A DNA stretch of 64,000 nucleotides from the IMG/VR virus record IMGVR_UViG_3300033067_002132, positions 1-64,000 of that record, one strand, 5' to 3'. Under the pieces are notes generated by a model that saw nothing but the letters and a program-made list of their open reading frames with translations, searched no databases and had not been told where the DNA came from. The translations under genes were made by a program, and so were the position numbers. Origin of the DNA: a virus (lineage: Duplodnaviria; Caudoviricetes). Below, one piece after another: positions 1 to 64,000 of this stretch (positions are counted from its first letter, which is position 1; every line of letters begins with the position of its first letter).

Positions 1-2
1 GT

Positions 3-1262
3 ATTTCACTTTTAGCTAAGTGGATTCCTTCTATTAATACTTCTAGTCGAGAAAGTGTTTCTCAAGCATATAAGATTGCCAATTATTTTAATTGGAACGC
101 AAAGAAATATCGAAAGACTATTTCAGGATTACGCAAATATCTTGATGTAGTAGAACGAAGAATGTGTTCCAAAGAATGGGAGGGTATTGATTTTAATATT
201 GTTCCTTCTAACGCTACCTTATTATATAAGGACGCATTTAAGAAACACGATCCTACTCGCTATGCTAAATGGCAAGCAGACGTTAAAAAGGGTAAGAACG
301 GCGCAAAAATTAATGCGTCTACCTTATATCCTTATGATATTGTAAGAGATATCCTAAGTTATTCAGGAAATAGCGAAACTTGCAATTTGCAATGGGCCGC
401 ATTACCAAATTATTTAAAGAATAATCCAGATGAAGGTTTAGTATTATGTGATACTTCCTCTTCTATGGAAAGTTCGTTTAATGGAAACGCAATTCCTATT
501 CATGTTTCTGTTTCTTTAGCTTTATATATTGCAGAAAGAATGAAGGGACCATTCAAAAATCAATTCATTACTTTTGCTGAAAAGCCTCAATTAATTACTA
601 TTTCAGGAAAGACGATTACTGAAAAAGTTAAAAATATTGCAAAGGCACCTTGGGGTGGAAATACTAATTTAATGGCTGTATTTAAGTTAATTCTTAATTC
701 TGCTATGACTTGGAATGTTCCTCAAGAAGAAATGCCAAAGATATTATATATTGTATCTGATATGGAATTCGATTCCGCTTGTAAGAGTAATTCATTAACT
801 AATTTCGAGGAAGCAAAGAGATTATTTAAGAATTCAGGATACGAATTACCAAAGGTTGTCTTTTGGCGCGTAAACGTTATCAAAGAACAACAACCTGTAA
901 CTTTAGCAGAAAAGAATACTGTTTTAGTATCTGGATGTTCACCATCCGTATTACAAACCGTTCTATCTAATAGAGTTGTAACGCCGTTCTCTATTATGTT
1001 AGAGAAGTTAAATTCAGAACGTTATAATCGAGTAACAACACTTGGTAGTTGGAAAAATGTAAATTTTCCTGTTACTGTAGAAGGTAATATCGAAAATGTA
1101 TTAGAAGATACTTTTAGTTGTTTTCGCGAACAAGCAAAAGAAAAGAAACAAAAAAAAGTACAAAGTGTTGCTAAGGAATCTTTTCCAAAAAATCTAAAGG
1201 TTAGAGATCTAAATGGTCGATATACTAAATTAGAAAAAGGAAAGATAGTTAAAATAGCTTAA
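3..1262 (+). CDS. Ro60/TROVE-like vWA protein (DUF2828/DUF7788-like), 5'-truncated by window edge
   Basis: Frame is open from position 3 (ISLLAKWIPS...). MIDAS-like DTSSSM, WGGNTN, SDMEFD, VFWRV and VSGCSPS motifs are typical of this family. Confidence 0.8.
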   Translation: MSLLAKWIPSINTSSRESVSQAYKIANYFNWNAKKYRKTISGLRKYLDVVERRMCSKEWEGIDFNIVPSNATLLYKDAFKKHDPTRYAKWQADVKKGKNGAKINASTLYPYDIVRDILSYSGNSETCNLQWAALPNYLKNNPDEGLVLCDTSSSMESSFNGNAIPIHVSVSLALYIAERMKGPFKNQFITFAEKPQLITISGKTITEKVKNIAKAPWGGNTNLMAVFKLILNSAMTWNVPQEEMPKILYIVSDMEFDSACKSNSLTNFEEAKRLFKNSGYELPKVVFWRVNVIKEQQPVTLAEKNTVLVSGCSPSVLQTVLSNRVVTPFSIMLEKLNSERYNRVTTLGSWKNVNFPVTVEGNIENVLEDTFSCFREQAKEKKQKKVQSVAKESFPKNLKVRDLNGRYTKLEKGKIVKIA

Positions 1263-1268
1263 AACAAT

Positions 1269-1298
1269 GTCCGCTCATTAATTTGGGCGGACTCTTTT
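1269..1298 (+). terminator. Intrinsic terminator
   Basis: GTCCGCTCA/TGGGCGGAC hairpin followed by a T-rich tract. Confidence 0.6.
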
Positions 1299-1308
1299 AT
1301 TTAAAATT

Positions 1309-1992
1309 ATGAAACCAAATTATGTAAGTATTAAAGTCTTATTAGATCGTTCCGGGTCAATGTCTACCTGTAAATCCGATATGGAGGGTGGATTTAATGA
1401 ATTTATTAAGAAACAAAAACAATCTAAAGTCGGCGAATTAGATGTTACATTAGTTAAATTTGATACAGAATATGAACTCGTCTATAGAAATTTAAAAATT
1501 GATGATGTTCCTGCTCTCGTATTAGAACCAAGAGGTAGTACCGATCTATATGGATCTTTAGGTAAACTTATTGATGATACTGGTATTGAACTTTTCGTAA
1601 AAGAAGAATATCAAAGACCGTCTAAGGTAATTTTTGTAATTATTACTGATGGAGAGCATAATACTAATCAAACGCATTATACTCCTGAAGTTATTAAAAA
1701 TAAAATAAAAGAACAGCGCGAAAAATATAATTGGGATTTTATCTTTTTGGGCGCAAATATTGATATTTGGGGAGTTGGCAAAGCTTTAGGTATTGATGCT
1801 AGTCAATCTTCTTCTTATGTTAGTAGAGGAAGAAATACGCAAAAATCAGTTGGTACTCTTTGGACAGGATTTTGTGATAAATTATATTCTGTTAGAAGTT
1901 TTGTGTCTGAAGGTGATTTAGATAAAGCAAAAATTGTTTATACTAAAACAGAACAAGAAGAACAAGAAAAATTAGCAGAATCTAGTAATTAG
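1309..1992 (+). CDS. vWA domain protein
   Basis: LLDRSGSM MIDAS, IITDGEHN, FIFLGAN. Confidence 0.85.
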   Translation: MKPNYVSIKVLLDRSGSMSTCKSDMEGGFNEFIKKQKQSKVGELDVTLVKFDTEYELVYRNLKIDDVPALVLEPRGSTDLYGSLGKLIDDTGIELFVKEEYQRPSKVIFVIITDGEHNTNQTHYTPEVIKNKIKEQREKYNWDFIFLGANIDIWGVGKALGIDASQSSSYVSRGRNTQKSVGTLWTGFCDKLYSVRSFVSEGDLDKAKIVYTKTEQEEQEKLAESSN

Positions 1993-2005
1993 TGTAATTA
2001 AGGGT

Positions 2006-2416
2006 GTGCAAACAAAATTTACACACCCTTTAATTTTAGAAGATAATGAAGATGAAACTTTTACTGTTGTAGAAGGGTTTACTTATGATATTGGTTATTT
2101 TGGCAGTAATTTAACGATAACGGTTCCCCCTGGAACAAGAACAGATTTTGCATCTATTCCTAAATTAGTGACCCCTATTTTTCCTAGATATGGAAAACAT
2201 ACAAAAGCAGCGGTTTTGCACGATTATTTATATAGTCTTTGTAGAGAAAAAGGATTTCCTCGCCGTTTAGCTGATTATTTTTTTCTTGAATCTATGGAAG
2301 TTTTAAATGTTCCTTGGATTAAAAGATATATATTCTATTTTTGTGTTAGAATTTTTGGATGGTTGGCTGTTAGAAAAAAAATAAACAAAGAATTAAAAAA
2401 ATTTGACAAAGACTAA
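2006..2416 (+). CDS. DUF1353 family protein
   Basis: VPPGTRTDFASIP, AAVLHDYLY, AD.FF.E.M motifs. Confidence 0.8.
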   Translation: MQTKFTHPLILEDNEDETFTVVEGFTYDIGYFGSNLTITVPPGTRTDFASIPKLVTPIFPRYGKHTKAAVLHDYLYSLCREKGFPRRLADYFFLESMEVLNVPWIKRYIFYFCVRIFGWLAVRKKINKELKKFDKD

Positions 2417-2447
2417 AATTGAGTGTAATATCTTACGAAGATTGATA

Positions 2448-2546
2448 ATGAATATGACTTATAAAACTGAACAATGGGCGCTCGCGGATAGTAATATTCG
2501 CCCGCACGGGTTTATATCATTATCTAATACAGGAGAAAAAGAGTAG
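2448..2546 (+). CDS. Putative 32-aa leader peptide (MNMTYKTEQWALADSNIRPHGFISLSNTGEKE)
   Basis: Short ORF downstream of TTGACA (2403). Its stop codon lies inside a 15-nt repeat that can compete with the terminator. Confidence 0.5.
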   Translation: MNMTYKTEQWALADSNIRPHGFISLSNTGEKE

Positions 2547-2571
2547 GGGAATTATTGTATTGTTCATATGT

Positions 2572-2608
2572 AACCCCCTAGCTCCCGAAAAAGAGTAGGG
2601 GGTTTTTT
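2572..2608 (+). terminator. Conditional terminator (attenuator)
   Basis: AACCCCCTAGCTC / GAGTAGGGGGTT hairpin + T tract; the 3' arm is duplicated upstream at 2535-2549. Confidence 0.7.
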
Positions 2609-2619
2609 ATTAAAAAATT

Positions 2620-2960
2620 TTTGAAAAGCGGCAAGCGGTGTTCTTTAAATGTACTAGAAATAGTAAACCGATAATAGAACAGAGTAGAGATATAGCGAAA
2701 TGGTTCGCAGAATCGGTAAATAGGGTTGGCCGAGCGGTAAGTAAAGTCCCTAGTTATCACCAACTCAGGTCATTTTGATGGCATTAGTTTTCCTATATAT
2801 AGGAGAACTATTTTTATATAAGATTTAAAATTAATTTCATTTAGATAAAGGCATAAGGTGTGGATCTTCATTTTCCACTAACTAATTGAAACAGATAGAC
2901 TATTAATCGAGATTACTCTTAATAGGAGGTTCCCTCAAACCGAAATCCTGAAAATCCATT
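2620..2960 (+). ncRNA. Unassigned, probably structured non-coding region
   Basis: No + strand ORF; several hairpins (TACTA-GAAA-TAGTA, GCGAA/TTCGC, TAGTTTTCCTA/TAGGAGAACTA, CTATTAA/TTAATAG); lies between the attenuator and the first tRNA. Confidence 0.35.
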
Positions 2961-2965
2961 TTTTT

Positions 2966-3042
2966 GCGTCAATCACCTAGTAGTCATGGTATCTCATTGC
3001 CAATGAGAAATAACGAGAGTGCAAACCTCTCTTGGCGCACCA
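2966..3042 (+). tRNA. tRNA-Gly(GCC)
   Basis: Cloverleaf; TCTCA-TTGCCAA-TGAGA; CCA encoded. Confidence 0.9.
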
Positions 3043-3049
3043 GATTTAT

Positions 3050-3140
3050 TGCCACCTACTCTAATTGGTAAGAGACAACGCTTTGAACGTTGTGTATGCA
3101 AGAAATTGTTATGAAGGTTCGAATCCTTCGGTGGCCGCCA
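3050..3140 (+). tRNA. tRNA-Gln(TTG) with long variable arm
   Basis: CAACG-CTTTGAA-CGTTG; 20-nt variable region; GAAGG-TTCGAAT-CCTTC; CCA. Confidence 0.8.
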
Positions 3141-3173
3141 ATTTGTTAACCAAGTACACTTATATATACTTTA

Positions 3174-3180
3174 AGTGTAA
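3174..3180 (+). promoter_or_regulatory. GTGTA late-promoter-like motif (representative copy)
   Basis: Recurs 5-15 nt upstream of start codons at about 15 loci. Confidence 0.6.
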
Positions 3181-3189
3181 TATGGTTAT

Positions 3190-3915
3190 ATGAGAAGATC
3201 AAAAATATATACTGTTTCAGACGAAGATTTTATTTTTTTAGTTAAAAATTCCAAGTCAATGTCTGAATTACTTTCTAAACTTATATTAGAAAATAAAGGT
3301 GGAAATTATTTAACAGTTAAAAGAAGGATTAAACAATTAAATATTAGTACCGAACATTTTTTATCTAGAACAAACGCTAGTCTTGCTGTAAATAAAATGA
3401 CGTTAGAAAAATTTTTAGAATTAATTAAAGGTAATTCAAAAATAAAAAGACATTCATTAAAAATATATTTATTACGTTTCAATTTAAAAGAATATAAATG
3501 TTTTATTTGTGAAAATGATGGATATTGGAATAATCAAAAATTAAGTTTACAATTAGATCATATTAATGGAAATAGTAATGATCATCGTTTAGATAATATA
3601 AGATTTTTATGTCCAAACTGTCATAGTCAAACAGATAATTTTGCGGGTAAAAAACGTAAAATTAGTAGAGAACCTTATAAATGTAAAAATTGTAATAAAA
3701 TTAAATTAAATAAAAGTCCGTTATGTATGGATTGTTTTATAATGGGAAAACATAATATTTTAAATATATCTGTAGATAATCTTTTAGAAAAAATTAAATT
3801 AAATTCTATGAGAGAGGTTTCAAGATTATTAAATATTCCTTATACAAGTTTAACAAGATTTTGTATTAAAAATAATATAGATTATAAAAATTTATGTCCA
3901 TCATTTCATGATTAA
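3190..3915 (+). CDS. HNH homing endonuclease
   Basis: LQLDHINGNSNDHRLDNIRFLCPNCHSQT. Confidence 0.9.
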   Translation: MRRSKIYTVSDEDFIFLVKNSKSMSELLSKLILENKGGNYLTVKRRIKQLNISTEHFLSRTNASLAVNKMTLEKFLELIKGNSKIKRHSLKIYLLRFNLKEYKCFICENDGYWNNQKLSLQLDHINGNSNDHRLDNIRFLCPNCHSQTDNFAGKKRKISREPYKCKNCNKIKLNKSPLCMDCFIMGKHNILNISVDNLLEKIKLNSMREVSRLLNIPYTSLTRFCIKNNIDYKNLCPSFHD

Positions 3916-3921
3916 AAAAGT

Positions 3922-3949
3922 TTGACAAAGAAGAAAAGAAATGTAAGAT
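3922..3949 (+). promoter_or_regulatory. Sigma70-like early promoter (representative copy)
   Basis: TTGACA-N16-TAAGAT; similar elements at 2403, 5352, 7340, 15747, 23027, 61074 and many others. Confidence 0.7.
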
Positions 3950-3957
3950 TCATATAT

Positions 3958-4046
3958 GCGCTTGTGGCGGAATAACAATACGCGACAGTCTTAGAAACTG
4001 TAGATAGAAATATCACCTGTAGGTGGAAATCCTACCAAGCGCACCA
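3958..4046 (+). tRNA. tRNA-Leu(TAG)
   Basis: ACAGT-CTTAGAA-ACTGT, long variable arm, CCA. Confidence 0.9.
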
Positions 4047-4058
4047 ATTTTCAATAAT

Positions 4059-4134
4059 GGGCGTGTAGACCAAAAGCAGAGTTAACAGACTTAAAATCTG
4101 TCAAGTGTCGGTGCAAGACCGGCCACGCCTACCA
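4059..4134 (+). tRNA. tRNA-Leu(TAA), short variable loop
   Basis: ACAGA-CTTAAAA-TCTGT, 5-nt variable loop, CCA. Confidence 0.85.
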
Positions 4135-4200
4135 AATTTAGTTTAGATAAAAAAGAGTTTGACGAAAAGACAAACCTTTGATAGTATAGATGAAGATTTA

Positions 4201-4310
4201 AAGATACGTACAGCAACAATACATTTAATGTATAGCTCAATTAGCTGAGCATTTGCCTATCAAGCAAACGATGTGGGTGCGATTCCCGCTACAATAAAAA
4301 ACGTATCTTG
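4201..4310 (+). ncRNA. ACAGCAA-stem RNA copy 1, carrying a tRNA body
   Basis: AAGATACGT(4201-4209)/ACGTATCTT(4301-4309) + ACAGCAA enclosing D arm, anticodon arm (loop CTATCAA) and T arm; no CCA. Confidence 0.75.
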
Positions 4311-4322
4311 TTATTTCACAAT

Positions 4323-4417
4323 TTGCGAGTGTTTGAAAGACCGCTTATAAACGTCAATCTTTCAAATTTGGGCGCAAGTGCCGCGAGCGTAATTCAGCGA
4401 ATAAGCACTACTCGCAA
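4323..4417 (+). ncRNA. Unknown three-way-junction RNA
   Basis: TTGCGAGT/ACTCGCAA closing stem with TTTGAAAGA/TCTTTCAAA and AGTGC/GCACT arms. Confidence 0.5.
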
Positions 4418-4427
4418 TTTAATTTAA

Positions 4428-4503
4428 GCCGTCGTGCCTCGACTAGTAAGGGGCTTGTTTTGTAAACAAGTTTATATAGGAGCATAACCTATCGGCGGCT
4501 CCA
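4428..4503 (+). tRNA. tRNA-Thr(TGT)
   Basis: CTTGT-TTTGTAA-ACAAG, CCA. Confidence 0.85.
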
Positions 4504-4508
4504 GTTTT

Positions 4509-4640
4509 TAGATCCGTACAGCAACGTTAATCCTTAATGGAAAAGCAATTAGCCTTGAAAGCTAAGTATCCTAGTTCAAATCTAGGTCTGGGGACCAATT
4601 TTATTTTCCCCCAGATATGCAAAATAAAAAACGGATCTAG
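4509..4640 (+). ncRNA. ACAGCAA-stem RNA copy 2, carrying a circularly permuted tRNA
   Basis: TAGATCCGT/ACGGATCTA + ACAGCAA; inside, a 3' tRNA part ending TCTGGGG-ACCA precedes its 5' acceptor strand CCCCAGA-TA-TGC. Confidence 0.75.
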
Positions 4641-5308
4641 TTCAATTTAGAATTAATAATATTAGTAATAATATCTAAAAAGTATTTAGCTTTTTCGATC
4701 TTAAAATAAGTAAATTTTGAAGAATCAATAATACATAATTCTATATTATTTTCTAGACATGCTTGAAATTTTCTAGAATCATTATTTTTGATTTGATCCA
4801 ATTTTTCTTTTCCAAAAATAGGTTCATAATGAAAAATACCATTTAGCTCAAAAGCAAGTTTTAAAGATGGAATATGAATATCTAATTCAGAATTTATAGC
4901 GTCTTTTTTATTAAAATGAAATTCTAAATGTGGGTATAACTTAATAAGTTCAGATTGTAAATATTTCTCTAATTTAGAGATACGAGTTCCTGTAGTTTTG
5001 TGAGTATTATGATAAGTAGCAGAACAAGATTGTGAGCAAAAAGATTTATTTGATTTAATTTGAGAAATAATACGACTAAATTCTGTTTGACAAACTTCAC
5101 ATTTTAAAGATCGAACATTTCTTTGACTATCTGTTAAACATTTTCTAGAACAATATTTCATAAAATATCTATTAGATTTATTATTTAAAGATCTTTTAAT
5201 ATATTTTTGCATTCTAAAAAATTTATTTTTACAAAATTCGCATTCTAAAGGCAATAACTCATTATACTTAAAATTATTTAAAGTATTTATATCAAATAGA
5301 GGTTTCAT
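4637..5308 (-). CDS. Zn-finger + PD-(D/E)XK (Vsr/DUF559-like) homing-type endonuclease
   Basis: CxxC/YCS repeats; ELDIHIP...AFELNGIFHY. Confidence 0.75.
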   Translation of the reverse strand: MKPLFDINTLNNFKYNELLPLECEFCKNKFFRMQKYIKRSLNNKSNRYFMKYCSRKCLTDSQRNVRSLKCEVCQTEFSRIISQIKSNKSFCSQSCSATYHNTHKTTGTRISKLEKYLQSELIKLYPHLEFHFNKKDAINSELDIHIPSLKLAFELNGIFHYEPIFGKEKLDQIKNNDSRKFQACLENNIELCIIDSSKFTYFKIEKAKYFLDIITNIINSKLN

Positions 5309-5386
5309 TAGTGGTATTTACACTTGTTTTCGAAAATAAGAATTTAAAAACTTGACAAAAATTAAAAAAGGATTAATATATAAACA

Positions 5387-5875
5387 ATGAACGCATACGA
5401 ACACGGTTATAAAGTACATGAAATTCTTAATACTGAAGTTTTTCCTTTATTAACACAAAGATTACCGCCCTTATTAGCGATTAATTTTTCTAATTATTTA
5501 GATGCATTTTTAGGTTATCCAAAATGTACAAATATTGCGGAACAAATATATTTTACTAATTCTACTCCGTTAATTTCTTTTGAATTCTTAAAGAGATTTA
5601 AAGATAAATGTATTGGATACTGCGGGAGTAATCCGGCCGATGTCGCGGCGATTGGACAAGTTAGAGCAATCTATCAATTAAGTCCGGATCTTCATATTCA
5701 AGTAGGAATAGGAATTTTTACGCATCCTGAAGGAATTCAAAAATTTTTAGTATATAATCTTTTCGCGATGACAAATTATGATTTGTATCATCAGTTTATG
5801 AAAGATAATAATGATTTAATAATTAAATCTGATCCTGTTGTAAAAACAAAAGCGGGCGTTGGATTTAATGGATAA
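5387..5875 (+). CDS. Hypothetical protein
   Basis: ORF directly after the TTGACA promoter at 5352. Confidence 0.6.
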   Translation: MNAYEHGYKVHEILNTEVFPLLTQRLPPLLAINFSNYLDAFLGYPKCTNIAEQIYFTNSTPLISFEFLKRFKDKCIGYCGSNPADVAAIGQVRAIYQLSPDLHIQVGIGIFTHPEGIQKFLVYNLFAMTNYDLYHQFMKDNNDLIIKSDPVVKTKAGVGFNG

Positions 5876-5885
5876 AAAGTTTTAC

Positions 5886-5964
5886 GGGGAATGGGACTGC
5901 TAGGAGTGGTCACTGAGCTTGCACCTCAGATTTCAGAAGAGTTCAAATCTCTTATTCTCCACCA
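5886..5964 (+). tRNA. tRNA-Ala(TGC)
   Basis: G3:U70, CTGAG-CTTGCAC-CTCAG, CCA. Confidence 0.9.
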
Positions 5965-6159
5965 ATTTTAAAATGTTATCACAAAAAGAATTCAACGACT
6001 TGACGCCATACCAAAGAGGGTATACAGTTTATCTATACGGCGCGAATCCCGAAGAACCGAATGTTCCTGATGAACAGAATCCTTATCCTAAAGATTCAAA
6101 TGAACATTTTGAATATCTTTGTGGCGCGGCCAAAGCGGTTTTAGAAGTTTTAGATATGG

Positions 6160-6690
6160 TTGAATAAAAATATGAATAATTTATCTTTAAAAGATCATAT
6201 TGATGAACCAATATTAAAATGTGTTGTTGGTTTAAATCTATTAGGAATTAAAACGGGAATGTCATGTTGTGGATTTGATTATGAGAATCCAAAAGTTCCT
6301 AAATCTCATTTAAAACCTTATATTTATATTATTAAAGAATCTTTAAATAATCCGCAAAAATGTCAAGATTTATTAGAAATAATGCATAAATCTTGTTGGT
6401 CGTTAAATGGTAATGTTGGACCTATTTTTTTTGATTTAATGTGTGATTCTTGGGATGAAAGACATCCTTGGTCTAAAAGAGATTCTATTCATAATTATGA
6501 AGTTCCAATAATAAAAATTCAATTTTTAGAAAATTCAATTAATGAAAAGGTTGTTTCTAAAGATTTTAATGAAGATTATTCAGTTTTAATAGAAGATGGT
6601 AATAAGTTATATTTAAAGCAATTTAGAAAATGGGTTTATAAACCCGCTTTAGATTGGAAAGTAACTTATGCAGAATATAAGAATTTATAG
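6160..6690 (+). CDS. Hypothetical protein
   Basis: IDEPI...LN..GIKT.MSCCG motif, common in phage proteins. Confidence 0.6.
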   Translation: MNKNMNNLSLKDHIDEPILKCVVGLNLLGIKTGMSCCGFDYENPKVPKSHLKPYIYIIKESLNNPQKCQDLLEIMHKSCWSLNGNVGPIFFDLMCDSWDERHPWSKRDSIHNYEVPIIKIQFLENSINEKVVSKDFNEDYSVLIEDGNKLYLKQFRKWVYKPALDWKVTYAEYKNL

Positions 6691-6694
6691 TTTT

Positions 6695-6820
6695 CGATTC
6701 CTCTATGAAGCAGGTCGTTTAGTAAAAGAAATAGCAGGATTTATTGCGACGACGGTAATAAACTGAAAATGCCAGAAGCTAACTATTGTGGAATCGCCCA
6801 TATGGTTCGAACCGTATGGG
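6695..6820 (+). ncRNA. Unknown structured RNA
   Basis: CGATTCC/GGAATCG long-range stem, internal TTTATTGC/GTAATAAA hairpin, then CCCATATGG-TTCGAA-CCGTATGGG. Confidence 0.5.
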
Positions 6821-6831
6821 GTTAATTTAAA

Positions 6832-6897
6832 AAGATCCGCACAGCAACAATAAAAATTATCACTCCATCATTACTGTGATAAGTAAAACGGATCTTG
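6832..6897 (+). ncRNA. ACAGCAA-stem RNA copy 3
   Basis: AAGATCCG/CGGATCTT + ACAGCAA enclosing a TTATCAC/GTGATAA hairpin. Confidence 0.7.
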
Positions 6898-6901
6898 TTT
6901 T

Positions 6902-6977
6902 CTCTACTAAGCTAATCTAGTGAAAGCGTTTCCCTGAAGAGGAAGAGAGTTTGGAGCGTAACCAAAAGTAGAGGCCA
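6902..6977 (+). tRNA. tRNA-Phe(GAA)
   Basis: CTCTACT/AGTAGAG, loop CTGAAGA, CCA. Confidence 0.8.
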
Positions 6978-6984
6978 ATTTAAT

Positions 6985-7060
6985 TCCAGAGTAGCACAAT
7001 TGGTAGTGCGCTCGGCTGTTAACCGAAAGGTTGTAGGATCGTACCCTACCTCTGGAGCCA
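6985..7060 (+). tRNA. tRNA-Asn(GTT)
   Basis: Cloverleaf, loop CTGTTAA, CCA. Confidence 0.9.
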
Positions 7061-7066
7061 ATTTAT

Positions 7067-7360
7067 ATGATTAAATATACATTAGAAAATCGACCAAATT
7101 TCGCATATGGTGATCAAGTTTTTGTAGATTGTAGATGCTTTGGAGACGATCTTTTATCAAGAGCTAAAAAGGGTAAAATTGTTGGTTTATCTACAAAAGG
7201 ATTAATTGATATATGGATGGTTGATTTTGGAGAAAAATTTTCTGAAGCATATCCATATAATGTAGTTGCCGTTCAACATACTTTTATTTGGAATAATGAA
7301 GAACGAAAATTAATAGAAAAAGAGAATTTAGAAAAGTATTTGACAGAAAGTAAAGTGTAA
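7067..7360 (+). CDS. Hypothetical protein
   Basis: ORF track; starts immediately after the tRNA. Confidence 0.55.
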   Translation: MIKYTLENRPNFAYGDQVFVDCRCFGDDLLSRAKKGKIVGLSTKGLIDIWMVDFGEKFSEAYPYNVVAVQHTFIWNNEERKLIEKENLEKYLTESKV

Positions 7361-7383
7361 GATAGTATAGAAGAAGATTTAAT

Positions 7384-7454
7384 GCGATAAGGCTGGGAAT
7401 GGTTTTCCGGAAACTTTCATAAGGTTTTGTAATCTGTTCGATTCAGATCTCGCT
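7384..7454 (+). pseudogene. tRNA-Met(CAT)-like, 3' acceptor strand damaged
   Basis: AAACT-TTCATAA-GGTTT and ATCTG-TTCGATT-CAGAT intact; 3' strand shortened, no CCA, overlapped by the end of the opposite-strand endonuclease gene. Confidence 0.65.
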
Positions 7455-8075
7455 TTTATCTTCTAATAAATCAATAATATATTTATTAAAATATTCTGTA
7501 AGAAATTTTTCAGTTAGTTTCTTAGATGTAAGATGACTTATATTTATAATTAATAAATTTATATTTTTTTGTTGTATTTCTAATTGTTTTAATAAGTCGT
7601 TATTTTGACATCTTTTTAATTTTTCTTGTCCATATATTGGAAAATAATGTACAGGACCATTTAATTCTATAGCAATCTTTTTAGAAGGAATATAAATGTC
7701 AAATTCTAAACTATTAGGTAAAGTATTTCTATCGTTTTCAATAATATGTAAAGAAGGAAAATCATTTTTTATTATATTTACTAATATTTTTTCAGCGCGA
7801 CTTTTGTTAATTCCAAATCTAGAAGATTTATTCCAGGTTCTATTTGCATAAGAAGCTTGACAAGATCTATTACAAAATTTTAAATTAGATTTACGCAAAG
7901 TTTTAGAAATATATTTTAAAGATTTTTTTGAGCAATTTGCACAAATAATCTCTGTTTTATTTATTGAATTATAATATTTAGTACAACATTGTTTGGAACA
8001 ATATTTAGTATGTTTTTGCAAAATTTTATTGCAAAATAAACAATTATATTTTTTTGTAATAATTATATTCTTCAT
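7443..8075 (-). CDS. Zn-finger + PD-(D/E)XK homing-type endonuclease
   Basis: LEFDIYIP...AIELNGPVHY; paralog of 4637-5308. Confidence 0.75.
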   Translation of the reverse strand: MKNIIITKKYNCLFCNKILQKHTKYCSKQCCTKYYNSINKTEIICANCSKKSLKYISKTLRKSNLKFCNRSCQASYANRTWNKSSRFGINKSRAEKILVNIIKNDFPSLHIIENDRNTLPNSLEFDIYIPSKKIAIELNGPVHYFPIYGQEKLKRCQNNDLLKQLEIQQKNINLLIINISHLTSKKLTEKFLTEYFNKYIIDLLEDKSEI

Positions 8076-8105
8076 ATAAAAGTATTTACACTAATTTATA
8101 AAAAT

Positions 8106-8194
8106 GGGATATAAGGCGAAGTGTCGAGCCACAACCCTGTCACGGTTGCATTTAGTAAAATAAATAGTGGGTGCGAGCCCCATATATCCCGCCA
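8106..8194 (+). tRNA. tRNA-Asp(GTC) with long variable region
   Basis: CAACC-CTGTCAC-GGTTG; ~18-nt variable region; CCA. Confidence 0.8.
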
Positions 8195-8199
8195 ATTTT

Positions 8200-8544
8200 A
8201 TGCTTGAAGAAGAATATCTATTTAAACAGAAATACAATATAAAATATTGTGAATTGTGCGGCGTATATAGAATTTTATGCCCACATTGTTTAAATACAAG
8301 TTGTAGTTGTGGCGGTTGTGATAAATGTGATAAAGATGTTCAAGATTTTAATAAATTAAATATAGATCCAAAATTCTATCTTACGAAAGAAGAAGAAGAT
8401 ATAATAGAGAAGTATAAATTTATTAAAAAACATTTACCTATTTTTCTTGAAAGAGGTAAAGATTTTAATTACGAGATTCTTAAAAAAGAAGGACATACAA
8501 GTAAATATATAGAAAAGATTTTTGAAAAACATACGGAAAGTTAA
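8200..8544 (+). CDS. Cys-rich hypothetical protein
   Basis: Start moved to the ATG after tRNA-Asp; multiple CxxC. Confidence 0.55.
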   Translation: MLEEEYLFKQKYNIKYCELCGVYRILCPHCLNTSCSCGGCDKCDKDVQDFNKLNIDPKFYLTKEEEDIIEKYKFIKKHLPIFLERGKDFNYEILKKEGHTSKYIEKIFEKHTES

Positions 8545-8623
8545 CCGGACAAGCGTGCCGGAACGCACTTGAAATGCGATTGATCTCAAAAGGGTTAGGG
8601 GGCAGGACCTTAGCTTTCCGCCA
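8535..8623 (+). tRNA. tRNA-Ser(TGA), non-canonical 8/4 or 9/3 fold
   Basis: GGAAAGTT(A)/(T)AGCTTTCC acceptor, 3-4 bp T stem, long variable arm, G73, CCA. Confidence 0.7.
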
Positions 8624-8630
8624 ATTTTAT

Positions 8631-8707
8631 GCGGTGTTCGCCTAACTGGCATGGCACCTTCCTTCCAAGTAGGAATAATATCAGTTCGAACCTGATACAC
8701 CGCACCA
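8631..8707 (+). tRNA. tRNA-Gly(TCC)
   Basis: Cloverleaf, loop CTTCCAA, CCA. Confidence 0.9.
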
Positions 8708-8717
8708 ATTTTATAAT

Positions 8718-8792
8718 GGCCCTATAGTGTAACAGTTAGCACGAGACTCTTTGAAAGTCTTTGTATAGGTGCGAATCCTTTTGGGGCTGCCA
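8718..8792 (+). tRNA. tRNA-Gln(TTG)
   Basis: AGACT-CTTTGAA-AGTCT, CCA. Confidence 0.85.
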
Positions 8793-8832
8793 TTTTTTAG
8801 AACAATTAAATACGAATCGTACTATAGATACT

Positions 8833-9885
8833 ATGACAATGACGAGTTCACAAAAATTACAAAATTTACAAAGAAATAAATTAAAGATCAGAAATTTTCT
8901 ACGTAAATTTGGAATGCCGAAATTATGTTTCGCCGAATCGGGCGACAGATCTTCTAGAATGATTAATAATGTAGATTTAGATAATTTATGTTTTCAAAAT
9001 TCACACGGTAAAGATGCTTATTTTTACGTAAATTCTGGCGGAACAAAAGCAGAAGAAGTTACGCAAATTAATGCGGCTTATGTAGATTTAGATGTAGGAA
9101 AAGACGAGAATAAACAATATTTTACCGCCGCAATTGTAAATAAGAAGAAAAAGATTATTCTTGATAAGATTAATTCTTTTCCAGTAAAACCAAGTTTTGT
9201 AGTAGAAACGAGAAATGGATACCATGTTTATTGGTTAATCAAAAATCTTAAATTAGGTAATGTCGTTACTAAAAGAAACGAATTAGTTAATCGGTGGAAA
9301 CAATTAGAGTATAAATTACTCAATTATTTTAAAGATGTCGGCGCGGATAAATGGGTTATTAGATTAAATCAAATTTTGCGCGTTCCTTATTCATATTGGT
9401 ATAAGGATTGGTCAAATGTAAAAGATTTACATCAAACTGCGATTGTTCGTGCAGGTTCAGAAGTATATACGTTGAATCAATTAGAAAATTTATTCAGTAA
9501 ATATACTCTCGGCGCAATGAGTTATGGAGATCGAACGAATTTTAATCAAAATAATAGTTCTTTACCTTGGGCGCAATTCCATCAAGCGGTAAAAAATGGA
9601 ACTAGCGAAGAGGCGGCATTTAAAGAAATTATTGCTAGTAAACCTAAAAGTTTAGTACCAAATATAAATACTGAGAAAGAGGGTGTATATCTTGTGCATG
9701 ATGTTTGTATGGCAACTCTTAAAGAAGAATTAAAAGCGGCGAAAAAGCAAAGAAAGAAACCGCTCAAAACCGAATTACTTGATCTTTTAAATTTTCTTAA
9801 AAATGATTACTTTGATGATCCGATTTATAAGAAAACAAATGAATATATAGAAAGTATTAGACAAAGAGTAGAAAGTGAGTTATAG
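8833..9885 (+). CDS. RepB-type AEP primase-like protein
   Basis: YVDLD, PSFVVETRNGYHVYW, ILRVPYS; start moved to the ATG after tRNA-Gln. Confidence 0.75.
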   Translation: MTMTSSQKLQNLQRNKLKIRNFLRKFGMPKLCFAESGDRSSRMINNVDLDNLCFQNSHGKDAYFYVNSGGTKAEEVTQINAAYVDLDVGKDENKQYFTAAIVNKKKKIILDKINSFPVKPSFVVETRNGYHVYWLIKNLKLGNVVTKRNELVNRWKQLEYKLLNYFKDVGADKWVIRLNQILRVPYSYWYKDWSNVKDLHQTAIVRAGSEVYTLNQLENLFSKYTLGAMSYGDRTNFNQNNSSLPWAQFHQAVKNGTSEEAAFKEIIASKPKSLVPNINTEKEGVYLVHDVCMATLKEELKAAKKQRKKPLKTELLDLLNFLKNDYFDDPIYKKTNEYIESIRQRVESEL

Positions 9886-9957
9886 TTCTTGTGTGTGACG
9901 GTAGCACGTTTCTCTCTGAAAGAAATGGATCGCGTTCGACTCGCGAAAGAACTACCA
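9884..9957 (+). tRNA. tRNA-Gln(CTG)
   Basis: TTTCT-CTCTGAA-AGAAA, CCA. Confidence 0.85.
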
Positions 9958-9965
9958 AAATTTAT

Positions 9966-10042
9966 GGCTCGCAAGCATTGATAGTTTGATGCATTCGCCT
10001 TTTAAGCGACAGAGTTCGGCGCAAGTCCGAAGCGAGCTACCA
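9966..10042 (+). tRNA. tRNA-Lys(TTT)
   Basis: Loop CTTTTAA, CCA. Confidence 0.9.
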
Positions 10043-10190
10043 TTTTATCTAATGAAAGTTAGATTAAGTTGAATAATTAAAAATTATTTCCGGTAGAAAT
10101 CCGGCGTCTGGGCAACGAAACAGTCCGCCAATTTTTTAAAAATATAATAATTTTATTGAAGTGAATAATATATAGTGTAATTAACTATAT

Positions 10191-10952
10191 ATGAGCATTA
10201 GATCAGAACATGTAAAAATCTGGAGAGATAGAATTAAACAAAGAATTATTGATGCATTTAATGGTAAATGTGGAATTTGTGGTTATAATAAATGTAACGC
10301 GGCATTAGAATTACATCATATAAATCCAAGTGAAAAAGATTTTAGTTTTGGTAGAATAAGAGCGAATCCAAAAAATTGGGAATCTTTAGTTAGAGAATTA
10401 AGAAAATGTGTTTTATTATGTTCTAATTGTCATAGAGAAATTCATAATAACGTTTCTGAATTACCCAAAGATATAATTCGTTTTGATGAAGATTTTGCAG
10501 ATTACAAGAAAATAGAACTTTCGTTTAAAACAGAAACAATTATAAATAATTGTCCTATTTGTGGAAAAACTAAATATGTATGGAATAAAACATGTTCTTA
10601 TAATTGTGCTAATAAATTAATTGGTGTTTATAAATGGGAAGAATATAATTTAGAAGATTTATTTTTAAATAAAAAATATAAAATAGAAGATATTGCTGAT
10701 TTAATAGGTTGTTCTAATCAGGCAGTAATTAAACAATTAATTAAACAGAATTTATATAAACAAAAGAAAAAACATTTAATAAAATGGCCAAGTAAAGATA
10801 TTTTAGAAAAAGAAGTAAAAGAAAAATCTTTAAAAACGATATGTCAAGAAATAGGATGTTCTCATACTGGTCTAAGAAGACATTTAAAGACAATAGATAT
10901 AAAATGGTATGGACCTGGATTTTGGCAAAAAAAGAAATTTAATAAGTTTTAA
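10191..10952 (+). CDS. HNH homing endonuclease with C-terminal HTH repeats
   Basis: CGICG...LELHHINP...CVLLCSNCHREIH. Confidence 0.9.
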   Translation: MSIRSEHVKIWRDRIKQRIIDAFNGKCGICGYNKCNAALELHHINPSEKDFSFGRIRANPKNWESLVRELRKCVLLCSNCHREIHNNVSELPKDIIRFDEDFADYKKIELSFKTETIINNCPICGKTKYVWNKTCSYNCANKLIGVYKWEEYNLEDLFLNKKYKIEDIADLIGCSNQAVIKQLIKQNLYKQKKKHLIKWPSKDILEKEVKEKSLKTICQEIGCSHTGLRRHLKTIDIKWYGPGFWQKKKFNKF

Positions 10953-10953
10953 T

Positions 10954-11047
10954 TGTAGGGTACGCTAATTGGTAAGCGGCGATTCTGTTAAAGTCGTGCA
11001 ATCCTTTTTAATAAGGTATGAAGGTTCAAGTCCTTCCCCTACAGCCA
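10954..11047 (+). tRNA. tRNA-Asn(GTT) with long variable arm
   Basis: CGATT-CTGTTAA-AGTCG; 23-nt variable region; CCA. Confidence 0.8.
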
Positions 11048-11239
11048 TTTTTTAAAAAAAAACATATGAACGGAAAAGGAGATAAACCGCGAAATAATTA
11101 TAGTAAAGATTTTCGAGACAACTATGATAATATCAATTGGAAAGATAAAAATAAGTGTAAATTTGTCGATTCAATAGATGGTTGTCCTGCGTGCGGCGCG
11201 GAAAAAGAAGAAGATTGCGCCGACTTAAAAAGTTTTAAT

Positions 11240-11326
11240 GGGAAAGATGCCGAATGAGATCAGGCGCCAGACTGTAAATCTGGTAATCCGCATGGATAGA
11301 AGAGGCAGATTCTTCCTTTCCCACCA
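11240..11326 (+). tRNA. tRNA-Tyr(GTA)
   Basis: CCAGA-CTGTAAA-TCTGG, variable arm, CCA. Confidence 0.9.
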
Positions 11327-11331
11327 TTCTA

Positions 11332-11407
11332 CACCTGTTCGCCTAACTTGGCTATGGCATCGCGTTTGGGTCGCGAAATAATAAAAGTTCAAATCTTTTA
11401 CAGGTGA
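11332..11407 (+). tRNA. tRNA-Pro(TGG), CCA not encoded
   Basis: CACCTGT/ACAGGTG, TCGCG-TTTGGGT-CGCGA. Confidence 0.85.
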
Positions 11408-11457
11408 GGCTTTAGTTCGATATTTCTCCAATAGACCATTATTGTGTAAGTATTATT

Positions 11458-12435
11458 GTGAGAAAATTAATAGATAAAGAGAAGTTAGGATTAGCGATTC
11501 AAAAAAGTTATTGCTATGAAGATATTTGTTTCTATTTAAATAGAAAAAGAAATACGCATTTTACTGATAAAATTAAATATTGTATTCAATACTATAATTT
11601 TGATATTAGTCATTTTAATAGAAATATTAAAAGATTTAAAAATAAAAGAATTAATAAAAAATGCCCTATTTGCAATAAAGAATTTGAAATAATATTAAAT
11701 AATAGAAAAGAAAGAAAATATTGTTCTCGTTATTGCGCTAATAGACCCTCTGTAGGAGATAGATATAATAAAATTAATAATGAAAAAAGATATAATACAT
11801 ATAAAACATATCTTCTAAAAAAGAAAGAAGAAAAAAGATTAATAGAAGAAGAAGAAAAAAGATTAGAACAAAAGTTAAAAATACCTTTATCAGCCTCTTT
11901 TCATTTTAAAAATAGAATTTTGAAAAATAAAATTCGTTATACCCATAATGGTAAACATTTTAAAATTTTTTGTAAAAATTGTGGAAAAGAACATATTACA
12001 AATAGATCTATTACAAAATTTTGTTCTGCTAAATGTGTTTCTAATTTTCATATAAAAAATAAAACACACAAAGGTTGGAAATCTAGAAATATAATATCTT
12101 ATCCAGAGCAATTCTTTATTAAAGTTTTAAATAAAAACGGTTTTGAAGGCAAATATAAAATTAATTATCCAATAACTAAAAAATCTTTAGGAATCAATTG
12201 TTCTTCTTGTTATTTTTTAGATTTTTATTTTCCTGATTTAAATTTAGATTTAGAAATAGATGGAAAACAACATAATTATCAAGAAAGATTAGAATCTGAT
12301 AATAAAAGAGACTTGACTTTAAAAGAAAACGGTTATAAGATTTATAGAATCAAATGGAAAAATATTAATAGAGAAGAAGGTAAGAAATATATTTCCGAAG
12401 AAATTATAAAACTTTTAGATTTACTAAACAAATAA
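11458..12435 (+). CDS. Zn-finger + DUF559/Vsr-like endonuclease
   Basis: YFLDFYF...LEIDGKQH...D..RD..L...GYKIYRI. Confidence 0.85.
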   Translation: MRKLIDKEKLGLAIQKSYCYEDICFYLNRKRNTHFTDKIKYCIQYYNFDISHFNRNIKRFKNKRINKKCPICNKEFEIILNNRKERKYCSRYCANRPSVGDRYNKINNEKRYNTYKTYLLKKKEEKRLIEEEEKRLEQKLKIPLSASFHFKNRILKNKIRYTHNGKHFKIFCKNCGKEHITNRSITKFCSAKCVSNFHIKNKTHKGWKSRNIISYPEQFFIKVLNKNGFEGKYKINYPITKKSLGINCSSCYFLDFYFPDLNLDLEIDGKQHNYQERLESDNKRDLTLKENGYKIYRIKWKNINREEGKKYISEEIIKLLDLLNK

Positions 12436-12440
12436 ATTTT

Positions 12441-12507
12441 TAGATCCATACAGCAATAAAAAATACTACTTGCCTGTTAAGCAAACAAAGTAAAAAACTG
12501 GATCTAG
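12441..12507 (+). ncRNA. ACAGCAA-stem RNA copy 4, carrying an anticodon stem-loop
   Basis: TAGATCCA/TGGATCTA + ACAGCAA enclosing TTGC-CTGTTAA-GCAA (loop identical to both tRNA-Asn loops). Confidence 0.75.
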
Positions 12508-12824
12508 TCTTTTTAAAATATGAATTTAGTTAAAAGTATTACTGGAGATATTTTTGTAAAAGAGAAATTTCTTTCAATATCATATTCATATAATATGAAT
12601 AATAATTTGATTGAAATTAAAGTAGAATTAACAGATGCTAAAGGATTTAGCCGATTTGTAAATAGTAAATCAAAAGCTTTAGCATATATAGATGATATAG
12701 AATCGCAATTATATAATAAACCAAGAAAATTTAATAATTGTCAATGTTTATATTGTAATTCTAAATATAATTTTCATGATGGTAATTGTCCTAATTGTGG
12801 AGCAAATAAATATAAAAATATTGA

Positions 12825-13811
12825 ATGAAACCAATAATAGTAATTGGTGCGTGGATTAATACTTTTGAAAAAGAAAAAGAACTAATAGATCTTTGCGCCC
12901 GATTAAAATCTAAATTTGATATTTGCGTAAGCAGTCATTATCCGATTCCTCAATCGGTACAAAATGAATGCCGATTTACTGTTTATGATAGTAATAATGA
13001 ATTAATTAGTAAATCTCTTTTACCAAAGGGAGAATTTTCCGCTTGGATAGATAATCCAAACATTTTTTGTAGATTTCGCGCCGAAGCAATTTATAGTCTT
13101 TATACCTACGCCGTTCTTCTTTTAATTAAAAATCCATTACAATTAGCAAGTTTATATGGATATGATACTTTTATTTATTTAGAGGCAGATTTTATTATTC
13201 ATGATAAGGATATATGGGTAATAGATAAATATTTAACTAATATGTTCGCCGCTAATAAATTATGCTATTTTAATAATTTTAATGAGGATTTTGTAAGTAC
13301 AGGATTTTTTATTTCTAATATAGATTATTTTTTAAATAGTATTAGTCATTTTAGTACAGGAGACGAATACGCAAAAGAATGTTTAAAAATACAAGATTCA
13401 ATATTATTAGAAAACTATTTTTATAGAATTTTCATGAATAATTCTGCTCTAATTACTAAAATTAAAAATACCCAAGATATATTTCCTAATAGTATTATTG
13501 ATAAATATACAAATAATTCGGCGGATAAAAATCCTATAATGTTTGATATTGTTAATGATATTAAAAATACAGAAAGTTTATTTTTTGTAGCTTTTAATCT
13601 TTATCATGAAAAAGATCAAAATTATTTTGCTAGAATAACCTCCGATGTAGAAACAATAGATTTTCCGTTATCTAGTTATTTTGTTTGGCGTTCCGTTTCT
13701 GGTAAAATCTTTAATATAGAAATTTTACATAAAGAGAAAAATTTTTATAAACAAAAGTGTCTTAAATTAGAAGATATAAAAAGTAGTCATTATTATGTTG
13801 ACTTTAAGTAA
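12825..13811 (+). CDS. Glycosyltransferase-like hypothetical protein
   Basis: SHYPIP...YD..N and YLEAD; paralog of 53444-54430. Confidence 0.45.
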   Translation: MKPIIVIGAWINTFEKEKELIDLCARLKSKFDICVSSHYPIPQSVQNECRFTVYDSNNELISKSLLPKGEFSAWIDNPNIFCRFRAEAIYSLYTYAVLLLIKNPLQLASLYGYDTFIYLEADFIIHDKDIWVIDKYLTNMFAANKLCYFNNFNEDFVSTGFFISNIDYFLNSISHFSTGDEYAKECLKIQDSILLENYFYRIFMNNSALITKIKNTQDIFPNSIIDKYTNNSADKNPIMFDIVNDIKNTESLFFVAFNLYHEKDQNYFARITSDVETIDFPLSSYFVWRSVSGKIFNIEILHKEKNFYKQKCLKLEDIKSSHYYVDFK

Positions 13812-14143
13812 AATATGCTAGAAGATTATATTTCGAATATTTTTGAATGCGATTGTTGCCATGATGAATTTCCTATGTTACAGTTAGAATGGTCATGGTT
13901 TGGTCAACTTTTATGTATTAAATGTAGAAAGAAATAATATGCATGGTTTTTTTGAATGTCCTAAATGCGGATATGAAAATTCTGTTCAAGTAGAAAGTTA
14001 TAAATTTGCAGATATTCCGCCAGAATGCGATCAATGTGGTTATATATTTAAAAAACGGGAAATTGAAGATCGATATTTAGATGTTCTTTCTGATGCGGTG
14101 GCTAGCGCGGCGGATTATGCCGAAAGAGATTAATTTTAATAAA

Positions 14144-14218
14144 GTTCCGCGACGGAGCAAGTGTACCGATTCGTCTGCAAAACGATAGGGCTAGGCGCGA
14201 TACCTAGGCGGAACTCCA
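14144..14218 (+). tRNA. tRNA-Cys(GCA)
   Basis: Loop CTGCAAA, U73, CCA. Confidence 0.9.
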
Positions 14219-15156
14219 ATATAAGATGACACAAATAAAAGCTAAATATCCTATTAAAATTGGTAAAAATTTAATAGATAAGGGTGAACTCGGAAGGGTT
14301 GCAAGTTTAGAAGAGGCAAAAGTACAATTTCCTCTTATAGAATATAATTTAAATTCGTCGTTTGTATCGGTTATTTTTAGAGATTATAGTCCATGTATTG
14401 TTAATAAATCACAAATAGAATTTATATGAAAATATTTTTATCCGATTCTGGATTTCAAAATATTCAAAATTTAAATAATGTTGTTGGGGTTACATTGTTA
14501 GATAACAATAATACGAATATAGTTACATTTACTAATGATAAAATACATAGTATAGATTTATATATAGTAATTTTATTTATATTATTGGGATCTATTTTAG
14601 CGTTAATAGTAAATCGCCCCTATAAGCAAAAAAGATAATATGAAATATTGTATAAATATATTGACCCTTATAATTACATTAATTTTAACAAGTTCATGTA
14701 CAAATCATTCGAATTCTATTCCAGTAGAGAATCCTTATTTTAGTAATGCAGAGTTTTCCGGGTTATCATCTCAAATAAATTCCAATTTAGTAGAAAAAGG
14801 ATTCACAACAGCCGGTACATATAATTGGAACAATTATACAATAGAGATATATGCAAAGGAAAATGTTTCCGGTAAAATGTATAAATTTTCCTTCTATAAG
14901 AATTTACAATTAAACTGGGTAAAACCAATAAATTAATGAAATTTAAAATCGGAGACATTACAACCCAAGTTTGGGCGGGTGATTTAGTTCATGATTGTGT
15001 ATTTTTAGCTTATTTAGATAATGGAGGAATGCTATTTTATGATTTGGCTTCTGAAGTTTTTCGTTATGCATTTTGGCAAGCAGAAGAAAATGGAAAATTT
15101 ACATTAAATGGGTGGAAATATAATAAGAATCCCGCGAAATTAATAAATAACTAAAT

Positions 15157-15549
15157 ATGAGAGAATTAAAATTTAGATATTATGATGCTATAAGTAAACG
15201 GTTTGTATATAGCGACGAATTTAATTACGTATCAATGTTTGATATATTGCCTTTATTTTTTACAAAAGGAAAACTTTATGCTAGTAGAAATATAGTCCAA
15301 CAATATACGAACTTAACAGATTCTACAGGAAAAGAAATCTATGAAGGAGATTATATTCAATTAACCGAAGAAAACGAAATTAATTTAAAAATAGGAGTAG
15401 TTGAATATGAAAAGGATTGTGGGAGATATATCATTAAAGGGCTTCTCTATTCTAAAAATCAAAACTATATAGATTTAACCTGCGATTCTATTTTTAACGC
15501 AAAGATTATAGGAAATATTTTTGAGGGTAGTGATGTTTTTAATTTATAA
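15157..15549 (+). CDS. YopX family protein
   Basis: MRELKFR...QQYT.L.D..GKEIYEGD...IIGNIFE. Confidence 0.85.
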   Translation: MRELKFRYYDAISKRFVYSDEFNYVSMFDILPLFFTKGKLYASRNIVQQYTNLTDSTGKEIYEGDYIQLTEENEINLKIGVVEYEKDCGRYIIKGLLYSKNQNYIDLTCDSIFNAKIIGNIFEGSDVFNL

Positions 15550-15786
15550 ATAATTATGTCTGATTTAAGAGAAGATGAAAAAAAGTTTGCGCCGAAAGAA
15601 AAACCCGATAAGCTTAAGGAAGAAATTAACCAATGTACTTGCGGCGGCAAATTAGTAGCAGGAATTGTTTGGGATGAAAAAAGAGAAGCGGAAAAAGTTT
15701 ATTATTGTTGGAAATGTAAGAAATATGCTGATATTTCAAAGAAAGTTTGACAAAGAAGAAAAAGAGTGTAAGATATTTGAAGATAA

Positions 15787-16052
15787 GGATTGGGAACGTC
15801 GGGCACTGAAACATATCCCAACCTATTACTAGCAGATAATAATAAAATAGAGCTATCTGTGCGTACTCTAATAATAAAATATCAGATATTCCTGTGGAAT
15901 AACACTAGGTGGAAGTCCTAGATTTTCAATAAGAATTAATATTAATGAAAAATAGTATTAATACGCGGGTGAGAAGTCAGAAATTTGTAGGTGTCAAACT
16001 CACACAAATCAAAGTCGAAACCTTCTCAGTTAGTAAAAATTTTTATTGAAAA
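15787..16052 (+). ncRNA. Unknown structured RNA(s)
   Basis: Hairpin, pseudoknot, T-loop-like hairpin and a long bubbled hairpin, downstream of the TTGACA promoter at 15747. Confidence 0.45.
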
Positions 16053-16057
16053 TTAAT

Positions 16058-16140
16058 CCGAGGGTAGTAATTATATATTAGTAAAACATCTCTTATTCCG
16101 GTGAGAGAAGTAGCTAGCGCAAATCTAGCCCCGAGGGCCA
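16058..16140 (+). tRNA. Atypical tRNA-Arg(CCG)-like
   Basis: T arm GCTAG-CGCAAAT-CTAGC and CCA present; two acceptor mismatches and an extended anticodon stem. Confidence 0.45.
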
Positions 16141-16146
16141 ATTTTT

Positions 16147-16554
16147 GGGCGTGAAAGGATTCGACTTAATGATAAGTTGTATGAGCGCATGTCAAGGAAC
16201 TTAGTTGGCCTTGTAAAAAAACTAAGAAAAAGTTAAATGCTAATAATGACATTAGTGAAATGCTTGGTGAAATCTCTGCTAATCCGGATGCGGTTTTAGC
16301 TGAATTTGCTAGCGAAAATGTGTTAGTCTAATTAAAGATTAATCCGTTATAATAGATAACTCCGATAGTTTAATATAACGTAATTTTCGGAATTAATATT
16401 AAAGTTTTCTTTGCTTTATTATTTCTTATTAAAAAGAATATTGATTATGTCTTTTGTTTATTAAGATATAATACAGAATTAAAAATAAACTAAACATGTA
16501 GTGCAAATAAGCAAAATTATTAAGGACTTGGCTTCGATGCCAACACGTCCACCA
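16147..16554 (+). ncRNA. ssrA: tmRNA
   Basis: 5' GGGCGTGAAAGGATTCGAC, G3:U70 acceptor, pk1-like element, tag ORF, 3' T arm + CACGTCC-ACCA. Confidence 0.9.
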
Positions 16555-16564
16555 ATTTTAAATT

Positions 16565-16807
16565 ATGGCAAATATCAATTTTACTATTCCAGATGCGCAA
16601 ATTAATAGAGTTATTAATGCCTTGTGTATAAAATATGGATATCAAGATCAAATTTTAATTTCGACAGATCCACCAGTATTTGATGTAAATCCAGAAAGTA
16701 AAGCACAATTTTCAAAAAGAATGATAGGAGAAGTAATTAAAGGGTTAGTTTTAGATGTAGAAAAACAAGCGGCGATAGATGCGGTTCCTAAAGTAGATGT
16801 AACATAA
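16565..16807 (+). CDS. Hypothetical protein
   Basis: ORF track. Confidence 0.55.
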   Translation: MANINFTIPDAQINRVINALCIKYGYQDQILISTDPPVFDVNPESKAQFSKRMIGEVIKGLVLDVEKQAAIDAVPKVDVT

Positions 16808-16808
16808 A

Positions 16809-17153
16809 ATGAATAAAATAGCTGTCATAGGTTCAAGAAGTTTCAATAATTATCAATTAATGAAGGAAACTTTAGATTTAATTGCAAAACCAGGAGATAT
16901 AATTATTTCTGGTGGTGCGGCTGGTGCTGATTCTTTAGCAGAAGATTACGCGGAAGAAAAAGGATTACAGAAATTAATTATTTATCCCGCGTGGAGAATT
17001 TATGGAAAACGCGCCGGATTAATTCGTAATGAACAAATGGTTAATAAATGCGATCAAGTTGTGGCTTTTTGGAATGGAAATTCTAATGGAACGCGGCATA
17101 GTATTAATTTCGCTAAAATTCAAAATAAACCTGTAACTATTGTAAGATTTTAA
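16809..17153 (+). CDS. SLOG family (DUF2493/YspA-like) protein
   Basis: IAVIGSR, ISGGAAGADSLA, AGLIRN, AFWNGNSNGT. Confidence 0.85.
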   Translation: MNKIAVIGSRSFNNYQLMKETLDLIAKPGDIIISGGAAGADSLAEDYAEEKGLQKLIIYPAWRIYGKRAGLIRNEQMVNKCDQVVAFWNGNSNGTRHSINFAKIQNKPVTIVRF

Positions 17154-17154
17154 T

Positions 17155-17247
17155 GGTCCCTTAGCGTAACGGTTAACGCGACACCCTTATAAGGTGGAAG
17201 CTCTAGATTTGAGCAAGATGTAGGTTCGAATCCTACAGGGACTACCA
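17155..17247 (+). tRNA. tRNA-Ile(TAT) with long variable arm
   Basis: Loop CTTATAA; GCTC-TAGATTT-GAGC variable arm; CCA. Confidence 0.8.
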
Positions 17248-17256
17248 ATTTATTAA

Positions 17257-17736
17257 ATGAAAAAAATAATCTCATTACTATTCTGTTTGATTAATATAAA
17301 TTGTTTTAGCGCGGAAATAGAAGACGCAAAACTTTTTGGAGATGTTAAAAAAGAAACAGTTAATTCTATTACCTATTTAACGTCTACGACATCTAATACA
17401 AATAATTATATTATTTATAAACTATTTATTCCCGAAAATGGGAATTATATGTTTTGGTTTAATTTACAATCTACAAATGAAGCAACTTTAAGTTTTTCAG
17501 TTGACAAAGGAAAAAAAGATTTGTATGATATTCCCGCTAGTACAAATTGGATTTGGTGGCCATTAAATGGTCGAAATGGATTAGATTCAACTAATAAATT
17601 TCAAATTAATCCAATTTTTGTATTTTTTAGCGCCGGAAATCACGAATTTAGAATGGATTTTTTAACTCCTAATGTAAAGATTAATAAGTTTTTGTTAACA
17701 GGAAATCTTTGGTATCTTCCATTACAAAAACCATAA
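17257..17736 (+). CDS. Secreted beta-sandwich-like protein
   Basis: Signal peptide; GNY.FW...SVD...AGNHEF pattern. Confidence 0.5.
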   Translation: MKKIISLLFCLININCFSAEIEDAKLFGDVKKETVNSITYLTSTTSNTNNYIIYKLFIPENGNYMFWFNLQSTNEATLSFSVDKGKKDLYDIPASTNWIWWPLNGRNGLDSTNKFQINPIFVFFSAGNHEFRMDFLTPNVKINKFLLTGNLWYLPLQKP

Positions 17737-17739
17737 TAT

Positions 17740-17809
17740 GGCTCTTAATCTAGGATTAGTTTGCTCTCATAAGGCGAATAGACAGGCGCAAAACCTGTAA
17801 GAGCTACCA
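17740..17809 (+). tRNA. tRNA(CAT) (Met or Ile2) with miniature D arm
   Basis: GGCTCTT/AAGAGCT, loop CTCATAA, 70 nt, CCA. Confidence 0.7.
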
Positions 17810-17811
17810 AA

Positions 17812-17887
17812 GGTCGGATAGTGAAATTAGATATCACGAAACCCTGCGAAGGTTTAATTTTGAGCGCGAATCTCAATCCGACCACCA
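17812..17887 (+). tRNA. tRNA-Arg(GCG)
   Basis: AAACC-CTGCGAA-GGTTT, CCA. Confidence 0.85.
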
Positions 17888-18257
17888 ATTTTAAATGAAA
17901 TTAAAAAGATATGATATTAAAAAAATCTTTTCAGATCCTATTAAAAGAAGATTAATAATAGCAAGATCTACTGTAGTGACCCAAGCAAGAGAAGATATAA
18001 TTATTACTTTAGAAGAAGCTTTAGAAAGTTATGATAGAGTAATGAAAGAAAAAAATGAAATTATATAAAGTAATAGGAAAAGATTCTCTAAGTAAAGAAT
18101 ATACATTATATGTAATTGCTGATGATGCAGGTCAAGCAGAAAGTTTTGCAAAACAAACTTGGATAAAATGGGAATATTTGTATAGACCTTATAAAATAGA
18201 ATTAATCGCGGAAACAGAACAATATACTTCTAATCCAAATGTTTCAACTTTAGTTTT

Positions 18258-18333
18258 GCCGGTTAAGCATTAATAGCAGATGCATCTGTTTCGTAAACAG
18301 AAGATATGGGCGCAAATCCCATAACTGGCTCCA
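18258..18333 (+). tRNA. tRNA-Thr(CGT)
   Basis: TCTGT-TTCGTAA-ACAGA, CCA. Confidence 0.9.
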
Positions 18334-18336
18334 AAT

Positions 18337-18411
18337 GGCCCTATCGAATATTAAAGAATTCGCGGTTCTCTCTAAACCGAAAAGGCGGTGAAAATCCGGC
18401 TAGGGCTTCCA
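18337..18411 (+). tRNA. tRNA-Glu(CTC), U37
   Basis: CGGTT-CTCTCTA-AACCG, CCA. Confidence 0.7.
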
Positions 18412-18419
18412 AATTTAAT

Positions 18420-18495
18420 GGGGTATATCCTCTATGTAATAAGAGCGCGGCCTGTGAAGCTGCCAAAACGAGTGTAAGTCTCGTTATACCCCCCA
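18420..18495 (+). tRNA. tRNA-His(GTG)
   Basis: G-1:C73, GCGGC-CTGTGAA-GCTGC, CCA. Confidence 0.9.
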
Positions 18496-18508
18496 ATTTT
18501 TAAGATAT

Positions 18509-18946
18509 ATGAATGACGATTATTTAATAATTAAATGTTTAAATATAGATAAATTATCTAGAAATATTGCTGAGTTCTTTGAAACAGAAATTTTAAATGA
18601 TCTTCATCAAGATAGTAGTTTTGGTTTAAAATTAAAATTTACCGATCTTATTTTAGATTCTTTTGTTAAAAAGAATTTTTATATTAATATTAATGAATTT
18701 ATTAGATACTATGTTCAAAGAACAATTGATGATAAATCCTATGTCTTTGAAGGTTATACAGATAAATTTTTAAATTTTCGTAAACTTTATATAGAATATA
18801 AAAAACTAAATCCAGAAACATATAATACCATTAAAGACTATTATATTAATTATTTTAAAGAGTGCGAAGAAAAAGAATTCAAAAAAGAATTTAAAGATTT
18901 AAAAAGAAAACTTAAAAAATATAATTTCAAAGTTATTCCGAAATGA
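18509..18946 (+). CDS. Hypothetical protein
   Basis: ORF track. Confidence 0.55.
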   Translation: MNDDYLIIKCLNIDKLSRNIAEFFETEILNDLHQDSSFGLKLKFTDLILDSFVKKNFYININEFIRYYVQRTIDDKSYVFEGYTDKFLNFRKLYIEYKKLNPETYNTIKDYYINYFKECEEKEFKKEFKDLKRKLKKYNFKVIPK

Positions 18947-18949
18947 TTT

Positions 18950-19103
18950 GTTAGTTTCGTGTAAACTAACTGGTGGTAGGCACCGTAAATCGGTAGCCCC
19001 AGCTTTGAACGTTGTGCTTTAACAATGTACCTCTCGCCGAAATGGCGATGGGGGAGATCCAATCTAGGGAAGAAATTCTCGGAGATCATGGTTTCCCCCG
19101 CTA
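18950..19103 (+). ncRNA. Unknown multi-hairpin RNA
   Basis: GC-enriched; GTTAGTTT/AAACTAAC, ACCG/CGGT, ACGTTGT/ACAATGT, TCGCC/GGCGA, GGGGGAGA/TTTCCCCC. Confidence 0.5.
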
Positions 19104-19112
19104 ATTTTTTAT

Positions 19113-19200
19113 GGAAGATTGACAGAGTAGTAATGTATCGGTTTGCTAAACCGGAGTCTCGGTAAAACGGGCATAGGTGCGATCCCTATATCTTCCGCCA
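19113..19200 (+). tRNA. tRNA-Ser(GCT)
   Basis: Loop TTGCTAA, long variable arm, G73, CCA. Confidence 0.9.
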
Positions 19201-19205
19201 ATTTT

Positions 19206-20597
19206 ATGAAATTTGTATTAATCTGTTTATTAAATTTAATTTTATCTTTCTATAGTTTATCCGCTACTTATTATGTAGCTATTAATGGAAATGACACTAA
19301 TTCAGGAACACAATTAAAACCTTGGAAAACAATTTCTAATGCTTCTAGTAAAGCAATAGCTGGAGATAATATTTTTGTTAATGCCGGTACATATCAAGAT
19401 AATATTAATTTTACAATTTCAGGAAAATCTAATGAAAGAATTAGTTATTTTACAATTGGAAAAGTAATACAGACCGGACAATTTACTATTATAGCTTCGA
19501 ATATTACTGTTTCGGGATTTGATTTTCCCGGTCCAAGAGATTTATGGACTTCTGTAATTAGAGTACGACCGACTGCAAATCAAACATGGATATTAGATAA
19601 TACTTTTCACGATTTTCAACAAGCGTATCCTATTGGAATGGAAACAGTTTCAGGAATTAGAGATCCAAGCGGTGGACCACAAAAATGTATTATTCGTGGA
19701 AATAAATTTAATCATATAGGATATATTCATTTAAGTATATATGGCGATAGTCATTATATAGCAGAAAATTATTTTGCTAATTCTTTTGGTGAAGGCGATG
19801 TTATACGACCTTGGGGAGCTAATCATATTTTTACATTAAATATAATGACGAATATCGGTGGCGGCGATCCGGGACTATTAACAGGAGGTCATCCTGATTT
19901 GTTACAAGTATTTGGAGATTATGGATTTGCTAGTTATAATTTAAAATGGGAAAAAAATTATGCTATAAATAATAAATGTCAAATTACTCAGTTAGAACAA
20001 AAAGGCGTAGTTGATATAAGAGATTGGGATATTCAAAATAATGTATTTATTAATCAAGATTTAGGTGCTTCAAGTTCTTTCCCAGGTTTAAGATGGAAAA
20101 ATAATCTTTTTTATAAAGTTAGTAAAACAGCCGGACATGTAATTTTTATGTCTGATAATACAAGTGGAAGAGGGTTATCAGAAAGAAACGAAATATACAA
20201 TAATATTTTTTATATGTGCGGTTCTAATCCCACAAATAATACTTATGGATGGTATTCGTGGCCAACAAATTTAGTAGATTTTAAAGCAGACTATAATTTT
20301 GTATGTGGTCCAAATTTTGCACCAAAAAGAACAGATTTAAAAAGAACAACTTGGCGTTTTGTTGAAACTCATGGTATTAATGGCGGCGATCCAGGATTTA
20401 TCAATGATATTTTATTAAATTTTCAATTAAAACCAAATAGTATTTTAATAAATAAAGGTTTAACTATTAATACTTTTAATGATGATTTTTTTGGAATTTC
20501 GCGCCCACAAGGAATATCATGGGATATAGGTCCATATGAATTTGTAAATTCAACAATTATTGATCCTCCTCAAAATTTTAAATTAATTTTTCCGTAA
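19206..20597 (+). CDS. Secreted right-handed beta-helix (pectin lyase-like, DUF1565) protein
   Basis: Signal peptide, YYVAINGND.NSGT..KPWKTI, C-terminal D.FG..RPQG..WDIGPYE; start moved past the tRNA. Confidence 0.8.
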   Translation: MKFVLICLLNLILSFYSLSATYYVAINGNDTNSGTQLKPWKTISNASSKAIAGDNIFVNAGTYQDNINFTISGKSNERISYFTIGKVIQTGQFTIIASNITVSGFDFPGPRDLWTSVIRVRPTANQTWILDNTFHDFQQAYPIGMETVSGIRDPSGGPQKCIIRGNKFNHIGYIHLSIYGDSHYIAENYFANSFGEGDVIRPWGANHIFTLNIMTNIGGGDPGLLTGGHPDLLQVFGDYGFASYNLKWEKNYAINNKCQITQLEQKGVVDIRDWDIQNNVFINQDLGASSSFPGLRWKNNLFYKVSKTAGHVIFMSDNTSGRGLSERNEIYNNIFYMCGSNPTNNTYGWYSWPTNLVDFKADYNFVCGPNFAPKRTDLKRTTWRFVETHGINGGDPGFINDILLNFQLKPNSILINKGLTINTFNDDFFGISRPQGISWDIGPYEFVNSTIIDPPQNFKLIFP

Positions 20598-21298
20598 TGC
20601 ATACTTTTTATACTTTATCGATTAATCCTCTTACTTTTGATATTAATAAATTAAAAGATCCTAATCTAAATGGACCCGAAGTAGTTGCTAAATATGGTTG
20701 GGAAGCGTTTATTTATTGGCATACTTTTATTAGAGGAATGGAAAATGACGGTAATGGAACAGTTAAAATTAATCCTGGAGACATTGTTTTAGATCTTGGC
20801 GCGAACATAGGCATGACCGCCCGATTTTTTGAAGAAAATGGAGCATCAAAAATTTATTGTGTAGAACCTGATCCTTTACTATTTAAAGTATTAAAGAAAA
20901 ATAAATCAGATAAATGGATATTAATTAATAATTCAGTTGGTACTGCTAATGGTGAAATTATATTAAATCATTGGGAACCTTTTGAAGATTTACAATATAA
21001 AAGTTATTGTTTAACGTTAAAACATTTATTTTTTACTTATAATATCGATAAAGTTGATTTTTTAAAAATAGATATAGAAGGCGCGGAAAGAGATTTATTA
21101 TATTCTTGTGATATTCGTGATTTTTCTAAAATCAAAAAAATATACATGGAATGGCATAGAAAACCTTGTGAATCGAATGAATTATATAAAGAAAGTTTAG
21201 ATAAAATATTAGAATTTTTAAACAGGAACGGCTACAATACTTGTCTATCTTTTGAAAATATTATTTCAAGTATAGCAGCAATTAATATAAATATATGA
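20597..21298 (+). CDS. FkbM family methyltransferase
   Basis: VLDLGANIG, VEPD, FLKIDIEGAE. Confidence 0.9.
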   Translation: MHTFYTLSINPLTFDINKLKDPNLNGPEVVAKYGWEAFIYWHTFIRGMENDGNGTVKINPGDIVLDLGANIGMTARFFEENGASKIYCVEPDPLLFKVLKKNKSDKWILINNSVGTANGEIILNHWEPFEDLQYKSYCLTLKHLFFTYNIDKVDFLKIDIEGAERDLLYSCDIRDFSKIKKIYMEWHRKPCESNELYKESLDKILEFLNRNGYNTCLSFENIISSIAAININI

Positions 21299-21500
21299 GT
21301 GTATTACTTTCTCTTTTAGGACTGATTCTTTTATTATTCGGTTTTGTAACTCTAACTATTAGAGTTGTTCAATTTTTATTTTTTAGAGGCGGCGAGTCAT
21401 TTAAAGATGAACTATATAATGGATTTAAAGAAGATTTTGATGAAGAAAAAATTGGTGGACAAGTGGTAAAAAATGAAGTAGATTCTACTCAAGAAATAGT

Positions 21501-22505
21501 ATGAAACACATAATTAATCATATCGCTTTTGTTATTGATGAATCTGGATCAATGGGTCAATTTTCCAAAAATGTTGTAAGTGTTTTTGACGATCAAATTA
21601 AATTTTTATCTGAAAAATCCCAAGAATTAGATCAAGAAACTAGAGTATCTGTCTATTTATTTGGTGGGACCGAAGTTAAATGTATTATTTATGATCGAGA
21701 TGTAATGCGTTTACCATCGTTGAAAAATTTATATAAACCCGCTGGTGGAACGCCATTATTTGATGCATTAGATATTGCTGCGCAAGATTTATTCATGATT
21801 CCTGAAATTCACGCGGATCATGCTTTTCTAGTTTATGTTGTTACTGATGGAGGAGAAAATGCTAGCAGTCGATTAGATTCTTTATTATTTAAAGATTTAG
21901 TAAATAAAATTAATAATAAAGAGAATTATACGTTGGCCGTATTTGTTCCTTCAAAAATCGAATTTGAAATTAATAAACAACTTGGATTTTTAGAGGAAAA
22001 TATTTGTATTTGGGATACTTCTAATCATAAATCATTTAATGATGTAGGTACAACGATTCGTACAAGTACCACACAATTCTTTAAAAATCGAAGCACTGGA
22101 ATTCGTAAAAGTACAAATCTATTTAAAGTAGATGTAAATTTTACTAAAACAGAATTAAAAGAAAATTTGACCGAATTATCTAAGAGTTCATATAAATTAT
22201 TTAATATCAGCCGTGAAGCTACTATTAAACCTTTTGTTGAAAAAGAAACTCAAAAACCATATGTAAAGGGTAATTCTTTTTATCAATTAGTTAAGCCAGA
22301 AGTAATTCAAAATTATAAAGATATTATTATTCTTGACAAAAACAGTGGAAGAGTTTATGGTGGATTAGATGCGCGAAATCTTTTAGGATTACCGAACTTT
22401 GATATTAAAGTTTCGCCTGGAGATTTCGATAAGTATGATATCTTTGTACAATCTACGTCTGTTAATAGAAAATTATTAGCAGGTACAAAACTAGTGGTTC
22501 TATAG
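21501..22505 (+). CDS. vWA domain protein with C-terminal extension
   Basis: VIDESGSM, GGTPLFDA, VTDGGENAS, FVQSTSVNRKL. Confidence 0.85.
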   Translation: MKHIINHIAFVIDESGSMGQFSKNVVSVFDDQIKFLSEKSQELDQETRVSVYLFGGTEVKCIIYDRDVMRLPSLKNLYKPAGGTPLFDALDIAAQDLFMIPEIHADHAFLVYVVTDGGENASSRLDSLLFKDLVNKINNKENYTLAVFVPSKIEFEINKQLGFLEENICIWDTSNHKSFNDVGTTIRTSTTQFFKNRSTGIRKSTNLFKVDVNFTKTELKENLTELSKSSYKLFNISREATIKPFVEKETQKPYVKGNSFYQLVKPEVIQNYKDIIILDKNSGRVYGGLDARNLLGLPNFDIKVSPGDFDKYDIFVQSTSVNRKLLAGTKLVVL

Positions 22506-22571
22506 TGAAATCGTATATCACGCGAATTTCCTAAATTTGAATTTTCGGTTAGATTCCGAATAGAACCGCCA
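22496..22571 (+). tRNA. tRNA-Arg(CCT)
   Basis: Loop TTCCTAA, CCA; overlaps the end of the vWA gene. Confidence 0.85.
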
Positions 22572-23065
22572 ATTTATGAAAGGAAAATCTTTATCTGAGT
22601 TTTTTAAGATTAAACCTGGAGTTTTTACAAAATTCCTCAAGGAAGAGGATAAAGCAATAAGAAAAGCCAATAAAAAGTTAGCTAGACGAATTGCGAGAAA
22701 GACGCAATGAAAGCAAAATATAGAAAAATAATATCAGGGACGAAAAAGAATATTTTAAAATTTCATAGACATTATTTAATTATTGTAATGATTATATGGA
22801 TATCGATAATTTCTTGTATTCTATTAGAAGTTAATAATAATTTAAATAGAGAAGCGGTTGTTCCTGCTTTTAAAAATAAAGAGTTTGTAACTTTTAAATC
22901 AGGTTTATCAGGCTATGTAGAAGGTTTTACTTATGTAAATGGCGAATACGTATATAACGTCATTTACCATACGAATCACAATATTAAAGTAAAAAATATC
23001 GTTATTTCAGAAAGTAAACTTCTTGTTGACAGAGATTAAAAAGGCGGTAAGATAGATAGATATTC

Positions 23066-23142
23066 GGGTTGCGGGTGTTAATAGACAACATGACTAGCTC
23101 TTAACTAGATCGATAGGGGTGCGATTCCCCTGCGACCCACCA
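23066..23142 (+). tRNA. tRNA-Lys(CTT)
   Basis: Loop CTCTTAA, CCA. Confidence 0.9.
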
Positions 23143-23178
23143 AATTTTTTGTGTAATCCTTTTTTGAAAGGAGATTTT

Positions 23179-23217
23179 ATGAAAAAGAAATCAGGGGGAA
23201 AAAAGAAAGGATGTTAA
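23179..23217 (+). CDS. Putative 12-aa basic micropeptide MKKKSGGKKKGC
   Basis: GAAAGGAG Shine-Dalgarno and TGTGTAA motif upstream. Confidence 0.4.
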   Translation: MKKKSGGKKKGC

Positions 23218-23277
23218 TTTTATGGATAAAAAATTAGATAAAATAACAGGTGCCGATAAATTAGGATAATTTAATAT

Positions 23278-23354
23278 GCTCTCGTGGCTCGAAAAGATTA
23301 GGCAACAGCCTTCTAAGCTGATTTACGTGGGTGCAAATCCTACCGGGAGCGCCA
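23278..23354 (+). tRNA. tRNA-Arg(TCT)
   Basis: Loop CTTCTAA, CCA. Confidence 0.9.
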
Positions 23355-23726
23355 ATTTATATGAAATGGTTATATCAAAATATTAAGGTTTCAGGGACAT
23401 AAGTAAATACTTATGTCCTATGAATAAATATCTTAAAAATAAAAAATATAAACAAAAAGCTTTTAACAAAGCAAAAATTCTAATTAAGAAAACCGGATGG
23501 TACAAAGAATCTCATTTTCAAAGATTTTTCTACGGTTTTCAAAAAGGATTTAATAAATTTGATCGTCAATTTTTACATGATAATAAAAGTGGTTTCTCAA
23601 AAATCACTAGATCTCATAAAAAATACAATCAAAAGATTTTAAAGAAATGTTATCTTGATGAATTTCAAGATGAAAAATTTGAATACAAATATAAATATTG
23701 CCAATTATATTATTGGTAATTCTAAT

Positions 23727-23800
23727 AGGGGTTTATTTTAAAAGTAGAATATCTCTCTTACAAAGAGGAGACGTTGGAGCGTTACCAACAACCCCTACCA
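23727..23800 (+). tRNA. tRNA-Val(TAC)
   Basis: Loop CTTACAA, CCA. Confidence 0.85.
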
Positions 23801-23806
23801 TTTTTC

Positions 23807-23880
23807 GCCGGTATAGTTTAAAAGTAAAACATAATCTTGGTAAGATTGAGACAGGGGCGCAATACCCCTTACTGGCTCCA
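23807..23880 (+). tRNA. tRNA-Thr(GGT)
   Basis: TAATC-TTGGTAA-GATTG, CCA. Confidence 0.9.
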
Positions 23881-23884
23881 TAAC

Positions 23885-23958
23885 GGTCTCATAATTTAAT
23901 ATTAGAATGCGCTCCTGATTAGAGCGTTGTGTTCGTGGAATTCGAACTGAGACTACCA
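23885..23958 (+). tRNA. tRNA-Ile(GAT), U37
   Basis: CGCTC-CTGATTA-GAGCG, CCA. Confidence 0.8.
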
Positions 23959-23973
23959 ATTTAAATAAAACAT

Positions 23974-24432
23974 ATGAAAATATCCCTATCACAAGCTCTT
24001 AAGTTAAAAAATCGTATTGCAGGACAATTAGTTAAGGCGCAAGAAATTTTTTCTCGCGAAAATTCTCGCCGATCTGATAATCCTTCTCAAGTAGATCGTA
24101 AAGAAGCTTTAGAAAAGATTTTTAAACTCTCCGATCTATTAGGCGATTTAAAAAGTCGAATCGCTACCGCGAATGTTCCAATTTATTCTGATATTGAAAG
24201 ATTAAACGAGACGAAATCATTAATTACGTATATTATCGGTTTAAATAAAACAGAAGGTCCCGATATAGTAGGTACAGTATATAATCAACCACCTAAAGAA
24301 TATACTTGGGACGCTCATTTAAATCAACAAAGCGCCGATAATTTAATTGAAAAGCTTCAACAAAAAATTAATGCGCATCAAGATAAAATCGATGCTTTTA
24401 ATGCAACGACAATTATTGATTTGCCGGATTGA
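23974..24432 (+). CDS. Coiled-coil protein, DIP1984/DUF6847-like
   Basis: LSQALKLKNR N-terminus; LQ.KI...QDKID.FN.TT.I C-terminus. Confidence 0.55.
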   Translation: MKISLSQALKLKNRIAGQLVKAQEIFSRENSRRSDNPSQVDRKEALEKIFKLSDLLGDLKSRIATANVPIYSDIERLNETKSLITYIIGLNKTEGPDIVGTVYNQPPKEYTWDAHLNQQSADNLIEKLQQKINAHQDKIDAFNATTIIDLPD

Positions 24433-24438
24433 TAATTT

Positions 24439-24628
24439 AGGAGAGTAGAAGATTATTGCGAAAATATTCGATTAAATTTTTCCCTTCAAAGGAAATAACA
24501 TTATTTAAAGATATCGAGAAAGAATTCAAAACTAAAAATTTCTGGTATCAAAAGTTAAGATTTAAAGTTCAAAAGTTAAAAATCTTTTGTTTAATCTTAA
24601 TGTTTTCAAAATGATTTTTTACTCTCTT
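24439..24628 (+). ncRNA. Long-stem RNA with A-rich repeat loop
   Basis: 19-bp stem with G-U pairs (24439-24457/24610-24628) plus two further helices, enclosing T(T/C)AAA repeats. Confidence 0.6.
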
Positions 24629-24817
24629 TTATGAAATTAGGTTGTCGCCGACATAAAAAATTTAATAATACATGTAAATATTGTATAGATAATCAACGAT
24701 TTTCTAATCTTTATATAGCACCAGAATACAAATTATATGCGGCGATTTTTAAAATTTCTTTAAATAAAGCACTTAGAGAAAGTAAATCGAAAAAGTTTTA
24801 ATAGAAGTGTAAAATAC

Positions 24818-25090
24818 ATGGTGAGCAGAAAACATAAAAAAAATAAATTGCCCAAAATCATGTATGAGAAACTTGGGCGCCATAAAGCAATTGGTTTATG
24901 TTATAAAGATCCGGCCCATCCCTGGATATTTTTAGATCCAAGAATTAGAGGAAAACAGCATTTAGAAGTATTAATACATGAATTACTTCATGCGGAATTT
25001 CCCGAGTTATCTGAAACGATGGTAACTAGAAAAGCTTATAGATTAAGAGATATGTTGTGGTCTGAAAAATATAGAAGAATTGATGAATAA
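24818..25090 (+). CDS. Small HExxH (minimal zincin-like) protein
   Basis: LEVLIHELLHA. Confidence 0.6.
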   Translation: MVSRKHKKNKLPKIMYEKLGRHKAIGLCYKDPAHPWIFLDPRIRGKQHLEVLIHELLHAEFPELSETMVTRKAYRLRDMLWSEKYRRIDE

Positions 25091-25091
25091 A

Positions 25092-25166
25092 GGTCATATA
25101 ACTCAATAGTAGAGTAAAGTCTTGATAAGGCTTAAGTTGTAGGTGCAAGTCCTATTATGACCACCA
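25092..25166 (+). tRNA. tRNA-Ile(GAT)
   Basis: AAGTC-TTGATAA-GGCTT, CCA. Confidence 0.9.
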
Positions 25167-25180
25167 TTTTTTAAGTTAAT

Positions 25181-25209
25181 AACCGTCACAATTTTGTGAC
25201 GGTTTTTTT
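25181..25209 (+). terminator. Intrinsic terminator closing the tRNA array
   Basis: AACCGTCACAA/TTGTGACGGTT + T tract. Confidence 0.8.
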
Positions 25210-25259
25210 ATTTTTAAATAAGACAAAATTTATATTAATAGGTGTAAATATAATTACAT

Positions 25260-26339
25260 ATGAAAAAAGTCTTATTTATTTGTAAACAAAGAGGTAACGG
25301 ATATGGAATTAGCTATGGACTGGTTAATTCGTGCAAGTTTTTAGTAAACTTATTTAATCAAAGTGGAATCGAATCAAAAGTCGTTTCTGTAGTTGATAAT
25401 AACTCTATTGATAGAGAAGTTCATAATTATAAACCAACACATGTATTTATTGAAGCTTTATGGGTTGTACCTGATAAATTTCATACTTTATTAACAAAAT
25501 ATAAAGATATTAAATGGTCTGTTCGATTACATAGTCAAATTCCCTTTATCGCACATGAAGGAATAGCTTTCGAATGGCTAAATAGATACAATGAATTAGC
25601 ACAAAGATATACTAATTTTTGTCTTTCGGCAAATAATATTAATATGGTTAATCATTTAAATGCCATTTTTAAAGATAAGCATATTTCTTCTTTTGGAACG
25701 GCAGGTACTAGTGGTAGCGGAAAGGGAAAAAGTTTAGTTCATTATTTACCTAACGTTTATTTTCCTGATGAATATGATATGGGTGAAGGAAAACAATGGA
25801 AACCTGAAAAAACGGTAAATATTGGTTGTTTCGGATCTATCCGCCCACTTAAAAATCATTTATATCAAGCGGTGGCTTCTATCATTTTTGCGAATTCTTT
25901 AGATAAGAAATTAAAGTTTCATATAAACGGAGATAGAGTAGAACAATCAGGAGAATCTATTCTTAAAAATTTAAATTATTTATTTAAAAATTCTCCACAT
26001 GAACTTGTATGTCATCCTTGGTCAAATCATTATGATTTTATTAAAGTAGTCCGCGAAATGGATATTTGCCTACAATTAAGTTTTAGTGAAACATTTAATA
26101 TAGTCGCCGCAGACGCCGTTTGGAATCGTATTCCTGTTGTTGGTAGTAAAGATATTGATTGGCTAGATGAAATTTTTAAATCTGAACCAACGGACGATTT
26201 ATCTGTATTAGCTAAAATGAAAATAGCTTATTTTGGGCGCGAAATTAATTTACAAGATAAAAATAAGAAAAGTTTAATATCTTATAATAAAGTTTCTTAT
26301 GACGTTTGGGCAAAATTCTTAAATTTAGTGTATATCTAA
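25260..26339 (+). CDS. GT-B (family 4-like) glycosyltransferase
   Basis: GCFGSIRPLKNH, SFSETFNIVAADA, IPVVGS. Confidence 0.75.
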   Translation: MKKVLFICKQRGNGYGISYGLVNSCKFLVNLFNQSGIESKVVSVVDNNSIDREVHNYKPTHVFIEALWVVPDKFHTLLTKYKDIKWSVRLHSQIPFIAHEGIAFEWLNRYNELAQRYTNFCLSANNINMVNHLNAIFKDKHISSFGTAGTSGSGKGKSLVHYLPNVYFPDEYDMGEGKQWKPEKTVNIGCFGSIRPLKNHLYQAVASIIFANSLDKKLKFHINGDRVEQSGESILKNLNYLFKNSPHELVCHPWSNHYDFIKVVREMDICLQLSFSETFNIVAADAVWNRIPVVGSKDIDWLDEIFKSEPTDDLSVLAKMKIAYFGREINLQDKNKKSLISYNKVSYDVWAKFLNLVYI

Positions 26340-26344
26340 TAGAT

Positions 26345-26830
26345 ATGAAAAATTTTATTATTGCAAGTTTATTAACGTTATCTTTAATTTTATCTCAAGG
26401 TTGCGCTACCCGCCCTCCTGTATCTTCAGATCCAGCCGAAGTAGCTTTAGCTAAACAAGAAAAAATAGAGCGTACAAGTCTTTTATTACAAAATGTAACT
26501 TATTCTGCTTTATTAATTGTTGTTGAAAAAAACCCAAATGAGAGAACAAATATAGTAAATTATACTCGCACAGGAATCGTTGCTGTTAGATTATTAATTG
26601 ATAATGGTAATGTAACTCCTACAGATTTACAAAACGCATTACAAGCAATTCCTGTAAAAGAATTTAAAACAATTGAAGCAAAATTAATTGTACCAACCGT
26701 TGTTTCTGCTTATCAAATTTGGTATGGAGATTTAGTAACGGGATGGTCTAGTTCTGATAAAATGTTGACAGCGAAAACTTTATTAAAAGGTATATTAACA
26801 GGCGCAGAAAACGCTATTAAAAATCTATAA
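26345..26830 (+). CDS. Lipoprotein
   Basis: MKNFII...SQGC lipobox; start reassigned. Confidence 0.65.
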   Translation: MKNFIIASLLTLSLILSQGCATRPPVSSDPAEVALAKQEKIERTSLLLQNVTYSALLIVVEKNPNERTNIVNYTRTGIVAVRLLIDNGNVTPTDLQNALQAIPVKEFKTIEAKLIVPTVVSAYQIWYGDLVTGWSSSDKMLTAKTLLKGILTGAENAIKNL

Positions 26831-26864
26831 TTTGAAAAAACAGATCTAGAAAAGTAACATAGTT

Positions 26865-27353
26865 ATGTTGAAAACATTCTTTACAATTCTCTTATTATTA
26901 ACAATAAGTTTTAAAGGTTTTAGTCAAACCATAACTAATTCTTATACTTTTTCTAGTAATATAGAAGTTTTAACAACTGTTGGTGCTAATTTAGCTCAAG
27001 TTGTTAGTAGTTTACCACCCGCATATACGAATGTTCCTGTATGGATAGGAGATTATGTTAAATCTCAAATTTATACAAATGGAATAACTACTAATAATTT
27101 AAAATCTACTTATGTTTTATGGGGAGAACCGACACCACAACCAAAAGGAGTATTTCAAGGAAATGCTCCTATTTGGAATGGTAAATTTTATATTTCATTA
27201 ACAAATGCTATAAATAGAGTTCGACCCGGCGATAAAATGCATTTATTACTTTTTGGAATAGATACAAGCACGAATACATTATCATCAAACACTGTCACAT
27301 TTAATCAATGGATGAATTATTTAATTGTGTCTATTCCAACTAACGCTCCTTAA
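26865..27353 (+). CDS. Secreted hypothetical protein
   Basis: Signal peptide. Confidence 0.55.
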   Translation: MLKTFFTILLLLTISFKGFSQTITNSYTFSSNIEVLTTVGANLAQVVSSLPPAYTNVPVWIGDYVKSQIYTNGITTNNLKSTYVLWGEPTPQPKGVFQGNAPIWNGKFYISLTNAINRVRPGDKMHLLLFGIDTSTNTLSSNTVTFNQWMNYLIVSIPTNAP

Positions 27354-27374
27354 TTATATTAAAACAATAATTTT

Positions 27375-27761
27375 GTGAGTTTAACTTCTCGCTCAAAAGC
27401 TCAAATAGCTGAACTACAAGTACAGCTTGCGGCAAATAATAAAAATTATTTTGTCAGTAAGCCATTGTCTAATGATTTACGCTATGATCTAATTATAGAT
27501 ACGGGTAAAAAAATCTTTAGAACACAAATAAAATACGTTAATCGTAAAAAGGGTGATAATTTAGAATTACTTATTGAAAGAAAACACAATAATTGTCTTT
27601 GTTATACAGATACGGAAATAGATTTAATACTAATTTATTGCCCGATTATAGATGAAATATTAGCGTTTTATCCTGATAAATTTCATGATAAAAAGCGAAT
27701 TTTTATTAATCTAAACAATCCTAAATCAAAAAAACATTATAGACATTATTTGTGGAATTAG
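27375..27761 (+). CDS. PD-(D/E)XK endonuclease (group I intron-associated type)
   Basis: SKPL...RYDLIID...RTQIK...Y...EIDLI. Confidence 0.75.
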   Translation: MSLTSRSKAQIAELQVQLAANNKNYFVSKPLSNDLRYDLIIDTGKKIFRTQIKYVNRKKGDNLELLIERKHNNCLCYTDTEIDLILIYCPIIDEILAFYPDKFHDKKRIFINLNNPKSKKHYRHYLWN

Positions 27762-28075
27762 TTTTGTTGAAATACGGTTACGTAAGCTCTCCCTGTTACT
27801 CCGTCAACAATTGCAGTAATATTAGGTAATGGTAATCCTGTTAAATTAATATGTGCGTTAGTATTTGTTGTAAAATTACCTGAATAAACTAAAACATATC
27901 CCGTACCAATTGAAGGATTAGTATAACCTAATTTTACATTAATATTTCCTGAAACGTTACTTGTTAATATATGCGCCGACATTACTCTAGCTTGTGCGGC
28001 GAGAACAGAATCGCCAGTAAATGGAGCAGTTTGACCAGTTAACAAATTGTGTGTTCTAAATAAAAATTGGTTCAT
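27758..28075 (-). CDS. Hypothetical beta-rich protein
   Basis: ORF with upstream AGTGTAA motif. Confidence 0.6.
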   Translation of the reverse strand: MNQFLFRTHNLLTGQTAPFTGDSVLAAQARVMSAHILTSNVSGNINVKLGYTNPSIGTGYVLVYSGNFTTNTNAHINLTGLPLPNITAIVDGVTGRAYVTVFQQN

Positions 28076-28432
28076 ATTAAATAATATTACACTTGACTTA
28101 CTAAAAGTCGGTGATAAAATATGAATTAAATGAGTACCTCTTTTTCTAATAGTTATTTAATAAAAAGTTCATATAGATGCCATAAATGCGTTTATTGTCA
28201 TGAACTTATCAGTAGACGGTCTTCATACAAAAAATTAGTTGGTTTTGATTCTACAGAAGGTAATTTTTATTCTGTTTGTGTTCATTTAGAATGCGAACGT
28301 CCCCTATATAATAACATGAAAGAAAATGAATTTTATTTTCCTGAAGAAAAAATGCCTCGCGGAAGAAATGAAAATGATATAAAAGATTCTTTGACACTCG
28401 CCGCATATTCATGTAATCTTGTCTAACTATAA

Positions 28433-30712
28433 ATGAAATCTACTCTTTTTGATACAAACGACGAAATTTTAACGTCTAATGTTGGCCAATCTGGAACGTT
28501 TGGAATTACCCAAACAGGATTAAAAGTTGTTTCAGAAATTTTAAGAAATCGACTTTATCATAATAAGATTGCGGCACCGATCCGCGAATATATTTCTAAT
28601 GCTTATGACGCGCAAGTAATGTCAGGTAAAAAGCATAAGCCATTAGTTATTTCTTTACCTACTTTAAACGCGCCGACCTTCGCTGTTAGAGATTTTGGTG
28701 ATGGTTTAACAGAAGATGAAGTTGCTGATTTATATACCAAATATGGCGAAAGTACCAAACGAAATACTAATAAAACCATTGGTTCTTTTGGTATCGGTTG
28801 TAAATCTGCTTTTTGTATTTCAAATAACTTTTTAGTTACGACTTATAAAAATGGTCGTAAAAGTATTTATAATTGTTATTTGGAAGATGGTGATGGTAAA
28901 TATGCAAAAATGCATGATGAAGAAACTACAGATGAAAATGGAGTAGAAATTTCTATTCCTGTTAATTCACATCAAATTCATGAATGGCTTCAAGAATATT
29001 TAAAATTTTCTAAACATATTGATCCGCAACCGAAACTTTTAGGAGTTGATTATAACTATTTGGTTTCTAAATATGGAGGTGTACTTTCTTCAAATGAAAT
29101 CTTTTTAGAAGGAAATAAATGGAAAATTAATGTAGATAATAATTCTATTAATCCAAAAAATCAAGTGGTAATGGGAATTGTCGCATATCCTTTTGATTAT
29201 AATCAGGTTAATAAAGGAGTTACTTCGGGAATCGTTAGTATTTTAAATAAAGGTATTACGTTTTTCGCTCCTATTGGCGCGGTAGATCCTACCGCTAATC
29301 GAGAAGGATTAGAATATACAGAAAAAACGATTAAATATATTAGAAATCGTTTGTTAGAAGCTGAAAAAGAAATTAAAGATATTTATCAAAAAGAATTTGA
29401 TAAGTGCGCAAATTTATTTGAAGCAAAATGTTATCTTATAGAGAAAAATTCAGATCGATTTTTTAATGAATTATTTCGTCCACCTTATAAATGGCAAAAT
29501 CAAATCGTTGCTGATCGATATATTGAATTTAGAAATATTTTAGTACAAGATAGATACGGATATCATAAAGATAATACTAAACCGATTTTAAAAGTTCTTA
29601 AATATTGCTACGATTCGTATGCGGATAAACTTTGTAAAGAAAAATATTATATTGATAATACAGGTTTTATTCCTACAAAAAAAGATGTTTATATCATTAA
29701 TGATTTAAATTTAGAAGGAAGATTACTAAATAATCGTATTGGTAAAATTTGTGCCGATCTTAGAGATGATTATCATGCAAGAGTTTTTGTATTTAATTTA
29801 GAAAATGGATTATCATTAGATGATTTATTAAAAACGGAATTTAATATATTACCATTAAAAAAGCTTTCTGATATTCCTGAAAATGAATATTGGAGAATTA
29901 AAACTCCTTCTACTAATACTAATTTAGTAAAAGCGCCAACATCGAAAATTTTAGTTTTTGATCAATCAATGTCTGGTCGTGGAGGATTAGAAAGTAGATA
30001 TTGGAAAGCTCATACTTTATCTGATTCTGATAAAGGTTATTATGTTGAATTAGATCGATTTCAACCGGTTCTTAATGAAGAAGAAAATCTTACATCAGGA
30101 AAATTATCGGCAATTATTGAATTCTTATCATTATATTTTGGAATTAATGACCCTATTTATGGATTTAAAATTGGTTATTTAACCGATGAAAAGAAAAAAT
30201 CATTAAGTAATTTAAAACCACTATTTGAATCTTTAGATAATCTTATTTTAGATTATTTAAAAAAGAATAATATTGAGGAAAATTATAAGATTTATAAAGC
30301 ACTCGATAATTCATCTTTTAATAGTAAATTTAATAAAATTACATATTTCTTTAAAAAATTACCTATTGATCATGCATTAAATAAAGGAGTTGTAGATTTA
30401 GAAGTATTAATTAAAGAATCAAAAGAAAATATTAATAAACATAATGCTTTTATTCAAAGTTTAAACAGAATAAAAAATAAGGAATATTTTTCTAATGATA
30501 AAAGTATTGATCCATATACAGAAATTTCATTAATTAAAAATCTTTTTGACCTTTTAAGAACAAAATATCCTTACTTTTTAAAAATATATAATGAAATGGG
30601 GTATTATTCATTAGAAAAATTTTTAACGCCCGAAGATCTTAAATATTTTATTTGTATGGATAAATTTTATCTTGACATCGAAACACAAAAACAGCAGAAT
30701 ACTACAGTATGA
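28433..30712 (+). CDS. rIIA: rIIA-like protein (GHKL ATPase N-terminus)
   Basis: IREYISNAYDA, VRDFGDGL, YGESTK, GSFGIGCKS; followed by rIIB. Confidence 0.85.
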   Translation: MKSTLFDTNDEILTSNVGQSGTFGITQTGLKVVSEILRNRLYHNKIAAPIREYISNAYDAQVMSGKKHKPLVISLPTLNAPTFAVRDFGDGLTEDEVADLYTKYGESTKRNTNKTIGSFGIGCKSAFCISNNFLVTTYKNGRKSIYNCYLEDGDGKYAKMHDEETTDENGVEISIPVNSHQIHEWLQEYLKFSKHIDPQPKLLGVDYNYLVSKYGGVLSSNEIFLEGNKWKINVDNNSINPKNQVVMGIVAYPFDYNQVNKGVTSGIVSILNKGITFFAPIGAVDPTANREGLEYTEKTIKYIRNRLLEAEKEIKDIYQKEFDKCANLFEAKCYLIEKNSDRFFNELFRPPYKWQNQIVADRYIEFRNILVQDRYGYHKDNTKPILKVLKYCYDSYADKLCKEKYYIDNTGFIPTKKDVYIINDLNLEGRLLNNRIGKICADLRDDYHARVFVFNLENGLSLDDLLKTEFNILPLKKLSDIPENEYWRIKTPSTNTNLVKAPTSKILVFDQSMSGRGGLESRYWKAHTLSDSDKGYYVELDRFQPVLNEEENLTSGKLSAIIEFLSLYFGINDPIYGFKIGYLTDEKKKSLSNLKPLFESLDNLILDYLKKNNIEENYKIYKALDNSSFNSKFNKITYFFKKLPIDHALNKGVVDLEVLIKESKENINKHNAFIQSLNRIKNKEYFSNDKSIDPYTEISLIKNLFDLLRTKYPYFLKIYNEMGYYSLEKFLTPEDLKYFICMDKFYLDIETQKQQNTTV

Positions 30713-31524
30713 AAATTAAGTCATCATTTATTATTACACCATCGTCTATTACATTAGTATATAATGGTAAACCATATACAATGTTAAATAGTAATGCGTC
30801 TTTTAAAGTCGTTTACGGATTATTGAAAAAAGGAAAAGAATCGGATGCGGTTAACTATTTCGATATTCCTGGCGCTATTAAAAATTATATCAAAACTGGC
30901 GTTGAAATTAAAAACGGCGTTATTTTTTACAACGGAGAAGAACTTAAAAATTCTCTTACCGAACGAATTATTGGATTTATGCGTGATGGGCTGAACGCTA
31001 AACCTTTAATTAAATTTTTGGAGAAATTATATAAGAATATGGAACCGTTGGTTCGTGAACGTTTATTTAATTTTCTTGAAAATAAACATATTCCAATTAC
31101 TCAGGATGGAAACTTTATCGGATATAAATCAGTGACCGCCGATTATTTAGATTGGCATACTAAAACGGTTCCTAATCATGTAGGAACGACAAATACTATT
31201 CCGCCAGAAAAAGTTAATCAAGATCCTCACGCGGCATGCGCGAGTAATTCATATCACGTAGGAAACTACGCTTATGCGAAACGATTTAACGATTCAGTTG
31301 GGCGACGAATTGTTCTTTGTGAAGTAAATCCCGAAAAAGTTTTATGCGTTCCCGATTATGATCATGATAAAATTCGTGTTTCTCAATATACCGTTGTTGA
31401 TGAAATGATTGATCAAAATACACCGTTAAGTGCAAATAAATATTCCGTTCAAAAAGATAAAAAAGGATTAGTAAATTATCATAATAAGCGCGGACCGGGC
31501 GGAAGATTTATTAAACGAAAATAA
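30709..31524 (+). CDS. rIIB: rIIB-like protein
   Basis: ITQDGNFIGYKSV, C....HVG...YA, VNPEKVLCVP.Y...KIRVSQY. Confidence 0.85.
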   Translation: MKIKSSFIITPSSITLVYNGKPYTMLNSNASFKVVYGLLKKGKESDAVNYFDIPGAIKNYIKTGVEIKNGVIFYNGEELKNSLTERIIGFMRDGLNAKPLIKFLEKLYKNMEPLVRERLFNFLENKHIPITQDGNFIGYKSVTADYLDWHTKTVPNHVGTTNTIPPEKVNQDPHAACASNSYHVGNYAYAKRFNDSVGRRIVLCEVNPEKVLCVPDYDHDKIRVSQYTVVDEMIDQNTPLSANKYSVQKDKKGLVNYHNKRGPGGRFIKRK

Positions 31525-31541
31525 TAGATAGTTTTTACTAC

Positions 31542-31570
31542 AGGGGGATTAATTTAATCCCCCTTTTTTT
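31542..31570 (+). terminator. Intrinsic terminator
   Basis: AGGGGGATTAA/TTAATCCCCCT + T tract. Confidence 0.75.
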
Positions 31571-32693
31571 ATGATTATTGTAATTACCTATTTAGATAGA
31601 AAAACAGGAAAACGAATCGTCGATTATGGAATAAATATAGAAACTGATGAAAAAATAGTTTTACCTAATGTTCCAATTGACTATTTTCCAAATCTGTCAT
31701 ATGATGGAGAAGTTGGCGAATTTCTATTAAAGAATTAAATATATGGGATCATTTTCTATACCTTGCGCAATTTCTGGATTACCAATTTCTTATGAAAAAG
31801 ATTTGGTCGGTTTTGAATTGGTCGTTGATAGATATAATAAAAATAAATATGTACCTGCATCTTTTCCTGTTTTTGGAAAATATGATACTTATGGAAGAAT
31901 TAAAGATTCAAATTTAGATTTTGAAAATGCCGCAATTATTCATTTAGATATTTGGAATAATGCTGAACTTTATTTTCATAAAGAAAATAGACAAGATCCT
32001 TTTTCATTATATAAATTGTTACCTGAAGTTTTAAAAGATGCAAAAAAAGAATTTAATAGTCCATATTTAGATAAGGGTTGGACCTATAAAGACTATTTAT
32101 ATTATCATTTAGACAAACAATTGCATAAAACTGATTATGGAATATATTTAAAGGGATTTAGTTTTCATGCACGCGCAATAACTCATAAAGAAAATTTTTC
32201 TTTTTTAGATAGATCTAAATTAATGGAAATTATTCTAGATAAAATAGAAAATGAAACTTATTCGCCCGAAGATGATAAAATTCTTATTAAAATAATTTCT
32301 CTATTTTCGGGGCAAATGCTTTTAGGGCGAAATATTATGCCTAGTGGAACTACCGATATCGAACAGTGTCCTGAATATGGACAAAGAATTAAATTAATGA
32401 ATTTACATTTAAAATTGGCGCGAAAATTAAAAAAAGAACAAAATTCATATAAGGATTAAAAATATGAAATTAATTAAAAGAGGCGATAAAGATAATCCTA
32501 ATCGAAAATTTCGTGGTGAATGTCGAGGTTGTGGATCTATATTTGAAGGAGAAAGATCCGAATTCAAACAAATAAATTATGATTTTAAAAATCAAATAAA
32601 TTATGTTGGTAGTACATGTTTAATCTGTGGAGATATTTTTATTTTATTTCCTTATGATTATAAAGTAGAAGAATTAAGTGTAGGAGAACAAAT

Positions 32694-33101
32694 TTGATTA
32701 TGAATAATCGTTTTAAATTTCGCGTTTGGGATATTATAAATAAAAATTATCTTAATATCGATGAAGATAATCAATTTTATTTTTTTAGTTTAGGAACTCC
32801 TTATCATTTATCGGAAATTTTATCTTCTGATAAGCATCATCGTTTTGTTGTACAGCAGTTTACTGGATTAAAAGATACGGAAGGTAACGAAATTTACGAA
32901 GGAGATATTCTTTGTGAAAAAAGAGAGAGTCCAGAGTATGCAGGAGACAACAATATAGGAAGAGTTTATTTTGCTTCGGGAACATTTTTTATTGATGGCG
33001 ATGGACCATTATTTCATCATATTTTTTCTGTTACTCCGGATATTTTAGAAGATTATTTAGTTATTGGTAATATTTTTGAAACGCCAGATTTACTTTCATG
33101 A
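32694..33101 (+). CDS. YopX family protein
   Basis: FKFRVWD...QQFTGLKD..GNEIYEGDIL...VIGNIFE. Confidence 0.85.
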   Translation: MIMNNRFKFRVWDIINKNYLNIDEDNQFYFFSLGTPYHLSEILSSDKHHRFVVQQFTGLKDTEGNEIYEGDILCEKRESPEYAGDNNIGRVYFASGTFFIDGDGPLFHHIFSVTPDILEDYLVIGNIFETPDLLS

Positions 33102-33892
33102 ATCTAGAAACGTTAAATGAACTAGCAAAGAATGAGGAATTACAAAATAAATTACTTATACAAAATCCTCATAGATATATTTATAATTTGCGCGATTTAA
33201 TGAAGGTTCGTAAAACTCGCCCAAATGAATATCGTATGATCGCCACAAAAGGTCGTCATAAATTATTTGATTATGATACGGGATTATTATCTGTTTATGC
33301 AGCGGTTTTTGATGATTACGAAAATAAAGATCATTATGTTGTTCAATTACATATTGGATGTTGTGATGATGGAGAATGGGAAGCTTGGTCGAAACCATAT
33401 GCAGATAAAGATAAAGCTTGCCAAATAGTAGAAAAACTCGCTAAATTAATGGAAGAATGGACGGTTCTTCCTTCGGGCGATGAAATTAATGAACAAATAC
33501 GAGATTTAGGATTATATGGAGAATAAGATTAAAAATACTGATCCTTTTGAATTATTAATAGAAAACTCAAAATGGATCTTTGATAAAAAATATCATGATA
33601 TAGATGAAGAAATATATACGTCTTATGAAGTTTGGGAAAAAGCAATTCGTATTTTAAGAGAATTAAAAAATAAATATGAATCTAAAAATTTTCCATTACC
33701 TAACATTTGTGTAGGACCAAATAATTCTATTGATATTTTATGGGATTCTAAAAAAGCCGGAATATTTATTAATATAAATAATGAATCGTGTGATTTCTTT
33801 CTTGAAAGAAAAGATATAGAATCTAGTATTTCTGGTTTTTGCTCTAATGATAATTTTTCATATTTAGAAATTATTTCTTTTTTAAATTTATT

Positions 33893-34876
33893 ATGATAAA
33901 TGAATTAACCAAAGAAACTCTTCAAAGAATAAAGAATAATGCGCCAAATAATCGAATTCTTACTGTAGGCGATATTATTTTAGATAGATATATTTTTGGT
34001 GAAGTAAATAGAATTTCGCCCGAAGCACCTGTACCTATTGTTGAATTTACTAAAGAAACTTATGTCCCGGGTGGCGCGGCAAATGTTGCGGCAAATATTA
34101 AAGGTTTAGGGACTTCTTCTTATTTAATTGGATTCATTGGAAATAATAAAACCGATCAAGAATCTAATGAACTTTTAAGTTCCTCGTTATATGAAAGAAA
34201 TATAGTTAATTATTTAATTAAATCCGCGCAAAAAAGAACTATACAAAAAACTCGTATAATTGGCGGACATCAACAAATAGTAAGAATCGATAAAGAAGAT
34301 AAATCTTATTATTCAGAAGAAGATTATAAATATTTAAGAGATCAACTTTTAGAGGGAGATTTTTATAGAGGATTTAATGCGGTCATTTTATCTGATTATA
34401 ATAAAAAGACTATAACCCAAAAAACATTACATGATTTAAGTAGTAAATGCGAAGCTTATAATGTATATTTAGCAATTGGCGCAAAACCCGCATCTGGATT
34501 ATATATTAAACGCCCTAATCTTTTATCATTAAATAAAAAGGAAGCTTTTGAGTTAACGGGCGAAAAAAATATAATTACAGCTATAGATATTATTAAAGAA
34601 AGAATTAATCCTTATGTATTAATTATTACATTAGGAGCGGAAGGAATGGTTTTGTATGATAAATCGTTAAATAGAATTACGAATATTCCAACTTTCGCGC
34701 AAAAAGTATTTGATGTTTCTGGCGCGGGTGATACAGTATTAGCCGCTTTTGTTGTCGCTCAAGCTTGTGGCGTAGATTCGCTACAATCGGCCCTATTCGC
34801 CACTAAGGCAGCAGGGATAGTAGTGGGGAGAGTGGGAACAGCGGCAATCGATAAAGAAGTGTTTGACGAACACTAA
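33893..34876 (+). CDS. HldE/RfaE-like heptose-7-phosphate kinase domain (PfkB)
   Basis: GDIILDRY..G.VNRISPEAPVP, GGAANVAAN, SDYNK, DVSGAGDTV. Confidence 0.9.
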   Translation: MINELTKETLQRIKNNAPNNRILTVGDIILDRYIFGEVNRISPEAPVPIVEFTKETYVPGGAANVAANIKGLGTSSYLIGFIGNNKTDQESNELLSSSLYERNIVNYLIKSAQKRTIQKTRIIGGHQQIVRIDKEDKSYYSEEDYKYLRDQLLEGDFYRGFNAVILSDYNKKTITQKTLHDLSSKCEAYNVYLAIGAKPASGLYIKRPNLLSLNKKEAFELTGEKNIITAIDIIKERINPYVLIITLGAEGMVLYDKSLNRITNIPTFAQKVFDVSGAGDTVLAAFVVAQACGVDSLQSALFATKAAGIVVGRVGTAAIDKEVFDEH

Positions 34877-34897
34877 AAACTGATATAGGCTTATTAC

Positions 34898-35752
34898 ATG
34901 TTTAACATTAAAATTTATTTAGAGAGAGCGGAACAAAGCCCGATTTTAATTGATACTAAAAATTGGCTTTTTCCTGGTGGAGAGGTTGGTATTAAACTTT
35001 TAGATAATAATCTTCAATTTAAATACGCCGAATTTGATTTCGTTACTATTGATGCTCGTGTTCGTAATAGTAATGATTTATTCGCTATTGCTTTAGTGCA
35101 AAATGCGATTCAAGAATTAACCGATAAACCAATTAATCTATTTCTTCCTTATCTTCCTTATGCGCGGCAAGATCGGATTTGTGATAATGGAGAGAGCTTT
35201 AGCCTTAAAGTCGTCATTAACTATCTAAATTCGCTGAAATTCAATAGAATTACTGTTGTAGATCCTCATAGTGATGTTACTCCTGCGCTCATCGATAACG
35301 TTAAAGTAGTGACTCAATTAGAAATTATTCATAACAATAATGCTTTAAAAAATCGAATTCTTGAGTTAAAACCTATTTTAATTAGTCCAGACGCCGGGGC
35401 TAATAAGAAAACGGCAAAAATTGCCGGGTATTTCGGTCATCGTGAATTCGTCCGCGCCGATAAATTACGAAATTTAACAAATGGTGATATTTTAGAAACC
35501 ATTGTTTATAAGGATGATTTTAATGGTTTAAATGTTGCAGTTTTTGACGACATTTGCGAAAAAGGCGGTACGTTTATAGCTTTAGCGAAAATATTAAAAC
35601 AAAAAAATGTAGGAAAAATCTTATTGTTTGTTACTCATGGATTATTTTCGGGAGATATGAATTTACTATATAATTCTGGAATCGATGAGATTTGGACTAC
35701 AAATAGTTATAGAGATGATTTAGATAGTAGAATTAATATTATTAAAATTTAA
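34898..35752 (+). CDS. PRS-like pyrophosphokinase (candidate NARP1 Adps)
   Basis: FPGGEV, PYLPYARQDR, DPHS, SPDAGA, DDICEKGGTF, VTHG. Confidence 0.85.
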   Translation: MFNIKIYLERAEQSPILIDTKNWLFPGGEVGIKLLDNNLQFKYAEFDFVTIDARVRNSNDLFAIALVQNAIQELTDKPINLFLPYLPYARQDRICDNGESFSLKVVINYLNSLKFNRITVVDPHSDVTPALIDNVKVVTQLEIIHNNNALKNRILELKPILISPDAGANKKTAKIAGYFGHREFVRADKLRNLTNGDILETIVYKDDFNGLNVAVFDDICEKGGTFIALAKILKQKNVGKILLFVTHGLFSGDMNLLYNSGIDEIWTTNSYRDDLDSRINIIKI

Positions 35753-36601
35753 TTGTAAATCTTTATTTATTTTACAACTATGATGGGTTAAATTTTCTTT
35801 TTCATTAACTAGGTTCCATTTTCTTTCTAGAATAGGTAGGTTATTATTTAATGCAAAGTTCTTAAGTGCAATAAAATTTTGTTTTCTACAAATTCTTAAA
35901 TAAACATAACCACGTTTAGTAAAATTGACACTAATACCATCAAAACCAATAGAATTTAATTTTTCTTTAATTTGTATTAAATAATCATGCCAGTTTTTAT
36001 GTACTTCTATTCTTATAAAAGTTACATTATTTTTTCTTTTAGAAAATGTCCCATCACCATCAATAATACCTAAAAGAAAACTTAAAAAGAAAATATCATT
36101 ATTAATATTTAATTTAATAGGTGGATTATATGTTTTCGGTAAATTTAAATCTAAACCTAATTTATTATAAATAATTTTTGAATTATAAATATCCGCACAA
36201 TTTAGAATACAAATTGATGTTTGGATATTATTTATTATTACAATTTTTGTTTTTACTTTTATATTTAATATTTTTCCTAATTTTTCTAAATGATTTTTAT
36301 CTCTATTATTTAATGTAATTTTTAATTCACCTCTGTTTTGACCAATATATCCATCAGCAAGAATAAAACCTAACCAATAATAAGAAAGAGAAGATTCTTT
36401 TGTTAAAAACTCTAATTTATAGTGATTAATATCTTTTAAAGATTTTATTTTAAATCTAGAAGCGGCGGCTTTTAATGTTTTATCTTTAATATTTAATTTT
36501 TTAGCTAATTCTTTTTTATTACCTAAAGGATATTCTTTTTTTAATAATTCTATTTTTTCTTCCGTCCATTCTATTTGAGGTTTAATATAATGTTTTATCA
36601 T
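35720..36601 (-). CDS. LAGLIDADG homing endonuclease
   Basis: YWLGFILADG and FLLGIIDGDG motifs. Confidence 0.9.
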   Translation of the reverse strand: MIKHYIKPQIEWTEEKIELLKKEYPLGNKKELAKKLNIKDKTLKAAASRFKIKSLKDINHYKLEFLTKESSLSYYWLGFILADGYIGQNRGELKITLNNRDKNHLEKLGKILNIKVKTKIVIINNIQTSICILNCADIYNSKIIYNKLGLDLNLPKTYNPPIKLNINNDIFFLSFLLGIIDGDGTFSKRKNNVTFIRIEVHKNWHDYLIQIKEKLNSIGFDGISVNFTKRGYVYLRICRKQNFIALKNFALNNNLPILERKWNLVNEKENLTHHSCKINKDLQLNFNNINSTI

Positions 36602-36701
36602 AGTCTCTATATTTATCTACACATAAAATTACATTTAAAAAGATTATATGAGAATAAATTTATATTGAAGTCCCGATAAATCTGTGATACTCTTATTAAG
36701 A

Positions 36702-36776
36702 ATGAACGTTGATGAAATTTGGACAACCGATAGTTTTCGTAATGATTTAACAAATGTAAACTTAATTAATCTATAA
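36702..36776 (+). pseudogene. Displaced duplicate of the PRS-like C-terminus
   Basis: MNVDEIWTTDSFRNDLTNVNLINL* vs IDEIWTTNSYRDDLDSRINIIKI*. Confidence 0.75.
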
Positions 36777-36781
36777 TTAAT

Positions 36782-37000
36782 ATGGAACTTAACACTATTA
36801 TTCATAAACAAAATAATCAGGCGAGTATCGTTATTCCGCCCGAAGTAATTAAAATGATCGGCGGATCTCGACGAAAAAATTTGAAAATTACCGTAAATGA
36901 AAAAGATAAAACTATCTTAATTCATAATGGTAAAAAAGTAGAAGATTTTGTTGTTCCTGTTATTCCTTACGATATTTCTAAATTTATTCCACAGAATTAA
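36782..37000 (+). CDS. AbrB/MazE-like small DNA-binding protein
   Basis: SIVIPPEVIKMIG...LKITV pattern. Confidence 0.45.
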   Translation: MELNTIIHKQNNQASIVIPPEVIKMIGGSRRKNLKITVNEKDKTILIHNGKKVEDFVVPVIPYDISKFIPQN

Positions 37001-37003
37001 TTT

Positions 37004-37855
37004 ATGCCTATTTTCTACGATTTTTTATTAGGGGCCGATCCTGAGTTCTATATGAGAACGAATGATGGGATTTTAGCTTCCGCAGATATTTATGAAGAAC
37101 ATGGAACAGATTTTAATGGTCGTTTAGGTCGTGATGGTGGCGGTGTTTTATTTGAAATCCGTCCTACACCTTCGGTCGATCCATTTGATTTAGTAAAAGA
37201 AATTCGATTAATTTTATCAAAAATTAAAAAATCACGAAATAGTTATTTTACTAATATTAAATCTCTTCATGCTGATACTATTGTAAAATTTGATAGATAT
37301 AACAATACCGTTGGCGGACATATTCATTTTGGATATGGAAATCTTATAGATAATGAAAATTTTCCATACTCTTTGAATGAAAATTCTATTGTTGAAAAAT
37401 TAGGTAATTATCTTGGAATTCTTCTTTATGCTATTGAATATCGATCAGAAAAACACGCTAGACGAAGAGGAGAATACGGTGGAATGTTTGATTATAGATC
37501 TAAACATTATGGAATGGAATACCGGGCGCCATCTTCTTGGTTAATTTCTCCATTAATGACGACTGTTTCATTATGTTTGGCGAAAACAGTCTTTTTTCAA
37601 ATTTTAAATCAAAATAATTTTAGTTTTATTAGAGAGTGTCCAAAAGTTAATGTTTATGATTCAGGTGCATATTATAAACAATATGATTTATATTTAAGAG
37701 ATAATTTTGATAAGATTTTTGAAAGTCTTTCTAAAATGACGTTATATCCCATGTATAAATCGTATTTAGATATTATCCCTGTATTATATAAAAATGATCG
37801 TTCTTGGTATACCGAAAAAAACGTAGATCTTTACAAATCTTGGTCAATTCTATAA
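37004..37855 (+). CDS. Phage COOH-NH2 ligase (phiEco32-like amidoligase)
   Basis: LGADPEF, EIRP, GGHIHFG, R.K.YGMEYR.PSSW. Confidence 0.85.
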   Translation: MPIFYDFLLGADPEFYMRTNDGILASADIYEEHGTDFNGRLGRDGGGVLFEIRPTPSVDPFDLVKEIRLILSKIKKSRNSYFTNIKSLHADTIVKFDRYNNTVGGHIHFGYGNLIDNENFPYSLNENSIVEKLGNYLGILLYAIEYRSEKHARRRGEYGGMFDYRSKHYGMEYRAPSSWLISPLMTTVSLCLAKTVFFQILNQNNFSFIRECPKVNVYDSGAYYKQYDLYLRDNFDKIFESLSKMTLYPMYKSYLDIIPVLYKNDRSWYTEKNVDLYKSWSIL

Positions 37856-37858
37856 ATT

Positions 37859-38650
37859 ATGTGCCGACTTGCTGCTTTTCCCCCTAATTTTCCACGAGAC
37901 GAAGCTATCGAAATCTTAAAAGATTTTGAAAAATGTAATACCGATGGAACAGGATATGTTTATTTAGATGACGGCGATTTTAAAGTTTATAAATGGCCGA
38001 ATTCATTAACTGAAGTTTTAGAGGCTATTCCCGATAAGTTTTTAGGGCATATGCCTTATAGTAATGGGTGGACGCTTGTTCACTTACGCGCAGCTTCTCA
38101 TGGCGAGGTTGCATATCGAAACACGCATCCTTTTGTAATTAATAATTTAGCTTTTATTCATAATGGCATGTGGCATGAATATGATATTGCTAGAGTTTTA
38201 TTGCAAAAAATGGGTGTTAAATTAAAAGGCGAAACAGATTCAGAAGTCGCCGGTCAATTATTTGATCTTATTGGACCTAAAAAATTTACTGAAACTATTC
38301 AAGGTTCCGGTGTTTTTATGGGTTTAAAAAGAAATGGTAAATTATGGGTTTCTAAAACTAGTGGCGAATTAGAATTTAAAAAATTCGAAGGAAATCATAA
38401 ATACGTTTTAGCATCTGAATTCCCTGTTTTATCTAAATCTCGACGTGTTGTAAATGGCTGGTATTGTTTTGATAAAAATGGTGAATTAATTAAAAAATAT
38501 CAAGATCCTCTAGACAAAGCGGTAAAAACGAGTTCTACTCATGGGTGGTTAAGTTCACCCCAACGAACTTATCCATATTTTAACTATAAACCTTCTAATA
38601 AAATAGAAAATATGAGTTTAGAAGAATTTCACGCTCATTTTAGAGATTAA
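37859..38650 (+). CDS. Class II (Ntn) glutamine amidotransferase
   Basis: MCRL, HLRAASHG, NTHPF, HNG, ETDSE. Confidence 0.85.
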   Translation: MCRLAAFPPNFPRDEAIEILKDFEKCNTDGTGYVYLDDGDFKVYKWPNSLTEVLEAIPDKFLGHMPYSNGWTLVHLRAASHGEVAYRNTHPFVINNLAFIHNGMWHEYDIARVLLQKMGVKLKGETDSEVAGQLFDLIGPKKFTETIQGSGVFMGLKRNGKLWVSKTSGELEFKKFEGNHKYVLASEFPVLSKSRRVVNGWYCFDKNGELIKKYQDPLDKAVKTSSTHGWLSSPQRTYPYFNYKPSNKIENMSLEEFHAHFRD

Positions 38651-38655
38651 ATGTT

Positions 38656-39360
38656 ATGCCTATTCAAATTTTAACAATTGATTCCGAATTAAGATCTGCG
38701 GAAAGTATGGGTTATAAAACCTATCTTTATCCTGAAGATGTAAATTATAAATTCCCTGTCATTCGATGGGGAAATTCAATGGAATATATCGGGTCTAATT
38801 GTACATATAATTATGAATTTGAAAAGGTTTATAATCCTAGAAAAGCAATTCGATTAAATTGTGATAAATTGCAATCTAAAAAAAGCATTTCTGAATGCGT
38901 AAAAATTCCTAAACTTTATACTAAAGAAGTCCCGCTCAATGTATTATGCGTAATTAGAGAGATTAATCATAGTTGTGGAGATAATTTTCATGTTAAATTG
39001 GGTCCTGTTAAATTAACCAGAGATCAATATGCGGCAGAATTTTTACAAACAGATACAGAGTTGAGAGTTTGGTTTGCTTTAGGTAAAACTCTGGGCGCTT
39101 ATAGAGTTCCTCTTAGAAGTAATAAAATTACTAAATATCCATGCCGTAGCGGTTGGGGATATTCATATACTTCTATTTCTAAAGAATTATCTAATTCTGT
39201 AATTAAAGCAGCAAAGATTATCGGATTAGATTTTGGCGCGGCGGATATTTTAAAATATCAAGACGAATATTATTTTCTTGAATTAAATTCCGCTCCAAGC
39301 GTAGATCATCCCGTCGTTCGCGAATTTTTTCAAAAACAAATTAATACTATTAAAGCATGA
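38656..39360 (+). CDS. ATP-grasp ligase
   Basis: IRWG, GLDFGAADI, LELNSAP. Confidence 0.8.
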   Translation: MPIQILTIDSELRSAESMGYKTYLYPEDVNYKFPVIRWGNSMEYIGSNCTYNYEFEKVYNPRKAIRLNCDKLQSKKSISECVKIPKLYTKEVPLNVLCVIREINHSCGDNFHVKLGPVKLTRDQYAAEFLQTDTELRVWFALGKTLGAYRVPLRSNKITKYPCRSGWGYSYTSISKELSNSVIKAAKIIGLDFGAADILKYQDEYYFLELNSAPSVDHPVVREFFQKQINTIKA

Positions 39361-39839
39361 AAATTACCGATACTCATATTTATTTTTTCGGTGCAGAAGA
39401 TTTTCTTTCTAATTTCTACCCATACGAAACTAAAGAAGGAAGAATTACCACTTCTGAAAAAACCTTTATGGTTTTAAAAGCTTTATTTTTTGAAGATCCA
39501 GAAACCGCCGATTTAATAGAAAAAAGTCAAAGTCCCGCCGAAGCTAAAAAACTTGGTCGCCAAATTAAGAATTTTAATAAAGAGGCTTGGGATAATTTTT
39601 CGAGACTAGTAATGAAAGGTTGTTTATTGGTTAAATTTCAAAATAAAGAATTAGAAAAGAAATTATTAGATACGGGGAATCGAATTCTTGTAGAAGCGGC
39701 GCCAAATGATTTAATTTGGGGTGTCGGATTAGATCAAAATGATCCGCTTATTTTAGATGAAAAGAATTGGCGCGGAACGAATTATTTAGGATCTTTATTA
39801 ATGATGGTTAGGGAAGAAATTAAAAAAGAATTATCCTAA
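39357..39839 (+). CDS. NADAR (YbiA-like) protein
   Basis: LSNFY, K.LGR, KFQN, LVEA.P.D.IWGVG, G.NYLG.LLM.VRE. Confidence 0.9.
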   Translation: MKITDTHIYFFGAEDFLSNFYPYETKEGRITTSEKTFMVLKALFFEDPETADLIEKSQSPAEAKKLGRQIKNFNKEAWDNFSRLVMKGCLLVKFQNKELEKKLLDTGNRILVEAAPNDLIWGVGLDQNDPLILDEKNWRGTNYLGSLLMMVREEIKKELS

Positions 39840-40120
39840 ATAAAAGTTCTATAATATGAAAGTCATAGTAAAAAGAGGAAAAGATAAATATAAAATTATT
39901 GATGAAAAGAAATTAATAATTAATAGAAATACGCCTGTTGGGGAAGACGCAGACTTTTATGAGAAAAAACCATATGGCGGGAAAAAAATGATAGATCCAT
40001 TAGTTATAATAGGAGAATATGGTATAGAACACACAAAATATAAAGTTTTTGATTACGAAAAGAATAAATGGGTTATTTCAGAAAGATGTCCAAAATCTTT
40101 AATCGAATTTATTAAAAATA

Positions 40121-40378
40121 ATGAAAACCAAAAATAATAAAGCTTTTACTTTAATTGAATTATTAATGGTAATAATTATTATTGCTATTTTATTTTCTTT
40201 AATTTTTCCCGTTTTAATGAAGTTTTTCACTGGATCGCACGCTTTATTAAATGGAATTTATTTATCTCATAATGATAGAATCGCCTATTTGGCGGAAAAT
40301 ATAGGAAAAGATAATCCTTTTTATTTTGATTATTCGATTACAAATGATTTTAGAAAAGTGTGGTCAACGTATGAATAA
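40121..40378 (+). CDS. Prepilin-type N-terminal cleavage/methylation protein
   Basis: KAFTLIELLMVIIIIAILFSLIFP. Confidence 0.8.
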   Translation: MKTKNNKAFTLIELLMVIIIIAILFSLIFPVLMKFFTGSHALLNGIYLSHNDRIAYLAENIGKDNPFYFDYSITNDFRKVWSTYE

Positions 40379-40492
40379 TGAAGATATAAATTTAGTACCT
40401 TTAAGAGTAGATTTATATTTAATTATGTTTTTTTTAGCGATTGTAATAATTGCGTTGAAATTATATATTTATTTATAAATAATATTAGAATT

Positions 40493-40894
40493 ATGAATGA
40501 TCCATATACGAATACAGATTTTTGCGTCCAAAGATTAATTAAATATTATAAAGAACACGGTAATCTTATTGTAGCTTTTGATTGGGACGATACTTGCCAT
40601 GATTGGCACAATAAAAGTTTTAGATATCCCCGAGTTATCGAATTACTTAAACGTTGTAATAAGCATAATTTCAGATTAATTCCTTATACTGCCGCGACAC
40701 TTGACAGATACGAAAAAATCCGTCAAGATATAGCTTCTATTGGCATATACGCCGAAGAAATTAATAAAAACCCTGTAGAATTGGTTGGAAATAACGGAAA
40801 AATTTATTATAATATTCTTTTAGATGACCGTGCGGGACTTGGACAAGCGGTAGAGATTTTAGAAACAACTTTAGATATTATTGAGAAGAGTTAA
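40493..40894 (+). CDS. HAD-like protein
   Basis: VAFDWDDT, KIYYNILLDDRAGL. Confidence 0.7.
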   Translation: MNDPYTNTDFCVQRLIKYYKEHGNLIVAFDWDDTCHDWHNKSFRYPRVIELLKRCNKHNFRLIPYTAATLDRYEKIRQDIASIGIYAEEINKNPVELVGNNGKIYYNILLDDRAGLGQAVEILETTLDIIEKS

Positions 40895-41510
40895 TTAAAT
40901 TAGATTTAGTAATTCTACAATTTATACCATTAAATATATAACTCTTTTTAAGATTATCTTTTTGCCATAATGGCTGCATATTCTTGTAATGAAAACATAT
41001 TCTTTGATTTTCTTCTTTAGATAAATCAAAATCACAACAAGGGCGAATATGATCAATATGCCATTTATTTTCGCCTACACCATAATTATCCCATGACATT
41101 CCTTCAATAAATAAAGATTCTAAATATTTTTTAAATTCTATAAATGAACATCCTAATAAATTTTGTGTATGATCAGATTTATAACCATCAATAATTACAT
41201 GATTTATTCTACGTCGTAAATTTCGTTTAATTTTAAAAATAGGATTATTTTTATTTTTAATTTCCCAATTGCGTTTATGATTTTTAATTTTTTCTTTATT
41301 CGTCTTTCTATATTTTAAATCATATTCTGCTTTCTTTTCTTTATTTTTTATTGTATATTCTCTATTTTTTATAGAAATTTTTTCTTTATTTTTATCTCGA
41401 TATTCTTTTCTACATGTAAAGCACATTAAATTCATTTTATCTTTTTGTTTATTATCTAATCCAAACTCAGACAATTCTTTATTCTTTTTACATCGACAAC
41501 AAATTTTCAT
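40878..41510 (-). CDS. HNH-like homing endonuclease
   Basis: LGCS...MSWDNYG..WHIDHIRPC..FDL...CFHYKNMQPLW..DN..K. Confidence 0.85.
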   Translation of the reverse strand: MKICCRCKKNKELSEFGLDNKQKDKMNLMCFTCRKEYRDKNKEKISIKNREYTIKNKEKKAEYDLKYRKTNKEKIKNHKRNWEIKNKNNPIFKIKRNLRRRINHVIIDGYKSDHTQNLLGCSFIEFKKYLESLFIEGMSWDNYGVGENKWHIDHIRPCCDFDLSKEENQRICFHYKNMQPLWQKDNLKKSYIFNGINCRITKSNLINSSQ

Positions 41511-41590
41511 AAACTATATTACACTATGATCCGTACTATAGGGACCTAAAAACTTGACAAATCATTTTTCTCTGATATCATATACAAATC

Positions 41591-43078
41591 ATGAAACCGA
41601 ATCCGATTACCACAATTGACCTTTATAAAACGAATCATATTAATTTTTATGACGAAAAATTAAGTATGATTTATCAGAATTTTACTCCCAGATCTACAAA
41701 GTATCTTCCTAAAGTAGATAAAACTGACGATAAAGTTGTATTGGTTGGTTTACAATATTATTTAAAATATTGGTTAAATGAAGTTTGGAATAATGAATTT
41801 TTCAATAAACCGAAATCGGTTGTTATTGATAAATATAAACGCCGAATGAATGGATGTTTAGGCGAAGGAAATTATCCTTTTTATCATTTAGAAAATCTTC
41901 ATGATTTAGGATATTTACCGTTAAGTATTAAAGCGTTACCTGAAGGATCAGTAGTAAATGCAGGAATTCCATTTTTTACTATTAAAAATACCCATGATGA
42001 TTTTAGTTGGGTTCCTGGATTTTTAGAAGATACAATTTCTGATTTAATTTGGCGGACAGCTACTAGTGCAACTATTTCACGTAAATACAAGCAAGTCGCA
42101 ATGTATTATGCTAAAGAAACCACCGATGATTATACTTATGTTGATTATTTTTATCATGATTTTCAACTTCGCGGAACAGGCGGTGTCCAAGATGCTATGA
42201 TGTCGGGAGCCGGCCATTTATTTAATTTTTATGGTTCTGATAATGTTCCTGCAATGGATTTTCTTGAAGATTATTATAATGCAGATCCTACAAAAGAAAT
42301 TATTGGAGTAGGAGTTGTTGCAAACGAACATTCTTGCGTTTGTTCAGGCGGAAAAGAAAACGAATTTAAGAATTATCAAAAATGGATTACAAAAACATTT
42401 CCTAAAGGAATCCTTTCGCTTGTAAGTGATACTTGGTCTCTTTGGAATGTTATTACAAATTATCTTCCGAAATTAAAAGAAGAAATTATTAAAAGAGATG
42501 GAAAAGTCGTAATTCGTCCTGACAGTTCTCCTAAAACTCCTTTAGAAATTATTTGTGGTGATCCAGAGGCACCAATTGGTAGTCCTGAATATAAAGGGGC
42601 AATACAATTATTATGGGAAATTTTTGGCGGAAAAACGAATAAAAAAGGATATAAAGAATTAAGTGAAAAAATTTCTTTGATCTATGGGGAAGCTATCTCT
42701 GTACAATTAGCCGATAAAATCTATAAAAAATTAAAAGAACAAGGGTTTGCTGCAAACAATGTTGTTTTTGGTATCGGTAGTGGATCATTTCTTTATGGTA
42801 TTACTAGGGACACTTGTTCCTGGGCTTGTAAAGCTACCCATTGTATTATTGATGGAGAATCTAGAGAGATTTTTAAAGATCCTATTACTGATACAGGTAT
42901 GAAAAAATCCGCAAAAGGTCTCCTTCGCGTTGATAAAATTAACGGTGAATTCGTCCTAAAAGATTGTTGTACGCCAGAAGAAGAGGCGGGCGGCGAATTA
43001 AAAGAAGTTTATCGTGATGGAAAGCTTTTGGTCGATCAAACGTTGCAAGAAATTCGTGAACGTGTGAAAAATAGTTAA
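41591..43078 (+). CDS. Nicotinamide phosphoribosyltransferase-like (candidate NARP1 Namat)
   Basis: DLYKTNH, HDFQLRG, ANEHS, LVSDTW, VIRPDS, KKSAKG. Confidence 0.9.
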   Translation: MKPNPITTIDLYKTNHINFYDEKLSMIYQNFTPRSTKYLPKVDKTDDKVVLVGLQYYLKYWLNEVWNNEFFNKPKSVVIDKYKRRMNGCLGEGNYPFYHLENLHDLGYLPLSIKALPEGSVVNAGIPFFTIKNTHDDFSWVPGFLEDTISDLIWRTATSATISRKYKQVAMYYAKETTDDYTYVDYFYHDFQLRGTGGVQDAMMSGAGHLFNFYGSDNVPAMDFLEDYYNADPTKEIIGVGVVANEHSCVCSGGKENEFKNYQKWITKTFPKGILSLVSDTWSLWNVITNYLPKLKEEIIKRDGKVVIRPDSSPKTPLEIICGDPEAPIGSPEYKGAIQLLWEIFGGKTNKKGYKELSEKISLIYGEAISVQLADKIYKKLKEQGFAANNVVFGIGSGSFLYGITRDTCSWACKATHCIIDGESREIFKDPITDTGMKKSAKGLLRVDKINGEFVLKDCCTPEEEAGGELKEVYRDGKLLVDQTLQEIRERVKNS

Positions 43079-43119
43079 TTCTTGACAAAACATATAAAAA
43101 GATTATAATATCAAAAAAT

Positions 43120-43671
43120 ATGAATAAAACTCTTACTACTTTAATCGCAATTGCAGGTGTCGGTTTAATCACCGTGGCAATTTTTGCATTCTCTTTAATT
43201 GGTTTTCATAATAAAGAGGTAAAATTACGTAATTTAATTACAAATAAACAAACTGATAATAAAAATGAAATGGATCGAATGTGGAAAATTATCAGTCAAA
43301 ACGCTCAAGTTACCGATATGCAAAAATCGGCGCTAATGGATATTTTTAATTCTTATGCGACGGCGCGAGCGGGAAGTGGCGGCGGTTCTTTAGCTAATTG
43401 GATTAAGGAAGCGGTCCCGAACGTGGATCAAAAGACATTTCTTAATTTACAAAATACTATTTCCGCCGAACGTGCAGGATTCGCCAATCGACAAAAAGAA
43501 ATTCTTGATTTCAAGCGAGAACACGATAATGTAATTACGACTTTTCCTAATAATATGTATGCGGCGATTTTAAATAGACAAAAAATCGATGTAGTTATTG
43601 TAACCTCTACCCGTACAGAAGACGCATTCAAAAGTGGAAAAGACGACGACATTAATCTAATTAAAAAGTAA
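43120..43671 (+). CDS. LemA-like membrane-anchored protein
   Basis: N-terminal TM helix; I...R..F...Q....D..R......TFP pattern. Confidence 0.55.
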   Translation: MNKTLTTLIAIAGVGLITVAIFAFSLIGFHNKEVKLRNLITNKQTDNKNEMDRMWKIISQNAQVTDMQKSALMDIFNSYATARAGSGGGSLANWIKEAVPNVDQKTFLNLQNTISAERAGFANRQKEILDFKREHDNVITTFPNNMYAAILNRQKIDVVIVTSTRTEDAFKSGKDDDINLIKK

Positions 43672-43674
43672 AAT

Positions 43675-44889
43675 ATGTACCTATTTTGGCTATTAGCCTT
43701 AATTCCAATTATTATTGGCGCGGTAATTTTTGTAAAAAGTAAAGAAATTAATCTATTAGAATTTGGAATTGGTACGGGCGTTTGTTTACTTCTCGCCCTT
43801 ATTTTTCAAGTTATCTCTATTTTTACAGAAACAGGAGATTATGAAACTATTAGTGGTCAAATAATTAGAGTAGAGCACCATCCTAGATGGGTAGAACGAT
43901 ACACACTACACCATTCAGAAACTTATACAACTGGATCAGGTAAAAATCAAAGAACTCATACGCGGCATTGGACGACAACCGAATATGATACGCATTCTGA
44001 ACATTGGAAAGGTTGTGCGGATTTTGGCGAATTCGGCGAAATTTGTGAAAATATTTCAGAAGAAAATTATTCTTCAATTGGATTAGAATTTGGAAATAAA
44101 TCTTTTACTTATGGAAAACAATCCGCCGATCATTTTGGCGGAACTAAATCTTCTGGTGATAATAATATTTACGCAATTAATAATGAAACATTAGTAACCG
44201 TTCCGGCTATTAGTTCTAAATTTTTTAGAAACTATATTAAAGCAAGTCCCTCATTATTTAGTTTTAGTCAAGTACCTACAAATATTAATATTTATCCATA
44301 TCCTGAAAACAATTCTTTTCTTGTTTCAGAAAGATTAATTGGAACGGCGCAAAATTTAATTAATGCGCGAAAATTCGATGAAATTAATGCGCGTCTTGGA
44401 CCAAAGAAATTAGTAAATGTAATTCTCGTAGGATTTAATGAGAAAAATCAGGATTTGGGTCAATACCAACAGGCCGCTTGGGTTGGTGGGAAAAAGAATG
44501 ATTTAGTTCTGTGCTTCGGCGGTGCAAATCGTTCTCATGGAGCAACCTGGGCATATGTTTTCGGTTGGACAGAAAAAGAGATTGTCAAAAAGAATTTAGA
44601 GACTATACTTCTTGAGTCTCCTATGAACGAGGAGATTTTACCTAAAATTGAACAAGAAATTGTAAGAAATTATCAAATTAAAGATTGGTCCAAATTTAGC
44701 TATATTAGCGTAGAACCGCCGACTTGGATGTATATTGTTTATTTTGTAGTAATGATTGGAACGCAGGCTGGATTATACATTCATTTTCATAATAACGAAT
44801 ATAGTAAAGATGGTATTTCTTATTTTAAATCAAATTATGCAAGCATGGCCACTTATCCAAAGAATCGATTCAACAGATTCAAACGTTAG
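43675..44889 (+). CDS. Membrane protein with large extracytoplasmic domain
   Basis: 2 N-terminal + 1 C-terminal TM; W.GGKKND motif. Confidence 0.65.
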   Translation: MYLFWLLALIPIIIGAVIFVKSKEINLLEFGIGTGVCLLLALIFQVISIFTETGDYETISGQIIRVEHHPRWVERYTLHHSETYTTGSGKNQRTHTRHWTTTEYDTHSEHWKGCADFGEFGEICENISEENYSSIGLEFGNKSFTYGKQSADHFGGTKSSGDNNIYAINNETLVTVPAISSKFFRNYIKASPSLFSFSQVPTNINIYPYPENNSFLVSERLIGTAQNLINARKFDEINARLGPKKLVNVILVGFNEKNQDLGQYQQAAWVGGKKNDLVLCFGGANRSHGATWAYVFGWTEKEIVKKNLETILLESPMNEEILPKIEQEIVRNYQIKDWSKFSYISVEPPTWMYIVYFVVMIGTQAGLYIHFHNNEYSKDGISYFKSNYASMATYPKNRFNRFKR

Positions 44890-45775
44890 TAAATTTGTTT
44901 TTACAAAATCTAATGCTGTTGTAGAATCTGTATTATATAAATATCCTACGTATGAAGAACGAACTGTTATTTGTTGTTCAACAGAGTCAGGATGTCGCCA
45001 AGGTTGCCGTTTTTGTGGAACGGGAGATTATTTTGTTAGATCTTTAACCGCGCAAGAGATTGTAGAACAACCAGAATATTTATTATCACAGATAGGAATC
45101 GATCCATCGAAAATTAATAAACTTCAAATTATGTTTATGTCGATGGGTGAACCAATGATGAATTGGCAAAATTTAAAAGAAGCATTAAAAACGTTATATT
45201 TTAAATATCCGCACGCAAAACTGTTAATTAGTACCTCTGCTCCTATTCGACCCGAAGCATTTAAAGAATTAAATGACTTATCAGTAGAAATTCCTACTAT
45301 TGGTCTTCAATTTTCTGTACATGAGAGTACAAATGAAAAACGTAAACAATTAATTCCTGGCGGTACTTTAACTTTAGAAGAAATTTCAAAAACCGGAATT
45401 GAATGGTTTAATAAAACAGGAAGAAATCCATTTTTTAATTATTGTGTTCATCCAAAAAACAATTCTGATCTTGATATAGAAAATATTTTAAAATTTTTCG
45501 ATCCAACCGTTTGGCAAGCAACGCTTTCTGTTATTTGTGAGCGTGAAGAAAATGTTGCAGCGGCGAACGAACGTCAAAGACAATTAGCTTTAGATTTTTC
45601 TGATAAATTGTTAAATAAAGGATATTCTGTAAGAGTTTTTAATCCTGCTGGGCAAGATGATATTTCAGCGGGATGCGGCCAATTATGGTTCGTACAAAAA
45701 TGGATTAGAGAAAATCCACAATTTGCAAAAAGAAGTGCAGGATTTAATTTACCTAAAGTACATACCCCAAGATAA
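44837..45775 (+). CDS. RlmN/Cfr-like radical SAM RNA methyltransferase
   Basis: GCRQGCRFCGTG, MSMGEP, C-terminal DISAGCGQL. Confidence 0.85.
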   Translation: MQAWPLIQRIDSTDSNVSKFVFTKSNAVVESVLYKYPTYEERTVICCSTESGCRQGCRFCGTGDYFVRSLTAQEIVEQPEYLLSQIGIDPSKINKLQIMFMSMGEPMMNWQNLKEALKTLYFKYPHAKLLISTSAPIRPEAFKELNDLSVEIPTIGLQFSVHESTNEKRKQLIPGGTLTLEEISKTGIEWFNKTGRNPFFNYCVHPKNNSDLDIENILKFFDPTVWQATLSVICEREENVAAANERQRQLALDFSDKLLNKGYSVRVFNPAGQDDISAGCGQLWFVQKWIRENPQFAKRSAGFNLPKVHTPR

Positions 45776-45853
45776 ATAATTAGTGACGAAATGATTCATA
45801 CGCTACAATAAATATCATTTGACTAAAATCGAAATTCGATATAATCTTATTCC

Positions 45854-46492
45854 ATGTCATTCTTAAACAAAGAAATCGTATTAGTATTAAATTCACTGTG
45901 GATGCCAATAGGCAAGACTACCGTGCGCCAAGCTATTAAAAAGCTTTATAAAACAAGCGATGGCACCAATATGTCTGGGCGCGGAGTTGCTCTTGATTAT
46001 AATTTAGATGAAAATGGAAATCCAGATTGGGCTAATCCTATTAGTTATGTTGATGTAGAAATCGACGAATGGATTAATTTAGAAGTTCGCCCGTTTGATC
46101 CTTGGATTGACGGTGCCCGAATGAAAGTTCGCGCCCCAACGATTATTATTGCAAAAAACTACTCTGATATTCCTATGCGTGAGCTTAAGCCTACACCGAC
46201 GAATATCTTTAAACGGGATAATTATACCTGTCAATATTCAGGAAGAAAACTTCCTCGTAATAAGCTTAATTTGGATCATGTAACGCCAAAATCCCGTGGA
46301 GGAAAAAATAGTTGGAATAATCTTGTTACTTGTGCTAAAGATCTTAACTTTAAAAAAGGTGATAAAACCCCGCACGAAGCTGGATTAAGATTATTAAGTA
46401 CGCCACGCGCACCAAAAGAAAAGCCCGCGCCCTTTCTTATTACCGAAGCAGAACATCCTAGCTGGATTCCGTTTATTATTGTTAAAAAATAA
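45854..46492 (+). CDS. HNH endonuclease (McrA-like)
   Basis: VLVLN, RDNYTCQYSG, DHVTPKSRGGKNSWNNLV. Confidence 0.85.
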   Translation: MSFLNKEIVLVLNSLWMPIGKTTVRQAIKKLYKTSDGTNMSGRGVALDYNLDENGNPDWANPISYVDVEIDEWINLEVRPFDPWIDGARMKVRAPTIIIAKNYSDIPMRELKPTPTNIFKRDNYTCQYSGRKLPRNKLNLDHVTPKSRGGKNSWNNLVTCAKDLNFKKGDKTPHEAGLRLLSTPRAPKEKPAPFLITEAEHPSWIPFIIVKK

Positions 46493-47017
46493 AAGATTAT
46501 GAAAAAAATTCTTATTGGAGATATTATTGTACCATGCTTTTTTATTGTATTACTAATAATAATTATTACAGTAATTTTAACGACAAAACCAAAAGAAAAG
46601 GAAATTGTAATAACAGAATCGACGAGTTTTGAAATTGTGGAAAAAGGAAAATTAAATTACGATCTTTATTATATCTTTAAAGATAAAGAAACGGGGAAAA
46701 AATACATGAAATTAGGTGGTCATCAAAGTCCGCCGATTGAATTAAAATGAAAACAAAAAATCTTACTTTTGCAGATTATTTATGTCTTATTTTTTCGACT
46801 AGTATTATCATTTGTTTTGTATATCTTTTATGTTTATTTTTATCTAAAGTGGAAAATAAAATGAACGTAGAAAAAGTAGAAAAAATACCCGAACGTTTCG
46901 AAATAGTAGAAAAAGGATCAATAAATTATAATAATTATTTTATCTTTAAAGATAAGAAAACAGAAAAAGAATATTTAAAATTTGGTTATAATACCTTTGT
47001 TATTGAATTAAAATAAT

Positions 47018-47548
47018 ATGTCAAAAAATATTCCAATTGTAATTGATGTTGAAAGCGATGGTCCTTGCCCCGGAATGTATTCGATGGTATGCTTTGGAGC
47101 AGTAATCGTAGAGCCGGGACTTAATAGAACCTTTTATGCAAAAACTCGTCCAGTTAATAATTTATTTGTACCTGAAGCTTTGGCGATTAGTGGATTTTCT
47201 CGCGAGGATCATGTAACTTTTGATGATCCTTTAAAAGTAATGAATGAATTTTATCGATGGTTAATGAATAATAAAAATGATCCGGAAGATAGTTATTCTT
47301 TATGGTCCGACAACCCTGTTTATGATGGTCAATTCATGAATTGGTATTTCTTTACCTATTTGGGCCACAATCCTTTAGGATGGTCGGGCCGAAGAATCGC
47401 CGATTTATACGCGGGATATAAACGATATGCCTTCGCTAAATGGAAACATTTACGAAAAACTCCCCATACTCATAACCCTGTAGATGATGCGAAAGGAAAT
47501 GCCGAAGTATTACTTTTACTTTCTAAAGATATTAAAGGACTAGTATGA
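47018..47548 (+). CDS. DEDDh 3'-5' exonuclease
   Basis: IDVESDGP, SDNP.YD, HNPVDDAKG. Confidence 0.85.
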   Translation: MSKNIPIVIDVESDGPCPGMYSMVCFGAVIVEPGLNRTFYAKTRPVNNLFVPEALAISGFSREDHVTFDDPLKVMNEFYRWLMNNKNDPEDSYSLWSDNPVYDGQFMNWYFFTYLGHNPLGWSGRRIADLYAGYKRYAFAKWKHLRKTPHTHNPVDDAKGNAEVLLLLSKDIKGLV

Positions 47549-48254
47549 GAAAAATTAATAAAAAAAAGCGTAAGAAAATTGATAAAGTTCCGCCGTTACC
47601 GTACAGTTTTGCTTATGGGCAAAATTTACCTAGTTATCCAAATGATGTTCCCTCTTGGTATTACGCAGGAGCAAATAAATGTCTAAATTAAATACAGATT
47701 TTTCTGATTTAGATTTACAATATAAAATGATTAATGAATCGGTGACGTTTCTTGAACAAGAAATTAATAAAACTTATAAAGAAATAGAAATCGCCGAATC
47801 TAATTTTGATACGGAAGAATTAAAAGTTTTATATCACCGTTTATATTTCAATATCATTAAATTAAATCTTGAATTAAAAAATCTTGAAAGATGGAAGAAA
47901 GAAAGTATCATTCTATGTCAAAATCAAAAAAGCGAAAGTCTCCTAAAGGATATGAAGTAATTTCTGTCGATAAAAAATATCGATATGGGGTTTTTGACTA
48001 TAGTCCTGTAGGAAAACAAAAAGCTAAAGATTATATTATTCTTTTAAAGAAAAAAATTATTAATAATAAAGAAAAATTTAAAATACATATTGTATGAGTT
48101 TTCCTATAAAACAAAAATTAGCTTATAAATATCAATATTGGCGGCGAAAGTTTTTACTTTTTTTTGGAATCTGTCCAAAATGTGGGACTAAAGTGAATTA
48201 TACAACAATGGGTCGGCCGATTTGTCCTGAATGTTCTCGGTAAAATAAAAAACT

Positions 48255-48812
48255 ATGAAAAAACTACTATTATCTATCTCACTATTATTAACATCATTAT
48301 CATTAATTGCAGGAGATGTTACCGCTGCAAGTTATCGATACGGATATGGAATGCAATTTGTTCCTAATACTGGACGTACATGGTTCTGGAATCCTTCACG
48401 AAATCCTTCTTTTTATTGTCTTTATAAAGTAACTAGAAATGGAAATAATACAAATATAATTGTAACACCAATTACTCCTGTTGCTGGAAATTTAGAAATT
48501 GGTAAATTATATATTTTTCGTCTTATTTTTGATACAGGATATGATTTAAATATGAATAATTCATTTCCACAATCTCCATTGTGTTTAGAATATAATAATG
48601 GAATTTGGAATAGTATTTTACTTCCATGCCCACCTATGCCATTTTTTGATGATCGCATTCATTATACGTATGGAACGGATTATAAAATACAAATGTTAAC
48701 AAATGGACCCGTTGCATTTTTAATAAAAAATTACGTTGTTCGTGCAATTGATGCTCATACAAACCAAGATATTATTAATGGATTAGGTCCTGTTACGCAA
48801 TATTTACCTTAA
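48255..48812 (+). CDS. Secreted hypothetical protein
   Basis: Signal peptide; paralog of 49361. Confidence 0.6.
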   Translation: MKKLLLSISLLLTSLSLIAGDVTAASYRYGYGMQFVPNTGRTWFWNPSRNPSFYCLYKVTRNGNNTNIIVTPITPVAGNLEIGKLYIFRLIFDTGYDLNMNNSFPQSPLCLEYNNGIWNSILLPCPPMPFFDDRIHYTYGTDYKIQMLTNGPVAFLIKNYVVRAIDAHTNQDIINGLGPVTQYLP

Positions 48813-48818
48813 TTATAT

Positions 48819-49310
48819 ATGTTAAAAATTAATACTAACTCTATCGTTTCATGGGGAAAAGCTAAAAAAACTGCGAAAATTTTAGCAAAAAAGATCAAAG
48901 AATTATTTCCTGATTCTGCCGTTCATTCTGTTATCAAAATTAAAACTTTAGAAGGAGATCAGTCTATTTTATCTGCGGAAGATTATTTATGTTGTGGACC
49001 TTCGGGAGAATTTTGGCAACAAAAAGAAAAAAATATCGTAAAAGGATATAATTTATTAAAAGATCAAGGTATTTTATTTGGATGGAGTGTTTTTGAACCA
49101 AAACCCGACAAAGAAATTAATTATACCAAAATTTATTGTGACGAAAAGGGATTTTATATTCTTGGTCAATGGGGCGAAAAAACCGATGAAGGATTAGTCC
49201 AAAAGGGTGTTTCCGGGGATTATATTGCACAACGTCCCGATGATCCAAGTGACGTTTGGATTATTAAAGAAGGAATTTTTAATAATACTTATCAGATTCT
49301 TTCAAACTAA
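48819..49310 (+). CDS. PGDYG-like protein
   Basis: IKTLEG...DYLC.G..GE.W and G..GDYIA repeats. Confidence 0.55.
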   Translation: MLKINTNSIVSWGKAKKTAKILAKKIKELFPDSAVHSVIKIKTLEGDQSILSAEDYLCCGPSGEFWQQKEKNIVKGYNLLKDQGILFGWSVFEPKPDKEINYTKIYCDEKGFYILGQWGEKTDEGLVQKGVSGDYIAQRPDDPSDVWIIKEGIFNNTYQILSN

Positions 49311-49360
49311 TTGACTAAATCACAAAAAACTGTAAGATTGTTGGTGACGGAGAACAAAAT

Positions 49361-49987
49361 ATGAATAAAATTAAAAATACACTAATGGCGATCATGGCTT
49401 TATTTCTTTCCATGATTTTTTCACCTACCTTCGCTGAAACCTATGGAGCATTTGAATATGGAAAGTATTTTAATACTTCGGGGGTCAATTCGACCCATTG
49501 GTATTGGGTTCCTGCTTATGATCCGGTAATTAAAGTTTATAAAATTACTGGGACCGGAGCAAATAGGAAAGCAGAATTTCAACCGGGCGGAATGAATACT
49601 CAATTCGACTCTGGATTTACCTATGTTGTCCGATTCTTATTTAATAAAGGATATGCGGTCCCGATTATGTATGATGGTAGCCCAAATTATCAACCACAAG
49701 CAGCATTTAATGTAAAGGCTTATATTTCGGGAAAATGGATTACTCAATTACAACCAACTCCTACTGGTCCCTGGGGCGGAATTACAGGTGGAAAGTATAA
49801 AACTTTCGGCCAGGATTATAAGGTCGGAATTATTAATGGATATTTATATGCCGCAATGGTAACTAAATATGAAACGGAAGCTAGATCCTTAACTTATGAA
49901 CAAATTGAGGCGGGATTTGAATCTATTCTATCGATAGAAAGAATATTAATATTAGTGAAATCTAATTCAAAAGGAATTTTAGTATAG
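49361..49987 (+). CDS. Secreted hypothetical protein, C-terminus possibly chimeric
   Basis: Signal peptide; paralog of 48255; overlaps the convergent endonuclease gene by 94 nt. Confidence 0.55.
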   Translation: MNKIKNTLMAIMALFLSMIFSPTFAETYGAFEYGKYFNTSGVNSTHWYWVPAYDPVIKVYKITGTGANRKAEFQPGGMNTQFDSGFTYVVRFLFNKGYAVPIMYDGSPNYQPQAAFNVKAYISGKWITQLQPTPTGPWGGITGGKYKTFGQDYKVGIINGYLYAAMVTKYETEARSLTYEQIEAGFESILSIERILILVKSNSKGILV

Positions 49988-50712
49988 TAACATTTACCAT
50001 CTTGGTTTAAATATAAATTATATAAGTCTTCAATTTTTAAATCAAAGTTTATACCTCTTTTTTTAGCTGCCTCTTTTGTTTTTTTAAATTTATATTGAAT
50101 AATATTATTTATTTCGGGCGATATTTTATATTTGTAACTGTACAAAATCCTTTCATTATTTCTTGTACATTCTTTACAGACCCTACCATAAAAGAACTTT
50201 AATTCTAATATTTGTCGGCAATTAGAACAGAAACGTTTATTATCTTTTAATAAAGATTTATTTAGAATTCTAATTCTAGTAATTGATGGAATAATTCCTG
50301 CTTTTTCAATAATTTCTCCAATTGATGTATCACATCTACCTGTTATTTTTTCAATTTTATTAAAAGTAAATCCCCTTTTATATAAATCAATAATATTATT
50401 TTTTTCTTCTTCGGTAATAATTGTTTTATTTTTTGAATGCCAATTAAATTTTTGCGCGACTGTTAAAACATTATAATCTGGTTGATTAAAGATTTCTCCT
50501 ATTTCTTTATATGTCTTTCCTTCGTCTAGTAGATTTTTAATTTCTTTTTCTTTGCCATCAAACCATAATTTTTCTTTGTTAATCTTAAGGTTATATTTTT
50601 TCAAAATATGAAAAACTTTCATATATTTAACTTTTTCTGGCAAAAGATTAATTATTTCTTTAATACTTAATCCTTTATTATGTAATTCTAGAATAGAATT
50701 TTCTATAGTCAT
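49894..50712 (-). pseudogene. HTH + HNH-like endonuclease, apparently truncated
   Basis: QDGKCYYT...SIDRIDSN then an abrupt end; the usual GY..N...N.MK half of the motif is missing. Confidence 0.6.
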
Positions 50713-51380
50713 TTGTATATAATTACACATAAAAATCCCAAATGACTAAAAATATTTCTATTTGACTTTTCGTAAAATACGTTTATAATTATCTTTGACG
50801 CTAGAAAATGTAATAGAACCTTTAATGATAAATTAATGAGCGAAATTTGTTTGAGCGTTTATAAAAATGCTATTGACGAATTCTCTAAAAAGAGTTATCT
50901 TGAATAATATGAAATCAATGCTTTCTACTTCAAATTCTTTAGATAATTTAATTTATAAATGTATTCGTCATCGAGTTCATACTGTAGATCCTAATAGATT
51001 TTCTAATGCGGATGGATATCATCTATATGGAATTCCTACCTTTTATTCTGATCTACTTGTTTATGTTGATCCGTTTTTATTTGATTTACATGCACATGAT
51101 ACCGGGCGTATTCTACGATTATATATTTTAAATAAAGAGACAAAGACGCATTTAACGGTAATTAATATGCCGTTTTGGTATAGTAGTAAATATTGTTTTA
51201 ATGAAGGTACTTGGCTAGAAGGAAAATGGGACGCCGAATTAGGAAAAGTAGTTAATATGTTAACTCGCGCCGTTATTGATAAAGAATTAGAAATCGAGGC
51301 TCAAGATCGAGAGAGAGCGCGAAAAGCTCAAGAATTAGAAAAGATGAAAATTGCCGAATTTGAGAAATTATTTGTATGAA

Positions 51381-52028
51381 TTAAATTTGATAATCTATAA
51401 TAATTTTATTTCCTTTTTTTATATTTTCTTTTCCCCATAAAGGTTGTAAATTAGTATAATGAAAACATTTTCTTTGATTTTCTTCTTGTGTTAAATCAAA
51501 AGAACTACAGGGTAAAATATGGTCTATATGCCATTCTCCATAATTATCCCAATTCATATTTGGCAGCCAAAGACTTTCTAAATATTTAACTAAAAATTCA
51601 AAAGAACAACCAATTAATGTTTCTGTTGTAAATAATTTATCTCTATTTTTTAAAGCATATCTTAATCTTCCCCTTAATGAACAAGCAATTCTATTTTGTG
51701 GTAACAAGCGCCAATTATTTCTTTGAATTCTTATTTTTATTTTTACCGATTCTAAACGTCTTCGTTCATTATTTTTTGGACCTCTTATATGTTTATTTTT
51801 TTGCCAATATCTTTTTCGATCTTCTTTTGCTTGTTCTGTTTTAGAATATTCTTTTCCTTTTAATAATTCTGTTTCTCTATTCTTTAAATACCAATTTCTT
51901 CTGACAATTTTTTGACAAGATCTACAATGATTGTGAAATCCATAAAGCCCCGTTATACATTTATTGAAGTCTTTAAATTCTTTAAAATTGTGACAAAAAT
52001 AACATTCTTTTGTTTTGACATCTTCCAT
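51381..52028 (-). CDS. HNH-like homing endonuclease
   Basis: MNWDNYGEWHIDHILPC..FDL...CFHYTNLQPLW; paralog of 40878. Confidence 0.85.
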   Translation of the reverse strand: MEDVKTKECYFCHNFKEFKDFNKCITGLYGFHNHCRSCQKIVRRNWYLKNRETELLKGKEYSKTEQAKEDRKRYWQKNKHIRGPKNNERRRLESVKIKIRIQRNNWRLLPQNRIACSLRGRLRYALKNRDKLFTTETLIGCSFEFLVKYLESLWLPNMNWDNYGEWHIDHILPCSSFDLTQEENQRKCFHYTNLQPLWGKENIKKGNKIIIDYQI

Positions 52029-52071
52029 AATATGGATTACACTAAGAAAGTGACATTATAGAAGATTATTT

Positions 52072-52647
52072 ATGAATAATACGAATTTAAGAGAAAAAGC
52101 TATTACTTTTTTTAGACAAGCCTATGATTCTGTAAATTTGAAAAGAAAATATACAGGAGTTAATTATTGGACACATACGGAAAATGTCGCGAATTTAGTA
52201 TCAAAAATCTTTAAAGATAATGATAATATGTATATTGCGGCTTTAGCTCACGATTATGAAGAGGAAGTTTCTATTAAAAATAAAGATTATTCTAGACAAA
52301 AGGTTACGGAAAACTTTGGTAAAAGGGTTACATATTTAATGGTAGAATTAACCGACGTATATACTCACGAAGCTTTTCCGATGTTTAATCGAGAGCAACG
52401 TAAGAAATTAGAAGCGGCGCGAATTTCTTGCATTAGTAATGATGCGAAAAATATCAAACTTTGTGATATTATCGATAATACGAAGGATATTGTAGAAAAT
52501 GATAAAGATTTCGCCGTCGTTTATTTAACTGAAAAATGGCAATTACTTAAAGCTTTATTTCGTGGATCAAATAAAAGACTGTGGTGTTTAGCGGTTATTA
52601 CTTTTATTAAAGCAAAATTAGAATTATTACAAGAAAATTATGAGTAA
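52072..52647 (+). CDS. HD-domain (SpoT/Mesh1-like) hydrolase
   Basis: RKYTG..Y.TH, AALAHDYEE, LTD, IKLCDIIDN. Confidence 0.8.
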   Translation: MNNTNLREKAITFFRQAYDSVNLKRKYTGVNYWTHTENVANLVSKIFKDNDNMYIAALAHDYEEEVSIKNKDYSRQKVTENFGKRVTYLMVELTDVYTHEAFPMFNREQRKKLEAARISCISNDAKNIKLCDIIDNTKDIVENDKDFAVVYLTEKWQLLKALFRGSNKRLWCLAVITFIKAKLELLQENYE

Positions 52648-53108
52648 TCCAGTAAAATTACAAATTAATAGTTTAGAGGCGTTAGAGCGTTTAATTGGCG
52701 GCGACAGTCAATTAGAAGTTGAATTACGTAATTCTGTTGTACAGGAATTTACTAATAGACATTTAAAAGGCGTTGCTAATCAAATTAATACGAGTCAAAT
52801 TATTAAAAATATAGAAGAATCAATTAAACAATATATTACCGCACATTTCGGAACATTAGATAAAGATATTTATGGACGGTATATTAATTCAGTTACTTTA
52901 AATGGAGTAGTAAAAGAAGCAATTACTAAACATATTCAAGAAGTTTTTCCTGTAATTATTAAAGATGCAGTACAAAACGCCGTTAAATCTTTTCTAGAAA
53001 AGAATAATATCGAAGGTTTAATTCGCGTTCAATTTTCGATGTTAACTAAAGAATTTATTAAAAAAGCCGTTACAGATAAATTTCAAGAAATTACGAAGGA
53101 ATTAAATA

Positions 53109-53444
53109 ATGAGTAAATCTTTAACATTTAAAAAGTTTAGCGCGGCTGTCCGTATTCGCGGAAAGATTTTTGAAGAAAAAATTTTTAAAACTGGTCCTTG
53201 GACAGAATCAGATTACGGTTGCGCTTTAGGTGGTGAAGTTGGCGAATTACAAAACTTTATCAAAAAGCGCCGCCGAATTAATTATAAAGGTAATAAGTAT
53301 AAAAAAGAATGTAAGCATGAAATCGCCGATGTTCTTATTTATTTAGATACCGTTGCAAATAGTTTAGGTTTTACCTTAGAAGAATGCGTTATCGAAAAAT
53401 TTAATTTGACTTCTAAGAAAAATAAAATTAATATCTTTCTATAA
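53109..53444 (+). CDS. MazG-like nucleotide pyrophosphohydrolase
   Basis: GEVGEL...K...EIADVLIY...KFN. Confidence 0.8.
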   Translation: MSKSLTFKKFSAAVRIRGKIFEEKIFKTGPWTESDYGCALGGEVGELQNFIKKRRRINYKGNKYKKECKHEIADVLIYLDTVANSLGFTLEECVIEKFNLTSKKNKINIFL

Positions 53445-54430
53445 TGCGCAAGAATATAGTAATTATTTCTGTCTGGCTGGATACTCAAGAAAAAATTCTT
53501 GATGCTATCCAGCTAGTTTCTACTATAAAGAAACATTTTCCTGTTTGTCTTTATTCTCATTATCCTATTCCTGATATCGTTCAAAAAATGGCGGATTTTT
53601 CTATTTACGATAAGGAAAACGTTATCAGTAAAGAAAGCGATTTTGATGATATCGATCCCGGATTAATACCGTATTATTACGCTATTTATCCTGGATATAA
53701 GTATATTAATTCTTCTGCTAGCGGCCCTATAGTTGCTTGTTTAGCACAGACTATGCGCCCGCTTCCTATTTTAAAAATATCTGGATATACTCATTTTTTC
53801 TTTTTAGAAGGAGATCATTTGATTTCAGAAAAAGATATGAGTGTCTTTTATGATTTTATTAATCGCGGTAAAAAAGGAACTTTTATTAAATACAGCCCGA
53901 TTATGATTTCGGAGCCATTTTATTATTGTGAAATAGATTTCTTTTTAAATAACGTACCGATAATTAATACAATAGAAGAATTTAAAGACATAGTAAAAAG
54001 ACAACAAACTTTCTTGCTTGGATCTATTATTTTACATGGATTAGAAAAAGGCGGGCTAAATAATATCAATTTTATTGATTGTCACGATAACCATGATATA
54101 TTTCCTAACAGTATTTTAAATAAGTATCTTAGATCGCGCCCATATAATTATATTTTTGATGTTGTTCGCGACCACGATTCTTCTGATATTTATTTTTGTG
54201 TTGATGTAAATGATCAAAGTGGAATAGGAATTAAGTTTAAAATCGCCAGTGATTTATATAATGAAGAAATAATCACGAAAGAGAATAAATTTCTTTTTAA
54301 AAAGATTCCTTGCGATTCTTTTGTTTTTATTGAAATTTTTAATCAAAAAAATGAGAAAATAGAAGAAAAATTATATAGAAAACAAGAAGTGTTAAATACT
54401 CAAAGAAAATATATACAAATTCTGTCTTGA
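53444..54430 (+). CDS. Glycosyltransferase-like hypothetical protein
   Basis: SHYPIP, FLEGD; paralog of 12825. Confidence 0.45.
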   Translation: MRKNIVIISVWLDTQEKILDAIQLVSTIKKHFPVCLYSHYPIPDIVQKMADFSIYDKENVISKESDFDDIDPGLIPYYYAIYPGYKYINSSASGPIVACLAQTMRPLPILKISGYTHFFFLEGDHLISEKDMSVFYDFINRGKKGTFIKYSPIMISEPFYYCEIDFFLNNVPIINTIEEFKDIVKRQQTFLLGSIILHGLEKGGLNNINFIDCHDNHDIFPNSILNKYLRSRPYNYIFDVVRDHDSSDIYFCVDVNDQSGIGIKFKIASDLYNEEIITKENKFLFKKIPCDSFVFIEIFNQKNEKIEEKLYRKQEVLNTQRKYIQILS

Positions 54431-54463
54431 CGAAAAATCCGTTAGATGGTAAGGTTTTAACGA

Positions 54464-55432
54464 ATGAGCAATTATTTTCCTAATATCATTGGTCAAGAGC
54501 CCGCCGTTGGACAATTGACATTTTTTCTAAATAATTATCAAAAGCACCATATTTTTCCTAATCTTTTAATCACGGGAAGTCGTGGTTATGGAAAAACCGC
54601 GATGGTACGAACTATTTCTCAAAACTTATGGAATCAAGAGGATACAGCGCATAAAAAATATGTAGAAATTACAGGCGCTGATTTTCAAAAAGGAAAAGCT
54701 CTTGAATCATTTATTGAAAACGTAATCGAACCTTATACGGTCGGAAATCAAGAATGTACTTTATTTTTTGATGAAATTCATTTGGCCGATCCAACTGTAT
54801 TAAATTGGCTATTGCACGTTTGCGAAATTAATTCTGATAATACAACTCGTAATACCTATAAGGATCGCGAATTTAATTTTGATTTTAGATATTTTACCTT
54901 TCTTTCTGCGACCACGAATCCAGAAAAACTATCTAAACCGTTAATTTCACGTTTGGAACGTATTGATTTGCAGCCATATAGTTTACAAAATTTGGCGGAC
55001 ATTTTAGTTAAACATACTAAAGATAAATTAGTATATAAAGAAAATGTTGCGACCGATATTGTTAAATCAATGCGCGGCAATCCGCGATATGTTGTGAGTT
55101 TTCTTTCTCGAAAACTATTACCCTACGTTGCAGATAAAAAAGAATTTACTCCTAACGATTGGACTGATTTAAAGAAACAGTTATCTATTCATCCTCTTGG
55201 GTTGCATAGTAACGAAATTCAATTACTTAAGTTTTTACATAAACGCCAATCTGCCACGCTTACCGAAATCGCATGTTTTCTAGGATTAGATTCTGGAACA
55301 GTGCGGCGTGACTGTGAAAGCTTTCTCCTTTCGAATTATTTAATTAGAATTGACGGAAAAAGATATATTACTGGCAAGGGTACAGAATTAATCGAAGCTC
55401 TTGACAAAACGGAAAAAGCACCTACTATTTAA
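54464..55432 (+). CDS. RuvB-like AAA+ ATPase
   Basis: IIGQ, GSRGYGKT, FFDEIH, ATT, RGNPR, C-terminal wHTH. Confidence 0.8.
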   Translation: MSNYFPNIIGQEPAVGQLTFFLNNYQKHHIFPNLLITGSRGYGKTAMVRTISQNLWNQEDTAHKKYVEITGADFQKGKALESFIENVIEPYTVGNQECTLFFDEIHLADPTVLNWLLHVCEINSDNTTRNTYKDREFNFDFRYFTFLSATTNPEKLSKPLISRLERIDLQPYSLQNLADILVKHTKDKLVYKENVATDIVKSMRGNPRYVVSFLSRKLLPYVADKKEFTPNDWTDLKKQLSIHPLGLHSNEIQLLKFLHKRQSATLTEIACFLGLDSGTVRRDCESFLLSNYLIRIDGKRYITGKGTELIEALDKTEKAPTI

Positions 55433-55934
55433 TTTATGGCATCACATCAACCTAAATTTATTACCGTTAAATTGTCCGATTTAACGAAGATGTTTAATGG
55501 AGATATGGTTATTCCTGTTGGTCGTAAATTTGCAGAAAATATGTTTTTACGCGAAAGTCAACCTGTACATATTTCGCAAACAGAACTAAAAAATACAAAT
55601 GCGCCCGCGCCAAAACCGACGATTAGAGTTATTGAAAATTTAGAAGACGCAAACGACGAATAAAATGAGAAAAATTGAATTAAAGTTTATCTGGTTAGAA
55701 GAAGGTGAAGAACAAAGCGATTTAGATTATATTATTTCTTTGATCGGGAATAGATTTACTGTACTTAATTCGTTTCCGGATGTTTTTCATAATGGATACA
55801 TCTATATCAAAAGCAATGAATCATTAGAAGAAATTAATAATTTTTTTAATGGTGATAAACGTTTTAGTAATTTTGCCGGATCGAAAGTTCTTAATAAACT
55901 CTAGAAAAACGAGCAGAAAAGTGTATAATATTGC

Positions 55935-56282
55935 ATGAGAAAATTCTTTTTATCGTTATCTTTTTGTGCGCTTTCTGCTTTAATTCTTATTAAGGCTTTG
56001 GCGATTCCATATCAACCATTGAGATTTAGTTGGGATAAATCAGTAGGTGCCGTAGCATATAGATTATATTACGGAACTAATTCAGGTCAATATAGTAATA
56101 GTATTAGTGTCGGCGATACTAATATCGCTGACGTTCCTAATCCAATAGGCGGAACTACTAATTATTTTGTTGTAACCGCTCTTAATCCTGCGGGTATCGA
56201 AAGCGGTCCATCTGTAGAATTAGCCGTTTCTTTAGATTGGCCTATTCCTCCTGCCCCTGTTAACTTTCGTCGCATTCCCTAA
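55935..56282 (+). CDS. Secreted fibronectin type III protein
   Basis: WD....YRLYYGTNSGQY...VG...YFVVTA.N..GIES..S. Confidence 0.8.
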   Translation: MRKFFLSLSFCALSALILIKALAIPYQPLRFSWDKSVGAVAYRLYYGTNSGQYSNSISVGDTNIADVPNPIGGTTNYFVVTALNPAGIESGPSVELAVSLDWPIPPAPVNFRRIP

Positions 56283-56629
56283 TGAAAAAAATACTATTTA
56301 GTTTTTTAGGTTCTATTGCTATCTTCGGGGCTTTATCCCAAATTTGGGTAGCCCCTGTAGATTTAAATAAAAATGGTCTTTATATTCATTTTAATGCTAC
56401 GAATGGTTATTATTCCTTTGAATATTCAAAGGATTTGACAAATTGGCAAAAAATAGGATACACTTTTATCTCAGTCGGCGAAACAAACGGTTTTAACTTT
56501 ATTAACACAGATTTCTCTAAAAATTCTAGTGCTTTTTATAAATTAAAATCAATTACCAAAGATGAATATATCTCTGTTTGGACAAACATTTGGAAATTAA
56601 ATTGGTCAACTAATAACTTTTTAAATTAA
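56282..56629 (+). CDS. Secreted small beta protein
   Basis: Signal peptide; Y.FEYS.DLTNW...FY motif. Confidence 0.55.
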   Translation: MKKILFSFLGSIAIFGALSQIWVAPVDLNKNGLYIHFNATNGYYSFEYSKDLTNWQKIGYTFISVGETNGFNFINTDFSKNSSAFYKLKSITKDEYISVWTNIWKLNWSTNNFLN

Positions 56630-56633
56630 AAAT

Positions 56634-57050
56634 ATGAATACATTCTATATTCAAGTAAATCGAAATCCTAATGCGCTCGCCTCTCTTAAGGCGATTTTTA
56701 ATCAATATGGCGTTATTTATACTGATCGCCAATTAACCCCGCCTAAATATATTTATGTTAGTTATACGGGTAATGGGAGTTATTATGCACGAAATCAAAA
56801 TCTTGTGTCGGGAGTTTTTGTTTATGATGCTCTGCAAGATCTCGGGTCAATCGTAGATATTTTTGCGAATAAAATTGCAAAGAATATTAAATTCGATCTT
56901 ACTTATCGTAAATCGGATGGTACGGTTGATGATTATCAAATTCTTGATATTCAAGAGTCGGATAGTGAGCGCATTATTGCGAATGTTTTTAATCGAGGAA
57001 TTCGTCATTTTAAATGGTCTGGAATTCGTTCTTTAACCGCAGTAAAGTAA
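56634..57050 (+). CDS. Hypothetical protein with WYL-like C-terminus
   Basis: LTYRKSDG...RGIRHFKWSGI. Confidence 0.4.
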   Translation: MNTFYIQVNRNPNALASLKAIFNQYGVIYTDRQLTPPKYIYVSYTGNGSYYARNQNLVSGVFVYDALQDLGSIVDIFANKIAKNIKFDLTYRKSDGTVDDYQILDIQESDSERIIANVFNRGIRHFKWSGIRSLTAVK

Positions 57051-57080
57051 AGTCTTGACTACGATAAGTCTTTGATAGAG

Positions 57081-57115
57081 AATGGTTAACGTAGAAAGGC
57101 GTTAACCATTTTTTA
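57081..57115 (+). terminator. Intrinsic terminator
   Basis: AATGGTTAACG/CGTTAACCATT + T tract. Confidence 0.7.
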
Positions 57116-57229
57116 TGATGTTAATAATTACATTGATTGTTGGTGTTTTAATAGGGATATTTAAAATCAGTAAAAGAAAAATTGACAAGAACGCAAAATC
57201 GGATTAAGGTTATCTCAAGTAAATAACAT

Positions 57230-57631
57230 ATGAACAAAAATACTAAGCAACGTTTCAAGGCGGCACAAAAAGAGGGTCAAAGCGTCAATATGACGATTCG
57301 AAAGACCTATAAGGGCGCGAGTAAAGGACAGTATCGCGAGGTTCCGGTAACTATCCATATCGCCAAGCCTGACGGAAGTGGAGTAATTTCCGAAAATTCT
57401 AAGCGAAATATGCGGATGCGAGTTCTGCATAATAAGGGCGCGGGTAAGGATGGTAATGGATCGCTCACGGTTCACGAACCGATTCACAAGGATCTTCCTT
57501 GCAATCCTCTAAAGCACAAGAATTATGGAAAGAATCGCGCCGAACTGATGCAAGAAGCGGCGGAAGGTGGCGGTGATGGCGGCGGAACATTTGTTAAAAT
57601 TCCGCGAAAACCTACCGTGAAGACCGTTTGA
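57230..57631 (+). CDS. Basic hypothetical protein
   Basis: Has its own promoter and terminator. Confidence 0.6.
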   Translation: MNKNTKQRFKAAQKEGQSVNMTIRKTYKGASKGQYREVPVTIHIAKPDGSGVISENSKRNMRMRVLHNKGAGKDGNGSLTVHEPIHKDLPCNPLKHKNYGKNRAELMQEAAEGGGDGGGTFVKIPRKPTVKTV

Positions 57632-57658
57632 TAAACACAATGGCCTCCGGTCATTTGA

Positions 57659-57689
57659 GGGGAGGCGAAAGCCTCCCCATTTTTCTTTT
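57659..57689 (+). terminator. Intrinsic terminator
   Basis: GGGGAGGC-GAAA-GCCTCCCC + T tract. Confidence 0.8.
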
Positions 57690-60037
57690 ATGAAACTTAC
57701 ATTTATTTATGCGGTGTTTATTACTCTCGTTCTTCTTTATACTTTTATTGGATGTTCTGATCCTAAATCCGCAATTAAAACTTTAGAAAGTAGCGGATAT
57801 ACTAATATCGTAATTACCGGATCTCGTCCATTCGCTAAAGGAAGTGATGATTTTTATTCCACTGGATTTAAAGCAAATTCTATTAATGGTACTTCTGTTT
57901 CCGGTTCCGTTACTAAAGGATTCTTTAAAGGATCAACAATTCGATTAGATTAATGTATGGAAGAACAAATTTCACTTGCTCTAAAACGTTTTCATCTAGA
58001 AATAGAAGTAAATAGTAATGTTATTACATTGTTAGATAAACAAAAAGAAATTACTTTAGGATTTTTTAAAAACAACGAGGAATTATTTTCATTTCTTTGT
58101 GGATATGAAAAAGGATTTTCCGCGGGGCAATGGGATATGTTTAATCGTTAATTATGAATATTGAAACTTTAAAGCGAGCCACACAATTAACTAAAGAATT
58201 AAAAGAAATTACTGAAAATGAAGAATTAAAAGACAAGTTATCTTTATTTTCAATGGATTACCATTCGGCTTTAAGTAATATTTCAGAAGTTAATATTTCA
58301 GATAATTCTATTTCTTTTCTTGCTTCAGGATATGCGAGAGGTTATTTTGAAAATGAATTTACAGTAACTTGGGATTTCTTAGATAATCCAAATAAATATA
58401 TCCAAAAAAAGAGACTAGAAGCTTTAGAAAAAGCAGAAAAAGAAGAGGAAGAACGCAAGAAAAAGTTAGAAGAACGAGAGCGCCAAAAACTTAAAGAATT
58501 AAAAGAAAAATATGAATCCACCCAATTGTTACGAATGTAAATATATTAAATCTATTCCTGGCGACGCGCACGTTTCTTGCATTCATCCTAAAATTGGCGG
58601 AGATAATATTTCCGCATTATTTCTTGCTCTTTTATTTCCCGATAAGTTCACGAAAAGATTAAATGTTACGGGAAATGAACATGGAATTAGAAAAGGATGG
58701 TTTGCGTGGCCTGTTAATTTCGATCCGGTCTGGTTAGAAACCTGCGATGGGTTTGAAAAGAAAGGAGAATAAATAAAAATATGCTTGTATTAAACTCAAG
58801 CCTTGGTTATAATTCTGTCGTTAGTCTTGCGGTAAGTATTGCAATCAGTCTGTCATAAATCGGCGCACGTCCAATTATTAAGGTATAACCCCAAAAATTA
58901 TCGGAGCCGTAAAAGAGCAATTAGTCAATCAGTTAGTCAAGCGGTAATTCGGAAAAATAACCTAAATTAACGAGAGAAGAATTAAGGTTCTTCTCTCACT
59001 TATAATATATGGAATATAAAGATTTAGCAAATAAAGAAATTAAAGTCGGCGATTTCATCATTTATTCTGCTCTATGTTGTCGATCATCGGTACTTAAATA
59101 TGGGCGAGTTGTAGAATTAGGAATACGAAAAGATACATATGATGAAAAAAATTTGGGTTGGCCAACTTTAAAAGTAATTAGCGCAGATAGAATGAATTAT
59201 TGGAATCGCGAAAAAGAAGAAGATGAATCGAAATGGGAAATCCAAGCTAATGGCCGAATTATTACTTTAGGTTTTGTTAATCGTTGTTTAGTTATTCCTA
59301 TTGAATGCGTTCCTGTAGAAGTTCAAAATCTTTTAAAATGAAACCGTTGTTAAATTACTTTTGTAAAAATGGAATTCCTATTGATTTAGAATTCAAAATT
59401 GGACTATTAAAATTTGTCCAAAAAGGTACATTACAATTAGAAAAAGAAAATCATTTTAAATTTACTAATTCTAACGGTGATAATAAGGTTTCTTTTAATT
59501 TAGCACAAGTAATTTCTATTGCAGAAGATCGCCCCCATATTATCGTTAAAACATGAAAATTTTTCATTGTATTCTTTTAGGTTTTTTTATTATTTTAACG
59601 ACAATTACTTTTGCATTAGGAAGTTTATTCTTTTTTATCGACGGATTTTATTTTATTTCTATTGTTTTTTACTTAATAACTATAGGATTAGGATTTAATG
59701 TACATAAATTTTTTAGAAAATTAATTGACTAATGAAAATTACTAATATTTTAGCAAAAGACGGGTCATATCAAATTTTTAAAGGCGGGCAAATAACCATT
59801 TCTTATCCAACAAATAGTAATGGAGCTAGAGTTAATTTATCTAATGGGCAAGAATTAGAAGAATTATTAATTTTAAATCCTATGTTTAATTTTCTTAATG
59901 ATTCAATTGATCCTAAAACTATTCAAATTCATGGATTTGTTTATGATCAATGTCAAGGAAATTTTCATTCGGTTAGAATTTGGTGCCGATATGATTAAAT
60001 CCTTGCCAATTAGTAAAATCTTTGTTAGGCTAGAGAA

Positions 60038-60451
60038 ATGAATCAGCGAACACTTAATCGATGCATCGAAATCGCTAAGGCAATGGCTCCGCAGAATTTG
60101 GAGCATCGCTGTAGTCATGTAACCTTTTTGATCGGTAAGGGTGGGCGAATTTGTTATATTGGTACTAATGGAAGTAAAACTCACCCTAAGATGCTTGAAT
60201 ACGATTATGATAATTATAATGATCGTAAGTGTCGTATTCATAGTGAATTTCGGACAATTTTGAAGGCATCTGTAAAAGAAAAGACAGAAGATTTGTCTCA
60301 TTTTTCTATTATGAATTTGCGTGTGGATAGAAAAGATACTCTTAACATGGGTCGCCCGTGTTCTGGTTGTATGTCTATTATTCGTCAAATGGGAATTCGT
60401 GACGTTTTCTATTCTAATCGCGAAGGCGGAATTAGTTATGAACGTGTATAA
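60038..60451 (+). CDS. Zn-dependent (cytidine/dCMP-like) deaminase
   Basis: HSE...RPCSGC. Confidence 0.75.
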   Translation: MNQRTLNRCIEIAKAMAPQNLEHRCSHVTFLIGKGGRICYIGTNGSKTHPKMLEYDYDNYNDRKCRIHSEFRTILKASVKEKTEDLSHFSIMNLRVDRKDTLNMGRPCSGCMSIIRQMGIRDVFYSNREGGISYERV

Positions 60452-61107
60452 TTTACCAATAAAAAATTATGAAAGTAACAATTGATAACGAAGATTACGA
60501 ATTAGATATCGAAAAAGCTAAAGAATTAGGTCTTCTGAAAAAGAAGATTATTCTTAAATCAGGACAGGTTTATTCTAATGGATCTGTTAAGGTTCTATTA
60601 ATTGCTGATGATAATGAGGATAGTTTTATTTTAACAGGGCGTAATGGGAATATTTGCACATGTTTTTATGATAGTCCTAAAGATATCGATATTATTTTTA
60701 ATTTAATAGAGACTAAACAATGGAAATATGTTGGCGAATTAGGAAAAGATGTATCTTTGGATTATTTTAAGACTTAATTTATGAAAATTACAATTGATAA
60801 GAAAGATTACGAATTAAACGTGGAAAAAGCAAAAGAATTAGGTGTTTTAAATGAATATCGAGAATTAACACCAGGAGATATTTATAAAACTCCTAATGTA
60901 ACGGTGATTTTAGGATATAGTCATTACGATAGAAAATTTTATTTATTTGGTGCGACACAAAATCCGTTTCTTGGTTTCGGTGACAGACCTTTAAGTGCAG
61001 AAGATATGAAAAAATATTTAAATGAAATCGATTTTAAATTTGTTAAAAACGTTTCCTTAAATATAAATGATATTTGACAAAACGGCAAATTGGATCTAAT
61101 ATGTCTT

Positions 61108-61293
61108 TGGTCCGCGGGGACCAGATAAAACCGCGCCAAGAGTCTCAATGAGGCACAAGATTCTTGGCTAATAAATGGGCCTCCATCCTGCGGGTGATGG
61201 TACAATGAGACCCGCAATTATTGTAAGTAAAGAGTTAATTAGTATTAATTCTTGCCGGGGGTAAGCGTGACTTTGAATCCGCCGCGCCCCCGG
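61108..61293 (+). ncRNA. Triple-pseudoknot RNA
   Basis: Own promoter (TTGACA 61074, TAATAT 61097); three tandem H-type pseudoknots and a 3' CCGGGGG/CCCCCGG stem. Confidence 0.6.
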
Positions 61294-61900
61294 ATTTTAA
61301 TTTCCAGAAATTATGAACGAAAATCCTAGAACCGATGTCGATATACTAAATTATTTTCATAGTTTAAATACGTTCGCACACAGATTAGGATACGGGGGCA
61401 TTACTCTAACTAAAAAATATTTTAGCCTTACTAAAAATAAAACTGAATACCGTTTTGATAAATTAGATGAACTTTCGGTATTTCTTTGTGAAAAAAAGTT
61501 TGAATAAACAAAAACATGAATATTCGCGCATTCCTTAAAAATTGTAATCCTTTTGGTAAAAAGAATTGGCCCAATAAATACGTGATTTATAAGTTTAATC
61601 CGCCGGTATATGATGGGCCATTTTCCGATGAAAAAGCTTCTGAGGTTGCCTGTGAAAGTAGATGTTTAGCGCCGCAAATGGCGAATCAAATTTATATTTC
61701 AGATAAAATTCCTAGTAACGCCGAACATATTGATGGAAAACATCTATAATATGAATTCTTTTGATAAATATAAATATTATTGTATCTTTGTAGATTGTCA
61801 GCAAGAACAAAAAGAATTAAAAGATTGTCTGGATTTCGCGGTATCCAATGGTTATAATTTAGCAGCGGATAAAATTAAAAATCTGATTCTTTAGATTAAT

Positions 61901-61987
61901 GGCGTCATGGCGGAATCGAAGACGCATTTGCCTCAAAAGCAAACGGTTTAAAAAACCATAAGGGTTCAAGTCCCTTTGACGCTACCA
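61901..61987 (+). tRNA. tRNA-Leu(CAA)
   Basis: TTTGC-CTCAAAA-GCAAA, variable arm, CCA. Confidence 0.9.
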
Positions 61988-62199
61988 TTTTATGAATAAA
62001 ATCTTTCTCCTTAATGAAAACGGAAGAATCTATGTATATAAAAATGGAATTAGTAAAGACGAGTGTCTTAATTTAGTTCTTCATTCGCCACCTAGTATTT
62101 TACATACAGATGTACAAAAATGGGTAAATAAAGCGAAACATAATTCTAGTTTTTCCTTAAATTATAAAGATAGGTTAATTTGCATCGATTTAAATCAAT

Positions 62200-62664
62200 A
62201 TGAATAATCCTAATTGGTCCGCTATTGCCGCGATGACAGATTTGCGAGTTATTGGAAATGGGCCAAAAATTCCTTGGCATATTTCTGAAGATTTTAAGCA
62301 TTTTAAGCGGACGACAATGGGAAAAACTATTGTGGTCGGCCGAAGAACTTTTGAAACGCTTCCACCATTACCCGGGCGCGATATAATTGTATTAAGTAAT
62401 AATACAACGACACTAATTAATGGCCGATTACCAATATCTATCGATACATTAAAAGAAAAGTATTGGGATAAAGAATTAATTATTTGTGGCGGCGGCGAAA
62501 TTTATAAACTTTTACTCCCATTTGTTAATCAATTGATTCTTACCAAGGTTCATTTAAACTATGAGGGTAACGTTTTCTTTCCTAAATTTGAGTCAAAATT
62601 TAATTTAACTGAAACAATTTGCCAAACTCCCATTTACAGCATCGAAATTTGGAAAAAAAAGTAA
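62200..62664 (+). CDS. folA: Dihydrofolate reductase
   Basis: VIG....IPWHISEDFKHFK..T.G..IVVGRRTFE.LP.LPGR, ICGGGEIY. Confidence 0.95.
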   Translation: MNNPNWSAIAAMTDLRVIGNGPKIPWHISEDFKHFKRTTMGKTIVVGRRTFETLPPLPGRDIIVLSNNTTTLINGRLPISIDTLKEKYWDKELIICGGGEIYKLLLPFVNQLILTKVHLNYEGNVFFPKFESKFNLTETICQTPIYSIEIWKKK

Positions 62665-62751
62665 GATATATTAATAGTTTAGTTGGAATACTGTCTATTT
62701 CAATTATTGCTTATTACATTATTAAGATATATCTATCAACAAAATAAAAAT

Positions 62752-62937
62752 ATGGAAAAAGAATTTGAATTAAATGTTTTTCAGGAACATCCTACTCATC
62801 CGCCGCACCCGAACATTCCCGAACCTAGCGTGATTGCAATTTGCATTGTCGGCGTTGCATTATTCTTTCTTTTTCGCTGGCGTAAACAATTTAGTCCGCG
62901 CAACGTTCCTATTAAATTTCATGATTTGCTCAAGTGA
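62752..62937 (+). CDS. Minimal PEP-CTERM peptide
   Basis: IPEPSVIAICIVGVALFFLFRWRK. Confidence 0.65.
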   Translation: MEKEFELNVFQEHPTHPPHPNIPEPSVIAICIVGVALFFLFRWRKQFSPRNVPIKFHDLLK

Positions 62938-63500
62938 AAATTTCTATAAGTAATCATAAGTGCCCAAATTGTCAAAATTTTCTTTATTTTAAAGAAATCG
63001 AAGAGAATCGAGTACAAATTTGGTGCGGGCAACCTGATAATATTTGTAATAATCAGGGCGCAAATGATGGAGCGGTAGCTAAAAATGAAGATTCCGCATT
63101 TACTATTTTAATGCAAAAGCTTGGATATGAATAATTTATGAAATTAGTTAAAAATTCCGAAAAAAGAGCCTTTGAAATACAAACGACCGTACCTTTCTTT
63201 TTAGATCTTCAAGCACTAAATAAAAAGTATTTCGGTGCTATTCTGGATGAAAAAAAGTTTTTTATTACACAAGAAAAATATCGTAAAGGAAATTTTAAAC
63301 TTCTTTGTTTAGAAGAATTAACTGTTGGCAATGGTATTTTTGGTTTTGAAAGTCCTGATTTCTTAGTCTTATTAAATCGTATTTATACTTCTCAATTAGA
63401 ACTTTTTGTTTTTGATAACCATAAAGATCTTCTTCGTTGGTTATTAGAATAAACAAAAAAGTATTTGACGAAAAGACAATATCAGAATAATATTACCACT

Positions 63501-63842
63501 ATGGAAAATAAAGCATATACCCTACCATCGGAAGCGCAATTTGCTGTTGAAGACGTTGCGCGATTAAACAGTATCCACAAAGCCACCGCCGCAGCCTTTG
63601 TTAAGGATCAATTCACTAAGAATCTTGTAACTAAATCAGGTAAGCGAGAAACCGGCAAGAAGGGCAAGCCTGCGACCCTTTATAGCCGAGTTACCGTCAA
63701 CGCTGCCGTTGCCGAAGTTGTTACTCAAACTCCGTCTCCGACCGTTGAGAGCGCGGGAACGCCTATTGCAGACGTTGTTAATGGAACAGCGCCCACTGTT
63801 GCCGTTGACGCTTCTATTACCGCAGAACCCGTAACCGCTTAA
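63501..63842 (+). CDS. Putative wHTH protein with Ala/Thr-rich tail
   Basis: GKKGKPATLY wing-like motif; start after a TTGACG promoter. Confidence 0.45.
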   Translation: MENKAYTLPSEAQFAVEDVARLNSIHKATAAAFVKDQFTKNLVTKSGKRETGKKGKPATLYSRVTVNAAVAEVVTQTPSPTVESAGTPIADVVNGTAPTVAVDASITAEPVTA

Positions 63843-63870
63843 TTTAAATTAAAAAGGAGATAAAAAAGAT

Positions 63871-63896
63871 GGGGGCGAACAATCGCCCCCTTTTTT
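63871..63896 (+). terminator. Intrinsic terminator
   Basis: GGGGGCGA/TCGCCCCC + T tract. Confidence 0.8.
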
Positions 63897-64000
63897 ATTT
63901 ATTTTATGGATATCGATGCCTCTTTTATTGAAAAATATAAGTTTCTAATTCATTATAACATTAGAAAGTTTTCTAACTATTATGGAAGTTTAAATCGTTA

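Follow-up and report, generated by a model that had tools for sequence, protein, structure and literature searches.

A promoter, a short open reading frame and a terminator with alternative RNA pairings in front of two phage tRNA genes: a possible ribosome-dependent attenuator

The viral record IMGVR_UViG_3300033067_002132 comprises 193,745 bp, and the stretch of DNA analyzed here, referred to as the window, is its first 64 kb (64,000 nucleotides). The G+C content is about 29% in the window, the standard genetic code is used, and about 25 tRNA genes, a tmRNA gene and homing-endonuclease genes are located in the first 25 kb. The cassette described here, the features of which are listed in Table 1, lies behind the genes of a DUF2828/DUF7788 protein, a vWA protein and a DUF1353 protein. 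It is the only unit of promoter, mini-ORF and terminator ahead of tRNA genes in this genome. The stop codon of the DUF1353 gene (2414-2416) falls within the promoter of the cassette, P2403, and the −35 element of this promoter overlaps the last DUF1353 codons. A relative with about 95% identity across 2469-3292 is present in a seawater metagenome run. In two viral contigs of 182 kb (L019 and L021), a DUF1353 gene lies within the tRNA array and is followed after about 100 nt by a tRNA with the anticodon CUA (L019 3352-3426, L021 3334-3408), which, from its sequence, looks like an amber suppressor.

Table 1. Features of the cassette in the window and of the corresponding region in the relative L052.
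Sequence	Feature	Position	Strand	Remarks
Window	P2403, early sigma70-type promoter	2403-2431	+	Member of the TTGACA-type family
Window	Leader ORF, 32 codons	2448-2546	+	ATG at 2448; TAG stop codon at 2544-2546
Window	Mid-ORF GC-rich hairpin, 7 bp, GUAA loop	2484-2501	+	From folding
Window	15-mer copy 1	2535-2549	+	3' nine bases (2541-2549), including the stop codon, are region 2
Window	Spacer block between stop codon and T1	2559-2569	+	Conserved in L052
Window	Region 3 (5' arm of T1)	2574-2584	+	Pairs with copy 1 or copy 2
Window	Terminator T1	2574-2608	+	From folding, with T6 tract at 2603-2608
Window	15-mer copy 2	2587-2601	+	T1 loop and 3' arm (2593-2602), followed by T6
Window	Non-coding stretch behind T1	2609-2965	+	357 nt; early-family promoter absent
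Window	T2, terminator-like AU-rich hairpin	Stem 2785-2810, T5 2811-2815	+	
Window	tRNA-Gly(GCC)	2966-3039	+	Rfam
Window	tRNA-Gln(UUG)	3050-3140	+	Long variable arm
L052	Promoter	2341-2369		ATG 9 nt past −10
L052	ORF, 31 codons	2379-2474		Ends in TAG
L052	Terminator	2507-2542		T1-like build
L052	Second strong promoter	2554-2581		Directly past the terminator

P2403 consists of the −35 hexamer TTGACA (2403-2408), a 17-nt spacer and the −10 hexamer TAATAT (2426-2431), from which transcription would start at about position 2438. The TTGACA-type pattern has 13 matches in the window, 12 of them on the + strand, compared with 1.6 expected, and this number was reached by none of 100 shuffles. When the pattern was scanned along the genome, the + strand matches of the family were confined to the first 65 kb. 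P2403 is the second-best site genome-wide against the weight matrix of the family, where P2403 itself was among the training sites. Further members of the family are found within the tRNA array at 3922, 5352, 15747, 17501 and 23026. The matrix scan found no early-family promoter between 2560 and 3160, where the best site scored 1.8 bits compared to 29.4 bits for P2403. The tmRNA gene (16147-16554) lies about 400 nt past the best early promoter (15747), and its predicted 30-residue tag does not end in the usual Ala-Ala.

At the promoters 5352, 41554, 43082 and 55401, an ATG is located just 7-10 nt past the −10 hexamer, a spacing suggestive of mRNAs with no leader or almost none. AGGAG is found upstream of 5 of 151 long ORFs, so that Shine-Dalgarno sites are essentially unused by the phage. 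The short distances between −10 and ATG, together with the few Shine-Dalgarno motifs, indicate a host with initiation independent of such sites. The leader ORF of the cassette is likewise preceded by a 5' UTR of about 10 nt without a Shine-Dalgarno motif.

The leader ORF contains no run of one amino acid. Rare codons are located at codon 12 (CTC) and at codons 18-21 (CGC, CCG, CAC and GGG; 2499-2510), and an 11-codon window of the leader is among the lowest 0.9% of phage-gene windows. The hairpin at 2484-2501 and the rare codons form a candidate pause hairpin and/or a candidate slow-decoding site, and these two readings are inseparable because the rare codons and the GC-rich hairpin share bases. 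Codons cognate to the phage tRNAs account for 55% of the leader compared with 56% in ordinary phage genes, and the idea that the leader is written in the codons of the downstream tRNAs was rejected because there is no enrichment. Of the codons that match the two tRNAs behind T1, Gly(GCC) and Gln(UUG), CAA occurs once in the leader, and GGC and GGU are absent. A PHROG match to the leader peptide was not obtained.

The terminator T1 is built from an outer stem (2574-2580/2596-2602), a bulged G at 2581, an inner stem (2582-2584/2593-2595) and an 8-nt loop. With a folding energy of −16.7 to −17 kcal/mol, it ranks with the strongest terminators of the genome. The exact 15-mer occurs in only two copies in the 193,745 bp, one over the stop codon of the leader ORF and the other across the T1 loop and 3' arm, and at least three matches to it with at most two mismatches were found in none of 100 shuffles. 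The repeat can be extended to 22 nt at 86% identity, running into the T tract, and it includes six A-rich bases that are left unpaired when the repeat binds the 5' arm of T1. From its sequence, copy 1 looks like a duplicate of the T1 loop, the 3' arm and the start of the T tract; the unpaired A-rich bases and the extension into the T tract indicate a local duplication, possibly a neutral one. Outside the window, at 88573 of the genome, a strong terminator has a stem of the same type as T1, with C5-TAG in its 5' arm and CTAG-G5 in its 3' arm.

Two relatives of the region, L052 and L054, were reached via the neighboring proteins among Logan contigs. The DUF1353 protein of L052 is 71% identical to that of the window, and L052 has an extra 65-codon ORF ahead of the promoter, for the 65-aa product of which a homologue was not found. 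As shown in Table 1, the order of promoter, short ORF and terminator recurs in this distant relative, and in both phages the terminator is the first one past the DUF1353 gene. The ORFs of 32 and 31 codons both start with ATGAAyAT, both stop codons are embedded in GTAGGGGA, and both phages have a common block 13-14 nt past the stop codon. The terminators have a common build of 7-8 bp, a 1-nt bulge, 3 bp and an 8-nt loop, in which four of the ten pairs are changed on both sides, that is, in a compensatory manner.

The interior of the leader has diverged almost randomly between the window and L052. The two peptides gave no BLASTP alignment, and their global alignment score does not differ from that of shuffles (p = 0.72). 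A conserved small phage protein was therefore rejected as an explanation, as the L052 peptide is unrelated and the PHROG match is absent. By chance, the ORF of L052 would be open and in register with a probability of approximately 0.03-0.09. At the place aligned to 2484-2501, L052 has a different hairpin, and its block aligned to 2559-2569 forms a 9-bp helix with codons 3-5.

The end of the ORF and the terminator are linked by a predicted alternative pairing in both phages. In the window, both copies of the 15-mer are able to pair with 2575-2584 in the 5' arm of T1, and region 2 is the 5' strand of the predicted antiterminator. In L052, a couple of G-runs that immediately precede the stop codon would pair with two C-runs of the terminator's 5' half; this pairing uses other bases in another register and is therefore not a retained copy of the repeat in the window. 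For transcripts ending before the 3' arm of the terminator, the minimum-energy fold pairs the 5' arm with the ORF end in the window as well as in L052. The duplex of the ORF end and the 5' arm has an energy of −14.6 kcal/mol in the window and −17.6 kcal/mol in L052, compared to means of −5.3 and −5.6 kcal/mol for random windows of the phage genome, of which 0.7% and 0.1%, respectively, reach the observed value.

The calculated energies of the terminator and antiterminator hairpins are −16.7 and −11.9 kcal/mol in the window, and −12.7 and −19.2 kcal/mol in L052. The barrier to refolding from the antiterminator to the terminator, as a direct-path estimate, is 9.7 kcal/mol in the window and 18.7 kcal/mol in the full leader of L052, which makes a kinetic trap plausible. 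The spacer block at 2559-2569 is also able to pair with the 5' part of the ORF, either at 2448-2457 or at 2468-2475. In the latter case, TGAACAAT (2468-2475) and ATTGTTCA (2559-2566) form a perfect 8-bp inverted repeat; as a pairing of this kind is expected by chance in about 10% of cases according to a rough estimate, it carries no weight alone and was not used as independent evidence. On the − strand, 2585-2540 contains the reverse complement of the antiterminator followed by T5, a terminator-like structure of −13.7 kcal/mol; a converging gene on the − strand is not found near it.

The effect of a ribosome on these pairings was modeled by masking a footprint of about 30 nt, which reaches about 10-12 nt past the A site (PMC4824070). 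When the footprint is placed at the stop codon, the probability that the 5' arm is paired upstream decreases from 0.76 to 0.10 in the window and from 0.66 to 0.23 in L052. When it is placed at codons 18-22, the upstream pairing of the 5' arm remains at 0.65-0.80. In the equilibrium fold of the full-length L052 leader, the antiterminator is favored in the stalled states, and the terminator is favored with a ribosome at the stop codon and, to a lesser degree, on naked RNA. In the window, T1 wins at equilibrium in all the modeled ribosome states, which means that a switch there would be purely kinetic. The distance from the stop codon to the T1 hairpin is 27 nt; in Escherichia coli, a ribosome that terminates this far away leaves the terminator free to form (PMC4824070).

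The original prediction for this DNA had described a leader-peptide attenuator, and its elements are found where it placed them: the promoter, the 32-codon ORF and the terminator, the 15-mer at 2535-2549 and 2587-2601, the pairing of both copies with the same 5' arm upon folding, the complementarity between the early part of the leader and the spacer, and the absence of a run of a single amino acid. Its proposal that a ribosome at the stop codon masks copy 1 and a ribosome further upstream does not agrees with the geometry and with the footprint folding, where the mask at the stop codon removes the antiterminator and the upstream mask keeps it.

The second relative, L054, is 99% identical to the window over 2387-2700, with flanking genes that are 76-83% identical at the DNA level. 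The four differences in this block are one base beside the −35 element, one base in the spacer, an ACG in place of ATG at codon 3, and a terminator loop shorter by one A, by which the exact 15-mer is broken. Synonymous differences were found in 38 of the 136 DUF1353 codons compared with none of the 32 leader codons. Because the leader interior of L052 is nearly random, recent exchange accounts for the 99% block of L054 better than constraint does, and a reading of its near-identity as purifying selection, in a block amid genes of 76-83% identity, was rejected. L054 was accordingly not counted as evidence, and L052 is the one informative relative. Two non-coding islands, 1263-1308 and 2387-2700, are 98-100% identical to L054 between genes of 76-83% identity, and the boundaries of this mosaic pattern coincide with gene ends.

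Further relatives were searched for in several ways. BLASTN of the region against annotated phage records, near and distant, gave no match. Exact and gapped scans of viral and metagenome contigs for the hairpin, the terminator, the post-stop block and the G-run/C-run patterns gave only unrelated or high-GC chance matches, and some of these scans had no match at all in the viral contigs. The loci in viral contigs reached via the DUF1353 and vWA proteins were discarded because they are not syntenic.

What T1 could control is restricted by the surrounding features. The tRNA-Gly(GCC) and tRNA-Gln genes are the only tRNA genes before the next promoter, and P2403 is the sole early promoter in front of the approximately 530 nt from 2609 to 3140, with T1 and T2 intervening. 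Because the array has its own promoters from 3922 onward and because T2 follows T1, T1 could gate at most 2609-3140, and most tRNAs of the array are independent of it. The claim in the original prediction that the cassette switches on the tRNA array is thus too broad, given the five or more promoters inside the array and the intervening T2. The attenuator reading itself is favored by the architecture and by its recurrence in L052 with different bases; its reach over the tRNA array has to be given up. Within these limits, a conditional T1 is sensible in the phage of the window, since only P2403 precedes 2609-3140.

The region 2609-2965 is partly alignable to 2728-2828 of L052. A search of the leader and ncRNA region (2400-2970), L052 and L054 against Rfam, including T-box, gave nothing above chance. 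A D-arm motif like that of type-II tRNAs is located at approximately 2723-2745 in the non-coding stretch, and the changes of T2 in L054 convert G-U pairs into Watson-Crick pairs. The tRNA-Gly(GCC) gene, which has an encoded CCA, is called by Rfam and not by ARAGORN. In the corresponding slot of L054 (3627-3700), the acceptor ends and the anticodon loop are kept and 45% of the positions differ; the slot is no longer called a tRNA by Rfam, and the adjoining tRNA-Gln is 100% identical.

The reading that we tentatively prefer is that the cassette may be a ribosome-dependent transcription attenuator, because this explains more of the features at once than its rivals do. The host RNA polymerase would start at P2403 and transcribe the 32-codon ORF, the G-rich 3' end of which (2541-2549) is synthesized first and would pair with the C-rich 5' arm (2575-2584) as the arm emerges. 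If the ribosome is slow, stalled, for example at the rare codons of 2499-2510, or absent, the antiterminator would hold, and transcription would read through T1 into 2609-3140, that is, into the ncRNA stretch, tRNA-Gly and tRNA-Gln. If instead a ribosome that translates the ORF closely behind the polymerase reaches the last codons or the stop codon, it would mask region 2, so that copy 2 could pair with the 5' arm and the transcript would end at 2608. The terminated RNA would be about 170 nt long and might have a function of its own.

In its fullest form, the proposal describes an attenuator without regulatory codons, which gauges how closely ribosomes trail the RNA polymerase. The 3' half of the terminator would have been duplicated into the end of the ORF; healthy translation would stop the transcript at about 170 nt, and failing decoding, caused by host tRNA cleavage, starvation or rare GC-rich codons, would give the ncRNAs and the first tRNAs. 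We consider this complete version rather unlikely. Several findings stand against an attenuator: in L052, the second strong promoter directly behind the terminator means that the downstream genes need no read-through; in the window, T1 is much more stable than the antiterminator, T2 lies between T1 and the tRNAs, and the remainder of the array is served by promoters inside it; a run of regulatory codons is absent; and only one relative is informative.

The main rival to the attenuator, somewhat doubtful and yet to be taken seriously, is a self-contained early cassette in which a promoter precedes either the gene for a small, rapidly evolving protein or an sRNA of approximately 170 nt whose frame is open by chance, with a constitutive terminator at the end. 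T1 would, in addition, end the DUF2828-vWA-DUF1353 operon, and the complementarity would be a by-product of the duplication of the T1 3' half and of the G/C-run type of stem used by this phage. Promoter-ORF-terminator units are common in early phage regions. The immediate succession of terminator and strong promoter in L052 is that of an insulated unit, and the position of T1 as the first terminator past DUF1353 in both phages fits a role at the end of the operon. The six unpaired bases of the repeat and its extension into the T tract fit a duplication, and the terminator at 88573 has the same type of stem. The equilibrium folds of the window, in which T1 always wins, and the chance probability of the open frame in L052 also agree with this explanation. 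However, a single duplication is insufficient for the complementarity in L052, which uses different bases in a different register, and the stop codon lies in or at the complementary segment in both phages. The position and length of the ORF are kept while the peptide is unconserved, and 2609-3140 has no promoter of its own in the window; these points also argue against the self-contained cassette.

A translation-independent RNA switch, in which a protein, a small RNA or a tRNA sets the choice between terminator and antiterminator by binding the G-rich segment, or a terminated transcript that acts in trans via this segment, with the ORF being incidental, is improbable. The GC-rich hairpin with its GNRA-type loop in a genome of 29% GC, and the long-range pairings between the 5' and 3' parts in both phages, are in line with such an RNA, and trans-acting RNAs derived from attenuators exist (rnTrpL, PMC6614838). 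The L052 leader folds better than its own shuffles (z = −2.9), whereas the fold of the window leader is no better than its own (z = −1.2). The leader interior is unconserved between the two phages, unlike a ligand-binding aptamer, the Rfam match is absent, and the L052 ORF stays open and in frame. Still less probable is an ordinary terminator with a recent neutral repeat and a chance frame in AT-rich DNA, for although approximately 20% of all ATGs in the genome, including those of real genes, open at least 31 codons and the ORF list for the area contains many entries of 25-50 codons, the full layout recurs in L052 despite the near-random interior and P2403 is among the best promoters in the genome.

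If the ribosome-dependent attenuator is real, the phage senses the translation state of its host directly and responds with RNA genes. It would also illustrate a simple route to an attenuator, namely the duplication of the 3' half of a terminator into the preceding ORF, and would provide a small part, about 170 nt long, for sensing translation. Without switching, the cassette would amount to a common kind of early mini-gene followed by its terminator. To our knowledge, phage tRNA islands are usually viewed as constitutive accessories, and their regulation is essentially undescribed; our literature search found no paper in which leader-peptide attenuation is connected with tRNA or other RNA genes of phages.

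Among phage elements, the cassette resembles the promoter-early/stem-loop cassettes (PeSLs) of T4-type phages, which were reportedly described by Arbiol et al. in 2010 and which, as far as we know, have not been proposed as translation sensors. The likeness lies in the strong early promoter directly past the terminator in L052 and in the mosaic early region, where a cassette is 99% identical between phages with flanks of 76-83%. In contrast to PeSLs, the other early promoters of this genome are not preceded by stem-loops, and terminator-promoter cassettes of this kind were for this reason rejected as a general feature of the genome.

The terminated leader can be compared with the rnTrpL sRNA of Sinorhizobium, the leader peptide of which is peTrpL (PMC6614838, PMC7298713). 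In both cases, termination yields, or would yield, a separate leader RNA of 100-170 nt with the potential for action in trans; trans activity has been reported for rnTrpL, whereas it is only putative here.

The leader-peptide attenuators of amino-acid operons, such as trpL, hisL and pheL (PMC1183508, PMC3082878), have a short promoter-proximal ORF, an intrinsic terminator 60-70 nt past the stop codon, and, where the ORF ends, an upstream competitor for the 5' arm of the terminator, as does the present cassette. The predicted outcome is also the same, with termination when a ribosome is at the stop codon and read-through when it stalls earlier, and L052 additionally has a pairing of the 1:2 type, from which termination of the naked RNA is predicted. 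The window differs in this respect, as it has no 1:2 structure and its untranslated RNA is predicted to read through. Further differences from the trpL type are that the cassette is encoded by a phage, that codon runs for one amino acid are absent, and that the output consists of RNA genes, not biosynthetic enzymes.

Attenuators of the ermK and bmrCD type have leader ORFs that respond to general translation stress. Leaders of this kind also include vmlR of Bacillus subtilis (PMC9226507) and toiL of E. coli, which acts via Rho (PMC12121999). They resemble the present leader in that there is no amino-acid-specific run of codons and that a stall anywhere in the ORF would raise downstream expression. 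The known cases control bacterial resistance or toxin-antitoxin genes and respond to antibiotics, whereas RNA genes of a phage would be controlled here, and toiL acts via translation and Rho instead of an intrinsic terminator. By analogy, the vmlR-type leaders are the closest match to the idea of a general translation-stress sensor, and the trp-type attenuators together with the vmlR and toiL stress leaders are the nearest described analogues of the cassette.

Follow-up and report, generated by a model that had tools for sequence, protein, structure and literature searches.

The corner contact between G18 of the D-loop and U55 of the T-loop is a near-universal feature of tRNA. In the standard elbow, whose T-loop is U-U-C-R-A, G18 is inserted between bases 57 and 58 and is bonded to U55, which occurs as pseudouridine. 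The face of the adjoining 19-56 pair serves as a stacking platform for RNase P, the ribosomal L1 stalk and T-boxes (PMC4810234), and single changes at elbow positions abolish the function of a yeast suppressor tRNA (PMC4117946). The T-loops of riboswitches are built differently, following UGNRA in 88.7% and CGNRA in 10.9% of cases, with an intercalator that is almost exclusively adenosine and bonds the sugar edge of the G, and a GGAAG variant exists in rRNA (bioRxiv 10.1101/2022.12.26.521914). A Y-G-N-R-A T-loop, the type of the FMN and cobalamin riboswitches, both unmodified RNAs, is combined with A18 in 23 of the 35 tRNAs of the phage described here, with the individual departures given below. 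By analogy, A18 would intercalate and contact the second T-loop base, a G, on its sugar edge, and the G55/A18 state is on this comparison an alternative fold and not decay, its isostery being argued from the riboswitch T-loops. Neither a three-dimensional structure of an A18/G55 tRNA nor a paper in the literature describing such a rewiring of phage tRNAs was found.

The window analysed, a stretch of 64,000 nucleotides, is part of the 194 kb genome (29.4% GC, approximately 35 tRNA genes) of an uncultured phage, which is large and T4-like. Positions 2966-25166 hold 32 confident tRNA genes and three to four tRNA-like remnants, with HNH endonuclease genes interspersed; further tRNAs lie outside this array at 61901, 69005 and 77123. 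All features with coordinate ranges given below are on the plus strand. ARAGORN at default settings reports 19 tRNAs in the window and Rfam at its gathering score 20, while the confident set was obtained with relaxed ARAGORN together with a covariance model (R1) derived from the window's own tRNAs, with filters off. A tmRNA (16147..16554; 94.5 bits), whose tRNA-like domain carries a canonical TTC T-loop, is located within the array. The weak elements comprise one with a Ser UGA-like anticodon arm and a TTC T-loop but without a proper acceptor stem (4531..4597; Rfam 26 bits, R1 24 bits), a Met(CAU)-like element with TTC and without CCA (7384..7454; R1 18.8 bits), one at 12442, and one just 5' of the tmRNA with a CGC T-loop, a poor acceptor stem and flanking 7-nt direct repeats (16061..16134; R1 15 bits).

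Seven confident genes retain TTC at positions 54-56 with GG in the D-loop. Six of these, tRNA-Gln(UUG) (3050..3140), tRNA-Asn(GUU) (10954..11047) and tRNA-Ile(UAU) (17155..17247), each with a long variable arm, tRNA-Gly(UCC) (8631..8707), tRNA-Gln(CUG) (9884..9957) and tRNA-Pro(UGG) (11332..11407), are recovered by ARAGORN and Rfam, and tRNA-Ala(UGC) (5886..5964) by ARAGORN and R1. With the weak elements at 4531 and 7384 also carrying TTC, the count in the initial annotation of 26 of 35 tRNA-like genes lacking this motif is exactly reproduced. A18 G19 is combined with TGC in tRNA-Gln(UUG) (8718..8792), tRNA-Ser(GCU) (19113..19200), tRNA-Arg(UCU) (23278..23354) and tRNA-Ile(GAU) (25092..25166), all found by ARAGORN and Rfam, in tRNA-Lys(CUU) (23066..23142; ARAGORN, R1), in tRNA-Leu(UAA) with a short variable region (4059..4134; ARAGORN), in tRNA-Gly(GCC) with A58 and an encoded CCA (2966..3042; Rfam, 51 bits), and in a tRNA without CCA bearing the anticodon AUC, possibly for Asp (4226..4298; Rfam, 55 bits). 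The same D-loop state accompanies CGC in tRNA-Lys(UUU) (9966..10042; R1, 43.8 bits), overlooked by both ARAGORN and Rfam, in tRNA-Cys(GCA) (14144..14218; R1, 32 bits), in tRNA-Arg(GCG) (17812..17887; ARAGORN, R1), a paralogue of the tRNA-Arg(CCU) at 22496, and in tRNA-Thr(CGU) (18258..18333) and tRNA-Thr(GGU) (23807..23880), both found by Rfam and relaxed ARAGORN.

Position 54 co-varies with position 58, a coupling beyond those claimed in the initial annotation, with the combinations U..A, C..A, A..U and G..G. A54 G55 C56 is accompanied by U58 and by A18 G19 in tRNA-Thr(UGU) (4428..4503; Rfam, 35.6 bits), tRNA-Phe(GAA) (6902..6977; relaxed ARAGORN, R1) and tRNA-Val(UAC) (23727..23800; Rfam, relaxed ARAGORN), while tRNA-Tyr(GUA) (11240..11326; R1, 21.9 bits) has A18 G19 with G54 G55 C56 and G58. 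The swap also occurs with U55, in tRNA-Asn(GUU) (6985..7060; ARAGORN, Rfam), which has GG in the D-loop and A54 U55 C56 with U58; its orthologue in L460 has U54..A58, and the orthologue of tRNA-Phe(GAA) in L074 has G54..G58.

Genome-wide, G55 is present in 23 of 35 tRNAs and U55 in the remaining 12. The proposal that GG accompanies U55 and AG accompanies G55 is borne out, GG occurring in the D-loop of 10/12 U55 tRNAs versus 1/23 G55 tRNAs (Fisher p 3.7e-6) in a register-free test that scores only the presence of GG. When the register for position 18 is set solely by requiring that 19 be complementary to 56, A18 is unambiguous in 19 G55 tRNAs and A18 G19 is found in 19-20 of the 23. The three compensated 19-56 changes named at the outset likewise hold: tRNA-Leu(UAG) (3958..4046; ARAGORN) combines A18 C19 with U54 G55 G56, an inverted pair; tRNA-His(GUG) (18421..18495; relaxed ARAGORN, R1) combines A18 A19 with U54 G55 U56, position 18 reading as A or U in this register; and tRNA-Arg(CCU) (22496..22571; ARAGORN, Rfam) combines G18 U19 with U54 U55 A56. 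A second tRNA-Ile(GAU) (23885..23958; relaxed ARAGORN, R1) has A18 with a U19-G56 wobble and U54 G55. Exceptions to the A18/G55 rule are U18 with G55 in tRNA-Asp(GUC) (8106..8194; long variable arm, G19, TGC; R1, 22.6 bits), where U18 is the reading given by the 19-56 register, and in tRNA-Ile(UAU) of L010, and GG with C54 G55 C56 in a tRNA of anticodon CAU, for Met or Ile2, with a 4-nt D-loop (17740..17809; relaxed ARAGORN, R1). No position 18 is assigned by this register to the latter gene or to tRNA-Glu(CUC) (18337..18411; relaxed ARAGORN, R1), where U54 G55 A56 has no complementary 19; the 19-56 pair is also uncompensated in tRNA-Leu(CAA) outside the array (61901..61987; ARAGORN, Rfam), which has a TTC T-loop and a D-loop without GG.

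Default Rfam and ARAGORN overlook approximately one third of the non-TTC genes, and true remnants do occur at 4531, 12442 and 16061, as might be expected if the non-TTC genes were decaying pseudogenes, non-translational tRNA-like RNAs or products of misalignment. The genes are, however, intact, with 7-bp acceptor stems, 5-bp T and anticodon stems, sound anticodon loops, U33, R57 and G53-C61, and most encode CCA; their GC content is 37-53% versus 29% for the genome. In the G55 tRNAs, 19-56, 54-58, R57 and G53-C61 are kept or compensated. The G55 tRNAs are furthermore the sole decoders in the genome for ten amino acids (Phe, Tyr, Cys, His, Lys, Val, Thr, Ser, Asp and Glu), while Pro, Ala and Trp have no decoder from the G55 or non-U54 set. 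The rare A18 C19/G55 G56 state of tRNA-Leu(UAG) is shared with a relative, G005. Intact genes, register-free coupling, the sole-decoder role and conserved rare states largely refute decay or artefact, which is left very improbable.

Comparison with orthologues shows, at the sequence level, that the state arose in place. tRNA-Ser(GCU) at 19113 shares 81% identity with a canonical orthologue; the acceptor and anticodon arms are the same in both, and the two differ at 18 and 55. tRNA-Arg(UCU) shows three different compensated elbows among its orthologues, relatives having G18 A19/U55 U56 and G18 U19/U55 A56. Overall, the orthologues of tRNA-Ser(GCU), tRNA-Arg(UCU) and tRNA-Asn(GUU), in phages sharing the flanking DUF7788 gene or in true relatives, are 72-81% identical with different elbows. 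This speaks against the en bloc import of the G55 genes from a different phage or a mobile tRNA array, and a search for a near-identical donor array found none; the mobility of tRNA arrays, the HNH endonuclease genes in this one, and the similar G55 tRNAs in unrelated viral contigs and bacterial tRNA arrays would favour such an origin, which nonetheless appears quite improbable.

The coupling extends well beyond this genome, the rule holding in approximately 1000 other viral tRNAs. In an IMG/VR sample of 599 unique tRNAs from 118 loci, the 360 scored at 18 and 55 comprise 259 G18/U55, 99 A18/G55, two A18/U55 and no G18/G55 (p 1e-87). Outside this genome, 19 of 21 tRNAs with a base other than C56 are compensated at position 19, where the null mean is 3.3, and U58 is found only with A54. 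A motif-blind sample of 450 tRNAs has 241 G18/U55 versus six A18/G55 and no mixed state. The elbow is also found in the housekeeping tRNA-Tyr of many Patescibacteria, within a Thr-Tyr-Thr-Trp cluster. The original argument for selection over decay is supported by the intact cloverleaves, the strict 18-55, 19-56 and 54-58 coupling, orthologues differing only at coupled positions, rare states kept in relatives, and recurrence of the rule across hundreds of independent tRNAs from viruses as well as in bacterial tRNA-Tyr.

The extent of the conversion differs sharply among phages. G55 occurs in 9/11 tRNAs of G005, in 0/19 of the true relative G002, and in only 1.6% of the motif-blind sample, drawn from large phages with the same DUF7788 gene, against which this phage is an outlier; these values, versus 23/35 here, point to a lineage-specific driver. 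An unrelated GC-rich phage, G004, has G55 in 32/32 tRNAs, many with near-identical D and T arms. No gene common to this phage and G004 was found, so that nothing hints at a dedicated partner encoded by such phages. Neutral compensatory drift or a founder effect, with A18/G55 a second fitness peak reached by chance, biased mutation or gene copying, would fit the frequent mixed arrays holding a few G55 genes, the AT pressure favouring G18 to A in a genome of 29.4% GC, and the arms of G004, which suggest duplication with anticodon remoulding. A share of 23/35 by chance is, however, not credible at the 1.6% background, and the same switch in GC-rich G004 speaks against AT bias. The G55 tRNAs have a mean identity of 0.42 among themselves versus 0.40 to the U55 tRNAs, and are therefore not one recently expanded paralogue family, which argues against recent copying. 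With intermediates at 2/360 and single changes lethal in the yeast suppressor tRNA (PMC4117946), each switch crosses a valley, and drift is unlikely. The phage genes are probably working tRNAs on a second corner-lock design, which the sequences show to have arisen in place, through paired substitutions, and to be held by selection; what drove it is a guess.

Our leading guess, tentative and short of an even chance, is that conversion of two-thirds of the tRNAs would confer resistance to defence nucleases cutting U54-U55-C56, such as the CRISPR-associated Schlafen (Cash). Cash cleaves most E. coli tRNAs within UUC, on the 5' side of U55, and no longer does so when either U54 or U55 alone is changed; cleavage of phage tRNAs is called open in that study (PMC13462974), and CdiA-CT E479 likewise cuts the T-loop (PMC9086364). 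Escape from a T-loop-cutting factor, one of the drivers first proposed, is by this analogy plausible. Twelve tRNAs keep U55, ten to twelve of the set are still canonical, and Pro, Ala and Trp lack an altered decoder, so that a T-loop nuclease of broad range would be evaded only in part by this phage; the elbow's presence in cellular housekeeping tRNAs means that an anti-defence rationale is not required.

The main rival, possible but less probable, is a self-sufficient elbow needing no host modification, where tRNAs produced in a burst, or in a host with little TruB, TrmA or TrmH, would have a corner stable without pseudouridine-55, m5U54 and Gm18 favoured or freely tolerated. The YGNRA loop with an adenosine is of the type found in unmodified RNAs, the Patescibacteria with this tRNA-Tyr are genome-reduced, and a G at 55 is accompanied by drift of position 54 to C, A or G, as expected if m5U54 is irrelevant. 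Independence from TruB and TrmA, also raised initially, applies in part: pseudouridine-55 is impossible in all G55 tRNAs, which have no U55, while m5U54 is precluded only where U54 is also absent, in 11 G55 tRNAs and in the tRNA-Asn at 6985. Gm18 cannot form in the rewired tRNAs. TruB and TrmA are, however, dispensable in E. coli, making this a weak force, and modification independence alone leaves unexplained the 100% canonical sets of close relatives with similar genomes. Overall, the rewired tRNAs of this phage look like a working second design, out of reach of TruB and perhaps resistant to T-loop-cutting defence nucleases.

About a third of the tRNA genes in this phage escape standard gene finders. 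ARAGORN with default settings predicts 19 tRNAs and one tmRNA in the window, and 20 window tRNAs reach the Rfam gathering score (35-64 bits with the tRNA model). Relaxed ARAGORN predictions, filtered on clean stems, were combined with a covariance model built from 22 window tRNAs and run with filters off, yielding 32 confident tRNA genes between positions 2966 and 25166, all of which score 22-70 bits with this model. The genes missed by the standard tools include Lys(UUU) (9966), Cys (14144), Tyr (11240), Asp(GUC) (8106) and a CAU tRNA (17740). Three or four weak tRNA-like elements (4531, 7384, 16061 and 12442) and further tRNAs at 61901, 69005 and 77123 are also present, and the resulting total of 35-36 agrees with the 35 tRNA-like genes counted in the initial annotation. 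All of the tRNA genes are located on the plus strand, frequently with a spacing of 3-12 nt, nearly all encode CCA, and their GC content (37-53%) exceeds that of the genome (29%). The ARAGORN structures display a 7-bp acceptor stem, a D arm, a 5-bp anticodon stem with a 7-nt loop and a 5-bp T stem with a 7-nt loop.

In textbooks, G18 and pseudouridine-55 figure as universal features of tRNA. Across the phage genome G55 is found in 23 tRNAs and U55 in 12, and only seven confident and two weak genes carry TTC at positions 54-56, in keeping with the earlier count of 26 of 35 genes lacking this motif. The association between positions 18 and 55 proposed from the initial reading of the sequence is borne out by a test independent of any alignment register, in which the D-loop is scored simply for a GG at any place: GG is present in 10 of the 12 U55 tRNAs, as opposed to one of the 23 G55 tRNAs (Fisher p = 3.7e-6). 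When the register is set solely by the complementarity of position 19 to position 56, using neither 18 nor 55, 19 of the G55 tRNAs have an unambiguous A18 and one has A18 with a U19-G56 wobble, while His has A18 or U18, Asp(GUC) has U18 and two cannot be assigned; adenosine is thus the candidate inserted base in 19-21 of 23 at the level of sequence. This register is backed independently by the D arms of Arg(GCG) (17812; A18 G19/G55 C56) and Arg(CCU) (22496; G18 U19/U55 A56), which are otherwise identical and free of indels, and by the equal eight-nucleotide loops of Ile(UAU) (17155) and Gln(UUG) (8718), whose sole difference is G to A. The compensated 19-56 changes previously named in Leu(UAG), His and Arg(CCU) are all correct, and the pair is uncompensated in two tRNAs, Glu (18337) and Leu(CAA) (61901).

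A coupling between positions 54 and 58, beyond those initially noted, is also evident. U58 occurs only with A54 (Thr 4428, Phe 6902, Asn 6985 and Val 23727), C54 is found with A58 and the sole G54, in Tyr, is accompanied by G58. U54 is absent from 11 of the 23 G55 tRNAs, which instead have C, A or G (12 of 35 tRNAs including Asn 6985), and C56 from five tRNAs, while R57 and G53-C61 are retained with the exception of Tyr (A53-U61). The canonical tertiary nucleotides G18, G19, U54, U55, C56 and A58 are not maintained, 23 of the 35 genes having G55 and lacking G18. The G55 loops follow U/C-G-N-R-A in 19 of 23 cases, A-G-C-R-U in three and G-G-C-A-G in one.

Several features of these loops recall T-loops found outside tRNA. 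In the FMN and cobalamin riboswitches the sequence UGNRA accounts for 88.7% and CGNRA for 10.9% of T-loops, and with hardly any exception an adenosine intercalates between positions 4 and 5 and hydrogen-bonds twice with the sugar edge of the position-2 G; tRNA T-loops (UUCRA) are the exception, and rRNA contains a GGAAG variant (bioRxiv 10.1101/2022.12.26.521914). In tRNA the intercalating base is residue 18, and RNase P, the L1 stalk and T-boxes stack against a flat outer face made by the 19-56 pair (PMC4810234). We infer that the A18/G55 elbow belongs to the general T-loop class with an intercalating adenosine, such that the phage tRNAs would have replaced the tRNA-type T-loop plus G with the general type plus A while retaining the outer face. 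A general-type loop with an inserted A would account for how strictly 18 and 55 are coupled, for the C54 variants and for the G54..G58 combination of tRNA-Tyr, the G-G-N-A-G loop of which resembles the GGAAG variant of rRNA. The near absence of mixed states fits the finding that, in a yeast suppressor tRNA, any single substitution at G18, U55, G19, C56, U54 or A58 abolishes function (PMC4117946). The U/C-G-N-R-A loop and the inserted adenosine are shared with the YGNRA T-loops of riboswitches, rRNA and RNase P RNA, but the phage motif lies within a tRNA and its third position is still engaged in the Watson-Crick 19-56 pair. The A54..U58 variant is not mentioned in the T-loop paper (bioRxiv 10.1101/2022.12.26.521914), and no precedent was found in the literature examined. 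Compared with the canonical elongator tRNA (G18-pseudouridine55, G19-C56, T54-A58; RF00005), the phage tRNAs are alike in their cloverleaf, anticodon loop, G53-C61, R57, paired 19-56 outer face, 7-nt T-loop and CCA end, and differ in the A at 18 and G at 55 in 23 of 35 genes. Metazoan mitochondrial tRNAs likewise depart from G18/G19 and T-psi-C but lose or shrink the D/T interaction, whereas the phage tRNAs keep their loop sizes and pairing and exchange the contact for an alternative.

The array contains a number of other atypical tRNAs and RNA elements. The only G55 tRNA with GG in the D-loop is the CAU tRNA (17740-17809), which is 67 nt long and has a D arm with a 3-bp stem and a 4-nt loop. 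A long variable arm is normally limited to Leu, Ser and Tyr tRNAs. Long, hairpin-forming variable arms are nevertheless found in Gln(UUG) (3050-3140), Asp(GUC) (8106-8194), Asn(GUU) (10954-11047) and Ile(UAU) (17155-17247), as well as in a second Ile(UAU) copy beyond the window (L001:13123-13213; genome 77123-77216), and all of these except Asp have canonical elbows. Such arms also occur in other viral arrays, in six of eight Ile(UAU) and four of 34 Asn(GUU) tRNAs. Leu(UAA) (4059-4134) has a variable region of just 5 nt (class I shape), as short as that of 34 of the 61 Leu tRNAs across the viral sample. A tRNA with the anticodon AUC (4226-4298; 55 bits) lacks an encoded CCA, has one mismatch in its AT-rich acceptor stem and is separate from the Asp(GUC) gene at 8106. 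Two degenerate tRNA-like elements (4509-4597, which is followed by a terminator-like hairpin, and 12442-12506) share an opening motif of approximately 15 nt, AGATCC-R-TACAGCAA, and may be remnants or insertion scars. The tmRNA (16147-16554; Rfam 94.5 bits) has a canonical TTC T-loop in its tRNA-like domain and an unusually long tag of 30 residues predicted by ARAGORN. Directly 5' of it is a tRNA-like element (16058-16140) with a C-G-C T-loop and a CCA end, which lacks a proper acceptor stem and is flanked on both sides by a 7-nt direct repeat. The 148 nt directly upstream of Ser(GCU) (18965-19112, plus strand) fold with a minimum free energy of -53.6 kcal/mol (z-score -3.8; none of 200 shuffles equally stable) and match no Rfam family. 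Outside the window, a 124-nt tRNA-like match (L001:6313-6436; genome 70313-70436; 23 bits) that combines a canonical T-arm with approximately 50 nt of inserted sequence may represent an intron-containing or disrupted tRNA.

The rewired genes do not form a separate lineage of paralogues, the mean pairwise identity within the G55 tRNAs (0.42) being about equal to that between the two groups (0.40) and the same as that within the U55 tRNAs (0.42). Decay into pseudogenes fits less well as an explanation and was rejected, given the intact stems, the elevated GC content and the fact that ten amino acids are decoded in this genome by G55 tRNAs only. The acquisition of a ready-made block of rewired genes likewise fits less well, and individual orthologues reveal the change in situ, differing at the elbow itself. 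For Ser(GCU) (19113), a counterpart with 81% identity lies beside the same DUF7788 gene in another phage (L470); the acceptor and anticodon arms of the two are identical and their elbows differ at A18 versus G18 and G55 versus U55. Similarly, Asn(GUU) (6985) has A54..U58 where an 81%-identical orthologue has U54..A58, and three Arg(UCU) orthologues have A18 G19/G55 C56 in the studied phage, G18 A19/U55 U56 in the related genome G002 and G18 U19/U55 A56 in a relative from ENA. The rare A18 C19/G55 G56 state of Leu(UAG) is also found in the relative G005.

A search of IMG/VR with one G55-type T-arm recovered 118 loci, in 56 of which the match is a tRNA T-arm. Among the 599 unique tRNAs of these loci, 456 combine U55 with a D-loop GG, 24 have U55 without GG, nine G55 with GG and 102 G55 without GG. 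With the register fixed, 259 are G18/U55, 99 A18/G55, two A18/U55 and none G18/G55 (p = 1e-87); as the search pattern lies outside the D-loop, ascertainment cannot produce this association. The 19-56 pair is compensated in 19 of 21 tRNAs lacking C56, against a null mean of 3.3. A motif-blind sample, selected regardless of tRNA sequence, was drawn from 20-kb loci centred on genes homologous to the DUF7788 gene of the window (162-1262). Of its 450 unique tRNAs, 419 carry TTC and seven (1.6%) G55, with 241 G18/U55, six A18/G55 and no mixed states once the register is fixed. Among individual genomes, U55 is found in 19 of 19 tRNAs of G002, while G55 is present in nine of 11 in G005, nine of 25 in a 225-kb phage (G007), eight of 21 in G006 and 32 of 32 in an unrelated GC-rich phage fragment (G004). 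This 131-kb fragment (L221, G004:45000-51500; estimated 46% complete) encodes no CCA, and all 32 tRNAs have U54 G55 C56 and an AG D-loop; the near-identical D and T arms of many suggest duplication and anticodon remoulding. G55 is absent from phage T5, in which all 25 tRNAs keep U55 and G18 and Ile(GAU) has a compensated 19-56 pair (G18 A19/U55 U56). The isolated Raoultella phage Ro1 contains a single unannotated G55 tRNA, tRNA-His(GUG) (L134:9321-9396; A54 G55 C56 with an AG D-loop), in an otherwise canonical annotated array. The amino acid identity of the G55 tRNAs follows no clear pattern across these phages. The 23 of 35 genes, set against the motif-blind background and the canonical G002, mark the studied phage as an extreme member of what is, to judge from these samples, a patchy but recurrent phenomenon.

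The same T-arm pattern matched tRNA genes in 48 of 120 loci in bacterial genomes, all with an AG D-loop. The A18/G55 elbow is found in the tRNA-Tyr(GUA) of many Patescibacteria (Patescibacteria and other MAG contigs L258, L278, L282, L290, L318, L322, L329, L358 and others), where its place within a Thr-Tyr-Thr-Trp cluster suggests a housekeeping role. The neighbouring Thr(GGU) sometimes has this elbow too. In the tRNA arrays of Pyrinomonadaceae (20-30 genes) it is restricted to tRNA-Tyr, and an Arg(CCG) tRNA with the same T-arm pattern occurs in several MAGs. In a housekeeping tRNA-Tyr, the elbow would have to suit RNase P, EF-Tu, the synthetase and the ribosome. The recurrence of A18-G55 in hundreds of viral tRNAs and in this patescibacterial tRNA suggests that the tRNA corner can be built in a second viable way, one that occurs naturally and co-varies strictly in most of this phage's tRNA set and that may find use in orthogonal tRNA scaffolds.

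The record (193,745 bp, 29.4% GC; complete according to CheckV), of which the window is the first 64 kb, encodes T4-like genes, including rIIA, rIIB, nicotinamide phosphoribosyltransferase, PRPP synthetase, clamp loader, terminase and portal genes. No near isolate phage was found (rIIA identity to isolates of at most 33%) and close relatives at the DNA level are absent from the isolate phage collection. A true relative in IMG/VR is G002 (164 kb; approximately 45 common proteins with 30-60% identity; TerL 54%). TerL gave one weak match as a single sequence and more than 355 family members (several hundred fragments) as an alignment, the five largest fragments having 0-1 tRNA. The closest rIIA relative, an ENA contig, has three tRNAs along the stretches that were examined stepwise. 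Neither the Arg D-arm pattern in IMG/VR nor the VWA protein of the tRNA array as query recovered any match. Among the short contigs from three DNA runs, one variant copy of the Arg(CCU) gene has D-loop changes, its T-loop lying too near the contig end to be read. Genes for HNH-type and DUF559-type endonucleases lie scattered between the tRNA genes (3190-3915, 10191-10952 and 11458-12435), as in phage T5, where a long tRNA array is similarly combined with small ORFs and HNH endonuclease genes. Among 30 ORFs in and around the array (Pfam, PHROGs) no tRNA-modifying, tRNA-repair or nuclease candidate was found except these homing-type endonucleases and an FkbM methyltransferase, and no shrunken RNase P RNA was detected in positions 1-30000 (Rfam, E up to 10). 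No gene specific to the rewired phages emerged from comparing whole-genome proteins with G004, G005, G006 and G007 against the canonical G002. The studied phage and the unrelated, fully rewired G004 have no genes in common and hence offer no sign of a dedicated partner encoded by the phages.

In reviews of the T-loop and elbow, U55 and G18 count as universal and G55 goes unmentioned, and literature searches of incomplete coverage on A18/G55, U55G/G18A and the phage tRNA T-loop returned no description of an A18-G55 tRNA elbow. These genes appear to be ordinary tRNA genes using a T-loop class known from other RNAs, the elbow variant itself being apparently new. Pseudouridine-55 and Gm18 cannot form in A18/G55 tRNAs, nor can m5U54 where position 54 is not U; TruB cannot act on the G55 tRNAs, nor TrmA on those without U54. 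Neutral drift fits less well, as the 1.6% background against 66% here and the canonical sets of close relatives call for a lineage-specific force.

One candidate for this force is nuclease attack on the T-loop. The CRISPR-associated Schlafen nuclease Cash cleaves the T-loop of most E. coli tRNAs at UUC, the scissile phosphate lying 5' of U55, and a single substitution of U54 or U55 abolishes cleavage; related Schlafen families are tied to many defence systems, and the authors left open whether phage tRNAs are targets (PMC13462974). CdiA-CT E479 is another T-loop tRNase (PMC9086364). Both act on the U54-U55-C56 site rewritten in the phage tRNAs, and are candidate selective agents rather than relatives. 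Judged by sequence, U54 or U55, both of which Cash needs, is missing in 24 of the 35 phage tRNAs, which would be poor substrates. In the nearest concept in print, mycobacteriophage tRNAs evade anticodon nucleases through anticodon-loop variants, with no mention of the T-loop or D-loop (eLife 2023, PMC10264068), and evasion of Retron-Eco7 and PARIS is reported for tRNAs of phage T5 (Nat Commun 2024, PMC11555353, cited in PMC13462974). The likeness to such phage tRNAs would lie in substitutions at positions that a nuclease needs, but the known cases alter the anticodon loop of single tRNAs, whereas here the elbow is altered across most of the set as a candidate form of resistance.

It may tentatively be proposed, at somewhat less than even odds, that the rewired elbow is an immune-evasion device, providing a private tRNA pool proof against T-loop-cutting nucleases of the prokaryotic Schlafen/Cash type and similar. 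U55, and often also U54, would have been replaced, A18 serving as the structural compensation, such that these nucleases could not cleave, and translation would continue once the host has destroyed its own tRNAs. Counting against nuclease escape, for Pro, Ala and Trp the phage has no tRNA lacking U54 or U55. The main rival is that the rewiring is driven by the advantage of a self-sufficient elbow needing no host modification, which fits the use of this T-loop type in unmodified RNAs and its occurrence in bacteria with reduced genomes. Defined natural substrates, for instance Ser(GCU) of this phage and its canonical orthologue, make the question of whether Cash acts on phage tRNAs directly testable. 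Should immune evasion prove to be the cause, the fully rewired sets of other phages would represent the completed form of this strategy.

What the first reader, a model, noticed from the sequence alone, without database searches (positions are those of the whole stretch)
4201..4310. tRNA body whose acceptor end is replaced by the ACAGCAA stem; A34 anticodon
Seen: GCTC/GAGC D arm, TTTGC-CTATCAA-GCAAA (anticodon ATC) and GTGGG-TGCGATT-CCCGC T arm, but only a 4-bp acceptor (TGTA/TACA) that runs into the conserved stem, with no CCA. It sits directly behind a TTGACG promoter (4159). Inference: an unchargeable decoy rather than a decayed tRNA, because all arms are intact.
Basis: partly seen in the sequence, partly recalled or inferred. 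Interest (0 to 1): 0.7.

Follow-up and report, generated by a model that had tools for sequence, protein, structure and literature searches.

The report
tRNA look-alike on Ro60-type RNA handle
This phage RNA gene is a complete tRNA-shaped body mounted on a short conserved "handle" that travels with a Ro60-shaped protein gene in many phages and bacteria, so it is most likely a tRNA mimic carried by an undescribed Y-RNA-like particle and not a working aspartate tRNA.

Summary
The sequence is real, but one part was misread. Positions 4226-4297 are a full-length cloverleaf (Rfam tRNA 55 bits; ARAGORN Asp-ATC). Six of its 7 acceptor pairs form, not a 4-bp stub. It has no CCA, although 19 of this phage's 21 tRNA genes encode one.

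The body sits inside a 9-bp closing helix followed by ACAGCAA. This handle occurs five times in the genome. In 80 phage and 80 prokaryotic loci it clusters just upstream of DUF2828/DUF7788 genes. That protein's model matches Ro60 structures over its full length.

Across those loci, handle-mounted tRNAs never end in CCA and have degraded acceptor stems. A34 in two-codon boxes occurs in 4 of 18 of them, against 2 of 433 free tRNAs. This copy lacks G73, G34, C38 and G2:C71, which AspRS needs. The phage has a tRNA-Asp(GUC) with all of them at 8106-8194.

Best reading: a Y-RNA-like handle RNA displaying an uncharged tRNA mimic. Ro60-like binding and any decoy role are inferred.

The same handle design occurs in dictyostelid Class I RNAs. 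No Rfam family covers it. This scan has already noted the family in at least 77 other genomes.

The parts
4159..4187 (+). Sigma-70-like promoter match, TTGACG-17-TAGTAT with TG before the -10. It would start transcription a few bases before the handle.
   Evidence: One search gives 9 of 12 consensus positions. It has the same form as the sites at 2403, 3922 and 5352. This is a consensus match only, and transcription is not shown.
4201..4209 (+). Handle, 5' strand of the closing helix (AAGAUACGU).
   Evidence: It pairs with 4301-4309 with probability 0.79-1.0. Sister copies carry compensatory changes: AGAUCCG/CGGAUCU and AGAUCCA/UGGAUCU.
4210..4216 (+). Invariant single-stranded motif ACAGCAA.
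   Evidence: It is identical in four copies in the window. It is invariant in 38 aligned elements from other phages. It is also the core of the dictyostelid Class I motif CCUUACAGCAA.
4219..4233 (+). Leader hairpin AUACAU-UUA-AUGUAU. It competes with the acceptor stem and would close the acceptor end.
   Evidence: One search gives pair probabilities of 0.73-0.97. The analogous leader hairpin AUUUUUC/GAAAAAU occurs in the handle-mounted tRNA of L074 4671-4786.
4226..4297 (+). tRNA-shaped cargo. It has a 7-position acceptor with an A:A mismatch at 3:70, a D arm, an anticodon arm, a T arm and discriminator A. It has no CCA.
   Evidence: Rfam RF00005 scores it 55.1 bits over model positions 1-71. 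ARAGORN calls it tRNA-Asp(atc).
4259..4261 (+). Anticodon ATC (A34 U35 C36) in the loop CUAUCAA.
   Evidence: A34 in a two-codon box is found in 4 of 18 handle-mounted tRNAs against 2 of 433 free tRNAs.
4301..4312 (+). Handle, 3' strand of the closing helix (ACGUAUCUU) plus the conserved GUU tail. An A-run at 4297-4300 precedes it.
   Evidence: The family consensus is A-rich, then ...YCU(U/A), then GU(U).
4508..4640 (+). Sister handle RNA 2. Its cargo runs D-like arm, anticodon arm (UGA), T arm, then a closed acceptor hairpin holding an internal ACCA.
   Evidence: (Rfam tRNA 26.4 bits, model positions 7-64).
6832..6896 (+). Sister handle RNA 3. Its cargo is a simple hairpin.
   Evidence: z-score -3.5.
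12441..12506 (+). Sister handle RNA 4 (ACAGCAAU). Its cargo is a bare Asn-type anticodon stem-loop, UUGC-CUGUUAA-GCAA.
3..1262 (+). C-terminal 419 codons of the DUF2828+DUF7788 gene, the presumed Ro60-like protein partner. The N-terminal 147 codons lie at the other end of the contig, G000 193303-193743. A minimal handle-like hairpin (AGAUCCU-AACAACAAAACUUCAAAA-AGGAUCU) sits just before its ribosome-binding site, at G000 193259-193290.
   Evidence: phrog_850 'RNA-binding protein'. The model of a 75%-identical homologue has Ro60/TROVE structures as its top 12 PDB matches.
8106..8194 (+). tRNA-Asp(GUC) that reads with the full identity set: G73, G34-U35-C36, C38, G2:C71, G10 and an encoded CCA. 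It makes the ATC copy redundant for decoding.
   Evidence: Direct reading and a cloverleaf minimum-free-energy fold. ARAGORN and Rfam do not call it, because of an odd D arm and an 18-nt variable region.

Best explanation
The locus encodes a non-coding RNA of about 110 nt, made of two modules, of a widespread and uncatalogued Y-RNA-like class.

Module 1 is a 'handle'. It consists of a 9-bp helix formed by the two ends of the RNA, the invariant single-stranded ACAGCAA right after the 5' strand, an A-rich 3' linker and a GUU tail. I infer that it is the binding site of the phage's Ro60-shaped protein (DUF2828+DUF7788), as the terminal stem of Y RNAs is for Ro60.

Module 2 is the cargo. Here it is a complete tRNA-Asp-derived cloverleaf. 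Its acceptor end is weak and has no CCA. The leader is predicted to close it, and its anticodon carries A34.

I infer that this body is not aminoacylated and does not decode. Instead it presents a tRNA shape, in particular an Asp/Asn-type anticodon loop with an A in place of G34, to tRNA-binding factors. Candidates are G34-specific anticodon nucleases or tRNA-guanine transglycosylase. The body would act either as an uncleavable bait or as a tether that brings such factors to the Ro60-like particle.

Shown: the anatomy, the family, the gene linkage, the Ro60-like fold of the model, and the class-wide loss of charging features. Inferred: protein binding, absence of charging, and the decoy or tether role.
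For: Anatomy:
-.

The handle is a family:
- There are five copies in this genome with covarying stems.
- In 80 IMG/VR loci holding DUF2828 genes, 128 'stem + ACAGCA' elements lie on the gene strand against 12 on the other strand. Control hexamers give 3-17.
- 47 of 93 elements lie in the 500 nt just upstream of the gene, and 30 of 47 complete loci have at least one within 1.5 kb.
- In 80 bacterial and archaeal-MAG loci the count is 195 against 7, with controls at 7-12.

The partner has a Ro60-like fold:
- The top 12 PDB matches of the model are all Ro60/TROVE, aligned over 510-578 columns, with E-values from 1e-7 to 2e-4.

Bridge to known Y RNAs:
- One handle element next to a 44%-identical DUF2828 gene (L035 2885-2990) hits Rfam YrlA at 49 bits, E 1.6e-9. 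It has the T arm, closed acceptor and D arm layout.
- At least 12 other elements share that layout.

The cargo is tRNA-derived:
- Loops of the form CU-NNN-AA on stems occur 24 times against 0.7 expected.

Handle-mounted whole tRNAs as a class (n = 16):
- 0 of 16 end in CCA, against 172 of 447 free tRNAs.
- Acceptor pairs average 5.56 of 7 against 6.85 (p = 8e-21).
- A34 in two-codon boxes occurs in 4 of 18 against 2 of 433 (p = 2.6e-5).
- L139 and L152 carry the same cargo and differ by G34 against A34.

This copy:
- It has no CCA, while 19 of 21 tRNAs in this phage encode one.
- It has A73, A34, A38 and A2:U71, while the tRNA at 8106-8194 has G73, G34, C38 and G2:C71.
- The identity rule is established knowledge for E. 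coli tRNA-Asp (Giege et al. 1998) and is cited from memory.
- The phage has no CCA-adding enzyme and no TadA-like enzyme.
Against: - Nothing here shows that the RNA is made, that the protein binds it, or that it is uncharged.
- The cloverleaf scores as well as genuine tRNAs of this phage (55 bits). RNase P and host 3' processing plus CCA addition could in principle release a tRNA from it.
- GAU makes up 89% of Asp codons (817 against 102), so an A34 tRNA-Asp would pair perfectly with the main codon.
- The unusual elbow (A18/G55) is shared with about half of the phage's ordinary tRNAs, so it says nothing against function.
- The DUF2828 protein has no sequence-level match to TROVE. The fold match comes from a predicted model with pLDDT 76 and TM about 0.5.
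- In this genome four of the five handles lie 3-11 kb from the gene, not beside it.
- No close relative could be found to test conservation of this particular element.
Confidence: 0.6

Rival explanations
1. It is a working tRNA-Asp(AUC). The handle is only a paired leader and trailer of the precursor. RNase P and 3' processing release the tRNA and the host adds CCA. A34 then reads the dominant GAU codon, and may also make the tRNA resistant to G34-specific anticodon nucleases. This would parallel phage tRNAs with anticodon-loop changes that evade host nucleases.
For: - It is a full cloverleaf at 55 bits, with intact D, anticodon and T arms.
- It has its own promoter-like site.
- GAU accounts for 817 of 919 Asp codons.
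- The A18/G55 elbow is normal for this phage's tRNAs.
Against: - It is one of two of 21 tRNA calls without an encoded CCA. The phage has no CCA-adding enzyme.
- Four of seven AspRS identity elements are missing, while the GUC gene at 8106-8194 has all of them.
- The acceptor has a mismatch and is predicted to be out-competed by the leader hairpin.
- The handle carries an invariant motif that also closes RNAs with no tRNA in them, and it tracks a Ro60-like gene.
- Handle-mounted tRNAs as a class have degraded acceptors.
Confidence: 0.15
2. It is a decaying tRNA pseudogene that happens to lie within a handle. For example, a handle RNA may have captured a tRNA copy by recombination in the tRNA array. 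On this reading the cargo has no function of its own.
For: - It has an acceptor mismatch, no CCA and an A34 substitution.
- The cargo of sister copies looks like different cuts of tRNA genes, including an internal ACCA followed by the AUUUU context typical of this phage's tRNA 3' ends.
Against: - Decay is selective. The D, anticodon and T arms are fully paired (U.G allowed), and only the charging end is degraded.
- The same pattern recurs in 16 independent handle-mounted tRNAs from phages and bacteria.
- Anticodon-loop-like hairpins are about 30-fold enriched in cargo.
Confidence: 0.1
3. The handle is not a protein-binding module. It would instead be a processing, termination or cis-regulatory structure of tRNA operons, such as an RNase III-type stem. 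Its position near DUF2828 genes would be a by-product of both living in tRNA clusters.
For: - Handles often abut tRNA genes directly (L072 and L074).
- T-rich sequence follows some copies.
- A minimal copy sits in the 5' leader of the DUF2828 gene.
Against: - The enrichment peaks in the 500 nt upstream of the gene and not across the flanks generally.
- It holds in bacterial loci that have few or no tRNA genes nearby.
- An invariant 7-nt single-stranded motif is not expected of a terminator or an RNase III site.
- The same design makes stable, abundant RNAs in dictyostelids (PMC7919456).
Confidence: 0.1

Closest known systems
Y RNAs with Ro60/Rsr, especially bacterial and phage YrlA (Rfam RF02553; Chen et al. 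2014, PMC4201824) and the Yrl1/Yrl2 RNAs of Thermus phage phiLo (PMC12135203)
   Same: - The RNA is modular: a stem formed by the two ends, with a conserved motif on the 5' side, plus a variable module that mimics tRNA.
- Several paralogues are encoded next to the gene of a ring-plus-vWA protein.
- The arrangement occurs in phages.
- One handle element in a related phage hits the YrlA model at E 1.6e-9.
   Different: - The conserved motif is ACAGCAA, not GNCGAA or GGUCCGA.
- The protein is DUF2828/DUF7788. It resembles Ro60 only at the fold level, with no TROVE sequence match.
- This copy carries a whole cloverleaf in normal order with an anticodon arm. YrlA has the T arm, closed acceptor and D arm order and no anticodon arm.
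- It gives no Rfam YrlA hit.
Class I RNAs of dictyostelid social amoebae (Kjellin et al. 2021, PMC7919456)
   Same: - The handle design is the same: a short covarying terminal stem, the motif CCUUACAGCAA directly after the 5' strand, a variable middle, an A-rich stretch, the 3' strand, then UG(U).
- The start is AAG and the end is C-UGU.
- The core ACAGCAA is identical.
   Different: - Class I RNAs are 42-65 nt. No tRNA-like cargo has been described for them.
- They are reported as unique to Dictyostelia.
- Their known binding protein is the RRM protein Rnp1A.
- No link to DUF2828 has been reported. Whether dictyostelids have a DUF2828 gene was not tested here.
Phage tRNAs with altered anticodon loops that evade host anticodon nucleases (T5-type; recalled from the literature, not read here)
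   Same: It is a phage-encoded tRNA-shaped RNA whose anticodon loop departs from the host-type sequence at a position that nucleases read.
   Different: Those are chargeable, decoding tRNAs. This one lacks CCA and the identity elements, and it is tied to a handle.
Ordinary tRNA (Rfam RF00005)
   Same: It has the complete cloverleaf, at 55 bits.
   Different: - It has no CCA in a phage that encodes CCA on its tRNAs.
- It has A34 in a two-codon box.
- The acceptor stem is weak and mismatched.
- It is embedded in the handle.

Membership tests
tRNA (RF00005), as a decoding tRNA-Asp | Cloverleaf that scores above the Rfam gathering threshold | tested here: met
   55.1 bits against a gathering score of 29, over model positions 1-71. 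ARAGORN also calls it.
tRNA (RF00005), as a decoding tRNA-Asp | Stable 7-bp acceptor stem with a free 3' NCCA end | tested here: not met
   Six of 7 pairs form, with A:A at 3:70. There is no CCA, while 19 of 21 tRNAs here encode it. The 3' strand runs into the handle. The leader hairpin is favoured by 7.4 kcal/mol. Host CCA addition cannot be excluded.
tRNA (RF00005), as a decoding tRNA-Asp | AspRS identity set: G73, G34, U35, C36, C38, G10 and G2:C71 (E. coli rules, cited from memory) | tested here: not met
   It has A73, A34, A38 and A2:U71. Only U35, C36 and G10 are present. The gene at 8106-8194 has the full set. Charging itself cannot be tested with these tools.
tRNA (RF00005), as a decoding tRNA-Asp | Anticodon of a kind used by decoding tRNAs (G34 or Q34 in NAY boxes) | tested here: not met
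   The anticodon is AUC. Among 433 free tRNAs of the compared loci, only 2 have A34 in a two-codon box.
YrlA (Rfam RF02553) | Score at or above the Rfam gathering threshold | tested here: not met
   There is no YrlA hit at E <= 10 in 4100-4700. A relative's element reaches 49 bits against a gathering score of 69.
YrlA (Rfam RF02553) | tRNA-like domain in the order T arm, closed acceptor stem-loop, D arm, with the terminal stem in place of the anticodon arm | tested here: not met
   The order here is D arm, anticodon arm, T arm, with the handle at the acceptor end. A closed acceptor is predicted only through the leader hairpin.
YrlA (Rfam RF02553) | 5' motif GNCGAAN0-1G (PMC4201824) | tested here: not met
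   The motif is not in 4201-4310. ACAGCAA stands in its place.
Y RNA in the broad sense (RNA partner of a Ro60-type protein) | Encoded with a Ro60-type protein (TROVE ring plus vWA) | tested here: inconclusive
   At the fold level it is met: the top 12 PDB matches are all Ro60. At the sequence level it is not: there is no TROVE match. Gene-RNA linkage is met in 30 of 47 phage loci and in bacterial loci.
Y RNA in the broad sense (RNA partner of a Ro60-type protein) | Physical binding to the protein | not testable with these tools
   This needs EMSA or co-purification.
Dictyostelid Class I RNA (PMC7919456) | Short terminal stem, then an 11-nt motif (CCUUACAGCAA) after the 5' strand, with conserved AAG start and CUGU end | tested here: inconclusive
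   The stem is present (9 bp), the start is AAG, and ACAGCAA is identical (7 of 11 motif positions). The end is CUUGUU. Sequences were compared with supplement files 19 and 46. The length of 108 nt lies outside the 42-65 nt range, and the taxon and promoter differ.
ACAGCAA-handle RNAs next to DUF2828 genes (operational family of this scan) | Covarying closing helix of 7-10 bp, ACAGCA(A) within 0-3 nt of the 5' strand, A-rich 3' linker, same strand as the DUF2828 gene and in its genome | tested here: met

The most novel reading that the evidence does not exclude
The ACAGCAA handle plus a DUF2828 Ro60-like protein forms a second, very widespread Ro/Y-type particle. It is found in phages, Clostridia and other bacteria, and in contigs binned to Asgard archaea. 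It has the same handle design as the unexplained Class I RNAs of social amoebae. Its cargo slots display tRNA bodies or bare anticodon loops. Copies such as this one carry a deliberate G34-to-A34 'dead' anticodon. That would make them uncleavable or unmodifiable baits for enzymes that read G34-U35, such as colicin-E5-like anticodon nucleases or tRNA-guanine transglycosylase. On this reading the phage uses the particle to win the fight over tRNAs.
Probability: 0.3. Interest if true: 0.85.

Novelty: new variant of a known kind. Interest (0 to 1): 0.68.

Why it matters
If the reading holds, Ro60/Y-RNA biology extends to a large protein family (DUF2828/DUF7788) that has no assigned function. My search found more than 2900 homologues at E <= 1e-10. 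It also extends to an RNA class absent from Rfam.

The dictyostelid Class I RNAs have had no known mechanism. This would give them a candidate protein partner and prokaryotic relatives.

It would also add a new way of using tRNA shape: whole tRNAs that keep every arm but have lost the charging end and carry 'forbidden' A34 anticodons. That makes a concrete, testable case for tRNA decoys or tethers in phage-host conflict.

For annotation, tRNA finders will call such cargo as tRNA-Asp(AUC), tRNA-Phe(AAA), tRNA-His(AUG) and so on. Those calls should not be counted as decoding capacity.

Tried and rejected
- An exact scan of IMG/VR for AGATCCGYACAGCAAY gave 33 hits. All were chance matches in coding DNA with no 3' partner.
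- A scan for this copy's anticodon arm (a 17-mer) gave 4 chance hits.
- Searches for close relatives of the phage through the Ro60-like protein found nothing above about 50% identity, in IMG/VR or in metagenome contigs.
- I first took G55 in the T loop and the missing GG in the D loop as signs of a dead tRNA. I rejected this, because about half of this phage's ordinary CCA-ended tRNAs share the UGC T loop with an AG D loop.
- I considered that the sister copy at 4508-4640 is a permuted tRNA gene re-joined after transcription. The phage has no RtcB or Rnl2-type ligase, and a closed acceptor is a YrlA trait. I therefore read it as a mimic.
- I considered A34-to-inosine editing by a phage enzyme. 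The deaminase-family ORF at 187785-188120 is dCMP-deaminase-like, at 21.5 bits against TadA's cut-off of 150. The other ORF matches nothing.
- A profile search of the PDB by sequence with the DUF2828 alignment gave no hit. Only the fold comparison links the family to Ro60.
- I did not build a covariance model. The elements were picked by perfect stem complementarity, so pair counts on them would be circular. The control-hexamer, strand and position tests serve instead.

Full report
**What is at 4201-4310**

- Rfam aligns 4226-4297 to the whole tRNA model at 55.1 bits against a gathering score of 29. ARAGORN calls tRNA-Asp(atc).
- The arms are a D arm GCUC/GAGC, an anticodon arm UUUGC-CUAUCAA-GCAAA with anticodon A4259-U4260-C4261, and a T arm GUGGG-UGCGAUU-CCCGC.
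- The acceptor is not a 4-bp stub. UAAUGUA (4226-4232) faces UACAAUA (4290-4296), with six pairs and one A:A mismatch at 3:70. A4297 is the discriminator.
- No CCA follows. An A-run leads into ACGUAUCUU (4301-4309), which pairs with AAGAUACGU (4201-4209).
- Right after that 5' strand comes ACAGCAA (4210-4216).
- A sigma-70-like match, TTGACG-17-TAGTAT, lies at 4159-4187. The transcript would therefore begin a few bases before the helix.

**The acceptor end is weak**

Folding the 111-nt element gives the outer helix, the three arms and a leader hairpin AUACAU-UUA-AUGUAU (4219-4233). That hairpin uses the 5' acceptor strand.
- This fold has -29.2 kcal/mol against -21.8 for cloverleaf plus helix.
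- Acceptor pair probabilities are about 0.001.
- Nearest-neighbour energies ignore tRNA tertiary contacts, so this is a prediction and not a measurement.
- A handle-mounted tRNA in an unrelated phage (L074 4671-4786) has the same kind of leader hairpin.

**The flanking stem is a family**

The same frame occurs at 4508-4640, 6832-6896 and 12441-12506.
- The helices change in step: AGAUACG/CGUAUCU, AGAUCCG/CGGAUCU and AGAUCCA/UGGAUCU. The cargo is different in each copy.
- A fifth, minimal version (AGAUCCU-AACAACAA...-AGGAUCU) lies at the other end of the contig, directly before a ribosome-binding site and a start codon.

**The gene behind that fifth copy**

That gene runs off the contig end and resumes at window position 3.
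- Both halves match DUF2828 and DUF7788, and phrog_850 'RNA-binding protein'.
- It has no sequence match to TROVE or to any PDB chain.
- I modelled a 75%-identical full-length homologue with 28 relatives. The model has pLDDT 76 and pTM 0.72.
- Its top 12 PDB matches are all Ro60 or TROVE proteins: Xenopus, human, Deinococcus and Thermus phage phiLo. They align over 510-578 columns with E-values from 1e-7 to 2e-4. Isolated vWA domains follow.
- The protein is therefore Ro60-shaped: a helical-repeat ring plus a vWA domain.

**The RNA and the gene travel together**

In a phage whose DUF2828 protein is 44% identical (L035), five tandem elements with different stems but the same ACAGCAA precede the gene. 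One of them hits Rfam YrlA at 49 bits, E 1.6e-9. It has the T arm, closed acceptor and D arm layout of Y RNAs described by Chen et al. 2014 (PMC4201824).

I then fetched 80 IMG/VR loci through the protein alignment. In them I scanned for a perfect 7-bp stem bracketing ACAGCA.

| Test | Result |
|---|---|
| IMG/VR loci, gene strand against other strand | 128 against 12 |
| IMG/VR loci, seven control hexamers | 3-17 |
| Elements in the 500 nt just upstream of the gene | 47 of 93 |
| Complete loci with at least one element within 1.5 kb | 30 of 47 |
| 80 loci from prokaryotic genomes, gene strand against other strand | 195 against 7 |
| Prokaryotic loci, control hexamers | 7-12 |

- The prokaryotic loci include isolates such as Selenomonas sputigena and Oscillibacter valericigenes.
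- The consensus is (U/A)AG-stem, 0-2 nt, ACAGCAA, variable cargo, an A-rich stretch, the 3' stem ending in YCU, then GU(U). Stems are 7-10 bp.
- No Rfam 15 family covers these elements. The only hits are tRNA hits inside some of them.

**What the cargo is**

Cargo falls into a few types.
- Bare hairpins. Many of them have anticodon-like loops of the form CU-NNN-AA, 24 observed against 0.7 expected from shuffled cargo.
- YrlA-type modules in the order T arm, closed acceptor, D arm.
- Modules in the order D arm, anticodon arm, T arm, closed acceptor. The sister copy at 4508-4640 is of this type.
- Whole tRNAs in normal order, as in the finding.

**Handle-mounted whole tRNAs as a class**

Sixteen of 321 distinct handles carry a tRNA that ARAGORN calls. 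I compared them with 447 free tRNAs of the same loci.

| Feature | Handle-mounted | Free |
|---|---|---|
| End in CCA | 0 of 16 | 172 of 447 |
| Acceptor pairs of 7, mean | 5.56 | 6.85 (Mann-Whitney p = 8e-21) |
| All 7 acceptor pairs formed | 1 of 16 | 394 of 447 |
| A34 in a two-codon box | 4 of 18 | 2 of 433 (Fisher p = 2.6e-5) |

- The D, anticodon and T arms stay paired in the eight cargo tRNAs drawn out.
- The four A34 anticodons are Phe AAA, His AUG, Ile AAU and Asp AUC.
- Two near-identical cargos, L139 and L152, differ by G34 against A34.
- In L094, all 22 ordinary tRNAs encode CCA. There the handle carries a second, CCA-less Glu(UUC) body beside a normal tRNA-Glu(UUC).

The pattern is selective loss of the charging end and of the wobble-position rule, with the tRNA shape kept.

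**This copy against the phage's own tRNAs**

- Nineteen of 21 ARAGORN tRNAs here end in an encoded CCA followed by A/T-rich sequence. The ATC copy is one of the two exceptions.
- The phage has no CCA-adding enzyme, RtcB, Rnl2-type ligase or TadA-like deaminase that I could detect.
- At 8106-8194 there is a tRNA that neither tool calls. It reads and folds as tRNA-Asp(GUC) with G73, C38, G2:C71, G10 and CCA.
- The ATC copy has A73, A34, A38 and A2:U71. By the published E. coli identity rules (cited from memory) it should be a very poor AspRS substrate.
- Its T arm, GUGGG-UGCGA, matches that of the GUC gene. This suggests descent from a tRNA-Asp.

**What speaks for a working tRNA**

- GAU is 89% of Asp codons, so A34 would pair perfectly with the common codon.
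- The A18/G55 elbow, which I first took as a defect, is shared by about half of this phage's ordinary tRNAs and covaries between the D loop and the T loop.
- Host enzymes could process the precursor and add CCA.

I give this rival 0.15.

**Comparison with what is known**

*Ro60 with Y RNAs.* This is the closest system: a terminal stem bearing a conserved 5'-side motif, plus a variable and often tRNA-like module. Several paralogues lie beside the protein gene, also in phages (PMC4201824; PMC12135203; PMC7824862). Three things differ here. The motif is ACAGCAA and not GNCGAA. The protein family is different. This copy has a normal-order cloverleaf with an anticodon arm.

The published sequences read stem, CCUUACAGCAA, variable region, A-rich stretch, stem, then UG. 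They start with AAG and end in CUGU (PMC7919456). That paper reports the class as unique to Dictyostelia and gives it no mechanism. Whether dictyostelids have a DUF2828 gene was not tested here.

**Verdict**

The arms, the anticodon, the absence of CCA, the stem and the promoter match are right. The 4-bp acceptor is wrong.
'Unchargeable' is a well-founded inference. 'Decoy' is untested.
- The thing itself is one member of a large, uncatalogued Y-RNA-like family, and belongs to its whole-tRNA, A34 subtype.
- This scan has already reported the family on other DNA, with 104 notes in at least 77 genomes, and on the sister copy at 4509-4640. My analysis reached the same reading before I opened those notes. 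I then used two of their leads: the tRNA at 8106 and the Class I RNAs.

Noticed in passing
window, tRNA genes throughout (e.g. 4059-4134, 8718-8792, 19113-19200, 23066-23142, 23278-23354, 25092-25166): About half of this phage's CCA-ended tRNAs have a T loop that starts UGC (G55 in place of U55). Exactly those have AG in place of the universal GG in the D loop. tRNAs with a UUC T loop mostly keep GG (Leu-CAA does not). This looks like an A18/G55 elbow pair replacing G18/psi55 in a whole subset of tRNAs.
   Followed up: partly
window 8106-8194: A tRNA-Asp(GUC) with the full AspRS identity set and CCA, a 3-bp D stem and an 18-nt variable region. Both ARAGORN and Rfam miss it.
   Followed up: partly
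G000 193259-193290 (L034 7260-7291): A minimal handle-like hairpin with ACAACAA in place of ACAGCAA and no cargo. It lies directly before the ribosome-binding site of the Ro60-like gene, so it may be an autoregulatory operator.
   Followed up: no
window 1-3 and G000 193743-193745: The Ro60-like gene is cut by the ends of the contig. The two halves are out of frame by one base and about 7 profile positions are missing, so the record's ends lie inside a gene.
   Followed up: partly
window 4311-4427: Between handle RNA 1 and the tRNA-Thr-like gene at 4428-4500 lies a 117-nt stretch closed by UUGCGAGU/ACUCGCAA, with an inner 10-bp hairpin. The fold z-score is only -1.6.
   Followed up: partly
L072 and L074 (IMG/VR loci), e.g. 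L074 318-540 and 4671-5460: Handle RNAs alternate with tRNA genes with only 1-6 nt between them. Their ends could therefore be cut by RNase P and 3' tRNA processing of the neighbours.
   Followed up: no
L094 2688-3065: A phage contig with a DUF2828 gene and 22 tRNAs also encodes a full bacterial class B RNase P RNA, at 238 bits.
   Followed up: no
L134 and L149 (contigs binned to Promethearchaeota): DUF2828 genes with ACAGCAA handles upstream occur on contigs assigned to Asgard-archaeal MAGs. Whether these contigs are viral or mis-binned was not checked.
   Followed up: no
window 3190-3915 (+), 4637-5308 (-), 7443-8075 (-), 10191-10952 (+): HNH or homing-endonuclease-like genes are interspersed among the tRNA and handle RNA genes.
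   Followed up: no
window 11332-11407: This is the only other ARAGORN tRNA without an encoded CCA, tRNA-Pro(tgg), ending ...ACAGGUGA. It has no ACAGCAA handle.
   Followed up: no

What the first reader, a model, noticed from the sequence alone, without database searches (positions are those of the whole stretch)
4509..4640. Circularly permuted tRNA opened in the D loop
Seen, in order: GG + 3' D strand GCA (4545), TTAGC-CTTGAAA-GCTAA (anticodon TGA), CCTAG-TTCAAAT-CTAGG, TCTGGGG-ACCA (4587-4597), an 11-nt linker, then CCCCAGA-TA-TGC (4609-4620). The last part is the 5' acceptor strand, U8A9 and the 5' D strand. The ACAGCAA stem occupies the D loop. Established: permuted tRNA genes are known in some algae and archaea, and YrlA has a loop-closed acceptor stem. 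Inference: either a mimic with an internal, blocked CCA, or an RNA that is processed into a two-piece tRNA held by the stem.
Basis: partly seen in the sequence, partly recalled or inferred. Interest (0 to 1): 0.8.

Follow-up and report, generated by a model that had tools for sequence, protein, structure and literature searches.

The report
Inside-out tRNA on a Ro60-type handle
This phage carries a small RNA gene that holds a complete tRNA written in rotated order, with its amino-acid end closed into a loop; it sits on a short conserved "handle" that travels with a Ro60-shaped protein gene, so it is most likely a new form of Y-RNA-like tRNA mimic, not an ordinary tRNA.

Summary
At 4508-4640 (+) a 10-bp closing stem encloses ACAGCAAC, a D-loop-like GG stretch, an anticodon arm (UGA), a T arm, then TCTGGGG-ACCA, an 11-nt linker and CCCCAGA-TA-TGC. 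Re-ordered, the parts make a 75-nt tRNA for ARAGORN; the native order does not.

It is not an isolated oddity. The closing stem plus ACAGCAA is a "handle" found four times in this phage. In other IMG/VR phages it either encloses cargo or sits inside tRNA-like genes. Across 80 loci the handle lies on the gene strand, 25-50 times denser within 500 nt of a DUF2828/DUF7788 gene than further away. That protein folds like Ro60, and this phage encodes one 3.2 kb upstream.

Best reading: a Y-RNA-like partner RNA of YrlA type with a complete permuted tRNA as cargo. RNase P probably cuts it into two pieces, because the acceptor "loop" is identical to this phage's real tRNA-tRNA junctions. Not settled: binding to the protein, the cut, and whether the break lies in the D loop or just before the D arm. 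No ortholog was found.

An algal/archaeal-type permuted tRNA gene is not supported. This scan has reported the same handle family in at least 66 other genomes; I found no published description.

The parts
4508..4517 (+). handle, 5' arm (UUAGAUCCGU)
   Evidence: Pairs with 4631-4640 in the MFE fold. It fits the family consensus AGRT + 3-5 covarying bases.
4518..4525 (+). conserved handle motif ACAGCAAC
   Evidence: C-A-G-C-A-A is near-invariant in 119 unique handles. In this genome AGAT-N4-ACAGCAA occurs 4 times on the + strand and 0 times on the - strand.
4526..4548 (+). D-arm region: GG 4539-4540 (G18 G19), A21, GCA 4545-4547, A26; alternative local hairpin 4533-4535/4543-4545
Evidence: The Rfam tRNA alignment places a local D arm here. 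Energies do not decide between them.
4549..4565 (+). anticodon arm, 5 bp, loop CUUGAAA (U33, anticodon UGA, A37)
4566..4569 (+). short variable loop GUAU
   Evidence: This is a class I shape, so it is not a bacterial tRNA-Ser by shape (established knowledge).
4570..4586 (+). T arm, 5 bp, loop UUCAAAU
4587..4597 (+). acceptor 3' strand UCUGGGG + discriminator A + CCA
   Evidence: The CCA is followed by ATTTT, as in nearly all tRNA genes of this phage.
4598..4608 (+). 11-nt linker AUUUUAUUUUC that closes the acceptor stem
   Evidence: It has the same make-up and length as real tRNA-tRNA spacers here, which are 6-12 nt (for example 8708-8717 and 4047-4058).
4609..4620 (+). acceptor 5' strand CCCCAGA, U8 A9, UGC (candidate D-stem 5' strand)
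   Evidence: 7/7 pairs with 4587-4593. UGC can pair with 4545-4547; this pairing is inferred.
4621..4630 (+). A-rich linker AAAAUAAAAA before the 3' arm
   Evidence: An A-rich run before the 3' arm is a family feature.
4631..4640 (+). handle, 3' arm ACGGAUCUA + G
   Evidence: ATCT(A/T)G is conserved in the family. The stop codon of the convergent HNH-like ORF (4637-5308, minus strand) overlaps it.
3..1262 (+). Ro60-like protein gene (DUF2828 + DUF7788, phrog_850 'RNA-binding protein'), cut at its 5' end by the start of the record
   Evidence: A full-length homologue folds like Ro60/TROVE+vWA.
4201..4309 (+). sibling handle RNA enclosing a whole tRNA cloverleaf (anticodon AUC, no CCA)
   Evidence: Rfam tRNA 55 bits. 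A promoter-like TTGACG-17-TAGTAT lies at 4159-4187.
6832..6896 (+). sibling handle RNA enclosing one hairpin
12441..12506 (+). sibling handle RNA enclosing an Asn-type anticodon stem-loop TTGC-CTGTTAA-GCAA
   Evidence: The same hairpin sits in a handle in L078 at 3778-3830.

Best explanation
The element is a small non-coding RNA of a Y-RNA-like kind. Its 10-bp closing stem with the adjoining ACAGCAAC and the A-rich 3' linker forms a conserved 'handle'. The handle most likely docks the phage's Ro60-shaped DUF2828/DUF7788 protein, as the terminal stem of Y RNAs docks Ro60.

The cargo on the handle is a complete tRNA in rotated order: D-loop 3' part, anticodon arm, T arm, acceptor 3' strand, ACCA, spacer, acceptor 5' strand, U8-A9.

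The acceptor 'loop' is sequence-wise an ordinary tRNA-tRNA junction of this phage, and the stem has 7 bp next to a T arm. Host RNase P therefore probably cuts 5' of C4609, and the 3' side is trimmed to the encoded CCA. The result would be a two-piece tRNA look-alike held together by the acceptor stem and the handle.

The particle would present a tRNA shape (elbow, anticodon loop, perhaps a free CCA end) to tRNA-binding factors, as a tether or a decoy.

Shown: the anatomy, membership of the handle family, the linkage of handles to the Ro60-like gene, and the Ro60-like fold. Inferred: protein binding, the RNase P cut, and the biological role.
For: Anatomy and fold.

Handle family:
- There are four same-strand copies in this genome with compensatory changes in the stem.
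- 119 unique handles were collected. Pairs 5-7 of the stem run through all four Watson-Crick types, and the CAGCAA core is near-invariant.
- Both topologies occur. The handle encloses cargo, or it sits inside tRNA-like genes that the Rfam tRNA model reads as tRNAs with 40-60-nt inserts.

Linkage to the protein gene:
- In 80 loci with a DUF2828 gene, 79 strict handles lie on the gene strand and 1 on the other strand.
- Handle density is 0.43 and 0.84 per kb within 500 nt of the gene ends, against 0.016-0.028 per kb beyond 1.5 kb.
- One relative has an array of 7 handle RNAs starting about 55 nt after the gene. Another has 3 handles ending 17 nt before the start codon.
- In this genome the gene is at 3-1262, 3.2 kb upstream on the same strand.

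Protein fold: the top 12 Foldseek PDB hits of the AF2 model are all Ro60/TROVE, including Thermus phage phiLo Ro60, Xenopus Ro and D. radiodurans Rsr (E 5e-6 to 2e-3, aligned over the full length).

YrlA link: Rfam YrlA gives sub-threshold hits (33.6 and 24.2 bits) on RNAs just upstream of a DUF2828 gene.

Processing:
- M. smegmatis YrlA sets the precedent (PMC4201824).
- The junction ACCA-attttattttc-CCCCAGA looks like the real tRNA junctions of this phage.

An analogous element in L023 keeps all three helices, with 11 of 17 pairs changed on both sides.
Against: - No ortholog of this particular element was found, so its own helices have no covariation test.
- The Rfam YrlA model does not match it, even at E up to 10.
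- The YrlA motif GNCGAAN0-1G is absent.
- Pfam TROVE does not hit this genome. The Ro60 likeness rests on a medium-confidence model (pLDDT 70, TM 0.4-0.45).
- The Ro60-like gene of this record is cut off at the record's start, so it is not known to be intact.
- Three handle-bearing records showed no DUF2828 gene, but they are 17-68% complete.
- There are no expression or binding data.
Confidence: 0.6

Rival explanations
1. A working split tRNA. After RNase P and 3' trimming, the two pieces form a chargeable tRNA that decodes UCA/UCG on the ribosome. In this reading the handle only clamps the nick in the D region.
For: - All universally conserved tRNA positions can be assigned: U8, A14, R15, G18 G19, A21, U33, R37, Y48, G53-C61, T-loop UUCAAAU, and A73-CCA (sequence).
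- The CCA is encoded and followed by the same trailer as real tRNAs.
- ARAGORN finds no other UGA-anticodon tRNA in the 194-kb record.
- A related phage has an ordinary short-arm tRNA(UGA) (L078 2348-2421).
Against: - With a short variable loop and A73 it lacks the long arm that bacterial SerRS needs (established knowledge), so no charging enzyme is evident.
- A 10-bp helix plus about 25 nt of linkers at the elbow has no precedent in a translating tRNA.
- The same handle carries cargo that cannot be tRNAs: a bare hairpin, a bare anticodon stem-loop, and mimics without an anticodon arm.
- The handle tracks a Ro60-like gene.
Confidence: 0.15
2. An evolutionary by-product without a function of its own. 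A tandem tRNA junction (the 3' part of one copy, the spacer, and the 5' start of the next) became trapped between the two arms of a handle and is on its way to decay.
For: - The acceptor 'loop' is indistinguishable from a tRNA-tRNA spacer.
- The region is riddled with HNH homing-endonuclease-like genes that promote rearrangement.
- No ortholog was found.
- The string CCAGATATGCAAAATAAA recurs as the 3' end of a normal tRNA in L008, which shows that such short strings are shared among tRNA genes of these phages.
Against: - Nothing is decayed. The handle stem pairs at all 10 positions (9 Watson-Crick pairs plus a terminal U-G), and the anticodon (5/5), T (5/5) and acceptor (7/7) stems are fully Watson-Crick, with canonical loops.
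- L023 holds an independent element of the same layout with different sequence.
- Notes from other agents of this scan report whole inside-out tRNAs on the same handle in other genomes (not checked by me).
Confidence: 0.12
3. A permuted tRNA gene of the algal/archaeal kind. The handle would be a splice signal, the ends would be cut and ligated into a circle, and RNase P and 3' trimming would then release an ordinary contiguous tRNA.
For: - The gene order is the same as in Cyanidioschyzon permuted tRNA genes.
- Handles also sit inside tRNA-like genes at varying positions, as mobile introns do.
Against: - The stem is a perfect 10-bp helix with no bulge-helix-bulge motif.
- No RtcB or Rnl2-type ligase is present in the record.
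- Removing the handle would leave a D loop of about 29 nt.
- Tandem handles without any tRNA part flank the Ro60-like gene.
- tRNA-like genes that carry the handle have aberrant anticodon arms even if the handle were removed.
Confidence: 0.05
4. A DNA-level element (recombination or nuclease site, or a cruciform) whose inverted repeats happen to flank tRNA debris.
For: - Inverted repeats flank variable 'cassettes'.
- Homing endonuclease-like genes lie next door.
Against: - There is strict strand bias: 79 to 1, and always the tRNA/gene strand.
- G-U pairs occur in the stems.
- The conserved motif lies on one arm only.
- The closed form occurs inside tRNA transcripts.
Confidence: 0.03

Closest known systems
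YrlA-type Y RNAs with Ro60/Rsr (Salmonella, M. smegmatis, mycobacteriophages; Rfam RF02553; Chen et al. 2014, PMC4201824)
   Same: - It is a small RNA encoded within 4 kb of, and on the same strand as, a Ro60-shaped protein gene.
- A terminal stem with a short conserved motif on its 5' strand side sits next to a tRNA mimic.
- The mimic runs in the order T arm, loop-closed acceptor stem, U8-A9.
- M. smegmatis YrlA also has a 7-bp acceptor. It is cut there by RNase P, gains CCA, and stays as two pieces on Rsr.
   Different: - The motif is ACAGCAA, not GNCGAAN0-1G.
- The RF02553 model does not match.
- The partner is a DUF2828/DUF7788 protein that Pfam TROVE does not recognise.
- The anticodon arm is kept, and the terminal stem leaves from the D region instead of replacing the anticodon arm.
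- The CCA is encoded.
Thermus phage phiLo Ro60 with Yrl1/Yrl2 (PMC12135203; PDB 9KOP, 9L5Y)
   Same: A phage-encoded Ro60-fold protein with partner RNA genes beside it. It is the best structural match of the DUF2828 model.
   Different: The phiLo RNAs carry the CGAA motif and no described tRNA mimic. Sequence identity of the proteins is about 15-17%.
Circularly permuted tRNA genes of Cyanidioschyzon merolae and some archaea
   Same: The 3' half with CCA lies upstream of the 5' half, joined by a short linker at the acceptor ends.
   Different: Those genes rely on a bulge-helix-bulge motif, a splicing endonuclease and a ligase, and they yield a contiguous tRNA. None of these features is present here.
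Two-piece tmRNA from permuted ssrA genes (alpha-proteobacteria, cyanobacteria)
   Same: A bacterial-world precedent for a permuted gene whose acceptor 3' strand-CCA precedes the 5' strand. It is processed into two base-paired pieces.
   Different: The element has no tag reading frame or pseudoknots. The phage has a separate one-piece tmRNA at 16147-16554.

Membership tests
YrlA (Rfam RF02553) | Match to the RF02553 covariance model | tested here: not met
   No YrlA hit at E up to 10 on 4380-4720. Relatives next to a DUF2828 gene reach only 33.6 and 24.2 bits, against a gathering score of 69.
YrlA (Rfam RF02553) | GNCGAAN0-1G motif near the 5' end (PMC4201824) | tested here: not met
   The sequence after the 5' arm is ACAGCAAC. 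The family consensus is (A/T)CAGCAA.
YrlA (Rfam RF02553) | Encoded within about 4 kb of a Ro60 ortholog, on the same strand | tested here: met
   The Ro60-like gene is at 3-1262 (+) and the element at 4508-4640 (+). Caveat: the protein is Ro60-like by fold, not by Pfam TROVE.
YrlA (Rfam RF02553) | tRNA-like domain with a T arm, a D arm and a loop-closed acceptor stem | tested here: met
   The T arm and the closed 7-bp acceptor are clear. The D arm is present in one of two possible forms.
YrlA (Rfam RF02553) | Terminal (Ro-binding) stem takes the place of the anticodon arm | tested here: not met
   An intact 5-bp anticodon arm with a 7-nt loop lies at 4549-4565. The terminal stem leaves from the D region.
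YrlA (Rfam RF02553) | Bound by the Ro60 protein | not testable with these tools
   This needs RIP or EMSA.
ACAGCAA-handle RNAs next to DUF2828 genes (no published name found) | 7-10-bp stem starting AGRT, then (A/T)CAGCAA, an A-rich run before the 3' arm, and ATCT(A/T)G at the 3' end | tested here: met
   All features are present at 4508-4525 and 4621-4640, matching the consensus of 119 handles.
ACAGCAA-handle RNAs next to DUF2828 genes (no published name found) | Same strand as, and near, a DUF2828/DUF7788 gene | tested here: met
   The element lies 3.2 kb downstream on the same strand. Family-wide enrichment is 25-50-fold within 500 nt of the gene.
Permuted tRNA genes (algal/archaeal type) | The 3' half precedes the 5' half, with the acceptor ends joined by a linker | tested here: met
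Permuted tRNA genes (algal/archaeal type) | Bulge-helix-bulge motif formed by the transcript ends | tested here: not met
   The ends form an uninterrupted 10-bp helix.
Permuted tRNA genes (algal/archaeal type) | A ligase is available to close the circle | tested here: not met
   No RtcB or RNA_ligase family is present in the record. The T4 Rnl1 search had no working control. Host enzymes are unknown.
Canonical tRNA | Recognised in native order by tRNA finders | tested here: not met
   ARAGORN finds nothing. The Rfam tRNA match is partial (26.4 bits, below the threshold of 29).
Two-piece tmRNA | Tag reading frame and pseudoknots between the two acceptor strands | tested here: not met
   ARAGORN and Rfam find only the one-piece tmRNA at 16147-16554. 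The element is 133 nt long and has no reading frame.

The most novel reading that the evidence does not exclude
The RNA is cut by RNase P into a two-piece tRNA that is really aminoacylated, through its genome-encoded CCA, while it rides on the Ro60-like ring. That would be the first split, chargeable tRNA from the bacterial/phage world. The ring protein would then deliver, guard or repair a working decoder rather than a mere mimic.
Probability: 0.12. Interest if true: 0.9.

Novelty: new variant of a known kind. Interest (0 to 1): 0.66.

Why it matters
Ro60/Y-RNA particles are known from animals, bacteria and a few phages, but what the tRNA-like part of bacterial Y RNAs does is still an open question. 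This element belongs to a second, apparently unpublished class, with its own handle (stem + ACAGCAA) and its own Ro60-shaped protein family (DUF2828/DUF7788).

It is also the most tRNA-complete form of that class seen here. It has an anticodon arm, an encoded CCA and an acceptor 'loop' that is a natural RNase P site. That makes it a convenient test object for three questions:
- Does the ring protein bind the handle?
- Is the mimic opened into two pieces?
- Is it charged, or does it soak up tRNA-directed enzymes such as host anticodon nucleases?

It also shows how such RNAs may arise from two adjoining tRNA genes. For annotation, tRNA finders miss it, and they miss the tRNA-like genes that carry the handle inside.

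Tried and rejected
- **Search for orthologs of this element.** An exact 24-mer scan of viral contigs found nothing. A loop-anchored pattern found nothing in viral contigs. The same pattern in metagenome contigs gave one chance hit inside a coding region. blastn against GenBank phages found only ordinary tRNA-Leu matches.
- **Single-sequence covariance model R1 over 50 loci.** Most hits were ordinary tRNAs. It did lead to the empty handle in L003 and to the B-like element in L023.
- **Known RNA families.** No ribozyme, riboswitch or Y RNA family matched the element at E up to 10.
- **Intrinsic terminator reading.** No T run follows the stem on either strand.
- **Retron-like reading** (stem followed by a branching G). 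I dropped it because the handle also occurs closed by a 4-nt loop inside tRNA-like genes.
- **Pairing partner for ACAGCAA inside the cargo.** A partner is present in copies 6832 and 12441 but not in this one, so it is not general.
- **Pfam TROVE and RtcB in this genome.** Both were absent. Sequence search of the DUF2828 protein against PDB found nothing. Only the fold comparison showed Ro60.
- **Joining the record's end to its start** to complete the Ro60-like gene. The frame closes after 7 more codons, so the N-terminus is missing from the record.
- **Energy comparison of the two D-arm models.** It was inconclusive; an earlier attempt had wrong coordinates.
- **Literature.** Searches for permuted tRNA in phages, tRNA introns in large phages, and DUF2828 found no description of this handle.

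Full report
**What is there.** The window is the first 64 kb of a 193.7-kb IMG/VR phage record (29% G+C) with more than 20 tRNA genes and a tmRNA. In order:
- a stem arm UUAGAUCCGU (4508-4517);
- ACAGCAAC (4518-4525);
- a stretch with AAUGGAAAAGCA;
- an anticodon arm UUAGC-CUUGAAA-GCUAA (4549-4565);
- GUAU;
- a T arm CCUAG-UUCAAAU-CUAGG (4570-4586);
- UCUGGGG-ACCA (4587-4597);
- an 11-nt linker;
- CCCCAGA-UA-UGC (4609-4620);
- AAAAUAAAAA;
- the second stem arm ACGGAUCUAG (4631-4640).

The minimum-energy fold contains the outer stem, both arms and the closed 7-bp acceptor hairpin (-36.8 kcal/mol, z = -4.0, none of 200 shuffles as good). The Rfam tRNA model matches only the body (model positions 7-64, 26.4 bits). 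ARAGORN finds nothing in the native order. It calls a 75-nt tRNA(tga) when the 5' acceptor piece is placed in front. The permutation is therefore real.

**It is one of a family.** The outer stem plus ACAGCAA occurs four times in this genome, always on the + strand, each time with a matching 3' arm and with compensatory differences in the inner base pairs:
- 4201-4309 encloses a whole tRNA cloverleaf;
- 4508-4640 is the present element;
- 6832-6896 encloses a hairpin;
- 12441-12506 encloses an Asn-type anticodon stem-loop.

The same 'handle' is found in other IMG/VR phages in two topologies.
- In the open form the two arms enclose a cargo. Examples are L078 5638-5748, L258 4580-4690 and L041 7571-7702. 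There the order is T arm, closed acceptor hairpin, D arm, which is the YrlA order.
- In the closed form the arms are joined by a 4-10-nt loop and the handle sits inside a tRNA-like gene. It lies between the D and anticodon arms, in the anticodon loop, or in place of the D arm. The Rfam tRNA model reads these genes as tRNAs with 40-60-nt inserts, and ARAGORN misses them.

The two forms are circular permutations of one another.

Over 119 unique handles, stem pairs 1-4 are nearly fixed (A-U, G-C, A-U, U-A). Pairs 5-7 run through all four Watson-Crick types. C-A-G-C-A-A is almost invariant. The eight bases before the 3' arm are mostly A, and a G follows the 3' arm.

**The handle travels with a Ro60-shaped protein gene.**
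- The first ORF of the window (3-1262, cut by the start of the record) is DUF2828 + DUF7788, phrog_850 'RNA-binding protein'.
- In a relative, the full-length 506-aa gene is followed after about 55 nt, behind a TTGACA-16-TAAGAT promoter-like site, by seven handle RNAs within 640 nt.
- In another relative, three handles end 17 nt before the gene's start codon.
- In 80 loci fetched with an alignment of these proteins (identity down to 41%), 79 strict handles lie on the gene strand and 1 on the other strand. Density is 0.43 per kb in the 500 nt upstream and 0.84 per kb in the 500 nt downstream, against 0.016-0.028 per kb beyond 1.5 kb.
- Pfam TROVE does not hit this genome, and sequence search against PDB is blank.
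- An AlphaFold model of the 506-aa protein (pLDDT 70) has Ro60/TROVE proteins as its twelve best Foldseek matches in the PDB, aligned over the full length. They include Thermus phage phiLo Ro60, Xenopus and human Ro60, and D. radiodurans Rsr (E 5e-6 to 2e-3).
- Rfam's YrlA model gives sub-threshold but significant hits (33.6 bits, E 1.6e-5; 24.2 bits) on RNAs just upstream of one such gene.

The simplest reading is that handle RNAs are to the DUF2828 protein what Y RNAs are to Ro60.

**Comparison with published Y RNAs.** Chen et al. 2014 (PMC4201824) found YrlA RNAs within 4 kb of Ro60 genes, on the same strand, in 254 bacteria and 22 phages.
- YrlA RNAs have a GNCGAAN0-1G motif on the 5' strand of the terminal stem.
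- Their tRNA-like domain has a T arm, a loop-closed acceptor stem and a D arm.
- M. smegmatis YrlA, the only one with a 7-bp acceptor, is cut by RNase P in vivo and in vitro and receives CCA. Both halves co-precipitate with Rsr.

Thermus phage phiLo encodes a Ro60 with two adjacent Y-like RNAs that carry a CGAA motif (PMC12135203).

The present element shares the logic but fails three membership tests for YrlA: the model does not match, the motif differs, and the anticodon arm is retained. I found no paper on DUF2828 in this context, and none on permuted tRNAs or this handle in phages.

**What is special about this copy.**
1. The cargo is a complete tRNA. Assignable positions are U8, A9, A14/R15, G18 G19, A21, A26, U33, A37, U48, G53-C61, the UUCAAAU T loop, A73 and CCA (sequence).
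2. The acceptor 'loop' is not an arbitrary cap. ACCA-attttattttc-CCCCAGA has the trailer (NCCA + ATTT) and the leader style of nearly every tRNA gene in this phage. Its 11 nt fall within the 6-12-nt spacers between adjacent tRNA genes here. This suggests an origin from two adjoining tRNA copies. It also suggests that the enzymes that separate neighbouring tRNAs (RNase P and 3' trimming) act here too. The result would be a piece of about 90 nt ending in CCA and a piece of about 32 nt, held together by 7 + 10 base pairs. Cofolding keeps all helices.
3. The break point lies in the D region, not in the anticodon loop.

The energies are -29.7 and -31.1 kcal/mol, against -32.0 with no D stem.

The one element of like layout that I found is L023(-) 7517-7606. 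It has an anticodon arm, a T arm, UUCCCCC-GCCA, a 23-nt linker, GGGGGAA, an A-rich tail and a 5-bp closing stem, but no ACAGCAA. A local UUCG hairpin sits in the D position. Compared with the present element, 11 of its 17 stem pairs are changed on both sides and still paired.

Another handle RNA, L229 4814-4904, lies 100 nt upstream of a DUF2828 gene. It also has an encoded ACCA inside a closed 7-bp acceptor (AAAAUGC-ACCA-ACAUU-GCAUUUU).

**Mechanism and rivals.** I rate the Y-RNA-like partner RNA, probably opened by RNase P, at 0.6.
- A translating split tRNA (0.15) would fill the missing UGA anticodon. However, it has no evident charging enzyme (short variable loop, A73), and it shares its handle with cargos that cannot be tRNAs.
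- A functionless by-product of rearrangement (0.12) fits the lack of orthologs and the homing-endonuclease-rich surroundings. It does not fit the fully paired helices.
- An algal/archaeal-type permuted gene with a circular intermediate (0.05) lacks the bulge-helix-bulge motif and any ligase in the record.
- A DNA-level repeat (0.03) is contradicted by the 79:1 strand bias and the one-sided motif.

What the particle does is inference. By analogy with Ro60/Y RNA/PNPase it could tether the ring protein to tRNA-binding factors. It could also act as a decoy for tRNA-directed enzymes: the sibling cargos display Asn-type and Asp-like anticodon loops.

**Caveats.**
- No expression or binding data exist.
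- The protein model is of medium confidence.
- The Ro60-like gene of this record lacks its 5' end.
- Three handle-bearing records had no DUF2828 gene, but they are 17-68% complete.
- No ortholog of this copy was found.
- Notes from other agents of this scan report the same handle/DUF2828 pairing in at least 66 other genomes, including whole inside-out tRNAs. I had recognised the repeated handle and its two topologies before opening any note, and read most of them only after I had tested the protein link. One note on this window gave me the lead to look for a Ro60-like protein, which I then tested myself.

Noticed in passing
window 4428-4500: A tRNA-like gene sits directly in front of the element. 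Rfam tRNA gives 35.6 bits and ARAGORN misses it. It has the anticodon loop UUGUAAA (GUA, Tyr-type), a short variable region and an odd T loop AGCAUAA. It ends ...GGCGGCU-CCA, 7 nt before the handle.
   Followed up: partly
window 3050-3140, 10954-11047, 17155-17247; genome 77123-77216: tRNA-Gln(UUG), tRNA-Asn(GUU) and two tRNA-Ile(UAU) genes are 91-94 nt long with about 20-nt variable arms. Long arms are normally confined to Leu, Ser and Tyr.
   Followed up: no
whole genome, tRNA genes: Nearly every tRNA gene encodes its CCA and is followed by ATTT(T). No CCA-adding enzyme gene (PF01743) was found in the record.
   Followed up: partly
window 3190-3915, 4637-5308(-), 7443-8075(-), 10191-10952, 11458-12435: Five HNH or homing-endonuclease-like ORFs are scattered among the tRNA and handle RNA genes. 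The 223-aa type (4637-5308) has relatives in at least 50 viral loci, often several per phage. The last ORF also carries a DUF559 nuclease domain, and the handle RNA at 12441 starts 6 nt after its stop codon.
   Followed up: partly
window 3-1262: The Ro60-like ORF is cut by the start of the record, and joining the record's end to its start does not complete it. It also has about 125 residues more at the C-terminus than its 506-aa relative.
   Followed up: partly
L186 2540-3225 (= L092 8640-9300): A promoter-like TTGACA-16-TAAGAT is followed by seven handle RNAs in 640 nt right after a Ro60-like gene. They alternate between open handles without tRNA parts and tRNA-like genes with the handle inside. 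Motif variants TCAGCAA, TCAGCGA, TCTGCAA and ACTGCAC occur.
   Followed up: partly
L109 2255-2820: Four tRNA-like genes in a row carry the handle as a hairpin (GAATCTA-loop-TAGATTC + GTACAGCAAT) between the D arm and the anticodon arm. ARAGORN sees none of them.
   Followed up: partly
L023 7500-7640 (minus strand): A permuted tRNA-like element with an anticodon arm, a T arm and a closed acceptor with GCCA, but with a plain 5-bp closing stem and no ACAGCAA. I did not check whether a Ro60-like gene is nearby.
   Followed up: partly
L068 (minus strand; G005 ~49530): A mini tRNA-like gene consists of acceptor GCCAGAG/CUCUGGC + G + CCA and a T arm. The handle hairpin plus ACAGCAAAC-CAUUAGGAAAU stands in place of both the D and anticodon arms.
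   Followed up: no
genome 83140-83300 (outside the window): A tRNA-Lys-like gene is interrupted after the anticodon by a structured insert of about 70 nt that does not contain the handle. Another agent of this scan has already described it.
   Followed up: no
L092 12209-12305 and 1596-1632: Rfam wcaG RNA (67 bits) and abiF RNA (45 bits) match, both above their gathering scores, in the phage that carries the seven-handle array.
   Followed up: no
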